Positions 1-64,000 of a DNA stretch of 64,000 bases are shown here, piece after piece (position 1 is the first letter of the stretch; the number at the start of each line of letters is the position of its first letter). The position numbers and the translations under genes are program-made. The notes below the pieces were generated by a model that did not search any database, had not been told where the DNA came from, and worked only from the letters and a program-made list of their open reading frames with translations. Location: positions 6,537-70,536 of the forward strand of contig JAIMBF010000003.1 in the NCBI GenBank assembly GCA_023511585.1. The letters are read 5' to 3'. Source of the DNA: Terriglobia bacterium (GTDB lineage Bacteria > Pseudomonadota > Alphaproteobacteria > Acetobacterales > Acetobacteraceae).

Positions 1-1123
1 CACGCAATCCGGCTTGCGCGGGCGCGGCGGCGCGGGCTTTCCGGCAGGGATCAAGTGGCGCACGGCTGCGGCGGCGGGAGGCGGTCAAAAATACATTGTC
101 TGCAATGCCGATGAGGGGGATTCGGGAACCTTCGCAGATCGCATGCTGATGGAAGGGGATCCGTTTGTCCTCGTCGAAGGCATGACCATCGCGGGCTATG
201 CCGTCGGCGCAAACAAAGGATACATCTACACGCGCTCGGAGTACCCGCATGCCGTCGCGACGATGAACCAAGCGATCGCTCGCGCCCGTGCGGAAGGGCT
301 GCTCGGCCCCAAGGTTTTCGACAGTACCTTCGCCTTCGATATCGAAATGCGCGTCGGGGCCGGAGCATATGTCTGCGGTGAAGAGACCGCCCTTTTGGAC
401 AGCATTGAAGGCAAACGCGGCCAAGTTCGCGCCAAGCCACCGCTGCCCGCCGTTTCCGGCCTGTTCGGCAAACCCACCGTGATCAACAACGTCATCACAC
501 TTGCTTCCGTGCCGTGGATTTTGGCCAACGGTGCGGAAGCATATCGGGATTTCGGCTACGGCCGTTCGCGCGGGACAATGCCGATCCAGCTTGCCGGGAA
601 TATTCGCTATCCCGGCTTGTTTGAAGCCGCCTTCGGCCTCACCCTTGGTGATCTGGTGGAGAAGATCGGCGGCGGCACCGCAAGCGGTCGGCCGGTCCGT
701 GCCGTGCAAGTGGGCGGGCCGCTCGGTGCGTATTTTCCGCCCGCGTTGTTTGACACGCCCTTTGATTATGAGGCCTTCGCCGCGAAGGACGGTCTTATCG
801 GCCATGGCGGCGTGGTGGTCTTTGACGATCGCGTGGATATGGCCCGCCAAGCCCGCTTTGCCATGGAATTCTGCGCTTTTGAGTCCTGCGGCAAGTGCAC
901 GCCGTGTCGGATCGGCTCGACCCGCGGGGTGGAAGTGATGGATCGCATCTTGCAAGGGGAAAACGTAGAGGCCAATCTCGCACTCATTGAAGAGCTTTGC
1001 GAAACCCTGCGTTACGGTTCGCTCTGCGCCCTTGGCGGGTTCACCCCTTACCCCGTCATGAGCGCGATCCGACATTTTCGAGACGATTTCATGACACCCA
1101 AGCGGCGATTTGTCGCAGCATAA
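1..1123 (+). CDS. fdsB: NAD-dependent formate dehydrogenase beta subunit (NuoF/51-kDa-like flavoprotein), 5'-truncated by window edge
   Basis: Frame is open from base 2 (TQSGLRGRGGAGFP, a NuoF-type motif, precedes the first listed start at 14). It has the FMN/NADH motif GAGAYVCGEETALLDSIEG and the 4Fe-4S motif CGKCTPCRIG. It lies directly upstream of the Mo-containing alpha subunit. Confidence 0.85.
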   Translation, partial: TQSGLRGRGGAGFPAGIKWRTAAAAGGGQKYIVCNADEGDSGTFADRMLMEGDPFVLVEGMTIAGYAVGANKGYIYTRSEYPHAVATMNQAIARARAEGLLGPKVFDSTFAFDIEMRVGAGAYVCGEETALLDSIEGKRGQVRAKPPLPAVSGLFGKPTVINNVITLASVPWILANGAEAYRDFGYGRSRGTMPIQLAGNIRYPGLFEAAFGLTLGDLVEKIGGGTASGRPVRAVQVGGPLGAYFPPALFDTPFDYEAFAAKDGLIGHGGVVVFDDRVDMARQARFAMEFCAFESCGKCTPCRIGSTRGVEVMDRILQGENVEANLALIEELCETLRYGSLCALGGFTPYPVMSAIRHFRDDFMTPKRRFVAA

Positions 1124-1138
1124 CAGGCGGAGGACGGG

Positions 1139-3979
1139 ATGTCGCTTATCCAGGAGATCGATTACGGCACGCCGGCTTCTCAAGCGCGTGAGACGGTGCA
1201 GCTGACGATTGACGGCAAGCCGGTGCGTGTGCCCGCCGGCACCTCGATCATGCGCGCAGCCATGATGGCGGGGATCGAAATCCCCAAACTCTGCGCAACG
1301 GATACGCTTGCCGCGTTCGGCTCGTGCCGGCTCTGTCTGGTGGAAATTGAAGGCAAGCAAGGCACCCCGGCCTCTTGCACCACCCCAGTGGAAGCAAACC
1401 AGGTCGTTCATACGCAAACGCCGCGATTGCAGCGTATTCGGCGCGGGGTGATGGAGCTTTACCTCTCCGACTACCCTTCCGATTCCGCCGAATCGGCAAC
1501 CGCGGAGGCGGATCCCATGAAAACCCTCGCCGCCAGTTTAGGCGTGCGAGAGGTGCGCTACGGCCCCTCCGGTGCCAATCATCTCCATGCGACGAAGGAC
1601 GAATCGAATCCTTATTTTACGTTCGATCCTGCGAAATGCATTGTCTGTTCGCGATGCGTGCGTGCGTGCGATGAAATTCAGGGTACATTCGCGCTCACCA
1701 TTGCCGGGCGCGGCTTTGCCTCGCAGGTCGCAGCCAGTGCAGGCCAGGCCTTTTTCGATTCCGAGTGCGTCTCTTGCGGCGCGTGTGTGCAGGCCTGCCC
1801 GACAGGAGCACTTTTGGAAAAATCCGTGATCCAGATGGGCAAACCGGACCGCGCGGTCTTAACCACCTGTGCTTATTGCGGTGTCGGCTGCACGTTCAAA
1901 GCCGAGATGCAGCAAGATCGGGTGGTGCGGATGGTGCCGTATAAGCACGGCAAAGCCAATCACGGTCATGCCTGCGTCAAGGGCCGTTTTGCATGGGGCT
2001 ACGCGATGCATCCTGACCGCATTCTCAAGCCGATGATGCGCGAACGGATTACCGACCCTTGGCGGGAAGTGAGCTGGGACGAGGCCATCAACCGCGTAGC
2101 CAGCGAATTTCGGAGGATCCAAGCGCAGTATGGTCGCGGGGCGATCGGCGGCATCACATCCTCACGCTGCACCAACGAAGAAACCTATCTTGTGCAGAAA
2201 CTCGTGCGTGCGGTCTTCCGTAACAACAACGTAGACACGTGCGCGCGTGTTTGCCACTCGCCCACGGGCTATGGGCTGAAAAGCACGTTCGGTACTTCGG
2301 CCGGCACGCAGGACTTTGATTCCGTCGATTATGCCGACGTCATTGTCGTCATCGGAGCAAACCCGACCGATGCGCATCCGGTTTTTGCCTCGCGCATGAA
2401 GCGGCGCCTGCGCCAGGGCGCGAAGCTGATTGTGATCGATCCGCGGCGGATCGATCTCGTGCGTTCGCCGCACATCGCCGCGGAATACCACTTGCCGGTA
2501 AAGCCCGGCACGAATGTCGCCATCCTGAATGCCTTGGCGCATGTGATCGTGACCGAGGGCTTGGTCAAAGAGGCATTCGTGCGCGAACGGTGTGATCTGC
2601 CAAGCTTCCGCGAATGGGCCGCTTTTGTCGCCCAGCCTTTCAACAGCCCGGAAGCCATCGCAGAAGTTTGCGGGGTTCCGGCAGCGCTGATCCGCGATGC
2701 CGCCCGACTCTATGCCACGGCCGGCAACGGTGCCATTTATTACGGGCTTGGCGTAACCGAGCATAGCCAAGGCACAACGGCCGTGATGGCACTCGCCAAT
2801 CTCGCAATGGCCACGGGCAATATCGGCCGCCCCGGCGTGGGCGTCAATCCGCTACGCGGGCAAAACAATGTGCAAGGCTCGTGCGACATGGGTTCCTTCC
2901 CGCACGAATTGCCCGATTATCGGCATATCTCGGATCCGCTCACGCGGCGCATTTACGAGCAGGAATGGCGGGTGCAACTGGATCCGGAGCCCGGGCTCCG
3001 CATCCCGAATATGATCGATGCCGCCTTGGACGGCAGTTTCAAAGGCCTTTACATCCAGGGCGAGGATATCGTGCAGTCAGATCCCAACACGCAGCACATC
3101 GTCGCCGGGCTTGAGGCGATGGAGTGCGTGGTGGTGCAAGACCTGTTCCTGAACGAAACGGCGAATTTTGCGCATATCTTCCTGCCGGGATCATCGTTTT
3201 TGGAAAAGGACGGCACCTTCACCAACGCCGAGCGACGGATCGGCCGTGTGCGCAAAGTCGTAGAACCGAAAGCCGGCATGGCGGATTGGGAGGTCACGCT
3301 GGCCATTGCCAAGGCAATGGGGTACGAGATGCATTATTCGCATCCCGGCGAAATCATGGACGAAATCGCCCGCACCACACCAAGCTTTGCCGGGGTTTCC
3401 TACCAAAAGCTCGATGCCCTGGGTTCGGTGCAATGGCCGTGCAACGACGCCGCCCCCGAGGGCACGCCGGTGATGCATACGGACAAATTCGTGCGCGGCA
3501 AAGGGCAATTTCTCGTAACCGAATATGTACCGACGGAGGAGCGTGTCGGTCCGCGTTACCCGTTGTTGCTCACCACCGGGCGGATCCTGACGCAATACAA
3601 TGTGGGCGCGCAAACCCGCCGAACCGAGAATATCCGCTGGCATGCCGAAGACGTGCTGGAAATCCATCCGCACGATGCGGAGGAACGCGGCATCCGCGAC
3701 GGCGATTGGGTGAAACTTGCCAGCCGCGCTGGCGAAACCACGCTGCGTGCTTGCATCACCACGCGCGTCGCTCCGGGCGTCGTTTATACCACCTTCCACC
3801 ACCCGAACACGCAAACCAATGTGGTAACGACGGAAAACTCCGATTGGGCAACCAACTGCCCGGAATACAAAGTCACCGCCGTGCAGGTTTCCCGCTCCAA
3901 CGGTCCATCGGAATGGCAAGAAGAGTATTCCCGAAAGGCGGAGCAAGCGCGCCGCGTGCTTGTGGCCGCTGCGGAGTAG
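1139..3979 (+). CDS. fdsA: Formate dehydrogenase alpha subunit (molybdopterin, Fds type)
   Basis: 946-aa ORF. Motifs: N-terminal 2Fe-2S (CATDTLAAFGSCRLCLVEIEG), two ferredoxin 4Fe-4S (CIVCSRCVRACDE, CVSCGACVQACPTG), molybdopterin-oxidoreductase 4Fe-4S (TTCAYCGVGCTF). The active-site region ARVCHSPTG has Cys, with no in-frame TGA. Confidence 0.9.
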   Translation: MSLIQEIDYGTPASQARETVQLTIDGKPVRVPAGTSIMRAAMMAGIEIPKLCATDTLAAFGSCRLCLVEIEGKQGTPASCTTPVEANQVVHTQTPRLQRIRRGVMELYLSDYPSDSAESATAEADPMKTLAASLGVREVRYGPSGANHLHATKDESNPYFTFDPAKCIVCSRCVRACDEIQGTFALTIAGRGFASQVAASAGQAFFDSECVSCGACVQACPTGALLEKSVIQMGKPDRAVLTTCAYCGVGCTFKAEMQQDRVVRMVPYKHGKANHGHACVKGRFAWGYAMHPDRILKPMMRERITDPWREVSWDEAINRVASEFRRIQAQYGRGAIGGITSSRCTNEETYLVQKLVRAVFRNNNVDTCARVCHSPTGYGLKSTFGTSAGTQDFDSVDYADVIVVIGANPTDAHPVFASRMKRRLRQGAKLIVIDPRRIDLVRSPHIAAEYHLPVKPGTNVAILNALAHVIVTEGLVKEAFVRERCDLPSFREWAAFVAQPFNSPEAIAEVCGVPAALIRDAARLYATAGNGAIYYGLGVTEHSQGTTAVMALANLAMATGNIGRPGVGVNPLRGQNNVQGSCDMGSFPHELPDYRHISDPLTRRIYEQEWRVQLDPEPGLRIPNMIDAALDGSFKGLYIQGEDIVQSDPNTQHIVAGLEAMECVVVQDLFLNETANFAHIFLPGSSFLEKDGTFTNAERRIGRVRKVVEPKAGMADWEVTLAIAKAMGYEMHYSHPGEIMDEIARTTPSFAGVSYQKLDALGSVQWPCNDAAPEGTPVMHTDKFVRGKGQFLVTEYVPTEERVGPRYPLLLTTGRILTQYNVGAQTRRTENIRWHAEDVLEIHPHDAEERGIRDGDWVKLASRAGETTLRACITTRVAPGVVYTTFHHPNTQTNVVTTENSDWATNCPEYKVTAVQVSRSNGPSEWQEEYSRKAEQARRVLVAAAE

Positions 3980-3988
3980 CCGACGCGC

Positions 3989-4816
3989 ATGCCGAATCCT
4001 CCGGCCCCAGCTTTGCTTTCTTGGCCAAGGGTCTGGAACGGCCAAAAGGCTTCGACGCGCGCGCGGATGATTCCGGAAGAAACCGCGGTTGCGTTCACCT
4101 ATCAGCGCGCGACCTATGCGGTGATGATGGCAACTCCCTCGGATTTGGACGATTTTGCCGTGGGTTTTAGCCTTAATGAAGGAATCATAAACGCCGCTTC
4201 CGAAATTGAAACCTTGGAAATTGCGGTCCTTCCTGCCGGGGTGGAGTTGCGAATGGACCTGACATCCCCGCAAGCCGAGCAGCTCTGGGTGCGCCGACGT
4301 GCCATGCGCGGCGCAACCGGATGCGGCTTGTGCGGAGTGGAAAGCCTGCAAGCCGCTTTGCCGACGCCGCCGCCGGTCACGCGCGCCATTTCCATCCCTG
4401 CGCCGGCGCTTTTGCAAGCGATGGCAGCGCTCGGAGCGGAGCAAACGCTGAATCGCCAAACCCACGGCGTGCACGCCGCCGCGTTCTGGAGCCCCGCACA
4501 GGGACTGGCTTACGTGCGCGAGGATGTGGGGCGGCATAACGCTCTCGATAAGCTTGCCGGCGCTCTGGCAAGAAATGGGGTTGCGGCGGCAAGCGGTGCC
4601 GTTTTGCTCACCAGCCGCATCTCCGTGGAGCTGGTGCAAAAAACCGCCATGATGGGCGCTTCCGTGATCGCTGCCATCTCCGTGCCGACAGCGTTGGCGG
4701 TGCGGGTGGCCGAAGCAGCCGGAATTACGCTTGTGGGCATTGCCCGCTCCGACGGTTTTGAAATTTTCACCCATCCCGAGCGCATTCTCATGAAAGATCC
4801 CGTTAATGCAGCCTAA
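3989..4816 (+). CDS. fdhD: Formate dehydrogenase accessory sulfurtransferase FdhD/FdsC
   Basis: 275-aa ORF with motifs GCGLCGVESL and GRHNALDKL, starting 9 nt after the fdsA stop. Confidence 0.85.
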   Translation: MPNPPAPALLSWPRVWNGQKASTRARMIPEETAVAFTYQRATYAVMMATPSDLDDFAVGFSLNEGIINAASEIETLEIAVLPAGVELRMDLTSPQAEQLWVRRRAMRGATGCGLCGVESLQAALPTPPPVTRAISIPAPALLQAMAALGAEQTLNRQTHGVHAAAFWSPAQGLAYVREDVGRHNALDKLAGALARNGVAAASGAVLLTSRISVELVQKTAMMGASVIAAISVPTALAVRVAEAAGITLVGIARSDGFEIFTHPERILMKDPVNAA

Positions 4817-5081
4817 ACGTTTAACTGCTATGGCAAATCAAATCGCCCGGTTTTTTGAACATCGCGGCGAGGAGAAGGCAGCTGCCGATACGGCAGACCA
4901 TCTGCGCAAATTTTGGGATCCTCGAATGCGTCGGGAAATTATCGCGCATTTCATGGCCGGAGGCGAAGGACTGAGCCCGATCGCGAAAAAGGCCGTGGCG
5001 TTGCTCGCCGGCACAACGCAAACAGCCCAGACACCCGAAACAGTGCCCGTGATGGCAAAGGGAAGCGACAAAGTATCTTAA
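4806..5081 (+). CDS. fdsD: Formate dehydrogenase delta subunit (small Fds subunit)
   Basis: 91-aa ORF overlapping fdhD by 11 nt and containing MANQIARFFEH. Size and position fit FdsD. The true start may be the internal Met at 4830. Confidence 0.65.
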   Translation: MQPKRLTAMANQIARFFEHRGEEKAAADTADHLRKFWDPRMRREIIAHFMAGGEGLSPIAKKAVALLAGTTQTAQTPETVPVMAKGSDKVS

Positions 5082-5136
5082 CAAATTATGTTAGATCCCC
5101 GATAAGTGCTTGCTGGAAGTAGGGAGGTTCCATCGC

Positions 5137-6534
5137 ATGTCCGTGACAACTTCGTACGAGGGTGGGGGTGCACGTTCGCCCGGTCTTCTCGATCGTGCAC
5201 GCATTATCGCTCACCCCGGTTTCAACCGGTGGCTTGTGCCCCCGGCGGCTCTTTGTGTGCACCTTTGTATCGGTCAGGCCTATGCGTTCAGCGTTTTCAA
5301 CCTGCCAATGACCAAGTTGATCGGCATTACCAAATCCGTCCCCGGAGACTGGAAACTGACCGAACTCGGCTGGATTTTCAGCATTGCAATCGCGTTTCTC
5401 GGCATTTCATCGGCACTCACGGGCGCGTGGCTGGATCGTGTCGGGCCGCGCAAAGCCATGTTTATTGCAGCCTGCTGCTTCGGTGGAGGGTTTTTGATCT
5501 CCGCTGTGGGCGTTTACCTCCATGAGCTTTGGATCATCTATCTGGGCTACGGCGTACTCGGCGGGTTTGGGCTGGGAATCGGTTATATTTCCCCGGTGAA
5601 GACGCTGATCACTTGGTTTCCGGATCGGCCGGGCATGGCAACCGGGCTTGCCATCATGGGCTTCGGCGGCGGGGCTATGATCGCCTCACCGCTTTCGGTT
5701 CTGTTGATGCGGCATTTTTCTACGCCGACGCATGTCGGCGTTGCTGAAACTTTCGTCGTGTTGGGCGTGGTTTACTTTTGCTTCATGACGATCGGCGCTA
5801 TCATCGTGCGCGTCCCCTCGCCCGATTGGCACCCGCGAGGCTGGGTTCCCCCTGCACAGCCCAAACGCATGGTGACGACGAATGATGTGCATGTCGATCA
5901 AGCCTTGAAGACACCGCAATTTTATCTGCTCTGGCTGGTCTTGTGCCTCAATGTCACGGCGGGTATCGGGGTTTTGGGCCAGGCTTCGGCGATGAGCCAG
6001 GAAATGTTTCCGGGGCGCGTGAGCCCGCTAGCGGCCGCAGGCTTCGTTGGTTTGCTCAGCCTGTTTAACATGTTGGGGCGGTTCTTCTGGGCGTCGACCT
6101 CCGACCTCATCGGCAGGCGAAACACTTATACGATTTTCTTTTTGCTGGGCTTGGCGCTCTATGTGCTGGTGCCGAACACATCCAGTATCGGAAGTGTCGC
6201 GCTCTTCGTGGCGTGTTTTGCCGTCATCATCAGTATGTATGGCGGCGGCTTTGCAACCATTCCGGCCTATCTTAAAGATATTTTCGGCGTGCGATACGTC
6301 GGAGCTATTCACGGGAGGTTGCTCACGGCCTGGTCCGCTGCCGGCGTGTTCGGTCCGGTGTTGGTGAATTACATCCGTGAATATCAAATCACGCACGGCG
6401 TGCCGAAAGCCCAAGCGTATACCGTAACCATGTACATCATGGCCGCGTTGCTGGTCGTTGGGCTCATCTGTAATTTACTGATGCGCCCGGTGCATGAAAA
6501 ACATCATCTTAAAGAAGAACAGGCTCTCGCGTAA
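5137..6534 (+). CDS. MFS transporter, oxalate/formate antiporter (OFA) family
   Basis: Multi-TM ORF with 12-TM-like hydrophobic periodicity; OFA-like context next to the fds genes. ATG 5137 is preceded by GGGAGG (5122-5127); the upstream extension to 5110 uses a non-ATG start. Confidence 0.8.
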   Translation: MSVTTSYEGGGARSPGLLDRARIIAHPGFNRWLVPPAALCVHLCIGQAYAFSVFNLPMTKLIGITKSVPGDWKLTELGWIFSIAIAFLGISSALTGAWLDRVGPRKAMFIAACCFGGGFLISAVGVYLHELWIIYLGYGVLGGFGLGIGYISPVKTLITWFPDRPGMATGLAIMGFGGGAMIASPLSVLLMRHFSTPTHVGVAETFVVLGVVYFCFMTIGAIIVRVPSPDWHPRGWVPPAQPKRMVTTNDVHVDQALKTPQFYLLWLVLCLNVTAGIGVLGQASAMSQEMFPGRVSPLAAAGFVGLLSLFNMLGRFFWASTSDLIGRRNTYTIFFLLGLALYVLVPNTSSIGSVALFVACFAVIISMYGGGFATIPAYLKDIFGVRYVGAIHGRLLTAWSAAGVFGPVLVNYIREYQITHGVPKAQAYTVTMYIMAALLVVGLICNLLMRPVHEKHHLKEEQALA

Positions 6535-6547
6535 CGGAGATCGGGTT

Positions 6548-6682
6548 ATGAATAAAACTATAAGCAAAGCGGATAACGGCTCCCAAACAATAAAGGTGCT
6601 TCTGGCCTGGGCTTTCGTCGGGATTCCCCTGCTATGGGGAATCTCCGAAACTCTCGCGAATGCCATGCGCCTCTTTCGTTAG
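6548..6682 (+). CDS. Small single-TM membrane protein downstream of the OFA transporter (possible transporter small subunit)
   Basis: 44 codons from ATG 6548 (MNKTISKADNGSQTIKVLLAWAFVGIPLLWGISETLANAMRLFR) with one clear hydrophobic helix, 13 nt after the transporter stop. Support is position plus the helix only. Confidence 0.4.
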   Translation: MNKTISKADNGSQTIKVLLAWAFVGIPLLWGISETLANAMRLFR

Positions 6683-6823
6683 GACCTAATCACCTAAGGC
6701 GAAACCGCGGATGATGCGCACGCCTTCTGAAGCCGGGAAGCCGAAGCGATTTTGGTTCAACCTGAGCCGAAACCGCTTTCGTTTCCGTGCGCGTTAGTTC
6801 GGAGGCTGGAAACGGTGGCGGAA

Positions 6824-7777
6824 ATGCCGAAGCGCATCGTCACTCTGGCACTCAACCCGGCTGTCGATGTGGCTGCGGAAGCCGAGGCGGTGCGCCCGGC
6901 GCATAAGATCCGTACGTTCAACGAACGCTTTGATCCCGGCGGCGGCGGCGTGAATGTTGCACGCGTGGTCCGAACCCTGGGCGGCGAGGCACATGCACTT
7001 TTGTTTCTCGGCGGCGCCACCGGTGCGCTTTTGCAAGAAATGCTGGATGCGACCTCCCTCTCCTGGGAATCCTTACCAATTCAGGGTCGTACGCGTATCA
7101 GCCTCACCGTGCACGACAGAGGCAGCGGCCAAGAGTATCGCTTTGTGCCGGAGGGCCCGGTCGTTGCGGAACGCGAGTGGCGGGCCATGCTGGATCGGTT
7201 GGAAACGGTCGAGGCGGATTGGCTGGTCGCCAGCGGCAGCCTTCCTCGCGGCGTACCGGATGACTTTTACGCGAGCGTAAGTGAAATTGCCGAGCGTCGG
7301 CGGATCCCCTTTGTCGTGGATACTTCCGGGCCGGCGCTTCGCGCGGTGACGGCAAAGAATGTCAGTTTACTCAAGCTCAGCCTCCGCGAGCTGGAATGGC
7401 TGCTGCGGCGCACGCTTCCGAATGAGGCGGCGCAAGAGAAAGCTGCGGCGGAATTGATGCGAACCGGAAAACTTGACCGCCTTGCGCTTTCGCTTGGCGC
7501 GGCCGGCGCTTTGCTCGCCACTCGGGAGGAAGCTTATCGCGTTCCCGGTCAGCGCGTGCCGGTTCGGAGCGCGGTGGGCGCGGGTGACAGTTTCCTGGCG
7601 GCAATGGTGCTGGCCTATGCGCGCGGCGCGCCGGATGCCGAGGCGCTGGCATGGGCAGCCGCGGCCGGCACGGCGGTGGTTGCACATTTCGGCACGGCGC
7701 AGGTCTCGCGCGAAGAAACCGAAGCCTGGTTTGCGAAAATTCTTCCGCAAATACGCGCCGTTCCGCTGGCCGGCTGA
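6824..7777 (+). CDS. PfkB-family sugar kinase (1-phosphofructokinase / hexose-phosphate kinase family)
   Basis: From MPKRIVTLALNPAVD; PfkB C-terminal signature region VRSAVGAGDSFLAAMV. The ORF extension to 6752 has no protein-like N-terminus. Confidence 0.75.
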   Translation: MPKRIVTLALNPAVDVAAEAEAVRPAHKIRTFNERFDPGGGGVNVARVVRTLGGEAHALLFLGGATGALLQEMLDATSLSWESLPIQGRTRISLTVHDRGSGQEYRFVPEGPVVAEREWRAMLDRLETVEADWLVASGSLPRGVPDDFYASVSEIAERRRIPFVVDTSGPALRAVTAKNVSLLKLSLRELEWLLRRTLPNEAAQEKAAAELMRTGKLDRLALSLGAAGALLATREEAYRVPGQRVPVRSAVGAGDSFLAAMVLAYARGAPDAEALAWAAAAGTAVVAHFGTAQVSREETEAWFAKILPQIRAVPLAG

Positions 7778-7793
7778 TGGGCGAAAATGAAAA

Positions 7794-7825
7794 TTGGGAG
7801 CGCAGGCATCATGCCTGCCTCCCAA
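7794..7825. terminator. Bidirectional hairpin between convergent pfkB-like and hsp20 genes
   Basis: ttgggag-c-gcaggca-tca-tgcctgc-ctcccaa: about a 14-bp GC-rich stem with one bulge. On the minus strand it is followed by TTTTCATTTT. Confidence 0.6.
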
Positions 7826-7858
7826 TTTGCAAATCAGGCAACCTGGCCGACCCCCCGA

Positions 7859-8350
7859 TCAGCCGTGGCTTATGGGGATTTGCCTGGTCTCGCTCTGGGC
7901 TTCCGGACGTTTGGCCAGGGTAATGGTCAGCACGCCGTCCTTAAACACGGCACTGACCTTGTTAGGATCAATATCCGGACCCACCACCACTGAACGTTGG
8001 AACTGGCCATACCAACGCTCGCTATAGAGGGCGCCGTTGCTTCCGCCCTTTTTCTCGCCTTTCAGCGTTAGCACGCCGTCCTTCAGCGAGACATTGATAT
8101 CCTTCTCCTCCAACCCGGGCAGTTCGGCAGCGACCTTCACCTCTTTATCGGTTTCGGTCACTTCCAGCTGCGGCCACGTTCCGGCGAGTCCGAAACGCAC
8201 CGGCATGCCTGCCCAGAAGCCGCGGCTGAAGTCGTCCAGCATGCGGTTGACTTCACGCTGCAGGCTGAGGAAGGGATCACGGTCCATCGCAAAGCTCTGG
8301 CCGACCGGAGAGCGGTTGCGGCCCCAGGGAACCAGGTTTGTCAGAACCAT
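7859..8350 (-). CDS. Hsp20/alpha-crystallin family small heat-shock protein
   Basis: Alpha-crystallin domain (AELPGLEEKDINVSLKDGVLTLKGEK ... VFKDGVLTITLAK). ATG 8350 lies 8 nt after AGGAGG; the listed start at 8359 is a GTG inside the SD region. Confidence 0.9.
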   Translation of the reverse strand: MVLTNLVPWGRNRSPVGQSFAMDRDPFLSLQREVNRMLDDFSRGFWAGMPVRFGLAGTWPQLEVTETDKEVKVAAELPGLEEKDINVSLKDGVLTLKGEKKGGSNGALYSERWYGQFQRSVVVGPDIDPNKVSAVFKDGVLTITLAKRPEAQSETRQIPISHG

Positions 8351-8441
8351 GCTAACCACCTCCTTTCATTTTCTCTCCACCGGACGGGGGGGCTGCCATG
8401 GTGGCATCCCTTGTCCGGCGCTCTTTCGTTGATCTGCCTAA

Positions 8442-8470
8442 AAATTAGGCAGTCCAGTTTTCTTATCAAG
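8442..8470 (-). promoter_or_regulatory. Candidate sigma-32 (RpoH)-type promoter of hsp20
   Basis: The minus strand reads CTTGAT-15nt-CCTAATTT, resembling the CTTG-N17-CCTATNT heat-shock consensus, about 90 nt upstream of the start. It overlaps a perfect palindrome ctgcctaa-aaa-ttaggcag (8434-8452). Confidence 0.35.
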
Positions 8471-8577
8471 GGGGAACGATTGCTAATCATCTCGAGGACA
8501 ACCGGCAGAAAGCGTGCTATGATTTTTAGGGAGACGCCGATCGCCGGCGGAGCAGAAACCGGTAAAGGAAGTACGCC

Positions 8578-9618
8578 ATGCGCAAGAAAATCCTCGTACC
8601 CTTTTTACTTCTTGGCTGCGTCGTGACCTTTCCGGCCTTCGCCCAGAACGATCTGATGGCAAGAGCGCGCCAGCAGTTCCAGCCGATCCCAACTACTCCG
8701 CCGGAGTTGCCCGGAAATCCGGCCACCCCCGAGAAGATCGAGCTTGGCAAAATGCTCTATTTTGAGCCGCGCTTGTCCGCAAGCCATGCGATTAGCTGCA
8801 ACTCCTGCCACAATATCGGGCTCGGTGGCGCCGATGGCCTTCCGACTTCCATTGGGCATCGCTGGCAACACGGCGGGCGTAACGCGCCCACGGTTTTCAA
8901 CGCGGTATTCAACAAGGCCCAGTTCTGGGATGGCCGGGCCAAGGACCTTGAACAACAGGCCAGTGGGCCAATTGTCAATCCGGTCGAAATGGCTTCCCCC
9001 GTGCCGCATGTGGTTGAACAATTGAAAGGCATTCCGGGCTACAAGGAAGCGTTTGCGAAAGCTTTCCCAAACGAAGCAGACCCGATCACGCTAAGCAATG
9101 TCACAAAGGCCATTGCCGTATTTGAAGCCACGTTGATTACACCCAACGCTCCCTTTGACCGCTTCCTCAAGGGTGAAGCAGACGCACTTTCGCCAAAGCA
9201 GAAAGAGGGTTTGGCTCTATTCATGGATAAAGGGTGCTCTGGCTGTCATAATGGCATTAACGTAGGCGGCGGGATGTACGCGCCTTTCGGAGTCGTCGAG
9301 AAACCAGGAGCAGGGTTTCTGCCGCCGAATGACAAAGGTCGATTCATGGTCACCAAGACACCGAGTGACGAATACGTTTTCAAGGTGCCAACGCTGCGCA
9401 ACGTTGTGTTGACTGCTCCCTATTTCCATACCGGGCGTGCTTGGGACCTCCACCAGGCGGTAGCGGTCATGGGCGCAAGCCAACTCGGCATTCAACTCAG
9501 CGATGACGAGATCGACAAAATCACTGCGTTTTTGGGCAGTTTGACGGGCGATCAGCCGAAAGTCGTCTACCCCATCCTTCCCCCAAATGTTGCTACCACA
9601 CCGCAGCCGCAACCGTAA
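8578..9618 (+). CDS. Di-haem cytochrome c peroxidase
   Basis: Signal peptide MRKKILVPFLLLGCVVTFPAFAQ; two CXXCH motifs (CNSCH, CSGCH); typical CCP length of 346 aa. Confidence 0.9.
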   Translation: MRKKILVPFLLLGCVVTFPAFAQNDLMARARQQFQPIPTTPPELPGNPATPEKIELGKMLYFEPRLSASHAISCNSCHNIGLGGADGLPTSIGHRWQHGGRNAPTVFNAVFNKAQFWDGRAKDLEQQASGPIVNPVEMASPVPHVVEQLKGIPGYKEAFAKAFPNEADPITLSNVTKAIAVFEATLITPNAPFDRFLKGEADALSPKQKEGLALFMDKGCSGCHNGINVGGGMYAPFGVVEKPGAGFLPPNDKGRFMVTKTPSDEYVFKVPTLRNVVLTAPYFHTGRAWDLHQAVAVMGASQLGIQLSDDEIDKITAFLGSLTGDQPKVVYPILPPNVATTPQPQP

Positions 9619-9701
9619 TCTGAGCTGCTTTGCGGCGTTAGGAAAGTTGGCCGCATAGGCCGCGACACGATAGAGCGGAGCACCTAGGCCAAACCGGCTG
9701 C

Positions 9702-10382
9702 CTATGGTCGCTTGATGGAAGCATCGGTCTCCACCGGCAGGCCTTCCGCCTTCCATTCGGGAAAACCGTCCTCCAACCGGTAGGCACGAAACCCCGAACG
9801 GCGGAGCTCGGCTACGGCTTCGAAAGCAAGCACGCAATACGGGCCGCGGCAGTAGGCCACAACCTCGCGGCCGGGATCGAGCTCTGCAAGCCGTGTCTTG
9901 AGTTCACCAAGCGGAATGTTCACGGCGCCCAAAACGTGGCCAAACGCAAATTCATCCGCTGGGCGAACATCCAAAACGGTCACCAAACCCTTCTGCACGC
10001 GTCGAAGCAGCTCTTTGCGCGAGATCGGCTCCAGGCTGTCCCGCGCGGCAAAATAGCCGGCAACGATACGATCAATTTCCGCCAGCCGCCGCTCCGCAAG
10101 TTTTCGTAATGCGTTCAGCACGCCTATCACGGCTTCGTCAGCCAGCCGGTAGCTCATGAACTTTCCTTTCCGTTCCGAGGCCACAAGACCGGCCCGCCGC
10201 AGCCGGTGGAGATGCTGGGAAGTATTGGCAACGGAAAGGCCGATGCGCTCGGCCAGGGCTTCGACACTTCGCTCCCCTTGCGCGAGATGCTCAAGGATTT
10301 CAAGGCGATGTGGATGCGCAAGCGCTCCGGCAACGGCGGCGAACTGGGCAAAGACGGCTAGTTTGGGACTTGCTGAAACCAT
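9702..10382 (-). CDS. ArsR/SmtB-family transcriptional regulator fused to a rhodanese domain
   Basis: N-terminal ArsR wHTH (HPHRLEILEHLAQGERSVEALAERIGLSVANTSQHLHRLRRAGLV). C-terminal rhodanese with active-site loop YCRGPYC. Confidence 0.8.
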   Translation of the reverse strand: MVSASPKLAVFAQFAAVAGALAHPHRLEILEHLAQGERSVEALAERIGLSVANTSQHLHRLRRAGLVASERKGKFMSYRLADEAVIGVLNALRKLAERRLAEIDRIVAGYFAARDSLEPISRKELLRRVQKGLVTVLDVRPADEFAFGHVLGAVNIPLGELKTRLAELDPGREVVAYCRGPYCVLAFEAVAELRRSGFRAYRLEDGFPEWKAEGLPVETDASIKRP

Positions 10383-10403
10383 AATCGCATTGACTTTCTA
10401 TCA

Positions 10404-10421
10404 TTCAATAGATAAATTGAA
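10404..10421. promoter_or_regulatory. Candidate operator in the divergent promoter region
   Basis: Perfect inverted repeat TTCAAT-agataa-ATTGAA in the AT-rich 79-bp spacer between the ArsR-rhodanese gene and the desaturase operon. Confidence 0.3.
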
Positions 10422-10461
10422 AGTATAATAGAAGGCCTTCTCCAACAAGAGCATTTTCAAT

Positions 10462-11307
10462 ATGTTTCGGTTTCTGCTCGCAAACGAGCCATCCATTCGC
10501 CTCGCCTTCTTCTTTGGGACATTGGCCGGGATGGCAGCGTGGGAGTGGGCGGCACCACGGCGAAACCAGGAAACGCCGCGTCTCTTGCGCTGGCCCAATA
10601 ACCTCGCTGTCGTGGCGCTCGATACCTTTCTCGTTCGCCTCACTTTTCCCATGACCGCCGTGGGCCTTGCCATGCTGGCAGAAAGCAAAGGCTTTGGGCT
10701 ATTCAACCTCATCCGCGCCCCAGCTTGGTTAGCTTTTGGCGTTTCGCTGCTGGCGCTCGATCTTGCCATTTATCTTCAACACGTCATCTTCCATGCCGTG
10801 CCCGCGCTCTGGCGCCTGCACCGGATGCATCATGCGGATCTTGAGTTCGACGTCACCACCGGCGTACGCTTCCATCCTCTTGAGATCTTGCTTTCGATGG
10901 GCTTCAAGCTTGCGGTTGTCATGGTGCTTGGCCCTCCGCCAATCGCGGTGCTGGTTTTTGAAGTGTTGCTCAATGCGACCTCTTTGTTCAATCACGGCAA
11001 CGTGCGCATCCCGCACGGTCTTGACCGCTTCCTCCGCATGGTCGTGGTAACCCCGGATATGCATCGCGTTCATCATTCCGTTCGCCCGAGTGAAACCAAC
11101 AGCAATTTCGGCTTCAACTTTCCGTGGTGGGACCGGTTGTTCGGAACCTATCGCGACCAGCCCAAGGCTGGGCATGAAACTATGACGATCGGCATTGAAC
11201 AGTTTCGCACCGAGCGCGATCTCTGGCTCGATAAAATGCTGCTTCAGCCCCTTTACGGCAAGGCAAACGACTATCCGATCAATCGGCAGGAAGAGGGCGC
11301 GCGATGA
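10462..11307 (+). CDS. Sterol desaturase / fatty acid hydroxylase family membrane protein
   Basis: Histidine boxes HVIFH, HRMHHAD and HRVHH within a multi-TM protein of 281 aa. Confidence 0.8.
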   Translation: MFRFLLANEPSIRLAFFFGTLAGMAAWEWAAPRRNQETPRLLRWPNNLAVVALDTFLVRLTFPMTAVGLAMLAESKGFGLFNLIRAPAWLAFGVSLLALDLAIYLQHVIFHAVPALWRLHRMHHADLEFDVTTGVRFHPLEILLSMGFKLAVVMVLGPPPIAVLVFEVLLNATSLFNHGNVRIPHGLDRFLRMVVVTPDMHRVHHSVRPSETNSNFGFNFPWWDRLFGTYRDQPKAGHETMTIGIEQFRTERDLWLDKMLLQPLYGKANDYPINRQEEGAR

Positions 11308-12308
11308 GCAGGCAACGCCTGGTTGGCCGCCTTGTTCTCATTGTCGTTATCTTTGCTGGAGTCGCTTGGGGCGTATGGCACCGTGAACTTTTCGAACCAG
11401 CAGCGTTGAATGCCTGGCTTCGCCGATTGGGCATATTCGCTCCGGCGGTTTTTATTGCCCTTTATGGGGTCGGGACGGTCGTTTTCCTGCCCGGGTGGGT
11501 GTTCTCTCTCGTCGGCGGTGCGCTGTTTGGCCCGCTTTGGGGAGCGTTGATTGATCTCATCGGCGCCACGCTCGGAGCAACCCTTGCTTTTCTCACGGCA
11601 CGCTATCTTGCCGGTGACTGGGTCGCAAAAAAAGCGCCGGAACGGTTGAAGCCGTTCTTCACAGGGGTGGAGGCGGAAGGCTGGCGTTTTGTCGCCCTTC
11701 TTCGGCTGATTCCCCTGTTTCCCTTTAATCTCACGAACTACGTGCTCGGGCTCACGAAAATCGGGCTGGTGCCGTATGTTGTTACGTCCTTTATCTGCAT
11801 GGCGCCGGGCGCAATTGCCTATACCTGGCTCGGCTATTCGGGGCGCGAGGCGTTGGCGGGCAATCATGCGGCGATCGGGTACGGATTGGCAGCGCTTGGG
11901 CTTCTGGCAGCGATTGTTCTCTTACCAAAGCTGATTGGGCGGATCAGAAGCCAAAAAGCCCCCTCGCGCTGGGTTGAGCCGGAAGTCCTGCGCCGCGCGA
12001 TACAAAGTACCGCGCCCCCCATCGTGCTCGATGTGCGGGGCAGAGATGAGTTCATGGGCGCGTTCGGGTATATTCCCGGGGCATTGAATATCCCTCTTGG
12101 CGAGCTGGAAGCTCGGCTGGGCGAACTCCGGCAGCATGCCGCCTCCGCGATTGTGACTGTCTGCCTGACCGACAAACGTTCGGCCAGGGCACGAGACATC
12201 CTGCATTCCGCGGGATTTGCCGAGGTGGCCGTCCTCCGCGGCGGCATGCAAGCGTGGAAGGCGTTGGGGTTTGAAACCGCTCGCGGCTACGAAACGGTAT
12301 CCTATTAA
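11304..12308 (+). CDS. TVP38/TMEM64 (DedA-related) membrane protein fused to a C-terminal rhodanese domain
   Basis: ATGA overlap with the preceding gene (11304-11307). TVP38-type motif RLIPLFPFNLTNYVLGLT. The C-terminal ~100 aa are rhodanese-like (ILDVRGRDEF...VTVCLTDKRSARA). Confidence 0.75.
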   Translation: MSRQRLVGRLVLIVVIFAGVAWGVWHRELFEPAALNAWLRRLGIFAPAVFIALYGVGTVVFLPGWVFSLVGGALFGPLWGALIDLIGATLGATLAFLTARYLAGDWVAKKAPERLKPFFTGVEAEGWRFVALLRLIPLFPFNLTNYVLGLTKIGLVPYVVTSFICMAPGAIAYTWLGYSGREALAGNHAAIGYGLAALGLLAAIVLLPKLIGRIRSQKAPSRWVEPEVLRRAIQSTAPPIVLDVRGRDEFMGAFGYIPGALNIPLGELEARLGELRQHAASAIVTVCLTDKRSARARDILHSAGFAEVAVLRGGMQAWKALGFETARGYETVSY

Positions 12309-13057
12309 CCCCCGAAAGACCGCATGCTCAACCCAGCGGCCAGAAAACCACCGTCAACGGCAAGCACTTCTCCGGTGATGAAGTTGGCCTCATGGCTGAG
12401 CAAGAACAATGCGGCGCCGGCGATTTCCTCAGGCTCGGCGTAGCGGCGCATCGGTGTCACCCGTTTCCAGGCCTCGCGGATTTGTGGGTCGTGCATCTGC
12501 CGCACCAGCGGCGTCTCCACCGGGCCGGGCGCGATGGCGTTGACCCGCACCCCGTAGGGGGCAAGCTCGATCGCCATCACTTGCGTCAGTGTTATGACGC
12601 CGCCTTTGGAAGCCCCATAAGCAGCGCGACCGACATTGCCGCGCAGACCGGAAACCGAGGCGATATTCACAATCGATCCGCCTCCCCCGGCAACCATTGC
12701 CTTGGCACAAGCTTGCCCCACGAGAAAAGTGCCGCGGAGATTGACCGCAAGAATTCGGTCGAATTCACTCGCCGGTGTTTCCAAAAACGGAAGATCCCGG
12801 CCAATTCCGGCACAATGCACCAATCCATCCACTCGGCCGTGCCGCTCTCGTGCGGCGGAAAGAAGCTTTGCGACACTCTCTTCATCCGCAACGTTGCAAT
12901 GAAACGGCGCAATCGCTCCGGACCCGAGCGAGGTTTCGGACGTGCTGATATCAGCCGCAATCACTTTTGCACCAGCATCCGCCAAACGCTGCGCTACGGC
13001 AGCCCCGATGCCTGAAAGCCCGCCGGTGACGATAGCGACATGATTTTCAAGCCTCAT
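12305..13057 (-). CDS. Short-chain dehydrogenase/reductase (FabG-like)
   Basis: From MRLENHVAIVTGGLSGIG (ATG at 13057). It has the SDR motifs TGxxxGIG, NIASVSG and YGASKGG. The ORF extension to 13498 is Arg/Pro-rich and not protein-like. Confidence 0.85.
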   Translation of the reverse strand: MRLENHVAIVTGGLSGIGAAVAQRLADAGAKVIAADISTSETSLGSGAIAPFHCNVADEESVAKLLSAARERHGRVDGLVHCAGIGRDLPFLETPASEFDRILAVNLRGTFLVGQACAKAMVAGGGGSIVNIASVSGLRGNVGRAAYGASKGGVITLTQVMAIELAPYGVRVNAIAPGPVETPLVRQMHDPQIREAWKRVTPMRRYAEPEEIAGAALFLLSHEANFITGEVLAVDGGFLAAGLSMRSFGG

Positions 13058-13811
13058 GCCCGGTTTCCTCCCACAACGCCTGATTCTTGCTTCCATCCCG
13101 CCCCTTGCGCAGAGCGGCGCGAGGCGCAACAAGGTGCCAGATTGCACACAAACCTCGGGGGTGCCAACAACGGTTTCCGACTTCGAACCTGGGCCAATTC
13201 TTGGCGTGCTGCTCGCTGGGGGACAGGCGCGCCGGATGAACGGCATCGATAAACCCCTGCTCCTTCTGGGCGGGCAGCCGCTTCTGGCGCATGCGATGGC
13301 ACGCTTGCATTCGCAAACTTCCTCTCTTGTGATCAGCGCCAACGGGCCGCCGCAACGTTTTGCCCGCTTTGCCCTGCCCGTGTTGGCAGATACCGTGCCC
13401 GGCCAACCCGGCCCGCTGGCTGGCATTCTCGCCGGCATGCTGTGGGCGCGCGAGGTCATGCCGGAAATCACCCACATCATCAGCCTTCCGGGCGACACGC
13501 CCTTCCCTCCGCCGGATCTTGTTGCCCGGCTCGTCGCTGCGCAAAAAGCCTCCCGCCAGCCCGTCGTGCGCGCAACTTCGGCAGGCCGGCGCCATCACGC
13601 GGTCGCGCTCTGGCCCATCGCGCTCGCCGAACAGCTTGCCGGTGCATTGGAGCAAGGCATGCGCAAAGTCGGCCGCTTCGCTGAACACTGCGGCGTTGCC
13701 GAGGCGGATTTTGCAGCCATACCGTTCGATCCCTTCCTGAATGTGAACACGCCGGAAGATTTGGCGGAAGCGGAGAGAATACTGCCTTTCGCGCGATCGG
13801 CCTCGTTGTGA
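13056..13811 (+). CDS. mobA: Molybdenum cofactor guanylyltransferase MobA
   Basis: Has GVLLAGGQARRMNGIDKPLL and LPGDTPFPP motifs. The maximal ORF is given. The true start is probably an internal GTG (13134 or 13161), because ATG 13056 overlaps the divergent SDR start codon. Confidence 0.75.
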   Translation: MPGFLPQRLILASIPPLAQSGARRNKVPDCTQTSGVPTTVSDFEPGPILGVLLAGGQARRMNGIDKPLLLLGGQPLLAHAMARLHSQTSSLVISANGPPQRFARFALPVLADTVPGQPGPLAGILAGMLWAREVMPEITHIISLPGDTPFPPPDLVARLVAAQKASRQPVVRATSAGRRHHAVALWPIALAEQLAGALEQGMRKVGRFAEHCGVAEADFAAIPFDPFLNVNTPEDLAEAERILPFARSASL

Positions 13812-13871
13812 AACCACTGGTCTCGCTCTGCCAAGATGCGTAACCTCCTCCCGTTATGGGAGGAGGTGCCG

Positions 13872-14810
13872 ATGTGGGAACCAAACTTGCGCTATCCGGA
13901 TCCGGCTGTTCATGTGCTTGACCCGCGCTTTGAGCGGCTGCGTCTGCCGTTTGCAAGCGTCGAACGTCTGGCCACCGGGTTTCGCTGGGCGGAAGGGCCG
14001 GTGTGGTTCGGGGACGGGCGCTTTCTGCTCTGGAGCGATATCCCCAACGACCGCATCATGAAATGGGAAGAGGAAACCGGTGCCGTCAGCGTCTTTCGCA
14101 AACCGTCCAACTACGCCAACGGCAACACACGCGACCGGCAAGGCCGACTCATTACCTGCGAGCACGACTCCCGCCGCGTCACGCGCACGGAATATGACGG
14201 CTCCATCACCGTGCTCATCGACCGGTTTGAAGGCAAACGCCTCAATTCGCCCAACGATGTCGTGGTGAAATCGGATGATACCATCTGGTTCACCGATCCG
14301 CCGTTCGGCATTCGCAGCAATTATGAAGGCCACGTGGATACCGAGGAATTGCCCGGAAACGTCTATCGTTTGGATCCCCGCACGGGCCGGGCAACTATTG
14401 TGGCCGACGGCCTCAACTGCCCGAACGGGTTATGCTTTTCCCCCGATGAAAAGCTCCTTTACATCGTCGAATCGCGCTCAGTGCCGCGCGTGATCCGCGT
14501 CTATAACGTGGTCGGCGACGGCGATCGGCTTTCCGGCGGGAACGTCTTCATCGATTCCGGCCCCAAGGGAACCCCGGACGGCATTCGCTGCGACATTGAG
14601 GGAAATCTCTGGGCAGGCTGGGGAATGAGCGAAGACTTGGACGGAGTGCGTATTTTTGCCCCCGATGCCACGCCCATCGGGCATATCTCCTTGCCCGAGC
14701 GCTGCGCCAATCTTTGCTTTGGCGGCAGGAAGCGCAACCGTCTGTTTATGGCGGCAAGCCATTCGCTTTATGCGATTTATGTGAACACGCAGGGTGCAAT
14801 AGGCGGTTGA
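13872..14810 (+). CDS. SMP-30/gluconolactonase/LRE-family lactonase
   Basis: Has EGPVW, NDVVVKSDDTIWFTDP and PDGIRCDIEGNLW beta-propeller motifs. ATG 13872 is preceded by GGGAGGAGG. Confidence 0.85.
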   Translation: MWEPNLRYPDPAVHVLDPRFERLRLPFASVERLATGFRWAEGPVWFGDGRFLLWSDIPNDRIMKWEEETGAVSVFRKPSNYANGNTRDRQGRLITCEHDSRRVTRTEYDGSITVLIDRFEGKRLNSPNDVVVKSDDTIWFTDPPFGIRSNYEGHVDTEELPGNVYRLDPRTGRATIVADGLNCPNGLCFSPDEKLLYIVESRSVPRVIRVYNVVGDGDRLSGGNVFIDSGPKGTPDGIRCDIEGNLWAGWGMSEDLDGVRIFAPDATPIGHISLPERCANLCFGGRKRNRLFMAASHSLYAIYVNTQGAIGG

Positions 14811-14830
14811 ACGTGAGCGAAGATGCGAAG

Positions 14831-16531
14831 ATGACAGCGCACGGCATGCAGAAGGGGCTCACCAGTTATGGCGACCCCGCCTTTTCCTTGTTTTTGCGCA
14901 AGGCTTTCATCAAGGCCATGGGGTTTTCGGATGAGGCGCTTTCGCGCCCCATCATCGGCATTACCAACACGGCGAGTGACTTTAACCCCTGCCACGGCAA
15001 TTTGCCGCTGTTGATCGAGGCGGTGAAACGCGGCGTGATGCTCTCGGGCGGCTTGCCCATGGCATTTCCGACGATTTCCATCCACGAAGCTTTCTCCCAT
15101 CCCACCAGCATGTTTCTGCGCAACTTGATGGCCATGGATACGGAGGAAATGATCCGTGCCCAACCCATGGATGCGGTGGTCCTGATCGGAGGCTGCGACA
15201 AAACCATTCCGGCGCAATTGATGGCCGCCGCCAGCGTGGATCTCCCCGCGATTGTGTTGCCGACGGGGCCGATGCTCACCGGCCGCTATCGCGGAGAAGA
15301 GCTCGGCGCTTGCACCGACTGCCGAAGGCTTTGGGCTGAGTTCCGGGCCGGCGCGCTTTCCGAGCAGGAGGTCGAGCAAGTGAACTCCCGGCTTGCCCCC
15401 ACTTTCGGCACCTGCATGGTCATGGGCACCGCAAGCACCGTGGCCTGCATGGTGGAGGCAATCGGCATGGCCTTGCCGGGTGCCGGCACGATGCCGGCAA
15501 CATACGCGGATCGGCTGCGCTTGGCGGAGGCAACCGGCGCAACAGCGGTCGTGCTTGCCAAAGCGGGCGGCCCGAAACCTTCCGAGATCATGACGCCGGC
15601 GGCATTCCGCAACGCTTTGGTCGTATTGCAGGCCATCGGCGGCTCGACCAATGCGCTCATTCACTTCACGGCGGTTGCGGGGCGGCTGGGGATCCCGATC
15701 GATCTCGAAGCATTCGACCGGCTCGGCCGTGAAGTTCCCGTCTTGGTTGATCTCAAACCGAGCGGGCAACACTATATGCAGGATTTCCACTGGGCCGGCG
15801 GGATCCCTCGTCTTTTGCAGGAACTCCGCGAGTTTCTCGATGTTTCCTGCCGCACCGTCGCGGGCGAAACGCTCGAAGAGGTGGCAACCCGAGCCGAGCA
15901 GGTTCTCGGCCAACAGGTCATCCGCACGATCTCGGACCCGATCGCCCGCGGCGGCGGGCTAGCGGTTCTGCGGGGCAATCTTGCGCCCGGCGGCGCTTTG
16001 CTCAAGCGCTCGGCGGCGAGCCCTTCCCTGCTTTACCACGAGGGGCGCGCCGTGGTGTTCCCCTCCGTCGAAGCAATGGTCCGAGGCGTAGACGATGAAA
16101 GCCTCGACGTTACACCCGAAGATATCCTGGTGATGCAAGGCGGCGGGCCGAAGGGAGCGCCCGGCATGCCCGAAGCCGGATATATCCCCATTCCCAAGAA
16201 GCTGGCGCACCGGGGGGTGAAAGATATGGTGCGCATTTCCGACGCCCGCATGAGCGGCACGGCATTCGGGACGATTGTTTTGCATGTCACGCCGGAGGCA
16301 GCCGTCGGCGGCCCGCTTGCTCTGGTTCGAACCGGGGATCGCATTCGGCTGGATACGGAAACGCGTCGACTGGATGTCTTGCTGGACGAGGCAGAGCTCG
16401 CCCGCCGACGCGCGGAGTGGCAACCGCCGCCGCCCCCTGCCCGAGGGGGCTATGCATGGCTCTTTCATCATCATGTGCTGCAGGCGGATGCCGGCTGTGA
16501 CTTTGATTTCTGCCGCCCGCAACCGAGCTAA
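14831..16531 (+). CDS. IlvD/Edd-family dehydratase (sugar-acid / pentonate dehydratase-like)
   Basis: IlvD/Edd motifs (CDKTIPAQLM, GTCMVMGTASTVA, ISDARMSGTAFG); about 566 aa from ATG 14831; adjacent to a lactonase. Confidence 0.85.
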   Translation: MTAHGMQKGLTSYGDPAFSLFLRKAFIKAMGFSDEALSRPIIGITNTASDFNPCHGNLPLLIEAVKRGVMLSGGLPMAFPTISIHEAFSHPTSMFLRNLMAMDTEEMIRAQPMDAVVLIGGCDKTIPAQLMAAASVDLPAIVLPTGPMLTGRYRGEELGACTDCRRLWAEFRAGALSEQEVEQVNSRLAPTFGTCMVMGTASTVACMVEAIGMALPGAGTMPATYADRLRLAEATGATAVVLAKAGGPKPSEIMTPAAFRNALVVLQAIGGSTNALIHFTAVAGRLGIPIDLEAFDRLGREVPVLVDLKPSGQHYMQDFHWAGGIPRLLQELREFLDVSCRTVAGETLEEVATRAEQVLGQQVIRTISDPIARGGGLAVLRGNLAPGGALLKRSAASPSLLYHEGRAVVFPSVEAMVRGVDDESLDVTPEDILVMQGGGPKGAPGMPEAGYIPIPKKLAHRGVKDMVRISDARMSGTAFGTIVLHVTPEAAVGGPLALVRTGDRIRLDTETRRLDVLLDEAELARRRAEWQPPPPPARGGYAWLFHHHVLQADAGCDFDFCRPQPS

Positions 16532-16537
16532 GCGCGG

Positions 16538-17470
16538 TTAAACCGGCAGCGAGTCGGCAAGGCTTGCATCCGAAGCTTCCTTGCGAAGCCTAAGCGATTG
16601 CTCTTCGCGTTCGGCAATCCGTGCCTTCATTGCCTTTTGTAACTTCTCGAAGGCACGCATCTCGATCTGCCGCACGCGTTCGCGCGATACGCCGTAGTGG
16701 CGCGCCAGCGCTTCCAGGGTCGTTGGCTCATCTTTCAGCCGCCGCTCTATCAGGATATGGCGCTCGCGTTCCTTCAGAGTGGCCAATGCATCGGTTAAGA
16801 GCTTGGCATGGCTGCTCTTTTGTTCTCGTTCCGCCACCGCGGCTTCCGGGCCTTCGTGATCATCGGCGAGCCAATCCTGCCATTCGCTATCCTCGTCTTC
16901 GCCCACCAGGCCGTTGAGGCTGCTATCAGCCGCGGCAAGACGACGATTCATGCTGATAACCTCTTGTTCCGAGACGCCCAGGGTGCGCGCAATGGATTCC
17001 ACCTGTTCCGGCTTCAGATCGCCATCGTCGATGGCTCCCATCTCGCTTTTCATCCGCCGCAAGTTGAAAAACAGCTTCTTTTGCGCCGCCGTGGTGCCGA
17101 TTTTCACCAGCGACCAGTTGTGCAGAATGTATTCGTTGATCGCAGCCCGGATCCACCACATGGCATAAGTCGCCAAGCGGAATCCGCGATCCGGATCAAA
17201 TTTCTGCACCGCTTGCATAAGGCCGATATTGCCTTCGCTGATCAGCTCGCTCAGCGGCAGTCCGTATCCTTGGTAACCTGCGGCAATTTTGGCAACAAGC
17301 CGAAGGTGTGAGGTAACAAGTTTATGGGCGGCTTCGAGATCCTGCGCCTCTTGCCAGCGACGCGCGAGGCTGACTTCCTCTTCCGCCGAAAGCATCGGAA
17401 ATTTCCGGATTTTCTGGAGATAGTCCGTAAGACCGTCTCCGGTAAGAGTGACGGTGATAGGCAACATCAA
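16538..17470 (-). CDS. rpoH: RNA polymerase sigma-32 factor
   Basis: Sigma-70 regions 2-4 plus the RpoH box (AAQKKLFFNLRRMK); 310 aa. Confidence 0.9.
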   Translation of the reverse strand: MMLPITVTLTGDGLTDYLQKIRKFPMLSAEEEVSLARRWQEAQDLEAAHKLVTSHLRLVAKIAAGYQGYGLPLSELISEGNIGLMQAVQKFDPDRGFRLATYAMWWIRAAINEYILHNWSLVKIGTTAAQKKLFFNLRRMKSEMGAIDDGDLKPEQVESIARTLGVSEQEVISMNRRLAAADSSLNGLVGEDEDSEWQDWLADDHEGPEAAVAEREQKSSHAKLLTDALATLKERERHILIERRLKDEPTTLEALARHYGVSRERVRQIEMRAFEKLQKAMKARIAEREEQSLRLRKEASDASLADSLPV

Positions 17471-17621
17471 AGGGTAGTCTCCTCGTGCGTTGCCGCCCTC
17501 CCTGTTGCTATCCGGAAGGGGGCCTGGTTGTTGGGGTTGCGTGGAATGGAACGGGGAATGGATAGGCTGCGCGTTTCAGGCGGCAGTTCTCAGGGTTGGC
17601 CCGAACTCATGCCTGTGCGCT

Positions 17622-17670
17622 ATGTAGGAATAAATACCTATATTATCAAGGGCTATACATCCAAAATCAA
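17622..17670 (-). promoter_or_regulatory. Candidate tandem promoters upstream of rpoH
   Basis: The minus strand reads TTGATT-17nt-GATAAT (sigma-70-like, 17642-17670). This overlaps CTTGAT-16nt-CCTACAT (sigma-32-like, 17622-17650). Both sit in an AT-rich patch about 150-200 nt upstream of the start codon. Confidence 0.3.
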
Positions 17671-18059
17671 CTACTTTTGCCCGAACCGGGTTGCTCCATT
17701 CTTATCCCCGGCGAATTTTCGCATTGCGCCGAGCAAGCTCCCGGGCGTTTCTGCATGACGAACTTAGGGAAAAGGACAAATCGGATCCCCTCCGTCGGCC
17801 CGTAATATGGCCAGCCTGGCCGGATCGGGGCAAATCTCATTGATCTCGATCAATGCCCAATAGCTCAAACCCTGGTCAGATTTTAAGAGAAAGGATTGCC
17901 ATCGAGCGGAAATTCGACAGGGAAGAGCCCTGGATAATTTTACTTTTCCGCTCGCTTCTGGGCAGGAGGTACGTCTGCGCCGTATGTTTCAAGTGGCAGT
18001 GCTAGCTCTCGGCCGTGCTCGTGCTCCCAAATCTGCGGATGCCGCTGTGGGCAAATCCC

Positions 18060-18737
18060 ATGCCGTTTGCTGATCGCGCCGAAGCCGGGCAGTTGCTTGC
18101 CAAGCGGTTGTTGCACCTCAAGGATCACCATCCGGTCGTCCTCGCTTTGCCACGCGGCGGCGTAGCGGTGGGCTACGAAATTGCGCGCGTGCTCGCCGCC
18201 CCCCTTGACCTTGTGCTGGTGCGCAAGATCGGCGCGCCCGGGCAGCCCGAGCTTGCCATTGGTGCGGTCGCGGATGGCGAGCAACCCGAACTTGTTACAG
18301 ACTCGGAGATTTTGTCATGGCTCACAGTGGGATCTGAATACATCGAGGCAAGCAAAACGCAGGAATTGGCCGAGATCGAGCGGCGCCGGAAACTCTATTA
18401 CGGCGACCGCTCGCCGGTTGATATCCGTGGCCGAACGGCGATCCTGGTTGATGACGGCATTGCGACGGGAGCCACGATGTTGGCCGCTCTTCGTGCCGTC
18501 CGTCGGCGCCGGCCCGCGCGCGTGGTCGTGGCTGTGCCGGTAGCGCCGGAAAGCTCGCTCGAGAGGTTGCGCAACGAAGCAGACGAAGTGGTCTGCCTCG
18601 ATACGCCGACCGAGTTCATGGCTGTCGGCCAGTTTTACTATCGCTTTCCCCAATTGCGAGACACGGAAGTTATTCAATTGCTCGCGGACGCGCGGAAATT
18701 CGCTGTGACGGAGCAAAAAGAAAGAGAACGGCATTAA
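18060..18737 (+). CDS. Phosphoribosyltransferase-family protein (stand-alone PRTase)
   Basis: From MPFADRAEAG. PRPP-binding motif AILVDDGIATGATM; 225 aa. Confidence 0.8.
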   Translation: MPFADRAEAGQLLAKRLLHLKDHHPVVLALPRGGVAVGYEIARVLAAPLDLVLVRKIGAPGQPELAIGAVADGEQPELVTDSEILSWLTVGSEYIEASKTQELAEIERRRKLYYGDRSPVDIRGRTAILVDDGIATGATMLAALRAVRRRRPARVVVAVPVAPESSLERLRNEADEVVCLDTPTEFMAVGQFYYRFPQLRDTEVIQLLADARKFAVTEQKERERH

Positions 18738-18782
18738 CCGGATAGAACGCGACACTCTCCATTAGCAGGCCAAGCAGGGCAG

Positions 18783-19352
18783 ATGCCGGCAATGATCCCC
18801 GAGAAAACAACCGAAAGCGCGTGGAACGTTGTCGTAACTATTGCAGAAAATGCATTTCGCGATGCCCATCGCTTGCTTAGCCGTTGGGGCCGGGTGATGC
18901 GCACCAGTTTCTACAACGTGCTTGCGGTGCAGGTGAAAGACCCGCATCTGTTCCTAACAGAATTCGCTGCTGCTGTGGCCAATGCACCTCACTTGCTCAA
19001 CATTATCTCCCGCGTGGTGCCCGCGCATCATACATTCCACTTTCTCACTCGCGAAGAATTCGAACAAAAGGTGCGCGACATCGTGTTGAAATGGTTGCCG
19101 GAGCTTGCAGGTGCAAGCTTCCATGTTCGCATCCGTCGCCGCGGGGGAAAGAGGGTGCTTTCGCCGCGCGCGACCGAGCGTTTTCTGGATGAAATGCTGC
19201 TTCGGGCGCTAGAGGCGCAGGGCACGCCCGGTCGCATTAATTTCGACGATCCCGATAGGATCATCCAAATTGAAACCATCAATGACCGTGCCGGCGTGTC
19301 GCTTTGGAGCCGCGAGCATCGGCTCAATTATCCTTTTCTCGGCATCGATTAG
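18783..19352 (+). CDS. THUMP-domain RNA-binding protein (stand-alone)
   Basis: The C-terminal half resembles the THUMP fold of ThiI-type proteins (SFHVRIRRRGGKRVLSPRATERFLDE...INFDDPDRIIQIETINDRAGVSLW). No catalytic domain is attached. Confidence 0.55.
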   Translation: MPAMIPEKTTESAWNVVVTIAENAFRDAHRLLSRWGRVMRTSFYNVLAVQVKDPHLFLTEFAAAVANAPHLLNIISRVVPAHHTFHFLTREEFEQKVRDIVLKWLPELAGASFHVRIRRRGGKRVLSPRATERFLDEMLLRALEAQGTPGRINFDDPDRIIQIETINDRAGVSLWSREHRLNYPFLGID

Positions 19353-19376
19353 CGGGAATTCCCGGTATTTTTTTTA
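19353..19376 (+). terminator. Weak rho-independent terminator after the THUMP gene
   Basis: Short palindrome cgggaattcccg immediately followed by a T9 run (with one interruption). Confidence 0.4.
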
Positions 19377-19483
19377 CAATCGAGGTTGATATCAAAGCGC
19401 CCGTGCAGGGCGCTGGCGGAACTTCAGTATCCAAGATAAGATAGAGCTGTTACGCCAAGCAAAAACGGCCGACAGATAAAACA

Positions 19484-20518
19484 ATGCGCCCGAGTATTCA
19501 TTGCGAGCTTGTCAACGGCCCGTTCGGAGATCCGGCCGTCTACGCCGATATCATGTTTGAGCGGCGCGCCTTGCTCTTCGATCTCGGGGATATCAGAGAG
19601 CTTCCGCCGCGAAAGCTCCTTCGTGTCACCCATGTATTCGTCAGCCATACCCATATGGATCATTTCTCCGGTTTCGACCATCTGCTGCGATTGATGCTCG
19701 GTCGCGAGAAAACAATCGCCCTCTACGGTCCTGCCGGATTCATCGACAAAGTGGGACACAAGCTGCAAGCTTACACCTGGAATGTCATTCAAAACTATGC
19801 GGGAAACCTCGTCTTTGACGTCTATGAGGTGCATGATAACGGAACCCTGCGCAATGCACGTTTTCGTTCGCTCAGCGTCTTCCAGCCCGAGTTGCAACCC
19901 GATCTTCACATAAAAGACGATGAATTAACGTCATGCGGTGCGTTCAAAATACGCTGCGCGGTCTTGGATCACGGGATCCCCTGCCTCGGCTTCGCACTCG
20001 AAGAAGCCGCCCACGTGAATGTTTGGAAAACCAAGCTTGATCAACTCGGCCTTGCCGTCGGCCCCTGGTTGCGTGATTTGAAACACGCCGTTTTGACCGG
20101 AGCACCCATGAACACCCCGATTCGGGCATTGAAGCGTAGCGCCGACGGCGTAATGCCGGTGACATTGCCTTTTCGTGATTTGTGCGGCCTCGTTCAGATC
20201 ACTGCAGGGCAAAAAATCGCTTATATTGTCGATGTGCGCTATCATCCCTCAAATGCCGAGCGCATTCAGCATTTGGCATTCGGGGCAGATCTTTTATTTA
20301 TTGAAAGCCCTTTCCTGGAAGCCGATTCGGCGCACGCGGCCCGGAAAAACCACTTGACAGCCCTCCAGGCCGGGACGCTTGCGGCGCACGCGCAGGTGAA
20401 ACAGTTTCTACCTTTTCACTTTTCCCCACGTTACACAGACCGAGGTGAGGCATTGCTGGAGGAAGCGATGCGTGCTTTCTCCGGGGCGCTGAAGAATGCG
20501 GCTATCGCGGATGGATAA
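19484..20518 (+). CDS. MBL-fold metallo-hydrolase (RNase Z / RNase BN-like)
   Basis: Metallo-beta-lactamase motif HVFVSHTHMDHFSG; 344 aa. Confidence 0.8.
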   Translation: MRPSIHCELVNGPFGDPAVYADIMFERRALLFDLGDIRELPPRKLLRVTHVFVSHTHMDHFSGFDHLLRLMLGREKTIALYGPAGFIDKVGHKLQAYTWNVIQNYAGNLVFDVYEVHDNGTLRNARFRSLSVFQPELQPDLHIKDDELTSCGAFKIRCAVLDHGIPCLGFALEEAAHVNVWKTKLDQLGLAVGPWLRDLKHAVLTGAPMNTPIRALKRSADGVMPVTLPFRDLCGLVQITAGQKIAYIVDVRYHPSNAERIQHLAFGADLLFIESPFLEADSAHAARKNHLTALQAGTLAAHAQVKQFLPFHFSPRYTDRGEALLEEAMRAFSGALKNAAIADG

Positions 20519-20719
20519 CGGATCACGCATGAGCATCCTCCTGGGCATGGGGTCGGGAAGAACCTCTGTCCTCTCCCCGCCGGCCTATTCTCCCGCCGGT
20601 GCGCGGTTCCGCTTCATGCCGCTGAAAGCCGGGCCGGCCGGGGCCGAGGCGGCAAACTTCCCTGCCCTTCACTGCAGAAATCGCGTTGACAAAGATCGTA
20701 CGGCTCGCTAGCACCAAAT

Positions 20720-21427
20720 ATGGTGTCTGTTTCCGATTCTCGCCCTACCATTAGGGTCCGTGGTCGTTCCTTTATGGCGCTGGTGCTGACGCCAGAACAG
20801 CCGCTTGCGGACTGGTTGGCCGCGCTTGACGCCCAAATCGCCCGTGCCCCCGCTTTTTTTGACTCCCGCCCCGTGTTGCTTGATCTTGCGGCCCTTCCGC
20901 GCGAGCAGCCCGACGTTGCCGGCCTTATTGCGAAGCTCGCCGAACGCGGCATTCGCATTATCGGCACGGAAGGGGCACACCCCTCCTGGAAAGGCGTTGA
21001 GAAATGGGGCGGGCCGATTACCGGCGGCAAAGGCGGCAGGCCGGTGGAAGTTCCCGATGAGCGCATTTCCGGCGTTCTTCCCCCCCAGGCCGCGGAGCCT
21101 GCTTCGCTCATCATCGAGCAGCCTGTCCGCTCCGGCCAGTCCATTGTGCACGAGGCAGGCGATATAACCATCATCGGGGCGGTGGCTTGGGGCGCAGAAA
21201 TCATCGCCGGCGGCTCGATCCATGTCTACGGAGCGTTGCGCGGCCGTGCCATAGCCGGTTTGTCCGGCAATAAAGGCGCGCGCATCTTTTGCCGCAAGCT
21301 GGAAGCCGAGCTGCTGGCAATCGACGGCTTCTATAAAACCGCCGAAGATATGGACCGGGCGCTCTTCGGCCGCGCCGTGCAGGCCTGGCTCGATGGCGAA
21401 GCTTTGATGATGGCAGCATTGGACTGA
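20720..21427 (+). CDS. minC: Septum site-determining protein MinC
   Basis: C-terminal beta-helix motif (VRSGQSIVHEAGDITIIGAVAWGAEIIAGGSIHVYGALRGRAIAG), directly upstream of minD. Confidence 0.9.
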   Translation: MVSVSDSRPTIRVRGRSFMALVLTPEQPLADWLAALDAQIARAPAFFDSRPVLLDLAALPREQPDVAGLIAKLAERGIRIIGTEGAHPSWKGVEKWGGPITGGKGGRPVEVPDERISGVLPPQAAEPASLIIEQPVRSGQSIVHEAGDITIIGAVAWGAEIIAGGSIHVYGALRGRAIAGLSGNKGARIFCRKLEAELLAIDGFYKTAEDMDRALFGRAVQAWLDGEALMMAALD

Positions 21428-21443
21428 GGGAAGGAGAGAAGCG

Positions 21444-22265
21444 ATGGCGCAAGTCGTGGTTGTGACCTCCGGCAAGGGCGGCGTCGGCAAGACGACCTCG
21501 ACGGCCGCCCTTGGGGCCGCCCTGGCACAAGGCGGCGAAAATGTAGTCGTGGTTGATTTCGACGTGGGCCTCCGCAACCTCGACCTAGTAATGGGGGCCG
21601 AACGACGCGTCGTTTTCGATCTCATCAACGTGATCCACGGCGAGGCGAAACTCACCCAGGCGCTGATCCGCGACAAACGGTTGGAAAATCTTGCGCTTCT
21701 CCCCGCTTCTCAAACCCGCGACAAAGAAGCGCTGACCCCCGAAGGGGTGGAGCGTGTCATCGGCGAGTTACGCACAAAGTTTGACTGGATCATATGCGAT
21801 AGTCCCGCCGGGATCGAGCGTGGCGCCACCATGGCGATGCGGTATGCGGATATCGCCATTGTGGTCACCAACGCCGAAGTTTCTTCGGTGCGCGATTCGG
21901 ATCGGATTATCGGCCTTCTCGATGCGAAAACCGAAAAGGCGGAGCGCGGGCAGAAAATGCCCAAGCACTTGTTGCTCACCCGCTATGACCCCGCCCGGGC
22001 CGCCCGTGGAGAAATGTTGAAGACCGAAGATGTGCTTGAGATTCTTTCAATCCCGCTGCTCGGCATCATTCCCGAAAGCCAAGACGTGCTGAAAGCGTCC
22101 AATCTCGGCTCGCCGGTGACTTTAAGCAGCCCGAACTCGGCGGTTGCGCGGGCGTATGTCGAAGCATCCCGGCGATTGAAGGGAGAACAAATTAAGCTCA
22201 CTTTGCCAGCCGAAGCGAGACGTGGCCTGATCGGCAAGCTCTTCGGACGGAGGGCTATCGCATGA
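21444..22265 (+). CDS. minD: Septum site-determining ATPase MinD
   Basis: Deviant Walker [11 protein letters not shown]; C-terminal amphipathic helix ([10 protein letters not shown]); 273 aa. Confidence 0.95.
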
Positions 22266-22543
22266 ACTTGCTCGCTTTTTTCCGTCGTCGTGACTCAGCG
22301 CCGGTGGCACGCGAGCGTCTGCAGGTGCTGCTCGCGCATGAGCGTGCGGTACTTGGCGGCTCCGATCTTATTTCCGTGCTGCAGGAGGAGATTCTGGCGG
22401 TCATCGCGCGGCATGTCGCGGTGGATCGCGATAAGGTCCAGATCAGACTTGATCGCGGCGATCTTGTCTCGACGTTGGAGGTCGATGTCGAAGTGCCGAG
22501 CACGCTCCCGAACGCACCGCGCACGGCCCATGCACGGGCTTGA
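22262..22543 (+). CDS. minE: Cell division topological specificity factor MinE
   Basis: 4-nt overlap with minD. Typical N-terminus [23 protein letters not shown]; 93 aa. Confidence 0.9.
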
Positions 22544-22590
22544 CGCTTCGCCTCCGGCGCGGCCGAGAAAAAGCCGGAAGATGCGTGATC

Positions 22591-24021
22591 TTATCCTTTG
22601 ATGCAGATAACAGGTCGCAGCCGCGCCACACGGCGCGCAAGCCCCGCACGTTCGGCGGCGTAGACCACCTCGCCCACATCTTTGTAAGCGCCGGGGGCTT
22701 CCTCTGCCACGCCGCGCAGAGACGGCGAGCGCACCAAAATTCCCCGCGAGGCAAGTTCATCCACAATCTGCCGCCCGCTCCACGTCCTTGCGGCAGCATA
22801 GCGGGACATCGCGCGTCCGGCACCATGGCAGGCCGAGGAAAAAGCCAGCTTTTCGGAGCCCTCCACACCCACCAGGATGTAAGAGGCGGTGCCCATACTG
22901 CCGCCGATCAGAACCGGCTGGCCGACATCTCTGAACTCGGCCGGCAATGCCGGATGCCCGGGGCCGAAGGCCCGCGTCGCCCCCTTGCGGTGCACATAGA
23001 GTTCCCGAAGTTTTCCGTTCACTTGGTGCTCTTCGACCTTGCAGGTGTTGTGCGAGACATCAAAGAGAAGCGGCACCGTTGCCTCAGGAAAAAAATGTTT
23101 GATCGTACGGCGGGCGAAATGGCCAAGGATCTCCCGATTGGCGAGAGCGCAATTGATCGCGGCCCGCATGGCGCCGAGATAGCGCTGCCCGACCTCTGAA
23201 AGAATAGGCGCGCACGCCAACTCGCGATCCGGCAGTACGAGTCCCGCGGCTTGCGCGGCGGTAACCATCTCCTTCAGGAATTCGGTTCCGATCTGGTGCC
23301 CCAAGCCGCGCGAGCCGCAATGGATCGTTACCACAACTTCCCCAAGCGCAAGCCGAAAGGCATCGGCAACGGCAGGGGCAAAAATCTCGTCGATCACTTG
23401 GATTTCCAGATAATGGTTGCCGGAACCGAGCGTGCCCATTTCATGCCGTTGGCGCTCTTTGGCGCGCGCAGAAACAAATTCCGGTCGCGCTCCTTCCATT
23501 CGCCCGGCCTCTTCAATTCGGCCCAAATCCTCGGGTTCACCCCAGCCGCGCTCCACGGCCCAGGCCGCACCGCCGGTTAACATCGCATCCATTTCCCGAG
23601 CATCAAGCGTAATCGCGCCTTCGCTGCCAAGCCCGGCAGGAATGGCCCGGGCGAGTGAATCGGCAAGCGCTACTTTGACGCGCTCGACTTCCGCAAGCGG
23701 AATTCCCGTCGTCATGGTGCGCACGCCGCAGGAGATGTCGAAACCCACACCGCCGGCCGAGACAACGCCGCCCTGTTCTGCGTCAAAAGCGGCGACCCCG
23801 CCGATGGGAAAGCCGTAACCCCAATGCGCATCGGGCATCACGAAACTCGCCCCGACAATACCGGGCAATGATGCCACGTTGCTGGCCTGCTCCGCCACCT
23901 TATCATCCATTCCTCGAATCAGCGCCTCATCGGCATAGATAACGGCCGGCACGCGCATCGCTCCCGTGGGCTCGATTTGCCATGTCACATCGTTGAGCTT
24001 CGTCAGACGTGCAGGATCCAT
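22591..24021 (-). CDS. rtcB: RNA-splicing ligase RtcB
   Basis: From MDPARLTKLN (ATG at 24021). RtcB motifs GSGNHYLEIQ, HCGSRGLGHQ and SACHGAGR; 476 aa. Confidence 0.9.
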   Translation of the reverse strand: MDPARLTKLNDVTWQIEPTGAMRVPAVIYADEALIRGMDDKVAEQASNVASLPGIVGASFVMPDAHWGYGFPIGGVAAFDAEQGGVVSAGGVGFDISCGVRTMTTGIPLAEVERVKVALADSLARAIPAGLGSEGAITLDAREMDAMLTGGAAWAVERGWGEPEDLGRIEEAGRMEGARPEFVSARAKERQRHEMGTLGSGNHYLEIQVIDEIFAPAVADAFRLALGEVVVTIHCGSRGLGHQIGTEFLKEMVTAAQAAGLVLPDRELACAPILSEVGQRYLGAMRAAINCALANREILGHFARRTIKHFFPEATVPLLFDVSHNTCKVEEHQVNGKLRELYVHRKGATRAFGPGHPALPAEFRDVGQPVLIGGSMGTASYILVGVEGSEKLAFSSACHGAGRAMSRYAAARTWSGRQIVDELASRGILVRSPSLRGVAEEAPGAYKDVGEVVYAAERAGLARRVARLRPVICIKG

Positions 24022-24047
24022 GGTTCGTGCCCCTTGTTCCTCTCCGC

Positions 24048-24512
24048 TCAGACATCGATCACGCAAGCAGCGATCCAACGCCCATCGGGCGTACGAGCAA
24101 CACGGAGCGCGGTGTAAGTCGCTCCTTTCGGCTCCACAGCGGGGAGATGCCGAGCGACATCCAGCTTCTCCCCCCACATCCTCCCCGCCAAGCATTGTGT
24201 GCCGTCGAAAGTTACCTCAAAGCGGCCGAACACCATGCTTCGTGTCGCCATTTCAAAAATAATAGCGTTGAGCCATTCCACCAGAAGGAGCTCAAGTTCG
24301 GGTGCGGTACGAACGATCTTGACGTCCTCCAAGGGGCGGACTTCTTGATCCGTCACAATCCGCGTAAGTGCCAAGGCCGCTTGTTCGAAAGCCTTCTCCG
24401 GGCTCGGTCCCCAGCCGCGCACACCGATATCGGCATCATGTGCAAAATGTTCCCAGCCCGTTTCCGAAGGCGGATTTGCTTGCTCTGCTCCGACGTTTTC
24501 TGCTGGGCTCAT
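24048..24512 (-). CDS. Archease (RtcB activator)
   Basis: 154 aa beginning ..GWEHFAHDADIGVRGWGPSPEKAFEQAALAL, an archease N-terminal signature. It lies 26 nt upstream of rtcB on the same strand. Confidence 0.8.
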   Translation of the reverse strand: MSPAENVGAEQANPPSETGWEHFAHDADIGVRGWGPSPEKAFEQAALALTRIVTDQEVRPLEDVKIVRTAPELELLLVEWLNAIIFEMATRSMVFGRFEVTFDGTQCLAGRMWGEKLDVARHLPAVEPKGATYTALRVARTPDGRWIAACVIDV

Positions 24513-24664
24513 CGCTGACTTCCGAGCATTTATCCAGAAAGGCGTTTACCGCGCATCGTGTAGAAAATCCTTGATCCCGCTCAATACAGCGAAAAGCTCG
24601 CTCGCGGTGGAAAGATTTCAACCAGCGGTTTCGTTGAATTTCGCATAGGAAGGCAGAACAGCCG

Positions 24665-25201
24665 ATGCAACGGCATCATCCTTTTTATACAATTGGCCAT
24701 TCTCGCCGATCGGTGGAAGAGCTCGCGAGCTTGCTTCGCGAAGCAGGTGTGACTCTTCTCGTCGACGTTCGGACAATCCCCCGTTCGCGCACCAATCCGC
24801 AGTTCAACGCCGATACGCTTCCCGACGCACTGATCCCCTACGGGATCGGGTATCGTCATATCCGCAAACTCGGCGGTCTGCGAGGCCCGCGAAAAGATCG
24901 GCAGCCGTCACCCAACACGTTTTGGCAGAATGAAAGTTTTCGGAATTATGCCGACTATACGGCCACATCGGATTTTCGCGAGGGGCTGGCGGAACTGCGC
25001 GAACTCGGCCGCAGCCATACCTCTGCCATCATGTGCGCAGAGGCGCTTTGGTGGCGCTGTCATCGCCGTATCATTGCGGATTACTTGCTCGTGCTTGGCG
25101 AAGATGTCTTTCATATCATGGCGCCGGGAAAGATCGAGCGCGCAAGCCTCACCCCCTCAGCGGTTCGGGAACCGGACGGCAGTTTGGTCTACCCCGCATA
25201 G
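24665..25201 (+). CDS. DUF488-family protein
   Basis: N-terminus FYTIGHSRRSVEELASLLREAGVTLLVDVRTIPRSRTNPQFN and C-terminal CAEALWWRCHRRIIADYL are characteristic of DUF488. Confidence 0.8.
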   Translation: MQRHHPFYTIGHSRRSVEELASLLREAGVTLLVDVRTIPRSRTNPQFNADTLPDALIPYGIGYRHIRKLGGLRGPRKDRQPSPNTFWQNESFRNYADYTATSDFREGLAELRELGRSHTSAIMCAEALWWRCHRRIIADYLLVLGEDVFHIMAPGKIERASLTPSAVREPDGSLVYPA

Positions 25202-25292
25202 TCTCTGAACGATACCGCCGATAGCCTGCAAGACGATCCCCGGCACACGGATGGCGCTCGGCGCGAATGAAAAAGCAACAATCGGGTAGCAT

Positions 25293-26444
25293 GTGCCCGC
25301 ATTGTGGCCGATATTTCGCAGCATGACTGAAACACCCGTGCAGAATGGCGGCCGGCGCCTCGAGAAACTCGATCCCGCAACCTGTTGGGCCGCTCTTTGT
25401 GCCCGCGATGCGCGTTATGATGGCAGGTTCGTCTATACCGTGAAAACAACAGGCGTCTATTGTCGGCCCTCCTGCCGTTCTCGGCTGCCGCGGTTCGAGA
25501 ATGTTACCTTTTTTCCCACCCCCGCCGAGGCCGAAAAAGCAGGGTTCCGGCCTTGCAAACGCTGCCGCCCGGCCGAACCCTCGCCGGTGGAACGCCACCG
25601 CCGCGCCATCGAGCGCGCCTGCGCGCTCATCCGCGACGCAGAGGCCGCGCTTGATCTCTCTCAACTTGCCGCGGCCGTGGGCATGAGCCGCCATCATTTC
25701 CACCGTGTTTTCACTGAGATCGTGGGCTCTACGCCGGGGGCCTATCTGCGCACCCATCGGTTGCGGCGTCTCGCGACGGAATTGGAGAGCGGCGTGCCCG
25801 TAGCCGAGGCGGTCTATGCCGCCGGTTTCACCTCGAGCTCGCGCGCGTATGCCGCAGCCCCCGGGGGCCTGGGAATGACGCCGGGCGCCAGGCGCCGCGG
25901 CGGTGCCGGACAAATCATCCGCTACGCGACTGCCCGAACTTGGATCGGCTGGGTCATCCTTGCGGTAAGCGCGCGCGGGGTCTGCGCTGTCGCCTTCGGA
26001 GACGAACCGGAATCTCTTGTGGCCGATTTGCGCCGACGCTTCGCTTCCGCCACCCTCATCGAAGACCGGAAAGATTTGCATTCCTGGATGCAAAAGCTCG
26101 TCGATTATTTGGCCGCACCGGGGGCAAGAGCGCTTGATTTGCCGCTCGATATTCAGGGCACTGCGTTTCAGGCGCGCGTTTGGCAGGCGCTTCGAAAAAT
26201 CCCGCCCGGGCAGACTGTCAGCTACGCCGATATCGCCGCCGCGCTCGGCCAGCCGAATGCCGTTCGCGCCGTGGCGCGGGCGTGTGCCAGCAACCCCATC
26301 GCACTCTTTATCCCCTGCCATCGTGCGGTGCGGTCCGACGGAGGGCTTGCGGGATATCGATGGGGCGTGGAACGCAAACGCGCCCTGCTCGCAGCGGAAA
26401 AGCGCAGCGCTGAGGAGGCACCGAAGAAGAAGAATCCGGGCTAA
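25293..26444 (+). CDS. ada: Bifunctional Ada: methylphosphotriester-DNA methyltransferase / AraC-type regulator / O6-methylguanine-DNA methyltransferase
   Basis: Ada zinc site (YCRPSCRSR ... PCKRCRP), AraC HTH (GMSRHHFHRVF), C-terminal Ogt domain with PCHRAV active site. The start may be Met 25323. Confidence 0.85.
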   Translation: MPALWPIFRSMTETPVQNGGRRLEKLDPATCWAALCARDARYDGRFVYTVKTTGVYCRPSCRSRLPRFENVTFFPTPAEAEKAGFRPCKRCRPAEPSPVERHRRAIERACALIRDAEAALDLSQLAAAVGMSRHHFHRVFTEIVGSTPGAYLRTHRLRRLATELESGVPVAEAVYAAGFTSSSRAYAAAPGGLGMTPGARRRGGAGQIIRYATARTWIGWVILAVSARGVCAVAFGDEPESLVADLRRRFASATLIEDRKDLHSWMQKLVDYLAAPGARALDLPLDIQGTAFQARVWQALRKIPPGQTVSYADIAAALGQPNAVRAVARACASNPIALFIPCHRAVRSDGGLAGYRWGVERKRALLAAEKRSAEEAPKKKNPG

Positions 26445-26477
26445 ACCGCCCGCCGCACCGCCGAAGCCGGCCAAGGC
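26169..26477. repeat. Direct repeat copy A (last 91 codons of ada, its stop codon, plus 33 bp downstream)
   Basis: Aligns without indels to 42701-43009 with 13 substitutions by manual alignment. Confidence 0.9.
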
Positions 26478-27142
26478 GAAGCCGCGCTCGCCGGCCGTAT
26501 CGCCGGCTCGAAGGGTGGGCGCGCCCGAGGTGGCCGAGGCGACCGATCCGCTGCCGGCGGAGATGTGGGCTGCCGAGCTGGCTGGGCTGCTCGCGTTCAC
26601 GTCGGGACAGCGCATCACCGATCCGGCCCGGCCGGCGTAATGTTTCGCGCCATTATCCGCTGGCCACTGAGCGGCCGATGGAAATCGGTTCTGCCGGAAT
26701 GGATTGTGGCGGGGTACTCCCGCCGCTGCCGCTCGGGAGTCGCTATCTCCGAGTCTGGGCTTTTTTCAGCTCCTTTCCGCCGATCCCACGTTTTCCGTCC
26801 TGTTCGGAGCCGCGCCAACTCTGCACTATGCGTTACGCCCGTTCGGGCAAATGCTGGGGCAAAACCATCCGGCCGCGTCTATCACTGCCCGAGCCATCGG
26901 CTGCGACCGAACCGGCACCGTACCAAAAAAGCTCCGCTTGTACCCGCGCCTGTTTGAGCCACAGACCTACCCCTGTTCCTGGGAGCACTGGTACTCAATC
27001 GCTGACAGCTCGCCTGTCACCGCCCGAGCAAAAACTCAAGACTTTCATCTCCTGATTAACAACAAACGCCTTCACCGTTCCGTCCGGACCAATGACATCG
27101 CCTATCATTGGTCATCAGCAGCAACGCCGCGGTTCAGCTCAA

Positions 27143-27982
27143 TCATTCAATCGGGGCTAACACAAAGTCGTAATAGGAGCGCCACACGGTGCGCCCATCT
27201 TGCACGCGCTCGAACGGCGCAATCAGACTGGCCTTTACCCCAAACACGGCATCGCTTTCGAGAAACGGGTCGTCGCCGACGAAGGTATGCGTGACCAGCC
27301 GTTGATAACCCGGTGCGGTGACCATGAAGTGCATATGCGCCGGCCGATACGGATGCCGCCCAAGCAGCCGCAGCAATTGTCCGACCGGCCCATCGTTCGG
27401 GATCGGATAGCTCACCGGCTTAATGCCGATGAACTCGTATTTTCCGTCCGATCCGGTGATGAAAACACCGCGATTGTTCCACTTATCCTGAATGCCGGGC
27501 TGTTGGACGGAATAGAACCCTTCGGCATTATCGGACCACACATCTACCCGTGCGCCTGCGATCGGCCGGCCTTGCAGATCAATCACGCGCCCGGTGTAGA
27601 GGCAGCTTTCCCCCTTTCCGTCGCTGGAGATATTGTCACCCATTTGCCGCTCCGGCGCACCTGCAACATAGAAGGGGCCGAGAACGGTGTTTTCCGTCGC
27701 GCCCGCGGGGCGGCGGTTGTTAATCGCATCAACCAGCATCGAAACGCCGAGCACGTCCGAAAGCAGGATAAATTCCTGCCTTTCGGCGCTGCACATCTGG
27801 CCGGTCTTGGTTAGGAAATCGATGGCTCTCTCCCACTCTTCTTGCGTGAGCTCCACCTCCTTGATGAAGGCATGCAGGTGGCGCACAAGCGCCGCCATCA
27901 CCCGCCGCAGGCGGGGCGGGGCATCAACGCTCATGCGGCCATTTACCGCCTCGATCGAGTTCTGTTCCGCGAAATATGTCAT
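27143..27982 (-). CDS. Intradiol ring-cleavage dioxygenase, hydroxyquinol 1,2-dioxygenase-like
   Basis: From MTYFAEQNS. Intradiol motifs LGPFYVAGAP and GRHPYRPAHMHFMV, next to maleylacetate reductase. Confidence 0.8.
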   Translation of the reverse strand: MTYFAEQNSIEAVNGRMSVDAPPRLRRVMAALVRHLHAFIKEVELTQEEWERAIDFLTKTGQMCSAERQEFILLSDVLGVSMLVDAINNRRPAGATENTVLGPFYVAGAPERQMGDNISSDGKGESCLYTGRVIDLQGRPIAGARVDVWSDNAEGFYSVQQPGIQDKWNNRGVFITGSDGKYEFIGIKPVSYPIPNDGPVGQLLRLLGRHPYRPAHMHFMVTAPGYQRLVTHTFVGDDPFLESDAVFGVKASLIAPFERVQDGRTVWRSYYDFVLAPIE

Positions 27983-27995
27983 CGTGTCTTCCTCC

Positions 27996-29060
27996 TTACG
28001 TCGGGCGTTCGCCCGCCCAAGCCCGTTCGAGCAACGCGAGAATCGCATCTCGCGTCACAGGCCGGGGGTTCCAGTAGGGATTCTGCACCGCGAGATCGGC
28101 CGCACGGTGCAGATCGCCTCGCGCAAGACCCAGCTCGCGCAACGCCAGCGGCGCACCGAGCGATTGCGCAAAATCCCAGAGTCCGCGGCCGAGATCGCCG
28201 CCAAACAACGCCGCTGCTGGCGCTAGTTCGGTCGCCGCCGTGGCCGCGTTATAAGCAGCGGTGTGCGGAATCAGCACGGCGTGCGTCTCGGCGTGCGGCA
28301 AATCGAACGAACCGCCCAGCGTGTGGCAGAGTTTGTGATGCAGCGCCATGCCAACGGTGCCGAGTACAGTTCCGCAGAGCCACGCCCCATATAGCGCACG
28401 CTCCCGGGCCGCCTCGTTGCGCGGCGCGTTCACGATCACCGGCAACGCATCCTTCAGCGCCCGAACTCCCTCCACGGCCATCCAGGCGGTGACAGGGTTT
28501 CGTTCCTGCGCATACAGCCCTTCGATCGCATGGGCTATGGCGTTCAGACCCGAGGTCACGCTCAGGCCTACCGGCAAGGTTTGTGTGAGCTCGGGATCAT
28601 AGATGACGACCTCCGGGAGCACTTTGGCGTCGCGAATGGTGGTTTTCATGCCGTTTTCGGTTTGGCCGAGAATCGGCGTAACCTCGGAGCCGGCATAAGT
28701 GGTGGGGATGACGAACTGCATCGTGTCATTGCGCCACGCGATTGCCTTGCCAAGCCCGATGGTTGATCCACCACCCAGCGCCACGATACAATCCGCCCGT
28801 GCCGCGGCGAAAGCACTCATTGCACGCGCGGTCACGTCGACTGGCGTATGCATCGCGGCTTCGGCGAATACGCCTGCCGCAAGATCCTTAAGCGAGGCGG
28901 CGAGTGCATGGGCCGCATCCTTTTGGGCGGGTGTCGACAAGATCAATGCGCGGTGCCGATCGGCAGCAGACAACTCCTCGGCCAGCCGGCTCACGCTACC
29001 GGCGCCGAATACGATGCGCGCCGGATTGAACCGGCACGCGAAGCACAAATTTTCGGCCAT
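27996..29060 (-). CDS. Maleylacetate reductase (iron-containing alcohol dehydrogenase family)
   Basis: 354-aa Fe-ADH fold (GGGSTIGLGKAIA; HKLCHTLGG) in the typical pairing with an intradiol dioxygenase. Confidence 0.8.
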   Translation of the reverse strand: MAENLCFACRFNPARIVFGAGSVSRLAEELSAADRHRALILSTPAQKDAAHALAASLKDLAAGVFAEAAMHTPVDVTARAMSAFAAARADCIVALGGGSTIGLGKAIAWRNDTMQFVIPTTYAGSEVTPILGQTENGMKTTIRDAKVLPEVVIYDPELTQTLPVGLSVTSGLNAIAHAIEGLYAQERNPVTAWMAVEGVRALKDALPVIVNAPRNEAARERALYGAWLCGTVLGTVGMALHHKLCHTLGGSFDLPHAETHAVLIPHTAAYNAATAATELAPAAALFGGDLGRGLWDFAQSLGAPLALRELGLARGDLHRAADLAVQNPYWNPRPVTRDAILALLERAWAGERPT

Positions 29061-29082
29061 ATCCCGGCTCTCGAATGAGGCG

Positions 29083-30150
29083 TTAAGTGCGCACGACGAT
29101 TTTCAGATGGTTGCCGGCGGGATCGAGCAGTGCTTCGAACCCCTTGGCCACCACATCGGCGGCGTCGATACGAGCGGTAATGACCTTTTCCACCGGAAAG
29201 GTGCCGGACGCGATCATCCGCGCAATGCGCGGCCAGCTCTGCACCGGATAACACCAGGTTGCTTCCAAGGTGATGTCTTTCAGGGCCCACTGCATCGCAT
29301 CGACGCTGGCGCGTTTGATGTGCAGCCCCACTTGCACCACCTTACCTTGCCGGCGTACCGCATCGGCGCAGGCGTTCAGCGACGCTTCCAGCCCCACGCA
29401 TTCCAGCGCCACATCGACGCCGACACCCTCCTCGGTCAGGTCGCGGACCACTTCTATCAGATTCTGCGTCCGGGGATCGACCGTGACGACATAAGGCGCA
29501 ATCTCGGCAATGATACGACGGCGGTTGGGATTCGGTTCGGAGACGATAATCAACGCGGCACCGGCGGCCTTGGCGGCCAATACGGTCAGCGCGCCAATCG
29601 GCCCGGCGCCCGAGACTAATACCGTAGACCCGGCCCGCACGCCGCCACGATCGACGCCATATAAGGCCACCGCGGCTGGCTCGATCATCGCACCCTGCTC
29701 TTCGCTCAACGTATCAGGAATTGGTTGGGCATTGTAATCCTTGATGACGGCCCGCTCAGCCATGCCGCCCCAGGCCCAACTGAGCCCCACGCAGCCCATT
29801 TTGGGCGAAAGATGATACAAGCCGCGCTTACCGTAATAATCATCGCGCGGGAACAAAAGCGGTTGGACGGAAATTCGGTCACCGGGTTTCACGTGGCTCA
29901 CCGCGGCGCCGACTTTTTTTACCCGCGCCGAAAATTCATGCCCTAGAATCTGCGGAATGACGGCGCCGGTGAAAACATGCGGCGTTTTCGGGGTTACGAT
30001 GGGACCGGCAACATATTCGTGCAGGTCGGTGCCGCAGATACCGGTGCAGAACGGTTCAACCAAAACTTCGTCCGGCGCCAAATTCTCGGGCGGCGGCGGC
30101 ACGTCCTCGACGCGAATGTCACGGGCGGCATGAAAGCGAACGGCACGCAT
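29083..30150 (-). CDS. Zinc-dependent alcohol dehydrogenase (butanediol/threonine dehydrogenase-like MDR)
   Basis: GICGTDLHEY catalytic-zinc motif and Rossmann VLVSGAGPIG; 355 aa. Confidence 0.85.
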   Translation of the reverse strand: MRAVRFHAARDIRVEDVPPPPENLAPDEVLVEPFCTGICGTDLHEYVAGPIVTPKTPHVFTGAVIPQILGHEFSARVKKVGAAVSHVKPGDRISVQPLLFPRDDYYGKRGLYHLSPKMGCVGLSWAWGGMAERAVIKDYNAQPIPDTLSEEQGAMIEPAAVALYGVDRGGVRAGSTVLVSGAGPIGALTVLAAKAAGAALIIVSEPNPNRRRIIAEIAPYVVTVDPRTQNLIEVVRDLTEEGVGVDVALECVGLEASLNACADAVRRQGKVVQVGLHIKRASVDAMQWALKDITLEATWCYPVQSWPRIARMIASGTFPVEKVITARIDAADVVAKGFEALLDPAGNHLKIVVRT

Positions 30151-30315
30151 AGTTCTCTCCCCCCTTGGTCAGCCATCTACTTTGGATAGTCGCTATCAGA
30201 GGACCGGGTATTCTGCGCTGCAAATTTCATCCAATATGGATTACTCGAATGTCTTGATATATTCTTCGCTCGAGTAACCTTAGCGTTCGTTGAACTACCA
30301 GCGCGGGAGACGGTT

Positions 30316-31233
30316 GTGACTAAGGCTCAGAATATCCAAGATGAAATCGGCTGGATCGGTGTCGGTAAAATGGGCAACCCGATGGCCACACGCCTGATGG
30401 AGGCCGGACATCGGCTCACTATTTGCGATCCGGTAGTCGAAAACCGGGCGAGTTTGGTTGCGCGCGGGGCCCGTGTGGCTGCTACGCCGGGGGAAGTGGC
30501 GGCGCGCTGCACGCTGATCTTCGCGACCATTCCCGACGACGGAGCGCTGGAAAACGTGATTTACGGCAACGAAGAGCACGGCAGCTTTCTCTCGTGCGTC
30601 GGTGCCGGGGTGGTGCTCGTGGAGATGAGCACTGTTTCGCCGTCACTATCGCGTCGTGTCGGGGAGGACCTTGCGCGCCGTGGCGTCGGATATTTGCGTT
30701 GCCCGATCTCGGGCAGTACGGCGCTGGCACGCGCGGGCTCGCTCACCGCGCTCGCTTCCGGCGATGCCACCGCCTGGGAGAGGGCGGTGCCGTTCCTCGA
30801 TGTGCTCGCCGCGCGTAAGTTTTATCTCGGCCCCGGAGAAGAGGCACGCTACATGAAACTGGTGCTCAACGCATTGGTCGGCGCCACTTCGGTCATTCTC
30901 GCTGAAGCATTGGCGCTCGGCGCGATCGGCGGATTGAGCGACGCCCAGATGATGGAGGTTATCGCCGAAAGTGCCATTGCGTCGCCTTTGATTCGTTACA
31001 AACAAGATATGATCGCACATCGAGACTTCCGCCCCGCTTTTTCCGTCGAACAGATGATGAAGGATTTTACCATCATCACCGATGCCGGCCGCGTCCATAG
31101 GGTGCCTCTCTTTGCCACCAACTTAATCCTGCAGCAATACACCGCCGCCGCAAGTGGTGGATACGCGGAAAAGGATTTTTTTGCAATGGTGGAATGGATG
31201 CGCTCCGCATTCAATCTTGACAACTACGTCTAA
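30316..31233 (+). CDS. NAD(P)-dependent oxidoreductase, 3-hydroxyisobutyrate dehydrogenase family
   Basis: N-terminal Rossmann IGWIGVGKMGNPMATRL; HIBADH-type length of 305 aa. Confidence 0.8.
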   Translation: MTKAQNIQDEIGWIGVGKMGNPMATRLMEAGHRLTICDPVVENRASLVARGARVAATPGEVAARCTLIFATIPDDGALENVIYGNEEHGSFLSCVGAGVVLVEMSTVSPSLSRRVGEDLARRGVGYLRCPISGSTALARAGSLTALASGDATAWERAVPFLDVLAARKFYLGPGEEARYMKLVLNALVGATSVILAEALALGAIGGLSDAQMMEVIAESAIASPLIRYKQDMIAHRDFRPAFSVEQMMKDFTIITDAGRVHRVPLFATNLILQQYTAAASGGYAEKDFFAMVEWMRSAFNLDNYV

Positions 31234-32990
31234 TGCCGCTCGGCAAGCGGAGGCAGACGATGACACAGACGAACCGCAAGCTATCCGACCACGAACTTTC
31301 CCGTATCATCGATTTCCTTCGCAAAATACGCCAGCCTTTCGACGCAGGTATTCCCGGCGCGAGCCCCGATATTTACTGGAACGTTGTGCTAGAATTGGTT
31401 GACACCCACCTGCAGCAGCGTCCCGTAGATATGTCAACGCTGATCCAATTATCGCAGGCGAGCTGGGGAACCGGCAATCGACTGATCAAGCGCATGATTG
31501 CAGAGGGCCTGATCGAACGTGTACCGCGAGGGCCAAAGAATAAAACTTTCTTCCTTGCTCCTAGCGAAAGGCTTGTAGAAAACTTTATCGAATACGCGAC
31601 CAAAGTGAAAGCACATTTGGCAAAAACCTTTGGTCTGCGCTCAGGCACAGAGACGGAAGAATACTATTTCGGCGGATCGTATTTTGCCGCGCACATCATT
31701 GCGCCGTTACATGGCGGCGATATCAGTTCTCTGCGTAACCTACGATTCCTACTCCATGATGACAATTATTTTGCAAGCATGCGTAATATGTGGTCGGACT
31801 TCCGCAATGATATCGGCCGCAAGAGCAGTTTCGATCTGCGTCCGTTGCCGGAATTGCTGACTGCGGCGGAATCCGCTCTCGGTAACCCTGTCGCCGCTTA
31901 TGATGTGGTGGCGATCAACATGCCTTGGCTTGGCCGCTTTGCGGACGCGGGACTACTGGCCCCTCTGGATGACGTTCTGCCGCAGGCACCGATCAATCCG
32001 CTGGATTTTCACCCCTCGGTGTGGAACACCGGCCGATGGAACGGGAAGCAATATGGAATCCCCATCTACTGCACGGTGGAAATCCTCACCGCTCGGCGCG
32101 ATTTGTTCGAGGCGGCGCAGCTTGCCTACCCGCGTACCTTCGATGAGACGATCGCCGCGGCCCGCAAGCTACATAGGCCGGAGAGGGAACAATACGGAAT
32201 CAGCTGGAACGGAGCGCGCGGTATGACCATAGCGCATGCTTTTATGTTTTTCATGGCATCTTCGCAGGGCTGCGTTCTCGAATTGCCGCGCCGCACGGAA
32301 AACTGGCTCGACTATCTCGATACGCAGAACTTGCGTTTACGTATCAACAGCGAAGAAGGTTTGGCGGCACTCGAATATATGCGACAGCTGGCCGAGGTGT
32401 CGCCACCGGGGGTAGAAACGTTTGATGCCGATCGCAATCTGGAATGCTTCATGGCGGGCTATACGGCGATGAGCTACGCATGGACCATGCGCGCCGCTCG
32501 GCTGGAATATGAGTTACGCTCAAAGGTGAAGCGACGCGTTACCTACTTGGCCCCGCCGGTGCTGCGAGGGCGGCCGGTCACCGCCCCGGTTGGCGGATTC
32601 CTGCTTACGATTCCGGCTTACGTTTCAGCCAAGCGTAAGCAAGAGATTTTCAACGCCATCGCCTGGATGGCTTCTCCCGAAGCGATGAAGGCCCATGTCA
32701 AAAACGGCTTTCCGGTTGCTCCACGCTTTTCGGTCTGTGCCGATCCAGAGGCGCTGGCTTCTTCACCGATCGTTAGCTTTATTGATCGCCTTGCACGGCG
32801 CAACGAGTTGAATACCTGGTCACGCCCGCCAGTGCGCGAATATATCGAGATCGAACGGATCCTCGGCGAGGAAGTCTTTGCGGCCGTGTTCGAGGGCAAA
32901 TCACCAAAGCGCGCTTTGGCCGATGCCGAAGCGGCCGCTTATCGTTGCATTCGCGAGCGGGGCTCGGCGCGCAACGTCCTGGCCGCTTAG
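31233..32990 (+). CDS. Cytoplasmic winged-HTH domain fused to an ABC-type solute-binding-protein fold (putative one-component regulator)
   Basis: The N-terminal ~130 aa have a wHTH-like segment (STLIQLSQASWGTGNRLIKRMIAEGLIERV). The remaining ~450 aa resemble family-1 extracellular solute-binding proteins (DVVAINMPWLGRFADAGLLAPLDD). There is no signal peptide or hydrophobic N-terminus. Overlap TAATG with the upstream gene. Confidence 0.6.
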   Translation: MPLGKRRQTMTQTNRKLSDHELSRIIDFLRKIRQPFDAGIPGASPDIYWNVVLELVDTHLQQRPVDMSTLIQLSQASWGTGNRLIKRMIAEGLIERVPRGPKNKTFFLAPSERLVENFIEYATKVKAHLAKTFGLRSGTETEEYYFGGSYFAAHIIAPLHGGDISSLRNLRFLLHDDNYFASMRNMWSDFRNDIGRKSSFDLRPLPELLTAAESALGNPVAAYDVVAINMPWLGRFADAGLLAPLDDVLPQAPINPLDFHPSVWNTGRWNGKQYGIPIYCTVEILTARRDLFEAAQLAYPRTFDETIAAARKLHRPEREQYGISWNGARGMTIAHAFMFFMASSQGCVLELPRRTENWLDYLDTQNLRLRINSEEGLAALEYMRQLAEVSPPGVETFDADRNLECFMAGYTAMSYAWTMRAARLEYELRSKVKRRVTYLAPPVLRGRPVTAPVGGFLLTIPAYVSAKRKQEIFNAIAWMASPEAMKAHVKNGFPVAPRFSVCADPEALASSPIVSFIDRLARRNELNTWSRPPVREYIEIERILGEEVFAAVFEGKSPKRALADAEAAAYRCIRERGSARNVLAA

Positions 32991-35540
32991 TCATTCGTCC
33001 TGCATCGCCGCGCGGCCGCGCACTGTAGAATAAACCACGGTTGCAAGCAGGATCAATGCGCCTTGGAAAACATACTGGTAGGTCTGCGATAGACCGATAA
33101 ATGCCACGATGTTCAATACCTCGGTCAGCAGCAACGCGCCCAGAACGGTGCCGAGGAATGTTCCCCGTCCGCCGCGCAGGCTGGTTCCTCCCAAAACCAC
33201 GGCTGTGATGCTCGACAACGTATAATTGACCCCCTGGCGTGGATCGCCCACACCGATTTGCGCCATCAGCATTACAGCCCCGAGCGCCGTCAGCAGGGCG
33301 GTGCCAATGTAGCCAAGCACGATCGTGCGATCGACCGGCACGCCAATGCGTCGGGCTACATCCTCATCGGATCCGGTGGCGCGCAAACGCCAGCCTGAGC
33401 GGAGTCTCCGCAAACCAACCTCGCCCAATATCGCCATCGCGAGTAGCATAAAGAACGCCACCGGAACTGGACCTATTTGCGCATTGATAGCAGCCACGAC
33501 GTCGCTGTTGATGTAGCCGCCTGGCCCGTCGCGTAGCAGAAAACTACAGCCCTGGATGGCGATATACATGGCAAGCGTGGCCGCGATCGGCGTGAAGTTG
33601 GCAAATCGGATGAGCAGCCCGTTGATGGTGCCGGCCGCCAACGCTCCGACCGCCATCAGAACGAAGCCCGCCACGATCGCTCCCGTGCTTTGTCCTTCAT
33701 TAATAAAGAATGAAGCCACGACAACTAAGAACCCTGCGAGCGGGCCAACCGACAAGTCAATTCCCCCAAGCAGCAACGGAATCGTTTGTCCCAGCGCGAA
33801 GAAACCAAGCGCCGTGCTCAGCGTTAGGATGTTTGTGAGATTGAACGCCGAAAGATAGTTCGGGTTTTTACTGTAGCCAAACAGCGCCAGCGCGAGAATA
33901 ACCAATGCCAAAGGCAGCGTCGGGGCGTTGTCGGTCTGCACGATATGGCGCCATTTGCTGTGTGGCGCGGCACGCGGGATGCTATGGGCCGCATGGGTTT
34001 CGGCACTCACGGCGGCAGCAACGATGCGCGCTTCAACGACGTCGGTGCCAGTAAGCGTTTCCACCACATGTCCGCGGGATAGCACAATCACCTTATCACA
34101 CAGCCCCTCCAACTCCGTCGCATCCGAAGAGTTCACAATTACAGGCGTGCCCTTGGCAGACACTTCGCGAAGAATGCGATAAATTTCGGCGCGCGCGCCG
34201 ACATCAACGCCCTGTGTGGGCTCATCGGCCACGATCAATTCCGGTTCGGAAAGCAGCGCCCGGGCCATGACCACTTTTTGCTGATTGCCGCCCGAGAGGG
34301 AAAGCACAGGCGCCTCAATCGATGCCGCCTTGACCGCAAGCGCACCGAAGGCAGCGCTGACGGCTGCCACCTCCCGCCTGCGGCTAACCAGGCCGGAGAA
34401 AGCAAATTTCTGCAAAGACGCAACTGCCGCATTTTCCCGCGCCGATAACCCTGCCGCCAGCCCCTCCGTGTGTCGATCGGACGGCATAAAAGCGGCACGG
34501 TGCCGCAAATCGTGCGGCGCCAGCGTGCGCCCGTTCAGCACCACTGTCCCAGCGGCGGGCTGCAATCCCGCGAGTGCCCGCATCAACTCTGTCTGGCCGT
34601 TCCCTGCCACGCCGGCAACGCCGAGGATTTGACCACGCGCGACTTCGAAACTAACATTGTGAAAACGCCGGCCGCTTAATTCCGTCACTTTCAGCACCAC
34701 ATCCGCCACGTTGGGCGAGGCCTTAGGCGGGAAAGTCGAGCCAAGCGTGCGGCCGACGATCATGCCCAACAGGTCTTGGTCGGTTACCTCCGCAACCAAC
34801 GCACTGCCTTGCACCCGCCCGTCCCGCAACACCGTGACGCGGTGCGCAATCTGACGCAGTTCGGCCATGCGATGGGTAATATAGATGACCGAAGTTCCGG
34901 ATTGCACCACTTCGCGAATGCGGCGGAACAGGATGTCGGTTGAATCCTGATCGAGCGAAGCGGTCGGCTCGTCGAGAATGAGTACTTTCGGCCGAATCGC
35001 CAGCGCCTTGGCGATTTCCAGCAATTGTTTTTGCGCAACCGTCAAGGTGTCGCCGCGCGCCTGCAGCGGCACATCGAGCGCCATCGTCTGCAAGATTTCT
35101 TGCGCCACTTCGCGTGCCGGACGGCCCGCAAACAAATGCGCGGGCAGCGCGACACGCAAATTCTCCATCACCGAGAGGTCATCCAACACGGCCGGATGCT
35201 GGTAGGAGATCGCAATACCCAAAGCCGCAGCGGTTTCCGGCGTCATCGAGACAACACGGCGGCCGGCGAATTCTATCTCCCCCGCATCCGGCTGTTGCGC
35301 ACCGGCGATGATGTTCATCAGCGTAGACTTGCCGGCGCCGTTCTCGCCAAGGATTGCATGTACTTCGCCGGCCTGAAACGTGACGCTGACATCCGACAGC
35401 GCCGGAACGCCGGCATAGGATTTCGAAATGCCCCTCAGGCGTATCAAGGTCGGTGCCGAAGCGACGGGGACGGCAGAGCCCGCCTTCACGGTCTGATGTT
35501 CCATCGTCGCCGCCGGGCTGCGCATATCGTGATGATCCAT
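32991..35540 (-). CDS. Sugar-type ABC transporter: tandem ATPase domains fused to a permease domain
   Basis: Two Walker A sites (GENGAGKST; GVAGNGQTE) and two signature motifs (LTVAQKQ, LSGGNQQK), as in RbsA/MglA-type ATPases. These are followed by ~330 aa of RbsC-like TM segments; 849 aa. Confidence 0.8.
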   Translation of the reverse strand: MDHHDMRSPAATMEHQTVKAGSAVPVASAPTLIRLRGISKSYAGVPALSDVSVTFQAGEVHAILGENGAGKSTLMNIIAGAQQPDAGEIEFAGRRVVSMTPETAAALGIAISYQHPAVLDDLSVMENLRVALPAHLFAGRPAREVAQEILQTMALDVPLQARGDTLTVAQKQLLEIAKALAIRPKVLILDEPTASLDQDSTDILFRRIREVVQSGTSVIYITHRMAELRQIAHRVTVLRDGRVQGSALVAEVTDQDLLGMIVGRTLGSTFPPKASPNVADVVLKVTELSGRRFHNVSFEVARGQILGVAGVAGNGQTELMRALAGLQPAAGTVVLNGRTLAPHDLRHRAAFMPSDRHTEGLAAGLSARENAAVASLQKFAFSGLVSRRREVAAVSAAFGALAVKAASIEAPVLSLSGGNQQKVVMARALLSEPELIVADEPTQGVDVGARAEIYRILREVSAKGTPVIVNSSDATELEGLCDKVIVLSRGHVVETLTGTDVVEARIVAAAVSAETHAAHSIPRAAPHSKWRHIVQTDNAPTLPLALVILALALFGYSKNPNYLSAFNLTNILTLSTALGFFALGQTIPLLLGGIDLSVGPLAGFLVVVASFFINEGQSTGAIVAGFVLMAVGALAAGTINGLLIRFANFTPIAATLAMYIAIQGCSFLLRDGPGGYINSDVVAAINAQIGPVPVAFFMLLAMAILGEVGLRRLRSGWRLRATGSDEDVARRIGVPVDRTIVLGYIGTALLTALGAVMLMAQIGVGDPRQGVNYTLSSITAVVLGGTSLRGGRGTFLGTVLGALLLTEVLNIVAFIGLSQTYQYVFQGALILLATVVYSTVRGRAAMQDE

Positions 35541-35605
35541 TGTGCCACAATCAGCAACACGGCCCCGCGCGAGCGCACCCGCCGGGGCCGTTAAGGGTTC
35601 GCGTG

Positions 35606-36667
35606 TTACTTGTTCACGGCCTTAGCTTGTTCTTCAGGCGATAGTTTCGCCGAAAGATAGATGGCACCGGGCAGGTCACGGCGACACTGCACGGGATGCG
35701 GTTGGCCCGTTACCGAATTTTCAAATACCGGCGCTTTGAAAATCTGCTCCGAGGGCAATTTGCCGCCGGTTACCTCGGCCACCGCCCAGTCGATCGCCAA
35801 GCGAACGTTGTCGTTACCGGTTGCCACAGTGAACAGCTTGAAATCAGGATTTTCCTTGTGGTTGTCGATCCAGAAGCAGCCCAGAGAATTGCCGTCGGAA
35901 GTAGCGAGCGCCGGGATTGAACGATTGAACTTCTTGAACACCGGGAGCGCGCCAACCAAAGATGGCCCGAAATCGGAAACGATCACGTCGATTTTCGGGT
36001 TTTTGGCAATCTCGGCCGTTAATACCTGCTGGGTGAGCGAAGGATCCCAGTTTGTCACGTCGAACGGCGCCGGGTTGAGGAATTTATATTTGTCGTCCAG
36101 CACCGACTTGAGGCCCGCCAACTCATCAAGGCCCTGGCTGTTGCCGGCCGGACCGCTCAAAAACAGCAGATTGCCGCCGTTGGGCAGGATGGCCTTGATC
36201 CATTTGCCCCAATTCTCACCGTCATTCTTGAACGAAGAACCGATGAAAACCGTGTAGTTGCGACCGGCTTTGCCGCCCACATCGACGCGATACGGCACGA
36301 CAACTTTGCCCGCCTTATAGACTTCGGTAAGCGCCGGCAGTACCGCCGGACCGGCATCGCCAAACACCACCAGTGCGTCGATGCCGCGTGCGGCCATGCT
36401 TTTGATGTCGGAAATCGCCTTCTGGGTGTTGCCCTGACCATCGGCATACTCAAACCGCGTAATGCTAGGGCAGAGCGAGGCTTCTTGTTTGCCCGAAGCG
36501 GCGGTTACCAGCCGCCAACTGTTGCCGCCGAAGCCGTCGAGTAGGGCAAGTGTCGCTTTTTTTGGCCCACACCACGAGGGTACCTCAGCTCGGGCAGTAC
36601 TGCTAAAGGCAAGGGCAACAGCAGCAGCGGTCAGCGCCATGACGCCGCTACGGAACAATCGCTTCAT
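35606..36667 (-). CDS. Periplasmic sugar-binding protein (RbsB/type-I PBP-like)
   Basis: Signal peptide MKRLFRSGVMALTAAAVALAFSSTARA; 353 aa; lies between the permease and ATPase genes. Confidence 0.85.
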   Translation of the reverse strand: MKRLFRSGVMALTAAAVALAFSSTARAEVPSWCGPKKATLALLDGFGGNSWRLVTAASGKQEASLCPSITRFEYADGQGNTQKAISDIKSMAARGIDALVVFGDAGPAVLPALTEVYKAGKVVVPYRVDVGGKAGRNYTVFIGSSFKNDGENWGKWIKAILPNGGNLLFLSGPAGNSQGLDELAGLKSVLDDKYKFLNPAPFDVTNWDPSLTQQVLTAEIAKNPKIDVIVSDFGPSLVGALPVFKKFNRSIPALATSDGNSLGCFWIDNHKENPDFKLFTVATGNDNVRLAIDWAVAEVTGGKLPSEQIFKAPVFENSVTGQPHPVQCRRDLPGAIYLSAKLSPEEQAKAVNK

Positions 36668-37712
36668 TCTTGTTCTCCTCTGTGTCTGGTTGTTTTTCGA
36701 ATGGTTTTATCGGCTCTGCGCCTTTTGTGACGCGCCGGGGCCGCCGTAACGAATAGACGGCAATGCCTAAGCCAAGCGCGAAGGCCTGAATGATGGTTTG
36801 GGCCGAGTACGGCACGCCGATGGCGAGTGCAAACTGGCTCAGTTGATTCAAAAAGAACGCAGCAATGGCGGTTGAAATCGGAAAGCCTCGTCCGCCAAGC
36901 AACGATGTTCCGCCCAACACCACCACCGCGACGGAAGGCAGCAGCAACGGGTCGCCCTGAAAGGCTGTGGGTTCGCGCGTGATCCCCGCGATCAGCAAAC
37001 CGGCAATGCAATAGAGAATCTGCGCGCAAACATAGGCCATGGTTTGGTGCAGCCGCACCCGTAGGCCAACGGCGCGCGCTGCCCGCGGATTTGCACCAAT
37101 AGCCTCGAAGCGGCGGCCGATCACGGTCTTTTTCAACACGAAGCAGACCACAATCAGAATCGCCAGCGCGAACCACACCGCATTGGCAATGCCGAACGTT
37201 TCGCCCCCGGCAATCGCTGCCAAAAGCGATGTGGTGGTCCTCGGCACACCGCCCGAGACGGCAAAGACCCCACCGTAAATTAAGGCATTCATGCCGATGG
37301 TGGCGACGATAGCGTTCAATCGCAGCACGCCCACCAGAATGCCGTTCAACACGCCGGCCGCCAACGCGCAGCCGAGCGCCATCAGGATTGCTCCCGGCAG
37401 CGCAGCGTTTTCGCCCGCTGGGACATGCGTTGCGATCACCACCGCGAGCGAGACACCACCGGCAACCGACAGGTCAAAACCACCCTGCTGCACCACCAGC
37501 ATCTGTGCTAGCCCCACAATCGCCAGCACCGCTGCGAACGGCAGGCTTCCCGCCAGCGCCCCCGGTGCGATCGCAGAGGGTGTCACGAGAGCGCACACCA
37601 CCAGGAGCGCCAGTGTCGAGACGACGATCGTCACAAATCCCCGCGCAAGCGGCAGCGCACCCGGGCGAAGCGGCACGGGGATAGCGATCGGTTTGTCTGC
37701 GGTTAGGTTCAT
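36648..37712 (-). CDS. ABC transporter permease (RbsC-like)
   Basis: Highly hydrophobic multi-TM ORF. ATG 37712 (MNLTADKP) lies 8 nt after AAGGA; the listed start at 37748 is a TTG. Confidence 0.8.
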   Translation of the reverse strand: MNLTADKPIAIPVPLRPGALPLARGFVTIVVSTLALLVVCALVTPSAIAPGALAGSLPFAAVLAIVGLAQMLVVQQGGFDLSVAGGVSLAVVIATHVPAGENAALPGAILMALGCALAAGVLNGILVGVLRLNAIVATIGMNALIYGGVFAVSGGVPRTTTSLLAAIAGGETFGIANAVWFALAILIVVCFVLKKTVIGRRFEAIGANPRAARAVGLRVRLHQTMAYVCAQILYCIAGLLIAGITREPTAFQGDPLLLPSVAVVVLGGTSLLGGRGFPISTAIAAFFLNQLSQFALAIGVPYSAQTIIQAFALGLGIAVYSLRRPRRVTKGAEPIKPFEKQPDTEENKNEAIVP

Positions 37713-37753
37713 CTCCTCATTCCTTGGACGTCCGCCCGCTCGCGGCAACGCAC

Positions 37754-38734
37754 TTACGCGATTTCTAGCGTAACCTTCACCGCCTTCTGGAGATCCTTGC
37801 CGACTTCCAATGCAGTCAGAGCCTGATCAATCGGGAAACTATGGGTTTGAATCGGCGAAAGGTCGATCTGGGTTCGTTCCAAGAAACGGATCGCGGCGGG
37901 CCAGACGCCCGGCGAGCCAATGCAGCCTTTTACCGACAAGTTCTTGATCTGGATTTTGCCCAACTCCACCGGAATCTTTTGGCCGATATTAATACCGACC
38001 ATCGAGATTTTGCCCTCGGGGCGTGCGTAGTCGAACACATTGGCCAACGAAGCGGCATGACCGGCGCATTCCACCACGAGATCAGCACCACCCTTGGTCA
38101 GCTCCTGTACCGCTTCAACAGGATCGCCGGCCGTAGGATCAACCGTTGCCTCTGCACCCAGCCGTTGAGCAATCTCACGGCGCAGGGGCACGGGATCAAC
38201 CACGATGACACGCGCGCCCATGCCAATCGCCGCCGCCGCCGTCACCAACCCGATAGTGCCGCCGCCGGAGACGACCACGGTATCGGCCGCATTCACGCCG
38301 CCATGGCGCATCACCGCGTAGTAGCCACAGGTGAAAGGTTCGATCATTGCGCCTTTGGCATCGTCCACCGCATCGGGCAGTTTGTGCAACCATTCTGGGC
38401 GAGCGGTGAAATACTCGCGATCGGCTCCGTCCATCGAGAAGCCGAAATGGTGAATCCGCTCCGGCGTGCGAATCACGCATTCACCGACTACCCTATCACC
38501 GGGCGCAAACCCTTTGACATTGGCGCCCACATCAACCACCTCGCCCACCCATTCATGGCCGGGCGTGACCGGGTAGGAGATCGGGATGATGTAGCGCCCG
38601 GCCAGCAATTCGTAATCCGAATGGCAAATGCCGACGCGGCGCGAGCGAATCAGCACGTCGTTTGCCGTCATCTTGGGCATTTGCACCTGGGTTACGACCG
38701 GTTTGTTAGGCGCATCGAAAATCAGCGTTTTCAT
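37754..38734 (-). CDS. Zinc-dependent alcohol/polyol dehydrogenase (sorbitol dehydrogenase-like MDR)
   Basis: From MKTLIFDAPNKP (ATG 38734). Has GICHSDYE, GHEWVGEV and the Rossmann VVSGGGTIG. The upstream ORF extension is not protein-like. Confidence 0.85.
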   Translation of the reverse strand: MKTLIFDAPNKPVVTQVQMPKMTANDVLIRSRRVGICHSDYELLAGRYIIPISYPVTPGHEWVGEVVDVGANVKGFAPGDRVVGECVIRTPERIHHFGFSMDGADREYFTARPEWLHKLPDAVDDAKGAMIEPFTCGYYAVMRHGGVNAADTVVVSGGGTIGLVTAAAAIGMGARVIVVDPVPLRREIAQRLGAEATVDPTAGDPVEAVQELTKGGADLVVECAGHAASLANVFDYARPEGKISMVGINIGQKIPVELGKIQIKNLSVKGCIGSPGVWPAAIRFLERTQIDLSPIQTHSFPIDQALTALEVGKDLQKAVKVTLEIA

Positions 38735-38762
38735 GAACTCCTCCTCAGACTGCAGTGACCGG

Positions 38763-39821
38763 TTAGGCGACGGGTTCGATTTTGCCGCTGCGTGCGGAGA
38801 CGAACACCGCCTCCAGTAACGCGATGGTGTTGATGAGATGATCGGCCGTAATTGGGTACGGCTCGACACCTCGGATCGCGCGCGCAAAAGCCACCAGATT
38901 GTCTTTCACCGGCTCCGCCGGGGGTACCTCAACCGTTCTGGTCGGACCGCCCGTAATCGCCGAAGTGACGATCCAGCCGTCCGGCGCTTCGACATGGGCT
39001 TTGTCGCGTATATCCACCCAGCCCCTCGCGCCGAAAACAGCGAAGCGTGAGATGAACGGATTGGCGAGCGAAGCGGACACATAAGCCGTGCCTCCATGCC
39101 GGAATTTTATGAACGCCGCCACCGTATCGCCTTGCGGCAAATCCGATGACAATCGCTCGCAGATACACCACACGCTCTCCGCGGGGCCCAGCAAGCGAAC
39201 CGAGAGATCGAGTAGGTGGATGCCCGTTGCCGTCATCCCGCCGGCTGGCGCGTGCTCGGCGTTCAACCGCCAATTGTCGCGATTGAGTGTGAGAAACTTG
39301 TCGTGGCTGAAATTCGCCTCAATCTGATGGATGCGTCCCAGCACGCCGGCATCGGCTTTGGCCATGAGGTCAGCAATCGGCGGCTCCCATCGGCGCTCAT
39401 GCCCCATGCCGAGAACAAGCCCTGCTTCGCGGCACAACGCTACGGCACGCTCTGCCCCCGCTTTGGTCAGCGCGAGTGGTTTTTCGCAAAACACATGCTT
39501 GCCCGCTGTCACAGCCGCGGCGATCTGGGCCTCGTGCAACGCATGCGGCGTCGCCAGTATCACCGCTTCAACCTGGGGGTCGCTCAGCGCGTCGGCATAA
39601 TCCGCCGTAAGCGCCACGCCGCGCGAAGCACACAATGCACGTACCGCACTCACGTTGGGCTCGACCGCTCGCACCACGCGAATCTCGTGCGGCACGGTGT
39701 CGAGCACAGATAACATTTTTCTGCCCCACCAGCCCATGCCGATCAGGGCAACACGCACAGGTTCTTCTCTCACCGGTTGTCCACGCGCTTGTGAAACGGA
39801 TGAATGGAGATGGTTTGCCAA
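38763..39821 (-). CDS. Gfo/Idh/MocA-family oxidoreductase
   Basis: Has VRVALIGMGWWGRKM Rossmann and the EKP motif (FCEKPLA). The alternative start GTG 39773 forms a GTGA overlap with the upstream YciI-like stop and may be the real start. Confidence 0.85.
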   Translation of the reverse strand: MANHLHSSVSQARGQPVREEPVRVALIGMGWWGRKMLSVLDTVPHEIRVVRAVEPNVSAVRALCASRGVALTADYADALSDPQVEAVILATPHALHEAQIAAAVTAGKHVFCEKPLALTKAGAERAVALCREAGLVLGMGHERRWEPPIADLMAKADAGVLGRIHQIEANFSHDKFLTLNRDNWRLNAEHAPAGGMTATGIHLLDLSVRLLGPAESVWCICERLSSDLPQGDTVAAFIKFRHGGTAYVSASLANPFISRFAVFGARGWVDIRDKAHVEAPDGWIVTSAITGGPTRTVEVPPAEPVKDNLVAFARAIRGVEPYPITADHLINTIALLEAVFVSARSGKIEPVA

Positions 39822-40054
39822 AGCCCGATGGCGTAGAATGGATCGTTGCGGTTAAACGCTTCCACCTCGGCCAAATTCTCGGCTTCCACGAGAAAGCAAC
39901 TGCCGATCATGGTTTTTTCATCATCGGCGAGAAGCGGGCCGGAAATTAAGGTTTTGATTTTTGCACCCGCCAGGTAAGCCCTGTGCGCGTCGTAATGCGC
40001 AAGCCGCTTCTCGACGGAATTAGGGTGATCAAGACAGTGGATAACGTAGTGCAT
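39770..40054 (-). CDS. YciI-family protein
   Basis: 94 aa starting MHYVIHCLDHP...RLAHYDAHRAYL...GPLL...GSCFLVEAENLAEVEAFNRNDPF, typical of YciI-like proteins. Confidence 0.75.
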   Translation of the reverse strand: MHYVIHCLDHPNSVEKRLAHYDAHRAYLAGAKIKTLISGPLLADDEKTMIGSCFLVEAENLAEVEAFNRNDPFYAIGLWQTISIHPFHKRVDNR

Positions 40055-40075
40055 CGGAAAAATTCCTTGCGGTTG

Positions 40076-41146
40076 TCACGCGGGGATAATCCGTTTTGCC
40101 CGCAACTCGTCGAAGACGTCGAAGAAGCTGCGGGTGGTCTGTTGATAGGCCGTGAAGCCTCTTGTGCGGCTATTTGTCATATCGGTGAAGCATTCCAGCG
40201 TGCGGCCAAGATCAGCATCGCTGTGCCACCATGAGGCAAGGCGGTCTACAGAAATGTCCTGCAGCCCATGCTTCGCTACAATTTCGGCCCAGATTGCCGG
40301 TGCTTCAACCATTTGCTTCTCGAGCGGCGTGGGATGGCCGGGATAATCGCCGACTGCCAGGCCGAAATAATCCGCAATCTGCTGCCACAACCACGTCCAA
40401 CGAAATAAGTCTCCATTGACCACGTTGAACGGCACGTTGGCGGCCTCAGGTGTGGTAGCCGCCCAGTACAATTGTTTTGCCAGCATGCGGGCATCGGTCA
40501 CATCGGTCACTGCGTGGTACTGTTCCGGAGAGCCGGGAAACACAAATGGGCGGCCGGTATGTTTGCAAATAGAAGCATAGACTGCCAACGTCACGGCCAT
40601 GTTCATGGCATTGCCGATAACAAATCCGATCAACGTGTGCGGCCGATGGACCGACCAAGTGAAACCGCGCTGTGCCGCCGCCTCAAACAGCACGTCCTCC
40701 TGAGCGTAGTAGAAATTTGGCCCCGGTAAGCGCGGGCTGTTTTCTAAAAACGGCGTATAGGGTTTGACCTTAGCGTAATCGTCGAACGATCCCAGATAGT
40801 GTTTCAGCCCCGTCACCAGTGCCGCGTGGCGGAGCGGCGCACCGGCGAGGCCGGTGAATAGGTTTTTGATCATCGCCGCATTTACGCGGACGTTTTCTAC
40901 TTCGTTAGCCTGGCGTGACCAAGTGCAGTAAAACACGTGCGTCACATCCCGCGCTGCTGCCAGCGCAGCTTTCGTTGCCGTCGCGTCTTCGAGATTGACT
41001 GCGATGTGGCGATGGGACCACGGTATATCAACCGCACCGCGCGAGAGGGTGACGACCTGCCAACCCTGCTGCTTCAGATAACGCCCCGCATAACTGCCGG
41101 AAAGTCCTGTTGCCCCGACAATTAGTGCAACCTGATCATTGCTCAT
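40076..41146 (-). CDS. Extended SDR / NAD-dependent epimerase-dehydratase-like oxidoreductase
   Basis: From MSNDQVALIVGATGLSGSY (ATG 41146); about 356 aa; extended-SDR-like. Confidence 0.7.
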   Translation of the reverse strand: MSNDQVALIVGATGLSGSYAGRYLKQQGWQVVTLSRGAVDIPWSHRHIAVNLEDATATKAALAAARDVTHVFYCTWSRQANEVENVRVNAAMIKNLFTGLAGAPLRHAALVTGLKHYLGSFDDYAKVKPYTPFLENSPRLPGPNFYYAQEDVLFEAAAQRGFTWSVHRPHTLIGFVIGNAMNMAVTLAVYASICKHTGRPFVFPGSPEQYHAVTDVTDARMLAKQLYWAATTPEAANVPFNVVNGDLFRWTWLWQQIADYFGLAVGDYPGHPTPLEKQMVEAPAIWAEIVAKHGLQDISVDRLASWWHSDADLGRTLECFTDMTNSRTRGFTAYQQTTRSFFDVFDELRAKRIIPA

Positions 41147-41411
41147 GTTGCCAGCCTTGTGTTTGCGACGACCCAGGAAGTGATATTTAAGGTGTGCCAC
41201 AGCCTCATGCTTTGTGGCCGAAAGGAGTCATGGGCTCATCCAACCAACGGATCGCTCCTGAATACAAAACACTTCCTCAACCGTTCTCTTGTGAGGTTGG
41301 CAGAACGTTTGCAGTCTAAAAGGCGCATCGCAGCATCCAAAAAACGCGTCCTTGCCATTGGAGAGGGCCCCTCTTGTCCAGTTTGGATAACTCTCTTGCC
41401 ATGCGATTCCT

Positions 41412-42197
41412 TCAAATCAAAACCATGCCACCATCCGCCATGATGACTTGACCGGTGATGCAATCGGAGTCCGATGACGCCAGGAAAGCCGCCGTGCCAC
41501 CAAGATCTTCGGGCTTTGAAGGATGACCGATCAGAATGCTTGATGAGAAACTTTCGATGAATTCGCCCTTCTGACGGATCACGCCCTTGTCGATCATATC
41601 TTGCTCTAGCCCGTCCCAAAGCGGTGTCACCACCACCCCGGGTGCGAAAGCGTTAACGGTAATCTTGTATTTAGCGAGTTCGCGCGCGCCGGCCTGCGTC
41701 AGCGAAATGACCGCAGCCTTGCTGGCGCAGTAAGGCGCGAATTCCGGATAACCCTGCCGTCCAGCGATCGAGGCGGTGTTGATGATTTTGCCTCCATGCC
41801 CTTGGGCGATCATCTGCCTGGCAGCCTCTTGCATGCCGATCAGCACAGCAAGAGCGTTGACGCGCATGATCGCATTGAAATTTTCTTCGTCAACATCGAA
41901 GAAGGGCAGAGGCTTGTTGAAGCCAGCGTTGTTGAACATGATGTCGATATGGCCGAATGCCACGACGGTTTCGGCGATCATTGCTTTAACTTGCCGGCGG
42001 TCAGCCACATCCACCGCGACCGCGATTGCCCGATATCCGTCGGTCCGTAACGAGCTTGCGACGGCCTCGGCCTTTGCCGCATTCAGATCCGCGACTACAA
42101 CCTGAGCACCCTCTACCGCCAGGCGCCGCACGATGCCTTCGCCTATCCCCTGTGCCGCGCCGGTGACAATAGCTACACGCCCTGAGAGCCGGCTCAT
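41412..42197 (-). CDS. Classical SDR (acetoin reductase / butanediol dehydrogenase-like)
   Basis: From MSRLSGRVAIVTGAAQGIG (ATG 42197). Has NNAG and YCASKAA motifs. The upstream ORF extension to 42404 was rejected. Confidence 0.85.
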   Translation of the reverse strand: MSRLSGRVAIVTGAAQGIGEGIVRRLAVEGAQVVVADLNAAKAEAVASSLRTDGYRAIAVAVDVADRRQVKAMIAETVVAFGHIDIMFNNAGFNKPLPFFDVDEENFNAIMRVNALAVLIGMQEAARQMIAQGHGGKIINTASIAGRQGYPEFAPYCASKAAVISLTQAGARELAKYKITVNAFAPGVVVTPLWDGLEQDMIDKGVIRQKGEFIESFSSSILIGHPSKPEDLGGTAAFLASSDSDCITGQVIMADGGMVLI

Positions 42198-42573
42198 ACC
42201 GTTATCATCCGACAGTCTAAAAGTGCGGTTTCTTTTGCAACGTACAGCATTTCTAAATCCTCCCACGAGCTCATCGCAGCCAACCGAGAGCAAGTCGGCA
42301 CTGATCACCCAAGTTGTTTGCGGCCGCCCTCGGGTGAGACCGCTCTTGTCTTCAAATCGGACGATGCGGACACAGCCGGCAGGGCGGCGATAAAAATGTA
42401 TCAAGACCGCGTGGGCCGGTATCGACTATTTTATCCATATCGGATCAATTATTCGGCCATACGTAAACAAGCCGAAAAAGAGTTGATCCGAAGCGGTTTT
42501 TTTAGAAGTGGCAATAAAGGGATTCCCGCAGGAACGGAGGTGTGATTCAAGCTTTTCGTTTGGGAGGCTTGAT

Positions 42574-42700
42574 CATGCAGAGATATGAGCTGACGGATTT
42601 TGAATGGGGTGTGATTGCGCCGTTGCTGCCGAACAAGCCGTGCGGCGTTCGGGGGTGGATGCCCGGCGGTTTCTGAACCGGATTTTTTGGGTCTTGCAAA
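42574..42700 (+). mobile_element. Degraded N-terminal fragment of an IS5-family (IS427/IS1031-like) transposase gene
   Basis: MQRYELTDF / EWGVIAPLLPNKP / VDARRFLNRIFWVLQTGA are readable only across three frames (at least two frameshifts). The fragment stops abruptly at the junction with repeat copy B. Confidence 0.55.
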
Positions 42701-42976
42701 CAGGCGCGCGTTTGGCAGGCGCTCCGAAAAATCCCGCCCGGGCAGACTGTCAGCTACGCCGATATCGCCGCCGCACTCGGCCAGCCGAATGCGGTCCGCG
42801 CCGTGGCGCGGGCGTGTGCCAGCAACGCCATCGCACTCTTTATCCCCTGCCATCGTGCGGTGCGGTCCGACGGAGGGCTTGCGGGGTATCGATGGGGCGT
42901 GGAACGCAAACGCGCCTTGCTCGCAGCGGAAAAGCGCAGCGTTGAGGAGGCACCGAAGAAGAAAGATCCGGGCTAA
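42701..42976 (+). pseudogene. 5'-truncated ogt/ada fragment (last 91 codons, PCHR site intact, no start codon)
   Basis: Reads QARVWQALRKIPPGQTVSYADIAAALGQPNAVRAVARACASNAIALFIPCHRAVRSDGGLAGYRWGVERKRALLAAEKRSVEEAPKKKDPG*. The frame is closed by TGA at 42674-42676, and no ATG, GTG or TTG codon lies between that stop and the repeat boundary at 42701. Confidence 0.8.
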
Positions 42977-43009
42977 ACCATCCCCCGCACCGCCGAAGCC
43001 GGCCAAGGC
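42701..43009. repeat. Direct repeat copy B (displaced 3' end of an ada/ogt gene)
   Basis: 309 bp collinear with 26169-26477, with 13 substitutions and no indels. Confidence 0.9.
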
Positions 43010-43109
43010 AGTACGATACTTCGTGGCCCAGATGCGCCCGTGCTCAACCTCGGGCGAGATGGTCCGCCGGCGCCCTCCCCCCAGCGTCTCAGGAATTCGA
43101 TAACGAAGT

Positions 43110-43137
43110 TTGCCAATGAAAGCAATTCAATTATAGT
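43110..43137 (+). promoter_or_regulatory. Candidate sigma-70 promoter of the three-gene helicase/methylase operon
   Basis: TTGCCA-16nt-TATAGT in a locally AT-rich spacer about 45 nt upstream of ATG 43180. Confidence 0.4.
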
Positions 43138-43179
43138 CTAAGATTCTCCGTCAAGCACAAATCCTAATCAAGGCCCGGC

Positions 43180-46092
43180 ATGCCGAACGCGATGATGGCA
43201 ACGTCACTCAACCCCGGTTCCATCGTTCGCTGCCGTAATCGAGAATGGGTCCTGTTGCCGGGGCAGACGGATGATATCTGGGCCCTCCGTCCCCTAACCG
43301 GCACCGAAGACGAGGTGGTGCAGGTCCACAGAGCCCTCGCCGATCTGGTGAGCAACGACCTTCCGTCCGAGCAAATCGCGCCCGCATCGTTTCCGCTGCC
43401 GACGGTCGCGGATGTCTCGGACGCCGCCAGTGCGCATCTTCTTTGGCAGGCAGCGCGCCTGACGCTGCGCGAAGGGGCGACACCGTTCCGCTCTCTAGGG
43501 CGGATCTCCATTCGTCCGCGAGTCTATCAGTTCGTGCCGCTGCTGATGGCCCTTCGGCTGAATCCGGTGCGTCTGTTCATCGCCGACGATGTGGGCGTGG
43601 GCAAAACCATCGAAGCGCTTTTGATCGCGCGCGAAATGCTCGATCGCGGTGAGATCAGCCGCTTCTGCGTGCTGTGTCCACCCTATTTATGCGAGCAGTG
43701 GGCAAAGGAGCTCGCCGAGAAGTTCAATCTGGATCCGGTGGTCATACGCTCCGGAACGGTTGGCCAACTCGAGCGCCAAGTCCCGGTCGGGAGAGACAGC
43801 ATCTACGCATACTTCCCAGTACAGGTGGCGAGCATTGACTTCGTCAAGACCGAACGCAACCGTCACCAATTCCTTCACTTCTGCCCCGAGCTCGTCATTG
43901 TGGATGAGGTGCACGGCGCCGCCGAGGCGCCGGGTTCGGCCCAGCAGGAACGGCACGCGCTTCTCCGCAAGGTGGCCGCCAAGGATCCCGCGCGCCACCT
44001 GATCCTTCTCACCGCCACGCCGCACTCCGGTATCGAGGGCACCTTTCGCTCGCTGCTCGGGTTGCTGCGGCCGGAGTTCGCCGCGTGGAATGTTGCCGAT
44101 CTCTCCGAAGAGCAGCGCGATGAGCTCGCCCGCCATTTCGTCCAGCGCACGCGGAAGGATATCGAGCGCGGATGGGAAGCCGCGCATTGTTTCCCCGAGC
44201 GGGAGCCGGTGGATGAGACCTACGCGCTCTCGCACTCCTACCGGAAACTTTTCGAGCAAACTTACGACTTTTGCTCCGAAATTGTCCGCACGGGAGAGCG
44301 CTTGGAACAGCGCAAACGACGCGTGCGTTACTGGGGCGCGCTCGCCCTTATGCGCTGCGTGATGTCAAGTCCGGCGGCCGCGGTGGCGGCACTCGGGAAA
44401 CGGGCCGGCGGGGTCTTGGCGGACGAGGACGAGTCCGAGTTTCGCCCTTTCGTGTTTGAATCGGCGGACGATCGCACCGATGACGAATCACCGGTGCCGC
44501 CTCTTGAAGCGGCGGCGGCAACATTCGCCGACACCGAACGCCGTCAGCTCGCTGAACTCAAGCGGCTGGCGGAGACGCTTCACGGTCCGGAGCACGACAC
44601 GAAGCTCGCCCGGGCCAGCGCGGTTGTGCAGCAACTTCTTGCGGAGGGTTTCTACCCCATTCTTTGGTGCCGCTATGTGGCCACGGCCGAATACCTGGCC
44701 AATCATCTCCGAGAGACTCTCTCGCAGGAAACGCAGGTGGTCTGCGTGACGGGTCGGCTGGCCGATGACGCGCGCCAGGCCAAGATCGAAGCGATCAATG
44801 CCGAGCGTCCGCGGGTGTTGGTGGCGACCGATTGCCTCTCCGAAGGGGTGAACCTGCAGGAAAAATTCACGGCGGTCGTCCACTACGACCTGCCTTGGAA
44901 CCCGAACCGCCTGGAGCAGCGGGAAGGGCGCGTGGATCGCTTCGGGCAGCAAGCCAAGCGGGTCAAGACAGTGCGGTTTTTCGGGCGCGACAACCCCGTG
45001 GATGGCGCCGTGATCGAGGTGCTCCTGGACAAGGCACGCGAAGTCCACCGGACGCTGGGCACCTACCTGCCGGTGCCCGAAGAAGGCGAGAGCGTGACAC
45101 AGGCGGTGCTGGAGGCGCTGTTCCTCAAGGGGCGGCGCGGCGTGGCGCAACAGCTCTCGCTCGACCTCAATTTGCCGGAAGTAGAAAACCTGCACCAACG
45201 CTGGGAGCGCGATGCCGAGCGCGAGCGCACCAACCGCACCAAATTTGCCCAGCGGGCCTTGAAACCCGAAGAAGTCCAGCGCGAACTCGAAGCCACCGAC
45301 GCGGTGCTCGGCGATCCGGACGCCGTCCGCGAGTTCGTCTTGGCGGCGGCCCAACGCCTCGGCTTGCCCGTCAGCCCGGACCGTCGTCCCGGCGTGTTTC
45401 GCATCGCCGTGTCGGCCGAGATACGGAAAACGATGCCGGAGCCCGTCCGCCTCGCCCTACCCGCCATCAAGAACAGCCACTGGCTGGTGAGCTTCCAGTC
45501 CCCCACGCCGGAAGCGGCCGAGTACCTCGGCCGGAACCACCGGTTCGTCACGGCTCTTGCGCGTTTCCTTTTCGAAGAAGCGCTGACGCGCTCCAGCGGT
45601 GCCACCGCCTCGCGCTGCGGCGTGCTGCGCACGCGCGCGGTCGCGGAGCTGACCAAAATTCTCCTGCTGCGCGTGCGTTATCTAACCGAGCAGCCGGAGA
45701 CGAGACCGCTCCTTTCCGAAGAAGTGCTGGTGATGGGCTATCGCGGGGGCCGGGCAAGCGACATCGCATGGCTCGATGAAAACGAGGCGCTCCGGCTGCT
45801 CACCGAGGCGAGGCCGGATGCAAATATCCCGCTGGAGGAGAAGCGCGAGTTGATCCGACACGCGTTGGCGCAATTGGGTGACTGGGCCACCCCCGACGGC
45901 GTATGGGGGACGCAAAACGCGATCCAAAGACACATACGCGGCCGACAGGTTGAACGCGCCGAGGAGCTTACGGAGGCCCACAAGCGCATTCGGCGGAGTG
46001 TCGCGTTGCGCGTGCGGGAGCTCAAGGTGAAGCCGCAGTTGCCGCCTGATCTTCTGGGAATTCTCGTTCTGCAACCGATGCTGCGGGTGTAA
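43180..46092 (+). CDS. SNF2-family helicase (DISARM DrmD-like)
   Basis: 970 aa. Motif I DDVGVGKT, motif II DEVH, motif III LLTATPHSG, helicase-C VLVATDCLSEGVNLQ ... QREGRVDRFGQ. There are extra N-terminal (~130 aa) and C-terminal (~330 aa) regions. Confidence 0.85.
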   Translation: MPNAMMATSLNPGSIVRCRNREWVLLPGQTDDIWALRPLTGTEDEVVQVHRALADLVSNDLPSEQIAPASFPLPTVADVSDAASAHLLWQAARLTLREGATPFRSLGRISIRPRVYQFVPLLMALRLNPVRLFIADDVGVGKTIEALLIAREMLDRGEISRFCVLCPPYLCEQWAKELAEKFNLDPVVIRSGTVGQLERQVPVGRDSIYAYFPVQVASIDFVKTERNRHQFLHFCPELVIVDEVHGAAEAPGSAQQERHALLRKVAAKDPARHLILLTATPHSGIEGTFRSLLGLLRPEFAAWNVADLSEEQRDELARHFVQRTRKDIERGWEAAHCFPEREPVDETYALSHSYRKLFEQTYDFCSEIVRTGERLEQRKRRVRYWGALALMRCVMSSPAAAVAALGKRAGGVLADEDESEFRPFVFESADDRTDDESPVPPLEAAAATFADTERRQLAELKRLAETLHGPEHDTKLARASAVVQQLLAEGFYPILWCRYVATAEYLANHLRETLSQETQVVCVTGRLADDARQAKIEAINAERPRVLVATDCLSEGVNLQEKFTAVVHYDLPWNPNRLEQREGRVDRFGQQAKRVKTVRFFGRDNPVDGAVIEVLLDKAREVHRTLGTYLPVPEEGESVTQAVLEALFLKGRRGVAQQLSLDLNLPEVENLHQRWERDAERERTNRTKFAQRALKPEEVQRELEATDAVLGDPDAVREFVLAAAQRLGLPVSPDRRPGVFRIAVSAEIRKTMPEPVRLALPAIKNSHWLVSFQSPTPEAAEYLGRNHRFVTALARFLFEEALTRSSGATASRCGVLRTRAVAELTKILLLRVRYLTEQPETRPLLSEEVLVMGYRGGRASDIAWLDENEALRLLTEARPDANIPLEEKRELIRHALAQLGDWATPDGVWGTQNAIQRHIRGRQVERAEELTEAHKRIRRSVALRVRELKVKPQLPPDLLGILVLQPMLRV

Positions 46093-46094
46093 GC

Positions 46095-49000
46095 GTGTTT
46101 CCTGCGATCCGGATCGAAGGCGGCCTGCTCGGGCCGGACACTTTGGACCAGCTCTTGGCGGGGGAGCTCGAGGGCCAAAATCCGGGCGATTTCGGCCTCG
46201 CTGGCCGACGAACGCTCACCGATGAAATCGCCGGCGTGTTTGCCGACGCCCGCGCCCAATGGCAGGTGTTCCAGCATCGGCGGGAGCGTCTGCCCGACGC
46301 CGACCAAGCCACCTCGGTCACGCGCGATGCGTGGATGATCCCCTTCCTCAGTTTCCTGGATTACAAGCTTTTCTATAACACGCGGGCCTACGTGGTGGAT
46401 GGCGCGACATTCGCCATCTCCCACCGGGCAGGAGACGCCGAAGACGCCCCGCCGGTGCACATCGTCGGCGCCCAGCAAGAGCTGGGGCGCCTCGCGCCCA
46501 CCGGGCGGCCCAGGCTCGCCCCGCACTCCCTCGTCCAAGAATACCTCAACCGCAGCGAACAACTCTGGGGCATCGTCACCAACGGTCTGACCATCCGGCT
46601 GCTGCGGAACAGCACCTACATCCGCCGTCAAGCCTATGTCGAGTTCGACCTGCGGCAGATCCTCGAGGAGCAACTCTTTCCCGATTTCTCGGTCCTCTAC
46701 CGTTTGCTTCACCGCTCGCGCCTGCCGCGCACGGCAAACGATGCCGGCGACTGCCTTCTGGAGCGGTACCATCGGCACGCGCTTGAGCAAGGCGGGCGCG
46801 TGCGCGAGGGCCTTCGCGACGGTGTGGAAAAATGTCTCACGCAGCTTGCCGAAGGCTTTCTGGCACACCCCAAAAACCAGAAGCTCCGCGCGCAGGTCTT
46901 GCCGAGCGGCAGTGAACCCGAGCGTTTGCCGGCGGAGGAACTCTACCGACAGCTCCTGCACCTCGTTTACCGTTTCCTGTTCCTCTTGGTGTCCGAGGAT
47001 CGGGGCCTGGTGAGCCCCGACCCACTCTATCGCGAACACTATGGCGTGGCTCGGCTGCGGCAACTGCTCGACCGCCGCAGCGCCTACACCGACTACGACG
47101 ACCTCTGGTGCAGCCTGCAGGTGCTCTGGAAAGCGCTCTCGGACGAGAAGCTGGCTCGATGCTTGGGCGCCACCCCCCTCAACAGCGAGCTCTTCGCGCC
47201 GATCGCGTTCGATCACTGTACGATCGCGAACCGGGACCTGCTCGAGGCCTTCCGGCACCTGACGTATTATCAAGAAAGCCAATCCCAGCCGCCGCGGCGC
47301 GTCAACTACGCCGCTTTGGATGTCGAAGAGCTCGGTTCGGTCTACGAAAGCCTGCTCGATCATCACGCGCAGATTGAAGAACCACACGAGCCGAACAATG
47401 TGCCGCGGTTTAAGCTGGCTTCCGGCTCCGAGCGCAAATCCACGGGCTCGTACTACACGCCGCCCGAACTCGTGGCCGAACTCATCCGCTCGGCATTGGA
47501 ACCGGTTTTGGAGGAGCGGCTGAAGCACGCGAAGAGTGGCGAAGAAAAGGCGCAGGCGATCCTCTCCCTGCGTGTCCTCGATCCCGCTTGCGGTTCCGGC
47601 CACTTTCTGCTCGCCGCCGCGCGCCGTCTCGGCAAGGAGCTTGCCAAAATCCGCACCGGCGAAGCCGAACCCGCCCCCGAGCGGGTGCGCGAAGCGATCC
47701 GCGAAGTGGTTGCGCGGTGCATCTATGGCGTGGACAAAAACCCCCTTGCCGTCGAGCTTGCCAAGGTCGCGCTTTGGATCGAGACCGTTGAGCCCAGCAA
47801 GCCGCTCACCTTCCTTAACCATCACATTCAATGCGGCGACAGCCTGGTGGGCGTCCTCGATCCCAAGATTCTGGCAAAACCCATCCCGGATGAGGCTTAT
47901 AAACCCTTGACCGGCGACGATAAGGAGATTTGCAACGCTCTCAAGAAACGGAACCGCGACGCCGAGGACCGCGTCCGCCAAGGCGATCTGCTCGATCGCG
48001 AGGCAGCCTTACGCGACCGGGCGCTCGCGGTATCGCTCAACGATATGCCGGAAGAGAGCCTTGCCGACATCGCGGCCAAGCGCGAGCGCTGGCAGCGCCT
48101 GCACCAAGATCCCCACTACGTGCGCGAAAAGTACCGCGCGGATCTCTTTACGGCCGCCTTCTTTGCGCCCAAGACTCGCGCCACCGCGGAAAAAGTGCCG
48201 GTCACGGAAGACCTCCTCTCCCTCGCGGAAGAACAGACTTCGCGCCCGGGGGTGATCGCGTATGCCGCGGAATTGGCCGCCCAGCATCGTTTCTTCCACT
48301 GGCATCTCGCTTTTCCGGAAATCATGGAGAAGGGAGGATTCGATGTCGTGCTCGGCAACCCGCCATGGGAGCGGATAAAATTACAGGAACAGGAGTTTTT
48401 CGCTAGCCGCAGCCGCGATATCGCGCGGGCAGCCAATAAGGCAGCGCGTGACAAGTTGATCAAGGATCTTGGGCGTTCAGACGCACGCCCGGACGAAAAG
48501 GCACTGCTGCTGGCCTTCGAAGAGGCGAAGCGGGGGGCCGAAGCCGCCAGCCAGTTCATCCGCACCGGCGGCCGCTACCCGCTCACCGGCACCGGCGACG
48601 TCAACACCTATGCGGTGTTCGCCGAAACGTTCTTGAATCTCATCAATCCGCACGGCCGCGCGGGATTTATTGTCCCGACGGGAATTGCCACCGACAATTC
48701 CACCAAAGCATTTTTTGAGTTCGTCTCGACCGAGCGACGGCTTGCGAGTTTGTTCGATTTCGAAAATAGGAAGCCGTTATTCCAGGCGGTGGACAGCCGC
48801 ATGAAGTTCTGCCTGCTGACATTGGGCACCGATATCCCACAGGCCGACTTTGTTTTCTTTGCCACCAACGTCAAGCAACTCGCCGATAGCCGTCGGCGCT
48901 TCATGCTCTCTCCGGAAGACATCCTCCGCATCAACCCCAACACGCGCACCGCGCCGGTGTTTCGCTCCCAGGCCGATGCGGAGCTCACCAAAAAGATCAA

Positions 49001-50003
49001 CGCCCGCGTGCCGGTGCTGGTCGATGAAAGCAAGGGCAAGGACGGCAACCCCTGGGGCATCAGCTTTATGGCTATGTTTCATATGTCGAATGACAGCGGG
49101 CGGTTCCGCAGTGCGGCGCAACTCGAGGCGACGGGCGCACGGCGTGAAGGCGTGAACTGGGTCGAGCCGTCAGGACAGATTTGGGTGCCGCTCTACGAAG
49201 CGAAGATGATCCACCAGTTCGATCATCGCTGGGCGACCTACGAGACCGACGGAGAAACCTCCCGCGACGTGACCGAGCAGGAAAAGAAACGGGAGGATTT
49301 CGAGCCAAACCCCCGCTATTGGGTGCCGCAGCGGGAGGTGGAGGATCGGCTCCGCGCCAAAGGCTGGACGCGCGGCTGGCTGATGGGTTGGAGGGATATT
49401 ACCAACGCGACAAACGAGCGCACGGTGATCGCGGCGGCAGTGCCTAGGGTGGGGGTCAATCATAAAATCCCGTTGTTCATGACCGCGCACAAACCGTCAC
49501 TTGCTGCGGCTTTACCGGCCAACTTCAGCGCTCTGGTTTTGGACTACGTAGCACGGCAAAAAGTTGGAGGAACGTCGCTGACCTACTTTTATCTCAAGCA
49601 GTTCCCTGTCCTGCCGCCCTCCGCCTACGACCAAGAGGACCTAGATTTCATTATCCCTCGGGTGCTCGAACTTATTTATACCAGCCCGGCGATGAAGCCC
49701 TTCGCCAAGGATCTGGGCTACGACGGTCCGCCTTTCGCCTGGGATCCCGACCGCCGCGCTTGGCTCCGCGCCGAGCTCGATGCCTACTACGCGCGCCTCT
49801 ACGGCCTCACCCGCGACGAACTCCGCTATATCCTCGACCCATCGGACGTGAAGGGCTCCGATTATCCCTCGGAAACATTTCGCGTGCTGAAAGACAACGA
49901 AATCCGGCGCTATGGCGAATACCGCACCGCCCGCCTTACTCTCGCATGCTACGACGCCATGCAACAGGCCGAGCGCAGCAAGAGGCTACAGACAACCCCA
50001 TGA
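46095..50003 (+). CDS. Large gamma-class N6-adenine DNA methyltransferase (Eco57I/PglX/DrmMI-like)
   Basis: 1302 aa. GTG start 2 nt after the upstream stop. Has GSYYTPPELV, the SAM motif VLDPACGSGHFL (about 47580-47610) and catalytic NPPW (48357-48368). No nuclease motif was recognised. Confidence 0.85.
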   Translation: MFPAIRIEGGLLGPDTLDQLLAGELEGQNPGDFGLAGRRTLTDEIAGVFADARAQWQVFQHRRERLPDADQATSVTRDAWMIPFLSFLDYKLFYNTRAYVVDGATFAISHRAGDAEDAPPVHIVGAQQELGRLAPTGRPRLAPHSLVQEYLNRSEQLWGIVTNGLTIRLLRNSTYIRRQAYVEFDLRQILEEQLFPDFSVLYRLLHRSRLPRTANDAGDCLLERYHRHALEQGGRVREGLRDGVEKCLTQLAEGFLAHPKNQKLRAQVLPSGSEPERLPAEELYRQLLHLVYRFLFLLVSEDRGLVSPDPLYREHYGVARLRQLLDRRSAYTDYDDLWCSLQVLWKALSDEKLARCLGATPLNSELFAPIAFDHCTIANRDLLEAFRHLTYYQESQSQPPRRVNYAALDVEELGSVYESLLDHHAQIEEPHEPNNVPRFKLASGSERKSTGSYYTPPELVAELIRSALEPVLEERLKHAKSGEEKAQAILSLRVLDPACGSGHFLLAAARRLGKELAKIRTGEAEPAPERVREAIREVVARCIYGVDKNPLAVELAKVALWIETVEPSKPLTFLNHHIQCGDSLVGVLDPKILAKPIPDEAYKPLTGDDKEICNALKKRNRDAEDRVRQGDLLDREAALRDRALAVSLNDMPEESLADIAAKRERWQRLHQDPHYVREKYRADLFTAAFFAPKTRATAEKVPVTEDLLSLAEEQTSRPGVIAYAAELAAQHRFFHWHLAFPEIMEKGGFDVVLGNPPWERIKLQEQEFFASRSRDIARAANKAARDKLIKDLGRSDARPDEKALLLAFEEAKRGAEAASQFIRTGGRYPLTGTGDVNTYAVFAETFLNLINPHGRAGFIVPTGIATDNSTKAFFEFVSTERRLASLFDFENRKPLFQAVDSRMKFCLLTLGTDIPQADFVFFATNVKQLADSRRRFMLSPEDILRINPNTRTAPVFRSQADAELTKKINARVPVLVDESKGKDGNPWGISFMAMFHMSNDSGRFRSAAQLEATGARREGVNWVEPSGQIWVPLYEAKMIHQFDHRWATYETDGETSRDVTEQEKKREDFEPNPRYWVPQREVEDRLRAKGWTRGWLMGWRDITNATNERTVIAAAVPRVGVNHKIPLFMTAHKPSLAAALPANFSALVLDYVARQKVGGTSLTYFYLKQFPVLPPSAYDQEDLDFIIPRVLELIYTSPAMKPFAKDLGYDGPPFAWDPDRRAWLRAELDAYYARLYGLTRDELRYILDPSDVKGSDYPSETFRVLKDNEIRRYGEYRTARLTLACYDAMQQAERSKRLQTTP

Positions 50004-53000
50004 GCACGATTTTCGATCTGCGTGAGAGGGTTCTGAAAGATTACAGCGATTTCGTGCGCTCGTTCCTCTTGATCGCCGACGCGCGGGCACAGGAATTCGT
50101 CGATCGGGCACTGGCGGAGGAAAACCACTTATGGCCGGAGCCGCTGGTGCAACTCAGCCCCGCTTATGCGCCGGGCGCGACGGTGAACGAGCTTGCCCAA
50201 GACGGCCTGATCACGCAGCAGACCGCAAAAATCTTCCGTCACCCTGAGGGAAAGCCGTTTCGCCTGTATCGCCACCAGGAGGACGCTATCCGCAAAGCCC
50301 TTGCCGGGGAGAGCTTCGTAGTCACCTCGGGCACCGGCTCGGGCAAGAGTCTCTGCTATTTCCTCCCGATCATCGACAGCCTCATGCGGATGCCCGACAC
50401 CGGCGCGCGCACCTTTGCCCTGGTGGTCTATCCCATGAATGCGTTGGTCAACTCGCAGCATCAGGCCCTGACCGCGCTCCAACAGCGCTACGAGCAACAT
50501 TTCGGCGAGTCTTTTCCGGTGCGCTTCGCCAAGTATACGGGCGAGACGACCGATGCGGAACGGGAGATGATGCGGAACCAACCGCCGCAGGTGCTCCTCA
50601 CGAACTATGTCATGGCCGAGCTGCTCCTTGTGCGACCCGAGGATCGGCGCTTCCTCGATCGCGTCGATGACGGGCTGCGGTTTCTTGTCTTCGATGAGTT
50701 GCACACCTATCGGGGGCGCCAAGGAGCAGACGTGGCGATGCTGGTGCGTCGGATTAAAGAGCGCTGCGCCGCCGACGATCTCGTGCATATCGGCACCAGT
50801 GCCACCATGGTCGCGCAGCCGGGGGCAAGCGCCCTCGAACGGCGGCGGGTTGTGGCCGATTTCGCCACGCGTTTCTTCGGGCACGGCTTCACCCCCGAGC
50901 AAGTGATCGAAGAAACGCTCGCGCCCTTTACCGAAGGGGAATATCCGTCCCCTGAAGAGTTGAAAGCGGCGCTCTCGGCTCCGTTACCCTCCAAGGATCC
51001 GGCTGCATTCCGCCGCCATCCGCTGGTGCGCTGGATGGAGCGCGAACTGGGTTGGGAAGATGCCGAGGGCGGTCTCAAGAGACGTGTCCCGCGATCGCTT
51101 TCCGAAGTCGCGGGGAGACTGTCGGAACTCACGGGGGTTGCTCCCGCGCATTGTTTAGAAAGACTGCGCGAGACGCTCGTTCAGGGAAGCGAACTCCCGA
51201 AAGGGGGCGGCCATTACGTTCCGGCGTTCAAGCTCCATCAGTTCATCAGCCAAGGCCGGACCCTCTATGCCACCCTAGAGGATGCCGAGCAACGCGAGTT
51301 CTCGCTGGATGGCCAGCTTCAGGCGGGCGAGGGGAAGCTGTTCTTTCCGGTCAAATTCTGTCGGCAGTGCGGCCAGGATTACTATCACGTGGTACGGAGC
51401 GCTCGCCGCTATGACCCCCACCCCGTTGGTGTCGAGCTCGAGGAAGACGAAGAGAGCGAAGCAGGATATCTCATGCTGGCGCCGCGGGAGCAGGACTGGT
51501 CCGACGAGCAGCTCCCGGCAGAGTGGTACGGCAAGAACGGCAGGCTCGCATCCACCTGGAAGGACCGGGTACCCCGGCCTGTCTGGGTCTGCCCGGATGG
51601 GTCGGAGGCCACCGGGGCCGAGTGCCATGCGCGCAAGATGTGGTGGCAGCCGAAGCCGTTTACGCTATGCCTCGCCTGCGGGGAGTACTACACAGGGCGC
51701 GAACGTGAATTCGTCAAGCTCGCCTCGCTCTCCAGCGAAGGCCGTTCGAGCGCGACGACAATTCTGGCAAGTTCGCTCTTGCGCCACGCGGGTGCGACCC
51801 AGGTGGTGCGCAATAAGCTTTTGACCTTCACGGATAACCGTCAGGACGCTTCGCTCCAGGCAGGGCACTTCAACGATTTCGTGCAAGTGATGCTCCTGCG
51901 GGCGGCTCTCTATGCGTCACTCGAAAAAGCCAAGGAACTGACCTTCGATGCTATCGCCGCAAAGGTTGTAGAAGCCTCGGGCCTCAGGATTGCCGACATC
52001 GCCAAGAACGCCGAACTGGATCCGAAGTCGCCCGCTGCGCGGGAAGTCTGGAAACTCTTCACCGATCTTACCGAATACCGGTTGTACGAAGACCTGCGCC
52101 GTGGCTGGCGCGTGGTCCATCCCAACCTGGAGCAGGTGGGGCTTTTGCGGGTGGAGTATGTCGGCCTGGAAGAGCTGAGCAGGAGCCCAGATTTAGCAGC
52201 GATACATCCGTGGTTCGCGAAGAGCCGGCCCGAGGAATGCGCGGGCTTTCTCCGTGCCGTCTTGGATCAATTCCGGCGGAAACTGGCGATCCGGGCCCAG
52301 GTTCTGGAGGAGGAGTTTCAGCAGCGGCTCGCTCGTCGGTCGGCGCACCATCTCAATGAGTTCTGGGGCTTGGACCCAGCCTCAAACGAACTCCGCCAGG
52401 CTACGCGTTTCGTGCTCCCGGGCCCGTCGGGCCAGCCGCTGAAGGGCTTTAGCCTCGCGGAGCGGAGTTTGATCGGCCGGTTTCTCACAGCCAAGCTTAG
52501 CATCTTCGGGACCGCTTATCGCGAGGTTCTTGGCGGCCTTCTTGATCTCTTGGTGCGGCAAGGATTCCTCTTTCGCACCGAATCCGGTGACGGCCATAAG
52601 TCCTACCAGCTCGACGCAGCCTGCCTGCGCTGGTGTCTCGGCGATGGATCGGCGCCGCCCCCGGATCCGCTGTATTCCCGCCGCGCATCTCAAGCCGGCG
52701 ATGCGCAACTTCGCCGGGGCGTCAATCCGTTCTTCCAAAGCTTTTACAAGGTGCAACCCGCGAGCCTCGCTGCTCTGGAAGCCCGCGAGCACACCGCCCA
52801 GGTGGTCCAGCCCGGTGAGCGCGAACGCCGCGAACGCCGGTTTCGTTGGGGGGAGCAGGAGAGCGGGAAATCGGCCGAATTGGGGCGGCCGCTGCCGTAT
52901 CTCGTATGCTCGCCCACGATGGAATTGGGTGTGGACATCGCGGACCTGGACCTCGTGCACCTGCGCAATGTCCCGCCCACGCCGGCCAACTACGCCCAGC

Positions 53001-55075
53001 GCAGCGGCCGTGCCGGCCGTCAAGGCAAGCCCGGCTTGATCCTGGCTTACTGCGGCGCCCTCAACAGCCACGACCAGTACTTCTTTTCACGCCGTGCGGA
53101 CATGGTAGCCGGGAGCGTGCGTGCGCCCCGGCTCGATCTCGCCAATGAATCCTTACTTCGCGCCCATATTCACGCAGTCTGGCTGGCTCATATCCATCTC
53201 AGACTGGGCAATTCCGTTGAGGAAGTGATCGATACCGATAACGACAAGCTTCCGCTTCGGGAGGAGGTGGTCGCGAAAATCCAGCTCAGCGAAGCAGGTC
53301 GCGTGGAAATTCTGGAGCGGGTTCGCGAGAAGATCTTGGCCGCAGACCAAGCGAGGCTCGCTTCGAGCGGGTGGTTCTCCGAACTTTGGATCGAACAGGT
53401 TCTCGCGGAGGCACCACGCGCGTTCGACCGGGCCTTCGAGCGATGGCGGGAGCTTTACCGGGCAGCAAAGCGCCAGCTGAACGAAGCGCGCGGCGAAGAG
53501 GATCGGGCAAAGACTCATGAAGAACAGCAGAGGGCCAAAACACGGCAGGAGGAAGCCCGCCGGCAGTTGAACTTGCTTCTTCAAGTGGGCGTGACGCGGG
53601 AGGAGAGCGATTTCTACCCTTATCGCTATCTTGCCAGCGAAGGTTTCCTGCCCGGCTATAATTTTCCGGCGCTTCCCGTGCGCGCCTGGCTGCCGCGGGG
53701 TGAGGGAGAGTTCATCGCCCGGCCGCGCTTTCTGGCTATTCGCGAGTTTGCTCCGCAGAATTTCCTTTATCACGAAGGGGCGCAGTGGGAATCGTTTGCC
53801 TTCCAGGCGCCACCGGGGGGGCTGGACGAACGCAAGAGCCAAAAGCGGCTATGCAACACCTGCGGGGCGTTTTCGGAGCCGAAGCTCGATCTCTGCCCGG
53901 TTTGCGAAACGCGGTTTGATGGTGGGAACAGCGCACTCATTCTTGGGCTCGATATGCCGAACGTGCGGATGCAGCGGCGCGGCCGGATTACCGCCGACGA
54001 AGAGGAACGTCGACGACGGGGGTACAGGCTTGAGATCTGCTTCCAGTATGCATCCGAGGCCGCAGGCTACCGCATCCAGGAAGCCGATGTGGTGGTGAAC
54101 GACACGCCGGCCTTGCGCCTGATCTACGCGCCGGCCGCGACGGTTTTGTGCGTCAATCACGGCTGGCGGAGCGCAAATGCACCGGGATTCCTCGTGGATT
54201 TCGAGAGCGGAGAGGTTTTATCCTCGGAGGAAAGTGACAAGAGCCGAGAGAGGCGCCCGCGACGCCTAGAGCGCGTGAAGCTCTTCGTCCAGTCCACTCA
54301 GAACCTTCTGCGCCTTCGGGTGATTGACGCGGCGTGGGAGGGTACGCCCGATCGCGAGAAAAGCCTCTTATATGCGCTCAAGCGTGGCCTTGAGGAGGCT
54401 TTCCAGCTCGAAGAATCAGAGCTCGCGGCGGAGTGGATCGGCGAGGGCGAGCACCGGGCTATTCTTCTCTACGAGGCGGCCGAAGGTGGGGCCGGCGTGC
54501 TTCAGAGACTCGTCCAAGAACCCGACGCGTTGGCCCAAGCCGCCCGGTCGGCCCTCGATGTCTGTCATTTCGACGCGAAGGGCGACGACCGCAAGCCGGA
54601 CTGCCGCGCCGCGTGTTACGAGTGCCTCCTAAGCTTCGGGAACCAGCGAGAAGCTCTGTTTCTCAACCGCTACACGATTCGGGAATTCCTCTTGGCTCTG
54701 GCCGCAAGCCGCACCGAGCCGCGAAACACACCCCGATCGCGGGAAGACCATCTGGCCCGGTTGCGTTCATTGACGGACTCCCGCTCAGCGCTGGCGCGCC
54801 GCTTCCTGGATGTGCTCGCCGAGGGCGGCTACCGGCTGCCCGATGAGGCGCAAAAGTCGATCGCCGAGCCAGACTGCACTTTCGATTTCTTCTTCACGCC
54901 GAATGTGTGTGTCTTCTGCGATGGGGCAGCGCAAGACGAGCGTGCTCACGTCGTCCGGGATCGCGGATTACGGGACGAACTGCTACGGCGCGGATACCGG
55001 GTGGTCGTCATCCGCGGCAATCAGGACCTGAGAGAGCAAGTCCGTCAGTATCCGGAGATTTTTGGGGGTCATTGA
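50000..55075 (+). CDS. Giant DExH helicase fused to a Cys-rich DUF1998-like module and a C-terminal Vsr/DUF559-like domain (DrmA+DrmB-like / DruE-like)
   Basis: 1691 aa from ATG 50000 (ATGA overlap with the methylase stop). Helicase motifs: GTGSGKS (about 50330), DELH (about 50693), SAT, QRSGRAGRQG (about 53000). Cysteine pairs: CRQCG / CLACG, then CNTCG..CPVC (about 53850-53915) and CRAACYEC (about 54600). The tail reads FDFFF..VFCDG..H..D..R..L..GYRVVVIR. Confidence 0.85.
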   Translation: MSTIFDLRERVLKDYSDFVRSFLLIADARAQEFVDRALAEENHLWPEPLVQLSPAYAPGATVNELAQDGLITQQTAKIFRHPEGKPFRLYRHQEDAIRKALAGESFVVTSGTGSGKSLCYFLPIIDSLMRMPDTGARTFALVVYPMNALVNSQHQALTALQQRYEQHFGESFPVRFAKYTGETTDAEREMMRNQPPQVLLTNYVMAELLLVRPEDRRFLDRVDDGLRFLVFDELHTYRGRQGADVAMLVRRIKERCAADDLVHIGTSATMVAQPGASALERRRVVADFATRFFGHGFTPEQVIEETLAPFTEGEYPSPEELKAALSAPLPSKDPAAFRRHPLVRWMERELGWEDAEGGLKRRVPRSLSEVAGRLSELTGVAPAHCLERLRETLVQGSELPKGGGHYVPAFKLHQFISQGRTLYATLEDAEQREFSLDGQLQAGEGKLFFPVKFCRQCGQDYYHVVRSARRYDPHPVGVELEEDEESEAGYLMLAPREQDWSDEQLPAEWYGKNGRLASTWKDRVPRPVWVCPDGSEATGAECHARKMWWQPKPFTLCLACGEYYTGREREFVKLASLSSEGRSSATTILASSLLRHAGATQVVRNKLLTFTDNRQDASLQAGHFNDFVQVMLLRAALYASLEKAKELTFDAIAAKVVEASGLRIADIAKNAELDPKSPAAREVWKLFTDLTEYRLYEDLRRGWRVVHPNLEQVGLLRVEYVGLEELSRSPDLAAIHPWFAKSRPEECAGFLRAVLDQFRRKLAIRAQVLEEEFQQRLARRSAHHLNEFWGLDPASNELRQATRFVLPGPSGQPLKGFSLAERSLIGRFLTAKLSIFGTAYREVLGGLLDLLVRQGFLFRTESGDGHKSYQLDAACLRWCLGDGSAPPPDPLYSRRASQAGDAQLRRGVNPFFQSFYKVQPASLAALEAREHTAQVVQPGERERRERRFRWGEQESGKSAELGRPLPYLVCSPTMELGVDIADLDLVHLRNVPPTPANYAQRSGRAGRQGKPGLILAYCGALNSHDQYFFSRRADMVAGSVRAPRLDLANESLLRAHIHAVWLAHIHLRLGNSVEEVIDTDNDKLPLREEVVAKIQLSEAGRVEILERVREKILAADQARLASSGWFSELWIEQVLAEAPRAFDRAFERWRELYRAAKRQLNEARGEEDRAKTHEEQQRAKTRQEEARRQLNLLLQVGVTREESDFYPYRYLASEGFLPGYNFPALPVRAWLPRGEGEFIARPRFLAIREFAPQNFLYHEGAQWESFAFQAPPGGLDERKSQKRLCNTCGAFSEPKLDLCPVCETRFDGGNSALILGLDMPNVRMQRRGRITADEEERRRRGYRLEICFQYASEAAGYRIQEADVVVNDTPALRLIYAPAATVLCVNHGWRSANAPGFLVDFESGEVLSSEESDKSRERRPRRLERVKLFVQSTQNLLRLRVIDAAWEGTPDREKSLLYALKRGLEEAFQLEESELAAEWIGEGEHRAILLYEAAEGGAGVLQRLVQEPDALAQAARSALDVCHFDAKGDDRKPDCRAACYECLLSFGNQREALFLNRYTIREFLLALAASRTEPRNTPRSREDHLARLRSLTDSRSALARRFLDVLAEGGYRLPDEAQKSIAEPDCTFDFFFTPNVCVFCDGAAQDERAHVVRDRGLRDELLRRGYRVVVIRGNQDLREQVRQYPEIFGGH

Positions 55076-55079
55076 ACCG

Positions 55080-55300
55080 CTCGTAGCATGCGCACGATGT
55101 CCGGCGCTGCTCGCGCTGATTTCTCACGCCTTGCGTTGTACCGGCCGATCTGCCACCCTATTCGTCGGACCTCAACCGATCGCGCAGGCCTTCCCCAAGA
55201 TCAAACACTGGATGCGCTCCGCCCGGAAGCGCACCGTCGAGGACGCCTGGCGCCACATCGGCAACCTCGTCCAGGGCGATGCCTCGCCCAACAGCAAGGC
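55080..55300 (+). mobile_element. Degraded C-terminal fragment of an IS630-family transposase gene
   Basis: ADLPPYSSDLN in one frame continues as PIAQAFPKIKHWMRSARKRTVEDAWRHIGNLV in another (frameshift near 55160). This matches the LPPYSPDLNPIEQAF.KLK region of IS630 transposases. There is no N-terminal part, and the fragment begins right after the helicase stop. Confidence 0.55.
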
Positions 55301-55500
55301 ATTGCCTGGTCTGATAGTCTTGAGTCTTTCGGGACGGCGTCGGACGGAGGCAGCCGCAGAGGTGAGAAGTTCCCTCCCTTCCCCCTCCATTGCGTCACCC
55401 TCATAACGCATCACGGCCAATCCATAGCCGGTTCTATCCGGGCGAAGCAGTATGTCGGCGAGAGCCCCGACGATGGCGGCGATCGCGGAAGCAACGGCCG

Positions 55501-56028
55501 TCAAAGGCGCGCCATCGCGCTCAGCTCATCCCAGCCCGAAGCAGCCGGAGGCTTGGCGAGAAGGCGAAACACTTCACTTAAAGGCATGTCGTGATGCTTG
55601 GATCGCGATTGGGGAACCGCTGTCGAATAAGGAGATGTCGGTTCCCGCGGGATTGCGTGTTCGGACCTTGGCGACGCTTCGCTCGTGAAGGCCGCGGGGT
55701 CTGGCCCCTTTTGCGGAGCCGGCGGGGTCTGCCATCCCCCCGTTGGCTCGCGGTCAAGTCGCGGTTCGACTGGGCTGCTTGCCTGAGGCTCAGTCGCAGA
55801 GGCGGAGAGTTCGGGGGCAACCGTCGGTTGGCGTTGCGCTGCAGGCGAAGCCACGCCGGTCTGTCCCGCTGTGGGCAAAGCCCGCGCGACAAGGGGGAAG
55901 ACTTCTGCCATTGACGTTTCGTCCTCAGAGGCTGTACCGACGCGCAGCCCGAAGTTCCGATAACCGAGTGAAGGAGCGCCGAACGAAACCGCCGCGCGCG
56001 TTACATCGTTGTCTTTGTCAGTGCTCAT
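55501..56028 (-). CDS. Pro/Ala-rich protein, possibly a short CcpAx/BcsH-like cellulose-complementing protein
   Basis: 175-aa ORF 26 nt downstream of the GH8 gene on the same strand. It is low-complexity and P/A/S-rich, with two copies of a (M/L)(A/S)EVF..L(V/L)A motif (SMAEVFPLVA, PLSEVFRLLA). CcpAx carries a similar MAEVF motif as I recall it. Confidence 0.4.
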   Translation of the reverse strand: MSTDKDNDVTRAAVSFGAPSLGYRNFGLRVGTASEDETSMAEVFPLVARALPTAGQTGVASPAAQRQPTVAPELSASATEPQASSPVEPRLDREPTGGWQTPPAPQKGPDPAAFTSEASPRSEHAIPREPTSPYSTAVPQSRSKHHDMPLSEVFRLLAKPPAASGWDELSAMARL

Positions 56029-56054
56029 TGCGCTTTATCCTCCTCGTACTGCGC

Positions 56055-57257
56055 TTAAAGACCCCTCCAAGAAAGATATGTTAGCACGATAAGCGCAGCC
56101 GAGTAATAATCTGTCTGCGCATTGATAGTCGGGAGCTCCGCAGGCGGCACCGAAGCGCTGGCCAGCTGTTCTCCGTTTGCGCGTAGGAAAAAGTCGGCCA
56201 CGGCTTGAATACCCGGAGAGGCCGGATAGGGCGCAATCTCGCCGGTGCAAAGGTCCACCCACGCCGGGTGAAAACCCGGTTTTTCATTCCAATAAGCGGT
56301 AAAGGACGCGCGCAGCCCGGGCACGGTGAGTCCTGCCTCGGTCAAATAAAGGAGAACGCGAATGGCATCGTAGGAAAACCGCGCCGGCCAGCGCGGTGCC
56401 GGGGCAAGGGTCCCGTCGCGCCGGGAAATGCTAAGCCAATCCGGCGGCAGCTGCCAGCGCCCGAAACGCCCTTCCTTGATCAGGGCATACCCGTCGGTCT
56501 GCACACGGCGGAGGCGTGCCGAGGAAATGAGGGTATTGATTTCGGCCAAAGCACGAAATGCATAATAGGAAGGATTGATGATGACCGCATCCGTCGTCTC
56601 GAAGCCGCGCAGACCCGGCAACAGCACCATGCGCTGCCCCACCTGCCGCGTCAGCAATCGATCGATGTCGTGCGCAATCGCACGAGCTGCTCGGATCAGT
56701 TCGGGGCGGTGCCAACGCCGCCCGGCACGGCTTAACGCGGCGGCAATCATGATATCGCCATCGGTCGCGTTGTTCGGGTCTGCGACGGGATCGGCGGCGG
56801 CGGGATCGTAGCGCCACATGTGTAGCGCGTTATCATCCCGCCGGAGATGCGAAGTCGTCCATTCATAGATGCGACGAAAAGTTTCCGCATCCCCGAAGGC
56901 TTCGGCAAAGAGCAGCCCATACCCCTGGCCTTCGCTGTGCGAGATACCGCCTTTTCCGGTATCGATCACACGGCCGTCAGGGGTAATGAATCGCTCGCGA
57001 AAAGCCACCCATTCCGTGTAACCGGTATCGGTGACCGTGGGCTCTTGCGGAGCAAGGTCCGCTTGCCCGCTTGCCAAGGTCTCATCCGAGTTGGACGGCG
57101 CCGGCGAGTCTTGTGAGTCATCAGCCGCTAATACCGTTTCCGCGCTACTCCATTTTTGAAAAAGTCGCGGACCGATAAACGGGGCCAACACGACAAGCCC
57201 TGCGAGCGTCAGCACGGGGCGGCGGCCGAAGAGAGGAAACGGGACAAAGCGGGGCAT
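56055..57257 (-). CDS. bcsZ: Glycoside hydrolase family 8 endo-1,4-beta-glucanase (BcsZ/CMCax-like)
   Basis: From MPRFVPFPLF (ATG 57257), with a signal-anchor segment. GH8 motifs SEGQGYGLLFA and NATDGDIMIAAAL. Confidence 0.85.
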   Translation of the reverse strand: MPRFVPFPLFGRRPVLTLAGLVVLAPFIGPRLFQKWSSAETVLAADDSQDSPAPSNSDETLASGQADLAPQEPTVTDTGYTEWVAFRERFITPDGRVIDTGKGGISHSEGQGYGLLFAEAFGDAETFRRIYEWTTSHLRRDDNALHMWRYDPAAADPVADPNNATDGDIMIAAALSRAGRRWHRPELIRAARAIAHDIDRLLTRQVGQRMVLLPGLRGFETTDAVIINPSYYAFRALAEINTLISSARLRRVQTDGYALIKEGRFGRWQLPPDWLSISRRDGTLAPAPRWPARFSYDAIRVLLYLTEAGLTVPGLRASFTAYWNEKPGFHPAWVDLCTGEIAPYPASPGIQAVADFFLRANGEQLASASVPPAELPTINAQTDYYSAALIVLTYLSWRGL

Positions 57258-57643
57258 AATCGGCCTCAAGCGTTTCTGGCAATTAGCCAAGGGGACAATC
57301 CGCCCGTTCACGATCCTCTCAAAAAACAAACAATGTCTTAATGCTGGAAACCGTTCTACAAATAAGATACGACTACGTGATGCAAAGGCACAGAAACGAC
57401 GCGCATATTTCGACCACGTAATAAAAAGATTGAAGCGCATTTTTCGCCTAATCGTTGAAACGAAAACCTTCAATAGTCTCTAACTCATCAATTCCGTTAG
57501 CAACCAAACTGCTCTCCTTATAGCATAAGACGAAAACAAATCACGTTTGAAGTCAACCGTTCTCTATCGCCGCGTCTCGCTATTTTTGTGATGCGTCAAG
57601 CTATTGTAAGGCAATATTAAAAATAATGAGAAAAACCGCAGAC

Positions 57644-57666
57644 GCAGCCGCCGTTGTCGCGGCTGC
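57644..57666 (-). terminator. Possible terminator hairpin after bcsD
   Basis: gcagccgc-cgttgtc-gcggctgc (8-bp GC stem). On the minus strand a T5 run follows after 8 nt. The spacing is not ideal. Confidence 0.3.
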
Positions 57667-57703
57667 CGGGTTGCGTTCGATATTTATTTGCACTGTAAAG
57701 CAT

Positions 57704-58189
57704 CTAGTGCTGCTTGTAAGCAAGCACAATCGTGTCGCCCGCCGATAATTGTTGTATCTTCGCAGCAAGATTCGGGTCACTTCCAGGCTGTGCGGCCATC
57801 CAGGCTGTATAAAGCCCCTCCAGCAGACAGGAAAGCCACGTGCCCGGCGGCGTCCCTGCGGAGCCGATGCGTGGCAGGCCGACATGGACGATGCGCAGCG
57901 TCCGCGCTTCTTCGTCGAGCAGTAACCGCACGCTGCCCCACCCGCTCTCGGCCAACGCATCGTTCATTTCCATTTCGAGCGCACCGAGCGTGCGCGCCGG
58001 CGGAAGCGGCAGAAGCGCAGCCATACCGCGACCGACACGCCGCAACAGATCGTCACGCGCTGTAACCCCAGCTACGGCATCGATCTGCTCAGCCAGCGGG
58101 CGCAAAAAAAGCCGCCAGTGAACCGATCTGGCGCCGGCGGAGTGATGGGCATAATGAGACTGTAGCGATTCCTTCAGTGCAGTATCCAT
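57704..58189 (-). CDS. bcsD: Cellulose synthase subunit D
   Basis: 161 aa with RDDLLRRVGRGMA ... LRIVHVGLPRIGSAGTPPGTWLSCLLEGLYTAWM. This closely parallels Komagataeibacter BcsD (LRIVHENLPQVGSAGEPSGTWLAPVLEGLYGRW) as I remember it. Confidence 0.85.
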   Translation of the reverse strand: MDTALKESLQSHYAHHSAGARSVHWRLFLRPLAEQIDAVAGVTARDDLLRRVGRGMAALLPLPPARTLGALEMEMNDALAESGWGSVRLLLDEEARTLRIVHVGLPRIGSAGTPPGTWLSCLLEGLYTAWMAAQPGSDPNLAAKIQQLSAGDTIVLAYKQH

Positions 58190-61100
58190 TATTGGTTCCC
58201 GTTAAAGATGACACGAGCATAGACAAGGGCGGACGCCTCGTTCCAGTTCGCGGTGCGTTGGAAGCTCAGGCTGCCTCCGATCGCAAGACCGGTGGAAATT
58301 TGGTATTCGCCGGAGCCGTGCACGCCGCCGATGACGCCGGTTACGGTCTGCCCCGGTACGAAGGCGAGAATGGCCGGGTTTAGCGAGTGGATGTTGACGA
58401 GCTCCGCCTGTAGCACCGGATCGAGCGGGAAAAAGGCGTTCGAATCTTCGGTAAATGTCTGATAACCGATCGAGCCGCCGATCGACCATGTCAAATTGTC
58501 GAGTTTCTGACGATAGGTAACAGGTATCAGCCCTCCATAATAGCTCTGCGGGCTGAAATAACCGCCGCCGCCCAACGTGAAGAAATAGAGGTTTTTGTCA
58601 TAGCCGAACCCGAAAAGATCAAGTCCGACGCGTAGCTCGTCAGTGGCTCCACGATAGACGGCGTAGGAGGCGCCGGCGTTGAATTCCCATTCCGTATTGC
58701 GTTCCACGTTCTGGCCGGTCAGCATGTCATAACCGCCGCCGACATAAAAATTCGCCAGCCCGGGAGTGTATTCGAGCTGGATGTGCCCGCGGGCGCGTGT
58801 CACGCCGCCCCACACGGCCCCGGTTCTGGGGTCACGCAAGCCGGCATAGGAGAGCACACTGTCCGTTACCGGCCTGTCCTCGGCCGTCACTCGCAGGCGC
58901 AGTGTGTCGGTCAGCAACGGCGAGAGCTCGATGCCGCCGATGGGATTTACGATCCGAAAACCGACCGGGGTCGCGCCGACATCGGCCTCCAGCCATCGCC
59001 AATCGTATCGGATGCCGGCGCCGATGCCGCTTGCCTGGACGAGGCCGGGATTGGGTGTGGCCGGGCTACCGGCGAAAAGCGCCAAGGTACCGAATCTATC
59101 CAAATTATTGGACGATATAGTCCCGGCGTCTAGATATGTCGGCGTGACGGTCAGTTTCAGATGCCCCACGCCGCCGGGTGAGAACGTCGCTTCCACCGGC
59201 GTCATGAGTTCGACAAGCTGATCGAGCCCAGGCGTTCCGCTGCGTTGGTACACACCAAACCCTGTTTGCGCCTTGGGGGCCACTTCCTGCTCGAGCTGCA
59301 CGATCTGCTGATCGATCTCGCTGAGTATCGGGTCGTTGCCTATGCTTCCGGCCATCGCGTTGAAGTCCGGGTTAAGCGGCAGCGGGGCATAGGCGGCATT
59401 GCGCCGGAACGGATTTTCCGCAACCGGAGGTGAGGCATCCGTGAGGTAAGCGCCGTTAGTTGCTAGGGCAAGCCGCTGGGGCGGCGCCGTTTCCATCGGC
59501 ACCGTCGGGGAACTCGGCGGGTCCGGGGTGTTCCGTGACATTCCGCCGGGGCCGAGGCTCGCGCCGGCAGTCCGCCGGTCGGGGGCGAGCTGTTGCAGGC
59601 GGAGATTCCGTGCCGTCCGGAGCGCCCGCAGCGCAGCGCCGTCATTCCCCTCTGCGCGCGCCACACCGGCAACGATCATGAAGGCACGGGGATCTGTGGG
59701 AAACAGCTTTGTCCCCTCATCCGCCCAGCGTCGTGCCCGGCCCAGTTCCCCGGCCGCAATCGCGGCGTCGACGGCGGCCTGCCTCACACTGAGATTTTGC
59801 GGGTCCCGCTGCAACAGCGCCTCATCGATGGCCAAGGCTTTCCGCGGCTGCCGCTGCGCAAGATAGAGCCGCGCCAACGCCATATTTAAGTCCGGATCGG
59901 TCGGATTTCGCGCGAGCGCCGGGGCAAGTTGATCATACGCGTCGGCAAGGTGCCCCTCTTGACTGAGCGTATCCGACATGCGCACCGCCGCGCCGGTGCG
60001 GAGCTGCGCGACCGCGCGCGCCTGATCCGGCGTTAGCGCGGCCCCGTCCAAACCTCTCAGCAAGGCGGGCACCTCTGCCGCTTGCCCGGCCTCCAGCAAC
60101 GCTCCGGCATAGGCAATCCGTTGCGCAGCCGTCGGCTGGGGCGTTGCGGCGAGCGCTGTATTCGCGGCTTCGCGGGCACCGACTTGGTCGCCTAGTCGCG
60201 CGAGAGCACGAATCACCTCCGCACCGCGAAAGCCTTCCGGGTCCGATTGGGCAGCCAGAGCAAGCAGCCGTGCGCGCGCAATTTCACGGGTGTTGCTGGC
60301 GACAATCCGCCGCACATCGTCTTCGAACGCGACGCGCGCGACAAGCGCATTCATATCGGGCGTTCGCATGCCCGGCGGCAAACGACCTATCAGGGCTGCG
60401 GCCTTTGGGAGATCATTGGTCTCCATAGCGAAATAAGTCGCCGCCTCGATCGTCTCGGTCGACGGCTGCGGTGCATTCAGCGCCTCTGTCCACAGTGCCT
60501 GCGCTTCCGCCTTGCGGCCTTGCTTTTCCAGGACGCGCGCCAGATCTAAACGAATCCAGGGGTTATTCGGATCGCTCGCCAGCGCAGCACGGTAGAGCCC
60601 CACTTGCGCTGAAGGATCGGCTTGTTGTGCTTGTTCACGCAGCAACTGCGCCCGCGCACGGCGTGCCGCCGCGCCGGAGCTGACCGTTTCCGCTTCGGCG
60701 TAAAGGGCCTCAGCCTCGCGTGCCCGTCCCTCACGAGCCAGGACCCCGGCAAGGCCGATCAGTGCCGGGCCCGATTTCGGCTCTATCGCGAGAGCCTGGC
60801 GATAGCTTGCCTCGGCCGCTTGCAACTTCCCCTGGCGCTGTTGCAGATCCGCAAGCAGCAGAAGCGCGCCGGCATTGGGCTTTGCGCCCATGAGCCGGCG
60901 GAGTAGCGCCTCGGCCTCGGCGGTGCGCCCCTGCGCCGCCAGGCTCTTTACCTCGGCCCATCGAATGCCGCCCCTCGTCCCCTCCAGCGCGGCCTGCCAT
61001 TTTGCCTTCTCCGCCGGCTTTGCCGCGATCGCCCGTTGCAGCAGCGAGCGCCCCTCGTCGATACGCCCCTGTCTCAACCGTACAAGGCCCAATCCCCCAA

Positions 61101-62103
61101 GGGCGTCGGAATCCTGAGCGTCCCTATCCAACGCCGCCTGGAACAGGCGCGCCGCTTCATCAAGCCGACCCCGCCGGAGCGCTTCGAATCCGGCCATGCG
61201 GGCCCGCCCGGGATCACCGCTTTTGGCAGCCAGTTCCGGGTTACGGGCCAGATTCAGGAGGTTGCTGATTGCCGTGTCCCCAGGAAAACGTTGCAGATAC
61301 GCCTCATACAACGGAACGCTGCTGCTGGTCTGGGGCAACCAGGAAAGTGCCTGGCGAAGCGCCTTGCGCACCGCGTCCGCGATCGGTGGCTGATCGGACA
61401 GAGCCAGCAGACGCCGAATACCCTCGACCCGTGTCGGCTCGCGGTAAGTCAGTATCTGGGCGTACGCGAGCTGAGCTCTGAGGTCTTGCGGGTTGTCCCG
61501 TATCACCCGAGACAGCCCCTGTCGCGCCTCATCCCACCCGGTTTCGGTCCCGGCAAGGGTCTCGTAGTACTCCACCGCCAGATCGTTCTGCGGTACGAAG
61601 TCATGAAAAGCGCGGCGATAGGCTGCAATCGCTGCTGCCGTCCGGCCCTCGCTGGCCAGGCGGCGCGCTTCGGCAAGTGCGTCTTTGTCAACCGGCCCCG
61701 CCTGGACCAAAAGCGCGAGCGTGGCGATCCGCGGATCCTGGGGCGCGACTTGCCGCAGCCGGGCAAGGGCCTCTTGGGCCGACGCCCGTTGCCCTCTTTC
61801 GCTTTCGATTTCGACGAGAGAGGCGAGTACGTCCGGGTTGCCAGGATCTAATCGTAGAGCGCGATGCAACGCCTCCACCGCCGCTTGCAGCTGGCCCGTC
61901 GCGCGCCACAGCTTCGCTTGCTTGAGCAACACTGCGATCGCGTTCTGCGGGGATGGCGGAGGATTAAGCCCAGCCGTCGCGGCCGCCGGGTCAGGCTTTT
62001 GCGCCTGGGCGGGGGAATGCATTGCGAACACAATTGCCGTCGAAGCGACGAGGGCGGCGCGCGAAATGTGACGGCTGAGACTCAACCTTACCTCCCTCCT
62101 CAT
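58189..62103 (-). CDS. bcsC: Cellulose synthase operon protein C (TPR-rich periplasmic scaffold plus outer-membrane beta-barrel)
   Basis: 1304 aa. It has a signal peptide, about 900 aa of TPR-like Ala/Leu/Arg repeats, and a C-terminal Gly/Tyr-rich beta-barrel ending ..YARVIFNGNQ. It overlaps bcsB by 4 nt and bcsD by 1 nt. Confidence 0.9.
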   Translation of the reverse strand: MRREVRLSLSRHISRAALVASTAIVFAMHSPAQAQKPDPAAATAGLNPPPSPQNAIAVLLKQAKLWRATGQLQAAVEALHRALRLDPGNPDVLASLVEIESERGQRASAQEALARLRQVAPQDPRIATLALLVQAGPVDKDALAEARRLASEGRTAAAIAAYRRAFHDFVPQNDLAVEYYETLAGTETGWDEARQGLSRVIRDNPQDLRAQLAYAQILTYREPTRVEGIRRLLALSDQPPIADAVRKALRQALSWLPQTSSSVPLYEAYLQRFPGDTAISNLLNLARNPELAAKSGDPGRARMAGFEALRRGRLDEAARLFQAALDRDAQDSDALGGLGLVRLRQGRIDEGRSLLQRAIAAKPAEKAKWQAALEGTRGGIRWAEVKSLAAQGRTAEAEALLRRLMGAKPNAGALLLLADLQQRQGKLQAAEASYRQALAIEPKSGPALIGLAGVLAREGRAREAEALYAEAETVSSGAAARRARAQLLREQAQQADPSAQVGLYRAALASDPNNPWIRLDLARVLEKQGRKAEAQALWTEALNAPQPSTETIEAATYFAMETNDLPKAAALIGRLPPGMRTPDMNALVARVAFEDDVRRIVASNTREIARARLLALAAQSDPEGFRGAEVIRALARLGDQVGAREAANTALAATPQPTAAQRIAYAGALLEAGQAAEVPALLRGLDGAALTPDQARAVAQLRTGAAVRMSDTLSQEGHLADAYDQLAPALARNPTDPDLNMALARLYLAQRQPRKALAIDEALLQRDPQNLSVRQAAVDAAIAAGELGRARRWADEGTKLFPTDPRAFMIVAGVARAEGNDGAALRALRTARNLRLQQLAPDRRTAGASLGPGGMSRNTPDPPSSPTVPMETAPPQRLALATNGAYLTDASPPVAENPFRRNAAYAPLPLNPDFNAMAGSIGNDPILSEIDQQIVQLEQEVAPKAQTGFGVYQRSGTPGLDQLVELMTPVEATFSPGGVGHLKLTVTPTYLDAGTISSNNLDRFGTLALFAGSPATPNPGLVQASGIGAGIRYDWRWLEADVGATPVGFRIVNPIGGIELSPLLTDTLRLRVTAEDRPVTDSVLSYAGLRDPRTGAVWGGVTRARGHIQLEYTPGLANFYVGGGYDMLTGQNVERNTEWEFNAGASYAVYRGATDELRVGLDLFGFGYDKNLYFFTLGGGGYFSPQSYYGGLIPVTYRQKLDNLTWSIGGSIGYQTFTEDSNAFFPLDPVLQAELVNIHSLNPAILAFVPGQTVTGVIGGVHGSGEYQISTGLAIGGSLSFQRTANWNEASALVYARVIFNGNQ

Positions 62104-64000
62104 TGCGCCTTCGGGTCAAGCCGAGCGCGGGCGCGCCGCGGAAGTGTCCACATGGCCACAACCGTTATCAAAAGCACGGCGACCACCAACAGCCCCGCAA
62201 GGGTGAGCGGGCTTGTACCGAAATACCAAGACGGCCAGATCCAGAACGGCAGATGACCGACGGTGTAGGTCGATCCGATCCGATACGATACCGGTTTCGG
62301 GCCGGAGAGGATCACAAAATCGCCTTGAATCAAAGAAGACTGGGTTGGATCAGAAAGCGCCGTTACGGCATCGACAAGCGCTTCCGGAGTCGCCGCCAGC
62401 AGTGCCACTACGGACCGGCCATGCCGCAACGGGCTCTCTGCACCGAGAATTACTGCCATCTCAGCGCCGGACGCGGCCAACCGCGCCTCGGCTACACGCT
62501 GTCCCTCGGCAACGGAATCACCAAATATCCATGACAACGCAGGAATCTGATCGGTTAGAGTAATGTCGAGCCGATTGCCCCGCAACTGCAACGGGCTGTT
62601 CGCAAGCAGCTCGGATGCACTCTGAAAGCCGCGAAACGTGCTTATGACAAGCAAATCGCGGTCCGCCGCCCGCGCCGCCTCTCCGGCACGGACCACCTCG
62701 AGCCCAGTCACCGAAACGCCCGTGAGCGCGCCAAACCGCCCCATCAGATCTAGGAACGCTCTTTCTTCCAACGCAGACGGCTGGTCGGACAGCACAACGG
62801 CGGTACGAGAAAGATCGGCGAGCCGTGTGAAAGGAAAACCGGAGCTGACGAAGAAAGAGAGATTGGGAAGTTGCGCGATATGATAAGCGCGACTGAGATC
62901 AAGCGTACTATCCGGGCTGATCGACACCGGCGGCGGACTCGGAATAGCCACGCAATCGCCGCGATGCAGCGGCCGCGTGTCGAAATAAAATTCTAACTCG
63001 TTCTGTCCGAACACGTCATAAGGCGGCACCGCAACCCGCACGTCATTTCCGTAGGCTGCAAAGCCGAGCCATTGTTCCAACCGCGTGAACAACGAGGGAA
63101 TGCGCGCCAGGGGATACGAGGCAAGATAAATATTGTTGACGCTCACATCCAAACGCGAGGTCGCCAAATCGAGAATTGGTCCAGGAGGCGCATTGTAATG
63201 AATCTCCGCCGTGAACGGGAGCGAGCGCCACGTGTAGAGATCGGGCGATGTCCGAAACGGGATGCGGATCGGCTCCGGCACATAACCGACCCGCTGTAGC
63301 TCCGCGGCATTGACGAGTTCACCGAAGCGAACGGGACGATCGGTACCGACCCAATGCGGCGCATCGTAGGGTTTACGCGGCTTAATCTCCGGCGCCGATA
63401 CCGTTGCCGCCGGCCCGCCAAGCGTCTGAGAGCCTAACGCAAGCGTCACAGCGGCGGCCAACAGGTCGCCGCCGCTGCGGCCGCTGACAAGGAGCAACGA
63501 TCCGTAAGGATCGTTAGGATTCGCAATCAACGCGAGTGTCGGCCCCTCGATCGCCGGCAACGCGATATTCTTCGGCAATTCCTCCGGCGTGCCGATCAGC
63601 ACCGCATTGCCCTCCGCCGGCGGTTCGCGCAATACCGGGAAAGTGGCCATCCGATAATCGGCCAACTTACCGAACCAAGACGCAATGATCCCCGCCGCAT
63701 CATGGGTCTGGTTGGAAGCCGTAGCAGACAGAACGAAAGGAAGCGAAAGCTTCAGCCGTTCGTGCCAGTCAAAAAAAGGTAACGGCAAACTGGCAAGGTC
63801 ACGATTCGGCGGCAAACGCTGCAGCGTCAATGTCAGAGTCGAATTATCGTAGATCGTAGACCACAAGAGCCCGCTCAGAGGATCATTACAATCACGCGTA
63901 TAACGGCCGGTAAAGCGGAAGTTCAGTCGATTGTTGTTCTGAAAAAAGGCCGGATTGATCGGCATGACCACGTCGGCAAAACGTGTATGCTGTGCATCCG
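62100..64000 (-). CDS. bcsB: Cellulose synthase cyclic-di-GMP-binding regulatory subunit BcsB, 5'-truncated by window edge
   Basis: The frame stays open to base 64000 (..DAQHTRFADVVMPINP). BcsB-like body with a C-terminal TM anchor (LTLAGLLVVAVLLITVVAMW), upstream of bcsC. Confidence 0.85.
   Translation of the reverse strand, partial: DAQHTRFADVVMPINPAFFQNNNRLNFRFTGRYTRDCNDPLSGLLWSTIYDNSTLTLTLQRLPPNRDLASLPLPFFDWHERLKLSLPFVLSATASNQTHDAAGIIASWFGKLADYRMATFPVLREPPAEGNAVLIGTPEELPKNIALPAIEGPTLALIANPNDPYGSLLLVSGRSGGDLLAAAVTLALGSQTLGGPAATVSAPEIKPRKPYDAPHWVGTDRPVRFGELVNAAELQRVGYVPEPIRIPFRTSPDLYTWRSLPFTAEIHYNAPPGPILDLATSRLDVSVNNIYLASYPLARIPSLFTRLEQWLGFAAYGNDVRVAVPPYDVFGQNELEFYFDTRPLHRGDCVAIPSPPPVSISPDSTLDLSRAYHIAQLPNLSFFVSSGFPFTRLADLSRTAVVLSDQPSALEERAFLDLMGRFGALTGVSVTGLEVVRAGEAARAADRDLLVISTFRGFQSASELLANSPLQLRGNRLDITLTDQIPALSWIFGDSVAEGQRVAEARLAASGAEMAVILGAESPLRHGRSVVALLAATPEALVDAVTALSDPTQSSLIQGDFVILSGPKPVSYRIGSTYTVGHLPFWIWPSWYFGTSPLTLAGLLVVAVLLITVVAMWTLPRRARARLDPKAQ

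Follow-up and report, generated by a model that had tools for sequence, protein, structure and literature searches.

RESULTS

Genes and features between ada and tRNA-Arg(ACG)

The analyzed stretch of DNA (the window, 64,000 nucleotides in length, to which all positions refer) carries an intact ada gene followed by a catabolic cassette, a defence operon of the ARMADA type and a cellulose synthase operon, together with remnants of two insertion sequences and a second copy of the ada 3' end (Table 1). The ada product matched the Pfam families Ada_Zn_binding, HTH_18/AraC and DNA_binding_1, and the start chosen by gene callers (25323) gives a protein of 373 aa. This ada belongs to a cluster (P0001) that was 99% identical and lay in an identical core context across other assemblies. 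Reference genomes were unusable for synteny, the genus being represented among them by this genome alone and the best Ada match being 54% identical, and a scan of genome contigs for Ada yielded distant homologues only.

Table 1. Positions of the features described in the text.
Feature	Position	Strand	Description
ada	25293..26444	+	Bifunctional Ada regulator/O6-methylguanine-DNA methyltransferase, intact
Repeat copy A	26169..26477	+	Last 91 ada codons, stop codon and 33 bp; native allele
tRNA-Arg(ACG) 3' acceptor-end copy	26518..26529	-	12 nt, exact; GGCGCGCCCGAG on the + strand
Catabolic cassette	27143..42404		Pfam and NCBIfam matches
IS5-family 5' stub	42516..42705	+	Left end, leader and ~43 frameshifted codons of a DUF4096-type transposase
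Repeat copy B	42701..43009	+	3' fragment of a second, more diverged ada allele; pseudogene
ARMADA-type defence operon	43180..55075	+	Three genes; Pfam and PADLOC matches
IS630-family 3' transposase stub	55120..55320	+	Directly after the defence operon; frameshifted, without the 5' three-quarters
Cellulose synthase operon	55501..64000	-	Accessory ORF, GH8 bcsZ, bcsD, bcsC, bcsB; Pfam matches

The catabolic cassette encodes an intradiol dioxygenase, an Fe-ADH-type (maleylacetate-reductase-like) enzyme, two Zn-dehydrogenases, a HIBADH-like reductase, a 585-aa solute-binding-protein-like product, a GFO/IDH/MocA oxidoreductase, a PRISE-like reductase and an SDR, as well as a sugar-type ABC importer composed of a fused ATPase-permease, a binding protein and a permease. 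Its core was found as a conserved cluster, with 65-92% amino-acid identity, in many metagenome contigs, and in none of them did it adjoin ada. Family-level homologues of the block's genes were 50-58% identical, as was the case for the core gene Ada, and an exact-protein look-up of the dioxygenase returned no record. A comparison of composition between the block and the genome, a kind of check that the preliminary description had also proposed, favored neither side: the tetranucleotide distance of the block fell at the 87th percentile of the genome, not as an outlier, so that composition neither supports nor refutes its acquisition.

The ARMADA-type operon consists of a SNF2/BrxHII-like helicase, a PglX/DrmMI-like methylase and a YprA-like helicase with an MZB/DUF1998 domain, an architecture that matches a published description (PMC12458937). 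This segment was a compositional outlier (98th percentile of tetranucleotide distance), and the nearest non-self homologue of its helicase in the donor search was 79% identical and lay in an unrelated context. When the two frames of the IS630 stub were joined, tblastn against annotated IS630-family transposases (plasmids) gave 64-86% identity (E ~1e-16); a Pfam search of the stub gave no match. The cellulose synthase operon also includes bcsA and bcsQ, which lie past the end of the window, and it reaches window-equivalent position 67499; beyond it lie tRNA-Arg(ACG) and then the core genes FTHFS, SDR, Nramp and CysS. The tRNA gene itself is outside the window, at window-equivalent 68080-68155 (C131:74616-74691) at the end of its contig, and the right flank continues on contig C77; a Logan contig that shows the physical linkage (SRR15214128_709) matched C77 at 100% identity.

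A direct repeat of the ada 3' end

Pairwise alignment of 26169-26477 (copy A) with 42701-43009 (copy B) was free of gaps over its 309 columns and showed 13 substitutions, the number that the preliminary description had counted by hand. The homology ended abruptly at either side, the longest identical stretch between the copies was 58 bp, and the repeat occurred twice in the whole 3.14 Mb assembly. Recounting the coding part (91 codons) also returned the ten differences reported before, seven of them synonymous and three replacements (P>A, A>V, N>D), and both copies retained the stop codon and the PCHR active site, as had been claimed for the truncated one. The synonymous share of the coding changes (7/10) was significant (P = 0.004), and dN/dS between the copies was 0.14. 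With this ratio and this share of synonymous changes, copies A and B diverged as functional alleles under purifying selection and not through decay of a local duplicate, in agreement with the earlier reading.

The stretch 26324-42754, including the junction between the IS5 stub and copy B, was covered by Logan contigs assembled from metagenomes of coal, hot springs and wood decay, and separate Logan contigs extended from 42856 rightwards into the defence operon. Sequencing depth was uniform over the region. A chimeric assembly as the origin of the repeat was ruled out, and the repeat was accepted as real, because independent metagenome assemblies agreed and the depth was even.

Strain-variable content between ada and tRNA-Arg(ACG)

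Relatives L028-L030, including the sister species L028, carry ada, 15 nt, tRNA-Arg(ACG) and FTHFS in this order, with the insert absent. Relatives L021-L026, including the conspecific strain L021 (98.5% identical), carry ada, an unrelated island of 5.4 kb and the same tRNA, and the breakpoint of that island lies 12 bp past the ada stop codon, not at the repeat ends. Synteny with L021 extended over 11 kb on the left and 4.6 kb on the right, at 98.5-98.7% identity, while the interiors were unrelated. The content between the two core flanks amounts to 0 kb, 5.4 kb or 41.6 kb across relatives, and conserved core genes flank accessory content that differs among conspecifics, as in an integrase-free hotspot. 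The 41.6 kb comprises, from ada rightwards, the 12-nt tRNA repeat, the catabolic cassette, the IS5 stub, the ada fragment, the ARMADA operon, the IS630 stub, the cellulose operon and the tRNA.

Judged by these comparisons, the variable unit is the entire 41.6 kb from ada to tRNA-Arg(ACG), all of it island material. The preliminary description had regarded 26478-42700 as acquired cargo; its accessory nature held up, this DNA being absent from L021 and from the sister species, but its extent did not, the unit being 41.6 kb. Ada joined to the sequence right of 43009, one of two arrangements that had been anticipated in relatives, was not seen; the other, ada followed by a different island, was.

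Copy A as the native end and copy B as an import

Copy A was identical to L021 at 10 of the 13 sites at which the two copies differ. This match to a conspecific strain that has no such block shows copy A, the one attached to ada, to be the native end of the working gene, and the earlier proposal that it was the surrogate 3' end of an element is contradicted. Copy B agreed with the sister species L028 at columns 24, 75, 127 and 186, where it keeps the ancestral states. Polarization with L028 gave the topology ((A, L021), B), L028, a result that relies on 13 informative sites only and on a pattern that is not fully clean; at columns 264-265, L021 was matched by copy B and not by copy A.

The divergence of copy B from L021 was 4.7%, whereas that of the core flanks was 1.5% on the left (11.1 kb) and 1.3% on the right (4.6 kb). 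Since copy B branches outside the clade of A and L021 while both core flanks show ordinary divergence, it is DNA imported from a diverged relative and not the displaced original fragment, which the distal copy had been taken to be. The reading frame of copy B opens only at 42677 and no start codon lies upstream of the fragment; it is a remnant that no longer codes, and the ada allele from which it stems belonged to a lineage outside that clade. A full-length B-type ada followed by ARMADA was found in none of the genomes and contigs searched, and the exact B-type ada pattern had 0 matches among JGI metagenome contigs.

The IS5 junction and the tRNA repeat

The IS5-family stub (Pfam match DUF4096) is cut off within the transposase gene. 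Another IS5 remnant in the genome, at C96:13988-14178, was 90% identical to the stub, and other IS5 copies in metagenomes continue with ...AACAGGCACACCGTGG. Comparison with two independent IS copies placed the end of the IS homology at 42705 and the beginning of the ada homology at 42701, which leaves a 5-bp overlap, CAGGC. The join thus links two unrelated sequences, one from within an IS5 transposase gene and the other from within ada, at a short microhomology, as in illegitimate recombination. Because the left edge of copy B lies inside a truncated transposase gene at a 5-bp microhomology, the join is an illegitimate junction and not an attachment site, and the island-style integration into the ada 3' end proposed in the preliminary description was not borne out. 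The same junction was present in a strain whose right-hand part was ~1% diverged, so that the junction is older than the split from that strain. The idea that the coal strain and this strain had crossed over exactly at copy B was also considered and was rejected, as divergence between the two already began at 42452, within the IS stub and to its left.

The 3' end of tRNA-Arg(ACG) faces the island, and the sister species lacks the insert, as would be seen after insertion of an island at the tRNA. The 12-mer beside ada that copies the tRNA acceptor end occurred 9 times in the genome on both strands, and its chance occurrence in this orientation at ≤100 nt from ada was ~1e-4. It is only 12 nt long, and it may be an old displaced att half-site. 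No integrase, intact or remnant, was found in any ORF from ada to the tRNA, small tRNA-adjacent ORFs included; the 580-bp spacer beside the tRNA showed no integrase similarity, and the first gene after it is bcsQ. The earlier statement that no integrase gene is visible in the enclosed block was thereby upheld and extended to the full distance from ada to the tRNA. The 12-nt repeat suggests that an integrase, lost since, once mediated an insertion at the tRNA.

DISCUSSION

Proposed history of the locus

The 309-bp repeat is a product of ordinary recombination and not the footprint of an element that integrated itself. We consider it fairly probable that it is a recombination scar at the seam of two accessory cassettes that were stacked in the strain-variable hotspot between ada and tRNA-Arg(ACG). 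A related lineage would have carried the ARMADA cassette 33 bp downstream of its ada, and a fragment starting inside that ada and running into the ARMADA cassette would have entered the present lineage. An illegitimate join may have linked its left end to the interior of the IS at the border of the resident catabolic cassette, either on entry, by homology-facilitated illegitimate recombination, or later, by a microhomology deletion. The arguments that the fragment arrived with the right-hand cassette and not with the left-hand one are indirect. Its right end may have been resolved at or past the IS630 stub. No site-specific recombinase would have been involved. A donor among diverged relatives is supported by the 4.7% divergence of copy B from L021, set against 1.3-1.5% for the core, and by the ancestral states that it keeps. 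The right core flank shows ordinary divergence, and the IS630 stub at 55.1-55.3 kb is a candidate end of the imported tract. RecA-dependent crossover between copies A and B could still delete the catabolic cassette; the search of contig data for a deletion or circle junction returned only spurious short-sided joints, contigs being prone to drop rare variants.

Alternative explanations

Direct repeats flanking an insert are the exact topology of a single crossover, and a Campbell-type insertion was weighed, although we think it unlikely. In a diverged relative, an illegitimate join would have closed a 16.5 kb circle comprising the 3' piece of ada-B, the tRNA half-site, the catabolic cassette and the IS5 stub. 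RecA crossover would then have inserted this circle into the 3' end of a resident ada that already had ARMADA 33 bp downstream, and copy B would have arrived with the left-hand, catabolic cassette. This requires the same microhomology junction, the catabolic core is a portable and widespread cluster, and columns 264-265 are consistent with a crossover near column 250. However, at each of the eight informative sites in columns 24-242, copy A has the native state and copy B the foreign one, which confines the crossover to the last 67 bp, and columns 281 and 284 oppose a crossover upstream of them, leaving a target of 25 bp. Neither a circular nor an empty form was seen in contig data, from which rare variants are dropped.

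Slightly less probable again is C-terminal displacement, which retains the polarity of the preliminary description but works without an integrase; it has been put forward to explain how 3' regions come to be orphaned in rhs and T6SS effector arrays (PMC5361080). Here the resident would have had the B-type ada with ARMADA, and the incoming DNA, carrying an A-type ada end and the catabolic cassette, would have been anchored by homology upstream of or within ada; an illegitimate join of its far end within the resident ada would have pushed the resident 3' end downstream. The microhomology junction is consistent with such an event. The flanks should then differ from L021 by ~4.7%, but they differed by 1.5% on the left (11.1 kb) and 1.3% on the right (4.6 kb); an import of >27 kb would be needed, and the right flank would still be unexplained.

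The preliminary description had favored a site-specific integrative element that entered the ada 3' end with a surrogate 3' end and was immobilized after loss of its integrase. Accessory DNA bracketed by direct repeats that include a gene 3' end, and the allele-like divergence of the copies, are what such an element would leave, yet we now hold this to be very improbable, since the model is contradicted on three defining features: no integrase or remnant occurs across the 41.6 kb, the left repeat edge is an IS-internal junction, and the copy attached to ada is native and not a surrogate. In relatives, moreover, ada is followed by tRNA-Arg or by another island with its breakpoint 12 bp past the stop codon. 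A duplication of the ada 3' end within this genome, tandem or segmental, with decay of the second copy, for which the shared orientation of the copies on one contig might speak, is scarcely credible and was refuted by outgroup polarization, as copy B keeps four ancestral states lost in A and L021 and so predates their split, and 7 of the 10 coding changes are synonymous with no indels and no stop codons.

Significance and comparison with known systems

Read as the seam of two stacked cassettes, the locus is a clean, datable case of integrase-free hotspot growth, in which one import from a diverged relative has left its record in an orphaned core-gene fragment and a microhomology junction. It also cautions that a long direct repeat of a gene 3' end need not be an att scar. 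The classes of mechanism are already well established, and this is a known kind of event that raises no new question. A broader reading, which we consider unlikely, is that core-gene fragments serve as portable homology handles carried by integrase-free cassettes and provide a landing pad for stacking, swapping and deletion; if true, this would be a general mechanism of cassette capture for whole islands, analogous to C-terminal displacement in rhs and T6SS loci.

The prophages phage 21 and e14 integrate into a coding gene, icd of E. coli, and replace its 3' end with one of their own; in these elements the copy joined to the gene is the surrogate, and the integrase lies beside the att site. 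The present locus resembles them in that inserted DNA is bracketed by a direct repeat which takes in a gene 3' end and whose differences are mostly synonymous, but here the gene-attached copy is native, an integrase is absent and one repeat edge is IS-internal. It resembles tRNA islands of tyrosine integrases in that the island abuts the 3' end of tRNA-Arg(ACG), is absent from the sister species and has a 12-nt copy of the tRNA 3' end at the far boundary beside ada. Unlike in those islands, no integrase or remnant was found, the repeat is short, and the interior is mosaic, with IS stubs between at least three cassettes.

Homology-facilitated illegitimate recombination is said to have been described by de Vries and Wackernagel in 2002 and by Prudhomme et al. 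in 2002. At rhs loci and in the T6SS effector-immunity arrays of Vibrio cholerae, C-terminal displacement leaves orphaned 3' regions (PMC5361080). Common to these systems and the present locus are a conserved gene's 3' piece that is left orphaned between one module and the next, one junction in unrelated DNA with a microhomology of a few bases, and a diverged relative as the donor. The locus differs from the displacement arrays in that the orphaned piece is an import and not a displaced resident, and the modules are islands of 12-16 kb and not toxin tips; the homologous anchor was not located.

The locus also resembles HGT hotspots (regions of genome plasticity) between conserved core genes, reported, it is said, by Oliveira and colleagues in 2017, many of which are integrase-free and turn over through recombination in their flanks. 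The flanks were likewise constant in all relatives here (DUF488 and ada on one side, tRNA-Arg and FTHFS on the other) around variable content, and the cargo includes metabolic, defence and surface-polysaccharide genes with IS debris and without an integrase. What sets this locus apart from such hotspots is that a fragment of a flanking core gene has been carried into the hotspot interior, where it records the arrival of one cassette.

The repeat downstream of ada

BLAST with ada found only two copies in the 3.14-Mb assembly: copy A, attached to ada, and copy B, beyond a catabolic cassette (see table). Their gap-free alignment spanned 309 columns and held 13 substitutions, and the similarity ended sharply on both sides when the alignment was extended by 200 bp each way. 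The coding part, 91 codons, contained seven synonymous and three replacement differences (P to A, A to V, N to D), and the PCHR active site and stop codon were intact in both copies; the counts in the preliminary description were exact on recount. The longest identical run was 58 bp, so that the cassette could still be lost through the repeats.

An assembly artefact was ruled out by even read depth over the region and by spanning Logan contigs. Contigs from a coal run and a hot-spring run extended from 26324 to 42754 or 42563, and the left junction of copy B was crossed by a 1400-bp contig from a wood-decay run. Contigs running rightward from 42856 measured 17-25 kb in the coal and hot-spring runs and 131 kb in another hot-spring run (SRR15214128).

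Features between ada and tRNA-Arg(ACG), in window coordinates
Feature	Position	Description
ada	25293-26444	full Ada protein: zinc domain, AraC helix-turn-helix, methyltransferase domain
Copy A	26169-26477	attached to ada
Catabolic cassette	right of copy A	intradiol dioxygenase, Fe-ADH-type (maleylacetate-reductase-like) gene, several dehydrogenases
Catabolic cassette, further genes		585-aa solute-binding-protein-like gene; sugar-type ABC importer
IS5-family 5′ stub	42516-42705	directly left of copy B; transposase frame frameshifted, ends after about 43 codons
Copy B	42701-43009
Defence operon, three genes	43180-55075	SNF2 helicase, PglX/DrmMI-like methylase, YprA-like helicase with MZB domain
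IS630-family transposase gene, 3′ stub	after defence operon	frameshifted
Cellulose synthase (bcs) operon	after IS630 stub
tRNA-Arg(ACG)	just outside window, very end of contig	- strand

The site in relatives

No close relative was found among reference genomes, and relatives were reached via exact-protein look-ups of Ada cluster members. In a sister species (Ada 84% identical), the gene order was MinCDE, RtcB, archease, DUF488, ada, 15 nt, tRNA-Arg(ACG), FTHFS, SDR, Nramp and CysS, which is the empty site. A conspecific strain, the abundant or sole type in soil, mine and several hot-spring runs, was 98.5% identical across 11.1 kb upstream of the breakpoint, parted from our genome 12 bp past the ada stop codon, and carried an unrelated 5.4-kb island between ada and the same tRNA. 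At its locus L021 the island (11135-16563) encoded DUF6650, an RHH protein, an HD-domain protein, an HTH-peptidase M78 (ImmA/IrrE-like) and small unknown proteins but no integrase, and may be a defence or prophage-remnant cassette.

Our own right flank (contig C77) matched, at 100% identity, a Logan contig on which copy B, the defence operon, the bcs operon, the tRNA and the genes from FTHFS onward are physically linked; over 4.6 kb, the right flank of this contig shared 98.7% identity with the conspecific strain. From these arrangements and the linked right flank, the variable unit extends from about 26457 to the tRNA, 41.6 kb in all, rather than being confined to the 16 kb that the repeats enclose and that had been taken as inserted. 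No integrase or recombinase domain was found in any ORF from ada to the tRNA, nor in the spacer beside the tRNA, as the preliminary description had noted for the enclosed block.

An exact 12-nt copy of the tRNA 3′ end was present in the right orientation at 26518-26529, 41 bp beyond copy A. This 12-mer occurs nine times genome-wide, and the probability of its lying by chance within 100 nt of ada in the same orientation is about 1e-4; it resembles a half-site displaced when an integrase once made an insertion at the tRNA. The assembly is broken precisely within tRNA-Arg(ACG) (end of this contig, window-equivalent 68080-68155, and contig C77), and several Logan contigs end there too, which fits samples in which strains with different islands at this tRNA occur together. 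Another strain-specific indel lies in the left core region: the conspecific strain that is abundant in a wood-decay metagenome lacked 1268 bp at 8452-9721, including a 346-aa ORF (8578-9618).

Origin of copy B

The 13 differences were polarised with the conspecific strain and the sister species. The conspecific strain agreed with copy A at columns 24, 75, 93, 96, 127, 186, 217, 242, 281 and 284 and with copy B at columns 264 and 265; column 280 had three different states. The sister species agreed with copy B at columns 24, 75, 127 and 186, so the states common to copy A and the conspecific strain are derived, while the changes at columns 93, 96, 217 and 242 (three of four synonymous) were unique to copy B. 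These patterns give the tree ((A, conspecific), B), sister. Copy B differed from the conspecific strain by 4.7%, compared to 1.3-1.5% for both core flanks, and dN/dS between the copies was 0.14; 7 of 10 changes were synonymous, where neutrality predicts 26% (P = 0.004).

Copy B is foreign, and from the tree, the divergence and the dN/dS it is thus a piece of a once-functional ada allele of a more distant lineage; the host's own ada end and flanks are ordinary. The proposed divergence of the alleles while functional was borne out, and the proposed polarity, with copy B as the displaced native end, was rejected.

The junction left of copy B

In two independent copies of the IS5-family element (a remnant on contig C96; others in metagenomes), ...AACAGGC continues into ACACCGTGG; at this locus it continues into GCGCGTTTGG, which is ada. 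IS homology ends at 42705 and ada homology begins at 42701, so the two overlap in CAGGC. The junction, interior to two genes with 5 bp of microhomology, bears the hallmark of illegitimate recombination rather than of transposition or site-specific integration. The copy B frame opens first at 42677 with no start codon ahead of the fragment, and expression as a protein is not predicted in any obvious way. The C96 remnant (13988-14178) was 90% identical and internally deleted, with the N-terminal region joined straight to the DDE region; no intact copy of the element was seen in our assembly.

Content of the variable unit

The content is mosaic. The core of the catabolic block (Zn-dehydrogenase, HIBADH-like reductase, 585-aa binding-protein-like gene, ABC importer, Zn-dehydrogenase, GFO/IDH/MocA oxidoreductase, PRISE-like reductase) is a conserved cluster with 65-92% amino-acid identity in many metagenome contigs, none of which had ada beside it. 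The dioxygenase was patchy in family relatives, with identities reaching 58%, comparable to the 54% of the core gene Ada, so family-level phylogeny does not mark the block as alien, nor does composition (87th percentile). Synteny does show that it is accessory; the claim that the enclosed DNA was acquired was right in spirit. The 585-aa gene (31233-32990) had no NCBIfam match, yet dozens of metagenome contigs carry it, at 60-85% identity, in the equivalent place within the cluster. In the coal strain, a tract of about 620 bp (40727-41349), in and just past the PRISE-like gene, had about 6% differences in an otherwise identical block and appears to be a short segment acquired by recombination from a more divergent allele.

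The architecture of the defence operon fits published ARMADA systems. Its composition was an outlier (98th percentile), and homologues of its helicase from outside the helicase's own cluster reached at most 79% identity, with similar ones spread over many phyla. In the coal strain, the middle of the methylase gene (47807-48654, 49055-49185, 49437-49642) was replaced by unlike sequence (873 vs 846 letters) in an operon otherwise about 1% diverged, which looks like a target-recognition region swap between strains. At 62100-64000 and beyond (locus L031, 8100-12714), bcsA and bcsB are separate, overlapping ORFs; they are fused as one 1527-aa gene in a near-identical Logan contig, form open frames of about 1550-1600 aa in family relatives, and are split elsewhere in other strains. 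The split reflects either operon decay or assembly frameshift errors.

Proposed history

We are confident that the repeat marks a seam, where an imported relic was joined illegitimately without an integrase. The complete history, with its direction of import, is somewhat favoured: a diverged relative would have carried the ARMADA cassette 33 bp downstream of its ada, and a fragment beginning inside that ada would have entered our lineage and been joined inside an IS5 element bordering a resident catabolic cassette. The join may have been made on entry, by homology-facilitated illegitimate recombination (PMC5361080 and references therein; PMC3240628), or afterwards, by deletion at a microhomology. 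Arrival together with the right-hand cassette is favoured by the compositional bias of ARMADA, by the distribution of its helicase, and by the eight informative sites of columns 24-242, every one of them cleanly native in A and foreign in B. On the far side of the operon lies another inward-truncated IS stub. The junction was also present in the coal strain and is therefore older than the split from it; over 18.4 kb of left core, that strain and our genome had 3 base differences, and from 42452 rightward they were about 1% apart.

Campbell-type integration of a circle with the catabolic cassette matches the repeat topology, but a single crossover inside the repeat gives the pattern at columns 24-242 only in its last few tens of bases, requiring a position within the last 25-67 bp. 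C-terminal displacement with a resident B-type ada agrees with the published mechanism, but the flanks would then be expected to show B-level divergence, and they do not. The integrase-driven element with a surrogate 3′ end, as first proposed, fails three defining features, and that proposal was incorrect in mechanism as well as in polarity and extent. Local duplication of the ada 3′ end is refuted by the outgroup states. The locus adds a new case of a known type of event, at a hotspot linked to a tRNA and free of integrases.

Follow-up and report, generated by a model that had tools for sequence, protein, structure and literature searches.

ARMADA was defined in September 2025 by Bell et al. 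(bioRxiv 10.1101/2025.09.15.676423, PMC12458937), and its name itself stands for 'disARM-related'. Type I is composed of ArmA, a RapA/BrxHII-like SNF2 protein; ArmB, a PglX-like N6-adenine methylase; and ArmC, defined as a helicase of the YprA family that ends in a Vsr-type nuclease (PMC12458937). Both gene orders have been reported for Type I, the reversed A-B-C order being found in many archaea and cyanobacteria (PMC12458937). ARMADA Type II has a further protein, ArmD, which joins a RelE-like domain to a GajB/UvrD-like helicase, and all experiments on ARMADA so far have been on this type, the Vsr domain of Type I being marked 'active?' by the authors (PMC12458937). Type II gives E. coli direct, non-abortive protection, for which every gene is needed, as are the Walker motifs in ArmA and ArmC and the NPPW motif in ArmB. 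In the YprA phylogeny, ARMADA falls with Druantia in a clade apart from DISARM and Dpd (PMC12458937). According to the EDL933 study, DefenseFinder already recognizes ARMADA.

The locus described here, part of a window of 64,000 nucleotides (the whole stretch of DNA analyzed), is a real defense-type operon of an already known kind, ARMADA Type I. Nothing is new about the system itself, including its large helicase, which the published catalogue holds. What is new is the loss of two key active-site residues in the DNA-cutting domain of this copy.

Organization and surroundings of the operon

The operon consists of three large ORFs, all on the forward strand: armA (43180–46092; 970 aa, ATG start), encoding a RapA/BrxHII-like SNF2 helicase; armB (46095–50003; 1302 aa, GTG start), encoding a PglX/DrmMI-like gamma-class N6-adenine DNA methyltransferase; and armC (50000–55075; 1691 aa, taking the ATG at 50000 as the start), encoding a YprA-family SF2 helicase with a fused OB-CON-DUF1998 region. 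The near-zero intergenic space noted in the first-pass annotation was read in the DNA, with the armA TAA at 46090–46092, the armB GTG at 46095, and an ATGA overlap of armB and armC at 50000–50003. armA-armB-armC is a single transcription unit and is translationally coupled. None of the three ORFs is disrupted in any of three independent assemblies, leaving ~11.9 kb uninterrupted.

The operon is inserted by itself between upstream metabolic genes (for SDR/epimerase proteins and a sugar ABC transporter) and a downstream cellulose-synthase operon (GH8-bcsD-bcsC-bcsB), with IS remnants on both sides, as had been proposed. On the left is a frameshifted N-terminal fragment of an IS5-family transposase (42543–42718, forward strand), which has a weak Pfam DUF4096 match and 68–71% blastn identity to IS5-family transposase genes of alphaproteobacterial plasmids. 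On the right is a frameshifted C-terminal fragment of an IS630-family transposase (55150–55275, forward strand), with 84–85% blastn identity over 126 nt to an annotated Bradyrhizobium IS630-family transposase gene; its frames, read directly, give ...PPYSSDLN / PIAQAFPKIKHWMRSARKRTVEDAWRHIGNLV. This remnant was found by a DNA search against plasmids and not with a distant Thermus IS630 protein query. A duplicated 3′ end of ada (42701–43009, forward strand; O6-methylguanine methyltransferase domain, Pfam DNA_binding_1, 7e-34) is positioned between the IS5 fragment and the promoter-like site, directly upstream of the latter, and is 95.8% identical to 26169–26477, the 3′ end of the intact ada gene at 25293–26444. 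The promoter-like site itself, TTGCCA-16 nt-TATAGT, was located as described at 43110–43137 (forward strand), 43 nt upstream of armA. It is the top sigma-70-like match in 42400–56100 (10/12 positions) and is a putative promoter, in an interval where sigma-70-like sites show no excess (3 versus 2.1 ± 1.3 by chance).

Assignment to ARMADA Type I

The gene 3 product is the exact sequence of MBX5452525.1, a protein that Table S1 of the defining study labels 'ARMADA Type I helicase' (PMC12458937). It also shows 66–70% full-length identity to NGO39052.1 and QUW01731.1, likewise Type I helicases in that table (PMC12458937). Membership of ArmC in the Type I clade is taken from the catalogue entry and the identity to listed members. 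We identify the operon as ARMADA Type I because its exact ArmC is catalogued, its gene content matches the definition, its gene order is published, and the Type II features are absent. The earlier suggestion of an undescribed or unclassified subtype falls away, since the combination had been named and this very protein catalogued (PMC12458937).

The locus has all three components of ARMADA Type I, with the fused DUF1998 region and a single C-terminal Vsr-type domain on ArmC. It differs in gene order (A-B-C here, C-A-B being commoner), in its alphaproteobacterial-type context, and in its Vsr site, where the present lineage no longer has the conserved Glu and His. The three-gene order holds for part of the family: in a survey of 80 loci, armA-armB precedes armC in the same orientation in 16, while about 24 have the order C-A-B. 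The C-A-B loci are more distant relatives, one archaeon included, and relatives from Acidobacteriota, Verrucomicrobiota, Chloroflexota, and Thermus also have the A-B-C order. In many relatives, variable defense genes are inserted between armB and armC.

ARMADA Type II, represented by armABCD of E. coli NCTC 12900, ATCC 8739, and EDL933, shares the A-B-C order and all three protein families with this locus, but it has ArmD as well and an ArmC that often bears further, inactive EEP/Vsr domains; the present operon has neither. No armD follows armC, where only the IS630 fragment and then the end of the bcs operon are found, and ArmC has one Vsr domain and one OB-region four-Cys cluster; Type II is excluded by these absent features rather than by sequence comparison. 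A blastn search of E. coli genomes with armC gave no match, and in E. coli tblastn and DruE DNA led only to Druantia III loci, set in a yjiT-mcrBC context.

ArmA and ArmB

The motifs quoted for the three genes in the first-pass annotation were all located in the translations, and the domain content that it expected from Pfam and PADLOC was matched: SNF2 plus Helicase_C, an Eco57I/N6 methylase, and DEAD plus Helicase_C plus MZB/DUF1998. ArmA is composed of a SNF2-rel_dom domain (residues ~128–300) and a Helicase_C domain (489–589), with the motifs DDVGVGKT (136), DEVH (242), TATPHSG (278), and QREGRVDRFGQ (580); the Walker A motif DDVGVGKT, DEVH, and QREGR are intact. In PADLOC it matches the 'DpdE' model PDLC02853 over the full length (5e-177), then DrmD (3e-84) and BrxHII (4e-55), and its best NCBIfam match is DISARM DrmD (NF038317; 3e-95, 320 bits versus a 610-bit cut-off). 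The closest PDB sequence relatives are RapA (5e-20). Departures are seen at 4 of 163 conserved columns, all of them conservative.

The methyltransferase core of ArmB spans residues ~439–770 (Pfam Eco57I, 1.9e-23; N6_Mtase; MmeI_Mtase), and both motif I (DPACGSGHFL at residue 496, with DPACGSG at nt 47580–47600) and NPPW (residue 755, nt 48357–48368) are intact. PADLOC places it nearest DrmMI (2.7e-84), with matches to type IIG models and PglX (2.8e-16); MmeI was the only PDB sequence match. Residues 1–435 contain no Pfam domain, and in the C-terminal part Pfam matches just the end of Eco57I.

Comparison with L001, a 98% identical locus, revealed a replaced cassette in armB (47807–48603, forward strand; residues ~571–836) with no blastn match to L001, flanked by DNA with 99.4% identity as far as 47807 and 97.1% identity beyond 48603. 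At the protein level, identity is 99.3% over residues 1–560, ~35% in the cassette, and 82% over residues 850–1302. The cassette takes in the NPPW region, sets this ArmB apart from otherwise ~99% identical loci, and most resembles the ArmBs that distant loci of canonical order encode; a further locus (L083) has the L001 armB allele in the same genomic context.

The ArmC helicase

ArmC contains DEAD (residues 91–271), Helicase_C (965–1009), and MZB/DUF1998 (1458–1543) domains in one ORF, an arrangement kept as a single ORF in ~130 homologues, with the motifs GTGSGKS (~111), DELH (232), SAT (267), and QRSGRAGRQG (1000). The single-chain helicase-DUF1998 architecture is of the DruE type, as had been proposed: PADLOC DruE models match at 1e-93 (DruE3) to 2e-59, versus 2.5e-12 for DrmA. 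The PDB sequence matches are 9tu7, a 2108-aa helicase (5e-40), and MrfA (1e-23). MrfA was also the best fold match for residues 1–1200 (9e-10, from a weak AF2 model with pLDDT 67.5 and pTM 0.39), which confirms a helicase ancestry of the MrfA type, and the DruE structures 9tu7 and 9wae, both present in the PDB sequence set, were absent among the Foldseek matches.

ARMADA Type I helicases are described as having a BrxA-like helical insert after RecA1, which defines the ARMADA/Druantia helicase lineage, a Cys-rich β-barrel (ZBM), a MarR-like insert in RecA2, a long helical extension before the OB fold, and one OB-region Zn-binding insert, versus two in Type II (PMC12458937). The ArmC model, weak as it is (pTM 0.39), shows a helical segment at residues 278–398 and a long helical hairpin at 1098–1194. 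Three four-Cys clusters are invariant: 454/457/557/560, a CxxC...CxxC cluster that the same weak model places within a β-rich segment; 1285/1288/1299/1302; and the DUF1998 cluster C1522/C1535/C1539/C1542. The single cluster between RecA2 and DUF1998 (1285–1302) is predicted to form one OB-region Zn-binding insert. Pfam searches with the isolated tail and insert regions gave nothing or a marginal match (DZR, E 0.15).

The Vsr-like domain and its lost residues

The 'different nuclease-like tail' of the first-pass annotation corresponds to ArmC residues ~1580–1691 (54737–55072, forward strand) and has a Vsr-like fold. In an AF2 model of residues 1545–1691 (pLDDT 79), the top Foldseek match was 3r3p, the Vsr-like catalytic domain of I-Bth0305I (E 6.9e-3, probability 1.0), with an alignment TM of 0.72 on the target. 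This is the same PDB entry that Bell et al. give for related Vsr domains (PMC12458937). A profile search again returned 3r3p (E 0.057), with D1654 aligned to I-Bth0305I D222, equivalent to Vsr D97. The fold search and this weak profile match suggest that the tail is a Vsr-like nuclease domain of the 'EDxHD' type within the PD-(D/E)xK superfamily.

Five residues, E1599, D1629, D1641, H1645, and D1654, assigned to the active site by alignment to Vsr and I-Bth0305I, are kept in 66–68 of 68 ArmCs, down to 37% identity, and all 126 close homologues examined have both E1599 and H1645. The lineage of the window carries E1599A (nt 54794–54796) and H1645Q (CAA, nt 54932–54934), together with Y1632F at a position conserved in nearly all homologues; Q1645 is found only in the window's own cluster of at least 98% identity. 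By alignment to Vsr and I-Bth0305I, His1645 would be the equivalent of the general base Vsr H69. Because the E-D-D-H-D pattern is broken by E1599A and H1645Q, the nuclease is probably dead, and ArmC of this lineage probably no longer cuts DNA.

Alternative readings

The first-pass annotation had read the operon as a compact class 1 DISARM subtype with DrmA and DrmB fused and DrmC replaced, which we now regard as very improbable. Class 1 DISARM does have a related SNF2 helicase and N6-adenine methylase beside a DUF1998-type helicase, with methylation presumed to separate self from non-self; the best matches of genes 1 (NCBIfam DrmD) and 2 (PADLOC DrmMI) are DISARM-like, and the ARMADA name records the relationship. 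The kinship through the SNF2 helicase and methylase stands, but membership in DISARM does not: there is no split DrmA/DrmB and no DrmC, gene 1 scores far below the DrmD cut-off, gene 3 matches DruE far better than DrmA, the YprA phylogeny places ARMADA with Druantia and not with DISARM or Dpd, and the arrangement has its own name and catalogue entry (PMC12458937). DISARM has a separate PLD protein, DrmC, whereas the domain is fused and Vsr-type here; no PLD gene, as the first-pass annotation had observed, and no DrmB or UvrD-like gene was found among the operon's neighbors. A Druantia- or Dpd-type system, with gene 3 as DruE or DpdJ, gene 1 as DpdE, and the partners missing or unrecognized, is scarcely credible. 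The top PADLOC models (DruE for gene 3, 'DpdE' for gene 1) and 9tu7, to which gene 3 is nearest among PDB sequences, speak for it, and ArmC and DruE are indeed closest helicase relatives, both giant single-chain YprA-like proteins that carry Zn-binding inserts and end in a nuclease-type domain. However, none of DruH, DruA-D, DruM/F/G, or dpdA/B/C lies among the neighbors, the NCBIfam scores are 192 bits for DpdE (cut-off 500) and 66 bits for DpdJ (cut-off 800), and an E. coli DruE aligns to ArmC only locally, at 29–33% over two stretches. Druantia type III has DruH and a double PLD, whereas this locus has SNF2 helicase and methylase partners and a Vsr-like tail. A BREX or type IIG restriction-modification reading was rejected as well: ArmB resembles PglX and ArmA resembles BrxHII/RapA, but the locus is without BrxA/B/C/L or PglZ, and every score of ArmB against the NCBIfam PglX models is far below cut-off.

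A rival with more weight, though still the less expected outcome, is that the operon is ARMADA by descent but a decaying or non-defending remnant, its ArmC nuclease inactivated, that persists as a methylase and two ATPases or decays after a mobile element was immobilized. The three tail substitutions lie at positions kept in 126/126 close and 66–67 of 68 distant homologues, 3 of the 11 departures from columns at least 97% conserved in ArmC fall within the 112-residue tail, and truncated IS5 and IS630 fragments lie on either side of the operon. One other surveyed locus (L028) shows an independent and more advanced decay of the same Vsr-like domain. The armC dN/dS against L001 is fairly high (0.55), but it comes from 49 differences at ~1% divergence, where the ratio is unreliable and differences are too few to tell purifying from relaxed selection. 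Also against decay, the reading frames are uninterrupted in all three assemblies, and the helicase motifs of ArmA and ArmC and the methylase motifs of ArmB are intact. Loss of the nuclease need not mean loss of defense, because Druantia III-A can do entirely without the PLD nuclease domains of DruE for its defense, and DrmC is dispensable against some phages.

Proposed mechanism and implications

We consider it very probable that the locus is best explained as an ARMADA Type I anti-phage operon, armA-armB-armC, with a likely methylation-guided mechanism and an ArmC nuclease that is probably dead. Judging by its homologues and by what experiments have shown for ARMADA Type II, DISARM, and Druantia, ArmB is predicted to bind a specific DNA motif and would mark host DNA as self, give target specificity, or both. 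ArmA, as a RapA/BrxHII-like SNF2 ATPase, and ArmC would directly attack phage DNA that lacks the mark, as it invades or replicates, without killing the host cell, with the OB-CON-DUF1998 'canopy' of ArmC holding single-stranded DNA. In typical family members the C-terminal Vsr-type nuclease of ArmC would then cut the gripped DNA; with the present allele, any remaining defense would need ATP-driven unwinding or translocation, or a host nuclease, and otherwise the locus would be decaying. An unlikely proposal is that this nuclease-dead ARMADA Type I still defends, with ArmB guiding an ATP-driven unwinding or translocation that clears the phage and the swapped ArmB cassette retargeting the system between close strains.

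Public records label these genes merely 'DEAD/DEAH box helicase' or 'hypothetical protein', and PADLOC v2 would name the pieces DpdE, DrmMI, and DruE, so scans will go on 'rediscovering' ARMADA. As a compact three-gene locus without inserted cargo, the operon would be a convenient construct for ARMADA Type I. The double substitution in its Vsr site is a natural mutant for the question of whether the nuclease is needed, a question shared by Druantia and DISARM. If the nuclease-dead system does still defend, the Vsr nuclease of ArmC would not be the effector, in parallel with the dispensable PLD domains of DruE.

Organization of the operon and its products

The three genes armA, armB and armC occupy 43180–55075 on the forward strand and are read as armA (43180–46092, 970 aa), armB (46095–50003, 1302 aa, GTG start) and armC (50000–55075, 1691 aa counted from the ATG), in agreement with the three same-strand ORFs proposed in the first-pass annotation. 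The junctions are as described there, with the armA TAA at 46090–46092, the armB GTG at 46095 and an ATGA overlap of armB and armC at 50000–50003; every motif quoted for the three genes is present in the translated ORFs, which are unbroken in three assemblies. The TTGCCA-16 nt-TATAGT element placed upstream is located at 43110–43137 and is the top sigma-70-like match of a 13.7-kb scan; over that region such matches are no more frequent than in shuffled sequence. The operon is bracketed, as had been claimed, by degraded IS fragments, IS5-family on the left and IS630-family on the right, both frameshifted transposase pieces. Upstream neighbors are SDR/epimerase genes and a sugar ABC transporter, and downstream lies GH8-bcsD-bcsC-bcsB; no PLD gene, whose absence had been noted earlier, and no DrmB-like or UvrD-like gene was found among the operon's neighbors.

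A 309-nt direct duplication (95.8% identity) relates 42701–43009 to 26169–26477, the 3′ end of ada, with the intact ada (Ada/Ogt) gene at 25293–26444. The copy at 42701–43009 is positioned directly upstream of the ARMADA promoter-like element and adjoins the IS5 fragment. The two Logan contigs on which this locus recurs (L001 and L083) both stop at the duplication, as a repeat would predict, and it is probably the reason that they break there.

ArmA is an SNF2 ATPase (SNF2-rel_dom and Helicase_C in Pfam searches), and its nearest solved relatives in a PDB sequence search are RapA structures. The PADLOC models DpdE, DrmD and BrxHII all match ArmA; assignment as DrmD or DpdE was rejected, as the curated NCBIfam models score far under their cut-offs (for DpdE, 192 bits against a cut-off of 500). 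The PADLOC v2 "DpdE" model PDLC02853 aligns with ArmA over its full length (5e-177), covering profile positions 1–971 of 985. PDLC02853 probably represents ARMADA ArmA sequences and not true DpdE, and for this reason PADLOC v2 would label the operon as a mixture of Dpd, DISARM and Druantia parts. ArmB belongs to the gamma-class N6-adenine methyltransferases, in the group of Eco57I, MmeI, PglX and DrmMI, and its DPACGSG and NPPW motifs are intact. The departures of ArmA and ArmB from conserved columns lie outside the catalytic motifs, except that DEVH replaces the more usual DEAH. ArmC is a helicase of the YprA family that combines the Pfam domains DEAD, Helicase_C and MZB/DUF1998 on one chain, and matches the PADLOC DruE models at 1e-93 to 2e-59 but DrmA at just 2.5e-12. 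Its best PDB sequence relatives are 9tu7, a 2108-aa helicase, and MrfA, the latter also being the best fold match for residues 1–1200, from a weak predicted model.

Assignment to ARMADA Type I

ARMADA was described by Bell et al. (bioRxiv, 15 Sept 2025; PMC12458937) as a system whose helicase is nearest Druantia DruE and carries a fused C-terminal Vsr-type nuclease. The representatives that they name are WP_108720193.1 for Type I and WP_000937974.1 for Type II. The ArmC tail has a fold of this type: the predicted model of residues 1545–1691 (pLDDT 79) has as its top PDB match the Vsr-like catalytic domain of I-Bth0305I, 3r3p (E 6.9e-3, probability 1.0, TM 0.72 on the target), and the tail sequence profile also matches 3r3p (E 0.057), which is likewise the PDB match reported by Bell et al. 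for the related Vsr domains (PMC12458937). ArmC additionally contains three invariant four-Cys clusters, presumed to bind Zn and positioned in a β-rich insert (residues 454, 457, 557 and 560), in the OB region (1285–1302) and in DUF1998. By exact-sequence look-up the gene 3 protein is NCBI MBX5452525.1/MCL6490408.1, and the full-length homologues from Limisphaera (NGO39052.1, 70% identity) and Chloracidobacterium (QUW01731.1, 66%) are, like gene 3, catalogued as Type I by Bell et al.

ARMADA Type II has the strict order SNF2-methylase-helicase followed by ArmD, a RelE-GajB fusion (PMC12458937). Unlike Type II, the window operon lacks ArmD and its ArmC has a single OB-region Cys cluster and a single Vsr domain; these features together fit Type I and exclude Type II. 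The operon is therefore a known system, published and catalogued since September 2025. The first-pass annotation had proposed a DISARM-class-1-like candidate for an undescribed or unclassified defense subtype; its chain of inference holds, but "undescribed" has been out of date since Bell et al. 2025 (PMC12458937).

Database entries for the identical ArmC protein bear two different MAG labels, "Acidobacteriia bacterium" and "Methyloceanibacter sp.". The flanking IS fragments have their nearest matches on plasmids of Bradyrhizobium, Rhizobium and Methylosinus, and the adjoining bcsB-bcsC-bcsD-GH8 genes form a cellulose operon. The DNA probably comes from an alphaproteobacterium, and a binning error likely accounts for at least one of the two labels.

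Gene order and content in relatives

A tblastn survey with the three window proteins covered 80 loci from one-genome-per-species contigs. In 16 of these loci (ArmC 41–64% identical) armA and armB precede armC on one strand, the order seen in the window; the canonical armC-armA-armB order was found in about 24, which are more distant (37–58%) and include the archaeon Methanosphaerula, and armB-armC-armA in a single locus. The window order is also present on the Thermus thermophilus megaplasmid pAA1-1b (locus L082, 3071–15543) under generic RefSeq names throughout, with armB annotated as two overlapping CDSs (likely a frameshift) and an IS630-family transposase fragment directly 3′ of armC, as in the window.

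Many relatives sharing the window order have 0.3–4.4 kb of variable same-strand genes inserted at the armB-armC junction (L003 6712–10001, L010 6422–9985, L013 6320–9985, L019 7760–10007, L027 6496–9834 and L034 6429–9129). Among the products of these inserts are AAA_15/AAA_21 ATPases, AAA_14-DUF4143, an AAA+ protein paired with an S8 subtilase, CBS-DUF7662-DUF4268, and proteins of MBL-fold and MarR-like type; the junction is an apparent hot spot for embedded defense cargo. The window operon represents the compact form without an insert.

In L002, L012 and L075, and likewise in L016 and L056, the 10 kb upstream of an ArmC relative (57–64% identical) lacks armA and armB; L016 keeps just a C-terminal fragment of ArmB, and L056 has ArmC split into two ORFs. 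Their neighbors are of defense type: an IrrE/M78 peptidase, a Fic protein, a NERD-kinase, AbiEi-like proteins and an AAA_21 ATPase.

Mosaic structure of ArmB

Loci L001 and L083 are otherwise ~99% identical to the operon locus of the window, and their ArmB allele (1313 aa) is 99.3% identical over residues 1–560, falling to ~35% over residues ~571–836, which include the NPPW region, and 82% over residues 850–1302, encoded in 48603–50000. Across 47807–48603 of armB there is no DNA match between the window and these loci. Both divergent parts are nearest to ArmBs of the distant canonical-order clade, a pattern suggesting the recombinational swapping of specificity-determining regions between strains.

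Substitutions in the ArmC nuclease site and proposed mechanism

Profile alignment to 3r3p places ArmC D1654 at I-Bth0305I D222. E1599, located in the first helix of the nuclease domain, is presumably the equivalent of the glutamate that opens the EDxHD motif (Vsr E25). Taylor et al. 2011 (PMC3239194) equate I-Bth0305I D196, N208, H213 and D222 with Vsr D51, H64, H69 and D97, and the histidine (H213/H69) is considered the general base. The nine-residue spacing shared with I-Bth0305I makes H1645 of ArmC the counterpart of that histidine and D1629 that of Vsr D51. Among 68 ArmCs, down to 37% identity, D1629 is invariant, E1599 and D1641 are each conserved in 67, and H1645 and D1654 each in 66; in closer homologues E1599 and H1645 are each present in 126/126.

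The window ArmC has A1599 and Q1645 (codon CAA, 54932–54934) at these positions, as well as Y1632F. Q1645 is shared only by the other two sequences of its ≥98% identity cluster, which come from two separate sequencing runs; it is therefore fixed in the lineage and does not stem from a sequencing error. The protein departs from ≥97%-conserved columns 11 times, with three of these within the 112-residue tail. With these substitutions the nuclease is probably inactive, or else strongly impaired. Against a 98% identical locus, dN/dS is 0.20 in armA, from 8 differences, and 0.55 in armC, from 49, too few to decide between purifying and relaxed selection. In a Gemmataceae MAG (L028, 3668–8761) the Vsr-like tail is more heavily degraded, with E1599, D1641, G1642 and H1645 all replaced; this independent decay indicates that nuclease-site loss recurs within Type I.

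In E. coli, Type II gives broad, direct, non-abortive protection that depends on every gene of the operon, on the ArmA and ArmC Walker motifs and on the ArmB NPPW, and that hypermodified-DNA phages escape (PMC12458937 and the EDL933 study). By analogy, ArmB would recognize and methylate a motif, providing self-marking and/or specificity, and ArmA and ArmC would act as ATP-driven motors on phage DNA that lacks the mark, or on single-stranded intermediates of its replication. The Vsr domain of typical members would then cut the engaged DNA, a step that the window ArmC probably cannot perform. The DruE PLD nuclease domains of Druantia III-A are fully dispensable for defense, and DrmC is dispensable against some phages (both from a 2026 preprint); by this analogy, loss of the nuclease need not end defense. 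The remaining value of the operon is as experimental material, combining a natural double substitution of the nuclease site with a compact Type I architecture.

Follow-up and report, generated by a model that had tools for sequence, protein, structure and literature searches.

ARMADA systems are DISARM-related by definition, and the type I trio ArmA-ArmB-ArmC was described in 2025 (Bell et al. 2025, PMC12458937; bioRxiv 10.1101/2025.09.15.676423). Among the ARMADA types, published proof of anti-phage activity exists only for type II of E. coli (PMC12458937; 10.1101/2025.09.22.677730), in which defence is non-abortive and requires all genes, the Walker motifs and NPPW (PMC12458937). Type I genes usually run in the order C-A-B, with A-B-C reported for many archaea and cyanobacteria, and type I is recognised by having just one zinc insert in its OB-CON region (PMC12458937). 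ArmC has been likened in the literature to a DrmAB fusion (10.1101/2025.09.22.677730); only in the DISARM branch are OB-CON-DUF1998 and the helicase consistently separate, and elsewhere they are fused (PMC12458937). The related DruE of Druantia is a 3'-5' helicase, and one study found it to be an ATP-driven nuclease on forked DNA. Its PLD domains were dispensable for defence in one study, and in Druantia I and II the Vsr domains of DruE are inactivated (PMC12458937).

Here we describe a locus within a 64,000-nucleotide stretch of DNA (the window) that encodes a 1691-residue helicase. We conclude, with a probability of roughly 0.85, that this ORF is armC and encodes the predicted YprA-family helicase-nuclease of an ARMADA type I anti-phage system, the three genes of which form an operon at 43180-55075 on the plus strand. 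Descriptions of the system, of the protein family and of its domain architecture date from 2025, and the exact sequence is in that catalogue. As a discovery the locus carries little weight, being an ArmC of a known kind with one small oddity in a nuclease motif.

The armA-armB-armC operon

The coordinates of the genes, domains and motifs are collected in Table 1. A mechanical ORF call placed the start of armC at a TTG at 49760. The N-termini of homologues, however, read MxTIFDL with F5 and L7 invariant, which supports the ATG at 50000 as the true start; this codon overlaps the armB stop (ATGA at 50000-50003). From there a stop-free ORF runs to 55075, stop codon included. The identical 1691-residue protein was called on contigs of the separate runs SRR15214118 and SRR15214123, and 81 homologues of 1680-1731 residues, from many phyla, match it end to end at 62-73% identity; all conservation counts below refer to the alignment of these 82 sequences, the window ArmC included. 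The continuous frame across 50.0-55.1 kb proposed in an initial annotation of this DNA is thus borne out, and every motif listed there was recovered in the ORF at the coordinates given. That the long ORF might be a sequencing error or two joined genes was considered and rejected in view of the independent assemblies and the full-length homologues.

Table 1. Positions of the operon genes and of the domains and motifs of ArmC
Feature	Residues	Nucleotides	Strand	Remarks
armA		43180-46092	+	970-aa SNF2/RapA/BrxHII-like helicase; Walker A GVGKT aa 139, DEVH aa 242
armB		46095-50003	+	1302-aa PglX/DrmMI-like N6-adenine DNA methyltransferase; SAM motif DPACGSG aa 496, NPPW aa 755
armC		50000-55075	+	1691-aa YprA-family helicase-nuclease (predicted); third gene of operon
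RecA1	~88-300	50261-50899	+	motifs I GTGSGKS, II DELH, III SAT
Helical insert after RecA1	~318-400	50951-51199	+	position of BrxA-like domain (PMC12458937)
Beta-rich zinc-binding module	~410-565	51227-51694	+	CxxC pairs C454/C457, C557/C560
RecA2, first part	~579-645	51734-51934	+	includes TFTDNRQDAS
Helical/winged insert inside RecA2	~646-880	51935-52639	+	position of MarR-like domain (PMC12458937)
RecA2, second part	~925-1040	52772-53119	+	motifs V, VI; Pfam Helicase_C
Three-long-helix region	~1050-1195	53147-53584	+	coiled-coil-like extension, RecA2 to OB module
OB-CON region	~1205-1450	53612-54349	+	one inserted zinc ribbon, C1285/C1288/C1299/C1302
MZB/DUF1998	1458-1543	54371-54628	+	Pfam PF09369; ligands C1522, C1535, C1539, C1542
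Vsr/DUF559-like PD-(D/E)xK nuclease domain (putative)	~1581-1691	54740-55072	+	family profiles, hhalign, AF2
GTGSGKS	111-117	50330-50350		
DELH	232-235	50693-50704		
GTSATM	265-270	50792-50809		
FCRQCGQDYY	453-462	51356-51385		
LCLACGEYY	556-564	51665-51691		
TFTDNRQDAS	609-618	51824-51853		
SPTMELGVDI	971-980	52910-52939		
QRSGRAGRQG	1000-1009	52997-53026		
FYPYRYLASEGFLPGYNFP	1205-1223	53612-53668		
CNTCG / CPVC	1285-1289 / 1299-1302	53852-53905		
CRAACYEC	1535-1542	54602-54625		

The three genes are tightly packed, with 2 nt between the armA stop and the armB start and a 4-nt overlap between armB and armC, and their ATPase and methyltransferase motifs are intact. ArmA carries the Pfam SNF2-rel_dom and Helicase_C domains and matches the PADLOC models DpdE (5e-177), DrmD (3e-84) and BrxHII (4e-55). 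ArmB matches Pfam Eco57I (1.9e-23), N6_Mtase and MmeI_Mtase, as well as PADLOC DrmMI (2.7e-84) and PglX (2.8e-16). The initial annotation mentioned neither of these upstream partners nor the C-terminal nuclease-like domain of ArmC.

Gene order recurs among relatives. An armA homologue lies upstream in three of their loci (L003, L004, L006), and the same A-B-...-C order was seen in Chloracidobacterium, Synechococcus and Limisphaera; The window operon itself, in this A-B-C order, belongs to a MAG labelled Methyloceanibacter, and relatives from Acidobacteriota and Verrucomicrobiota share the order. The armB-armC junction in relatives seems to gather toxin-antitoxin and other defence genes, and this cargo merits a systematic look.

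Downstream of armC lie a 168-aa ORF (55088-55594) and then a bcs operon on the opposite strand. The small ORF was rejected as a fourth gene of the system, having no family match, no codon-position GC periodicity and no conservation downstream of ArmC in relatives. No armD (RelE-like plus GajB-like) follows armC, and nothing follows the Vsr domain. Mobile-element signs were likewise missing: the window has no tRNA, and the larger ORFs that were scanned include no integrase.

The window ArmC is identical over 1691 of 1691 residues to MBX5452525.1 (P0121), which Table S1 of Bell et al. 2025 (PMC12458937) enters under "ARMADA Type I helicase", and its placement in the type I clade is taken from that table. 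Together with the SNF2 and methyltransferase partners and the architecture of ArmC, this identity is the basis for reading the operon as ARMADA type I. Type I is favoured over type II by the presence of one zinc insert between residues 1205 and 1458, the lack of armD and the lack of anything beyond the Vsr domain.

Helicase core, zinc sites and inserts of ArmC

Several comparisons identify ArmC as a YprA/MrfA-type SF2 helicase, most like DruE. Its best PADLOC matches are DruE3 (1.1e-93) and DruE1 (4.4e-85), followed at a distance by DrmA (2.5e-12, over about 70 residues). The best PDB matches by sequence are 9tu7, a 2108-aa helicase (5e-40), and MrfA, 6znp (1e-23). Foldseek searches with two multi-domain AF2 half-models returned MrfA at the top for both halves and reported only the MrfA/SF2 core; for the C-terminal half, the match to 6znp had an E-value of 9.6e-6 over 262 columns. 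These results bear out the likeness to MrfA/YprA and DruE that the initial annotation had suggested.

Pfam places DEAD at residues 91-271 (E 5e-23) and Helicase_C at 965-1009, and the motifs of both RecA domains are highly conserved. Invariant residues in RecA1 include G111-K116, D232, E233, H235 and S267-T269. RecA2 is split by large insertions, as had been proposed from the motif spacing. In its first part F610, T611, D612 and R614-A617 are invariant, and the AF2 model has a strand at 606-610 with helices on either side. In its second part S971-T973, Q1000, R1001 and G1003-G1009 are invariant, and AF2 pLDDT is low.

The insert after RecA1 is modelled mostly at pLDDT 78-95, as helices 318-326, 334-339 and 341-350, a beta hairpin at 352-361, and helices 367-378 and 382-397. 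Eight strands follow between 410 and 551 in the zinc-binding module, whose two CxxC pairs were also part of the initial proposal; ARMADA type I is marked by a beta-barrel zinc module at this point, where RecA2 starts, with two or more conserved CxxC motifs. The insert inside RecA2 is modelled as helices and then three strands at 857-880. Helices 88-104, 107-129 and 133-154 of the C-half model correspond to residues 1128-1194 and match, before the OB module, the HTH and coiled-coil finger described for ARMADA (PMC12458937). Pfam scans of the isolated inserts (residues 291-440, 441-600, 621-960 and 1061-1200) gave nothing or weak zinc-ribbon matches.

ArmC has three invariant four-cysteine sites. 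C454, C457, C557 and C560 are kept in all 82 sequences, as are C1285, C1288, C1299 and C1302; in the third site, C1535, C1539 and C1542 are kept in 82/82 and C1522 in 81/82, with H1523 also invariant. Between residues 1205 and 1458, a stretch that opens with the nearly invariant block FYPYRYLASEGFLPGYNFP, the only conserved cysteines are those of the C1285/C1288/C1299/C1302 ribbon. C1347 and C1384 are in neither the invariant columns nor those conserved to at least 90%, and most homologues have Arg at position 1384.

The in-cis DUF1998 module that had been proposed for 53.6-54.7 kb is present. Pfam PF09369 (MZB) matches at E 5.8e-11 with 43.4 bits against a cut-off of 24.2, covering profile positions 3-80 of 80. 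The cysteine cluster proposed for it stands in part: the CRAACYEC cysteines belong to the module, whereas CNTCG-x10-CPVC is a separate zinc ribbon in the OB region, about 230 residues upstream. The ligands were assigned from the Pfam MZB envelope and residue conservation; a single-sequence PDB search with residues 1440-1560, intended to map the ligands on MrfA, gave spurious matches only.

The C-terminal nuclease-like domain and alternative readings

[quoted passage not shown] When the homologous C-terminal domains were compared with Pfam, DUF559 was matched in 21/23 (best 7.9e-5) and MTES_1575 in 18/23, all below the gathering score; the sole Pfam match of the window C-terminus was MTES_1575, at E 0.2. 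A single-sequence PDB search with the C-terminal 131 residues gave chance-level matches only, and a profile of the homologue domains had 3r3p as its top PDB match at 0.13. Alignment to E. coli Vsr with hhalign (E 0.0058, probability 6%) pairs D1629 with D51 and D1654 with D97, and the AF2 topology is beta-beta-alpha-beta.

Within this domain the motif DGxVH has His in 81/81 homologues and Gln in the window ArmC (H1645Q), which is unique among the 82 sequences. The change is common to the 98%-identical proteins P0001 and P0122 and is thus not a sequencing error. It is accompanied by V1644A, P1648R, Q1650H, Y1632F, Y1673G and D1674N, and the window protein deviates at 6 of 34 conserved positions (17.6%) in the nuclease domain, compared with about 3-4% elsewhere (Fisher p 0.0025). 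Given the loss of the motif His, cleavage by the window ArmC may be weak or absent.

These observations raise the possibility that the system is decaying or repurposed, with a dead ArmC nuclease and either helicase-only action or a course towards loss. We regard this as unlikely, though it is the alternative that fares best. The domain-wide changes shared with P0001 and P0122 would fit it, as would the precedents of inactivated Vsr domains in Druantia I/II DruE and of DruE PLD domains that one study found dispensable. However, the operon has kept its three genes intact and in tight coupling, and every ATPase, methyltransferase and zinc motif is kept. The nuclease domain itself retains D1629, C1640-D1641-G1642, D1654 and R1658, and the new His five residues downstream of the lost one (Q1650H) could compensate. 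Gln, moreover, sometimes serves as a replacement in metal or water coordination. A related proposal, which we hold somewhat more doubtful still, is that the lineage of the window protein, P0001 and P0122 has an ARMADA type I operon that is intact except that its ArmC has lost the motif His and changed across the domain. If the system of this lineage still defends, ARMADA immunity could dispense with the ArmC nuclease or rely on a rewired active site (Q1650H). This would bear on the dispute over whether DruE-type helicases need their nuclease domains in defence, and the natural His-to-Gln change is a ready probe of the requirement for the Vsr-like domain.

It is improbable that the operon instead belongs to DISARM class 1, as a variant with DrmA and DrmB fused and DrmC lost, a reading close to that of the initial annotation. 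In its favour, ARMADA is DISARM-related by definition (PMC12458937), the upstream genes score against the PADLOC DrmD and DrmMI models, and DISARM_DrmD is the best NCBIfam match of the SNF2 gene. Yet that match reaches 320 bits against a cut-off of 610, DISARM_DrmAS reaches 15.6 against 950, and ArmC matches DruE models far better than DrmA (1e-93 compared with 2.5e-12). No PLD gene (DrmC) was found in the window or neighbourhood, nor a separate DUF1998-only (DrmB-type) gene in or beside the operon, and the exact protein falls in the ARMADA type I clade, which is nearer Druantia than DISARM (PMC12458937). The initial annotation had called ArmC a natural fusion of DrmA and DrmB. Both modules do reside in one protein, but the direction of the claim does not hold: in the account of Bell et al., fusion is the rule and DISARM is split, and "natural fusion" inverts the probable history.

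Slightly less probable again is that the protein is the DruE of a Druantia system. DruE3 and DruE1 head the PADLOC matches, 9tu7 heads those in the PDB, and the insert architecture is common to DruE (PMC12458937). The PADLOC matches are partial, however, consisting of 2-7 stretches of much longer DruE models, and the C-terminus is Vsr-like, as opposed to the tandem PLD of type III. armC is accompanied by genes for an SNF2 helicase and a methyltransferase, and no Druantia partners (DruH, DruA-D, DruM/F/G) were detected beside it. Finally, although MrfA is the top Foldseek match of both halves and JGI annotates homologues as "ATP-dependent helicase YprA", a housekeeping MrfA/YprA-type repair helicase with no link to defence can be set aside, since the protein has 1691 residues compared with 751 in the 6znp_A chain, has defence-clade inserts, lacks an MrfB exonuclease partner, shares its operon with genes for an SNF2 helicase and a methyltransferase, shows identity of 62-73% across unrelated phyla that indicates horizontal spread, and has relatives amid toxin-antitoxin, pAgo, GmrSD and CRISPR-type genes.

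Proposed mechanism and comparison with known systems

For the ARMADA type I reading, we propose a mechanism modelled on relatives rather than on type I data. ArmB, as an N6-adenine methyltransferase, would mark host DNA, with a self/non-self role like that in DISARM and BREX. ArmA, an SNF2/RapA-like translocase, and ArmC would act jointly on invading DNA. ArmC would load at a single-strand/duplex junction and translocate 3' to 5' as MrfA and DruE do, with the OB-CON-DUF1998 canopy shutting over the strand. DNA selection or inter-subunit contacts may be the task of the inserted helical, zinc-binding and winged-helix domains, whose role in DNA-end or modification sensing, as suggested in the initial annotation, is speculative. 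The Vsr-like domain would cut the DNA. The expected outcome is direct, non-abortive clearing of phage DNA; if the window ArmC cannot cleave, defence could proceed through helicase functions or other nucleases. Because ARMADA type I lacks a published experimental test, this compact operon in reversed order, with no cargo between its genes, is a possible minimal construct.

Comparison with known systems places the locus within this framework. MrfA/YprA of Bacillus subtilis (PDB 6ZNP, 6ZNQ, 6ZNS) shares the N-terminal strand, RecA1, RecA2 and the OB-CON-MZB canopy, but it is less than half as long, partners the MrfB exonuclease in DNA repair and lacks the BrxA-like, zinc-barrel, MarR-like, coiled-coil and Vsr domains, which are given only for the defence clades (PMC12458937). 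DISARM class 1 (DrmD, DrmMI, DrmA, DrmB, DrmC) likewise pairs an SNF2 helicase and an adenine methyltransferase with a helicase of the YprA family plus a DUF1998 module. Its helicase and OB-CON-DUF1998 are separate genes, however, its nuclease is the separate PLD protein DrmC, and the N-terminus of DrmA has EVE-like and jelly-roll domains (PMC12458937).

Druantia DruE, especially that of type III, offers the closest profiles and the closest solved structure by sequence, and it shares the inserts, the zinc motifs and the coupling of a 3'-5' helicase to a C-terminal nuclease domain. In contrast to ArmC, DruE has 1970-2108 residues, two OB zinc inserts and either tandem PLD (type III) or inactive Vsr domains (types I and II), and its partners are DruH or other Dru proteins and include no methyltransferase. 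ARMADA type II (ArmABCD; E. coli NCTC 12900, ATCC 8739 and EDL933) has homologues of ArmA, ArmB and ArmC in the same A-B-C order. It differs in having armD, a RelE-GajB fusion, and two OB zinc inserts, both absent from the window, and often in carrying, beyond the active Vsr, additional inactive EEP and Vsr domains, which are absent here.

With respect to ARMADA type I, the window operon departs from the usual pattern in running A-B-C rather than C-A-B and in having Gln in place of the nuclease-motif His. It has in common with type I the ArmA-ArmB-ArmC trio, inserts at the positions expected after RecA1 and within RecA2, the zinc modules, the long helices, a lone zinc insert in OB-CON-DUF1998, and a C-terminus that appears to consist of one Vsr-like domain.

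Operon identity and genomic setting

Neither ArmC nor its family is new; both have been described before. ARMADA is defined by ArmA (an SNF2/BrxHII-like helicase), ArmB (a PglX-like methyltransferase) and ArmC (a YprA-like helicase), and the nearest kin of ArmC helicases are those of Druantia (PMC12458937). In the window, armA, armB and armC form a tight three-gene operon. The window ArmC shares one 90% cluster with a sequence bearing the accessions MBX5452525.1 and MCL6490408.1, and pairwise comparison with MBX5452525.1 gave 1691/1691 identity. Table S1 of Bell et al. gives that entry (Methyloceanibacter sp., JADGHU010000003.1, IRZ25_01140) as "ARMADA Type I helicase" (PMC12458937), so the exact sequence is already catalogued. 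We assign the system to type I because ArmC has one OB-region zinc insert, no armD lies downstream of armC in the window, and no further domain follows the nuclease domain of ArmC. The initial annotation had named neither the system nor the partner genes nor the nuclease domain. The identical protein was deposited under two phylum-discordant MAG labels, Methyloceanibacter sp. and Acidobacteriia bacterium, which suggests either that one of the MAGs was mis-binned or that the gene was transferred very recently.

The earlier placement of ArmC among MrfA, DruE and DISARM relatives is sound: the best PADLOC matches were Druantia DruE models (1.1e-93 and 4.4e-85), and MrfA was the top Foldseek match for both half models. 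DISARM DrmA matched at only 2.5e-12 over ~70 residues, and ArmC passed no NCBIfam model. The closest solved structures by sequence were 9tu7 (a 2108-aa helicase, 5e-40), MrfA/YprA 6znp (1e-23) and 9wae (a 1970-aa helicase). The proposed DrmA–DrmB fusion is a phrase also found in the literature (10.1101/2025.09.22.677730), but the direction of evolution attached to it is probably reversed. In PADLOC, the armA product matched DpdE (5e-177), DrmD (3e-84) and BrxHII (4e-55), and the armB product matched DrmMI (2.7e-84) and PglX (2.8e-16); both proteins retain their catalytic motifs (GVGKT and DEVH in ArmA, DPACGSG and NPPW in ArmB).

The operon is flanked by ordinary chromosomal genes, with SDR and epimerase genes upstream and a GH8/BcsD/BcsC/BcsB cellulose-synthase operon downstream, both on the minus strand; the remaining window genes serve metabolism and transport. 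No tRNA or transposase was found in the window, and no integrase among its larger ORFs. Third-position GC is 0.73–0.77 in the three ARMADA genes (43180–55075) versus 0.62 in the flanking SDR (40076–42404) and GH8 (56055–57473) genes, a contrast compatible with horizontal acquisition. Three ORFs of 168–185 aa adjoin the operon (55088–55594, +; 55501–56028, −; 42449–43006, −); public assemblies annotate two of the three as genes. All are doubtful genes because they match no family and lack codon-position GC periodicity (about 0.66/0.61/0.62). The cellulose-synthase operon (56055–63971, −; BcsB, BcsC, BcsD and GH8 endoglucanase) lies directly after the defence genes, and in locus L001 the region past the end of the window continues with a gene for a PilZ-domain BcsA. 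BcsD is notable in a genome labelled Methyloceanibacter, and the bcs operon may also include a proline-rich 175-aa ORF that directly follows the GH8 gene and is co-directional with it.

Reading frame and architecture of ArmC

The armC frame runs without interruption on the plus strand. A mechanical ORF call places its start at TTG 49760, 5' of ATG 50000. The ATG at 50000 shares its ATGA with the armB stop codon, and the homologue N-terminus MxTIFDL, with F5 and L7 invariant in an alignment of 81 homologues, matches this start. An artefactual fusion of two genes through a sequencing error was rejected, as an identical 1691-aa protein was called on contigs of different sequencing runs and the 81 homologues (1680–1731 aa) align with ArmC end to end at 62–73% identity. 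A database search returned thousands of matches, and the 120 matches listed are 62–98% identical and nearly all full length.

Features of the operon and of ArmC (nt, window positions; aa, ArmC residues)
Feature	Position	Strand	Basis
armA, 970-aa SNF2-type helicase	nt 43180–46092	+	Pfam SNF2-rel_dom and Helicase_C
armB, 1302-aa Eco57I/MmeI-type N6-adenine methyltransferase	nt 46095–50003	+	Pfam, PADLOC
armC, 1691-aa helicase	nt 50000–55075	+	translation
ArmC GTGSGKS	nt 50330	+	motif search
ArmC DELH	nt 50693	+	motif search
ArmC two CxxC pairs	nt 51356 and 51665	+	motif search
ArmC motif V / motif VI	nt 52910 / 52997	+	motif search
ArmC CRAACYEC	nt 54602	+	motif search
ArmC RecA1	aa ~88–300		model and conservation
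ArmC DEAD	aa 91–271		Pfam
ArmC helical insert	aa ~318–400		model and conservation
ArmC beta-rich module, invariant C454/C457 and C557/C560	aa ~410–565		model and conservation
ArmC RecA2 start (TFTDNRQDAS)	from aa ~579		model and conservation
ArmC helical/winged insert interrupting RecA2	aa ~646–880		model and conservation
ArmC RecA2 resumed, motifs V and VI	aa ~925–1040		model and conservation
ArmC Helicase_C	aa 965–1009		Pfam
ArmC three long helices	aa 1128–1194		model and conservation
ArmC OB-CON region, one invariant zinc ribbon C1285/C1288/C1299/C1302	from aa 1205		model and conservation
ArmC MZB/DUF1998 domain, C1522/C1535/C1539/C1542	aa 1458–1543		Pfam and conservation

All 11 ArmC motifs quoted in the initial annotation were located where it put them, and its DUF1998 similarity was borne out by Pfam MZB/DUF1998 (E 5.8e-11, over the gathering score). 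The MZB domain has its own four cysteines, but the CNTCG/CPVC motifs, previously merged with it, constitute a separate site; ArmC has three distinct conserved 4-Cys sites in the 81-homologue alignment. AlphaFold2 models of the two halves (residues 1–1060, pLDDT 79.0; 1041–1691, pLDDT 79.2), together with conservation, agree with the published ARMADA layout, in which the BrxA-like and MarR-like names of the inserts rest on modest scores in the source paper itself (PMC12458937).

The C-terminal domain and its variant motif

Residues ~1581–1691 are modelled by AlphaFold2 as a helix-helix-strand-strand-helix-strand unit with the conserved pattern D1629-F ... F-C-D1641-G-x-V-H1645-D ... D1654 ... 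R1658 ... G-Y-R-V. When 23 homologous domains were scanned singly, Pfam DUF559 was matched in 21 (best 7.9e-5) and MTES_1575 in 18, all under gathering scores. The best PDB match of the domain profile was the Vsr-like homing endonuclease 3r3p (E 0.13). Alignment by hhalign to E. coli Vsr, whose sequence was checked against 1cw0, gave E 0.0058 with a probability of only 6%, pairing D1629 with Vsr D51, G1642 with G65, H1645 with the His69–71 cluster and D1654 with D97. These weak but consistent matches suggest a Vsr-type nuclease fold, an assignment also made by Bell et al. (PMC12458937).

The window ArmC reads FCDGAAQDERAH where 81/81 other homologues have FCDGxVHD(E/Q/D)PAQ; the motif changes are H1645Q, V1644A, P1648R and Q1650H, accompanied elsewhere in the domain by Y1632F, Y1673G and D1674N. 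Where the other homologues show at least 90% conservation, it deviates at 6 of 34 positions in the nuclease domain versus 28 of 743 elsewhere (Fisher p 0.0025). Because two 98%-identical relatives (P0001 and P0122) carry the same changes, we regard them as real and lineage-specific. The Vsr histidine cluster is catalytically important, and thus the loss of H1645 to Gln, along with the excess of substitutions at conserved positions, suggests that the predicted nuclease of this lineage may have reduced activity or none. However, the acidic residues of the motif are kept, and Q1650H supplies a new His five residues downstream of 1645. Among related helicases, the inactivated Vsr domains of Druantia I/II DruE provide a precedent (PMC12458937). 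For Druantia type III, the PLD domains were dispensable for defence in one study, whereas the nuclease was essential in another.

Proposed mechanism and comparison with related systems

ARMADA type II shields E. coli from many phages without cell killing, and this defence requires all genes, the helicase Walker motifs and the ArmB NPPW motif (PMC12458937); deletion of armC makes EHEC phage-sensitive (10.1101/2025.09.22.677730). DruE is an ssDNA-binding helicase with 3'-to-5' polarity, and in one study it showed ATP-dependent DNA degradation at forked substrates. In MrfA translocation, an OB-CON-MZB canopy closes over the strand (PMC12458937). By analogy with relatives outside type I, ArmB would mark self DNA, and unmarked or structurally abnormal invading DNA would be engaged by ArmA and ArmC. 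ArmC would unwind this DNA and its Vsr-like domain, if active, could cut it, while the zinc-bearing and winged-helix inserts may aid substrate selection or hold the complex together.

A Binatia MAG locus (L007 1134–14272) has RAMP-domain genes and an AAA_14/DUF4143 gene directly upstream of its ArmC homologue; the SNF2 gene downstream is a different one that carries a NOV_C domain. ArmA and ArmB are absent from the 9 kb upstream of this homologue before the contig end; the locus may have a different partner set or simply lie at an assembly edge.

Only the His-to-Gln nuclease variant and the armB–armC insertion hotspot are points worth passing on. The A-B-C gene order is kept in relatives, often with other genes between armB and armC: VapB and a PIN toxin in Synechococcus (L004 9131–9732), BrnT and a transposase in Chloracidobacterium (L003 8179–9816), a Piwi-domain protein and Hypoth_Ymh in Limisphaera (L006 6617–10001), and, in a Nitrospiraceae MAG (L008 4234–10004), a stretch of about 6 kb with small genes of HTH, M78 peptidase and DUF type. 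The junction looks like a recurrent insertion hotspot in reversed-order ARMADA type I operons. In contrast to these cargo-filled junctions, armB and armC of the window overlap (ATGA, 50000–50003).
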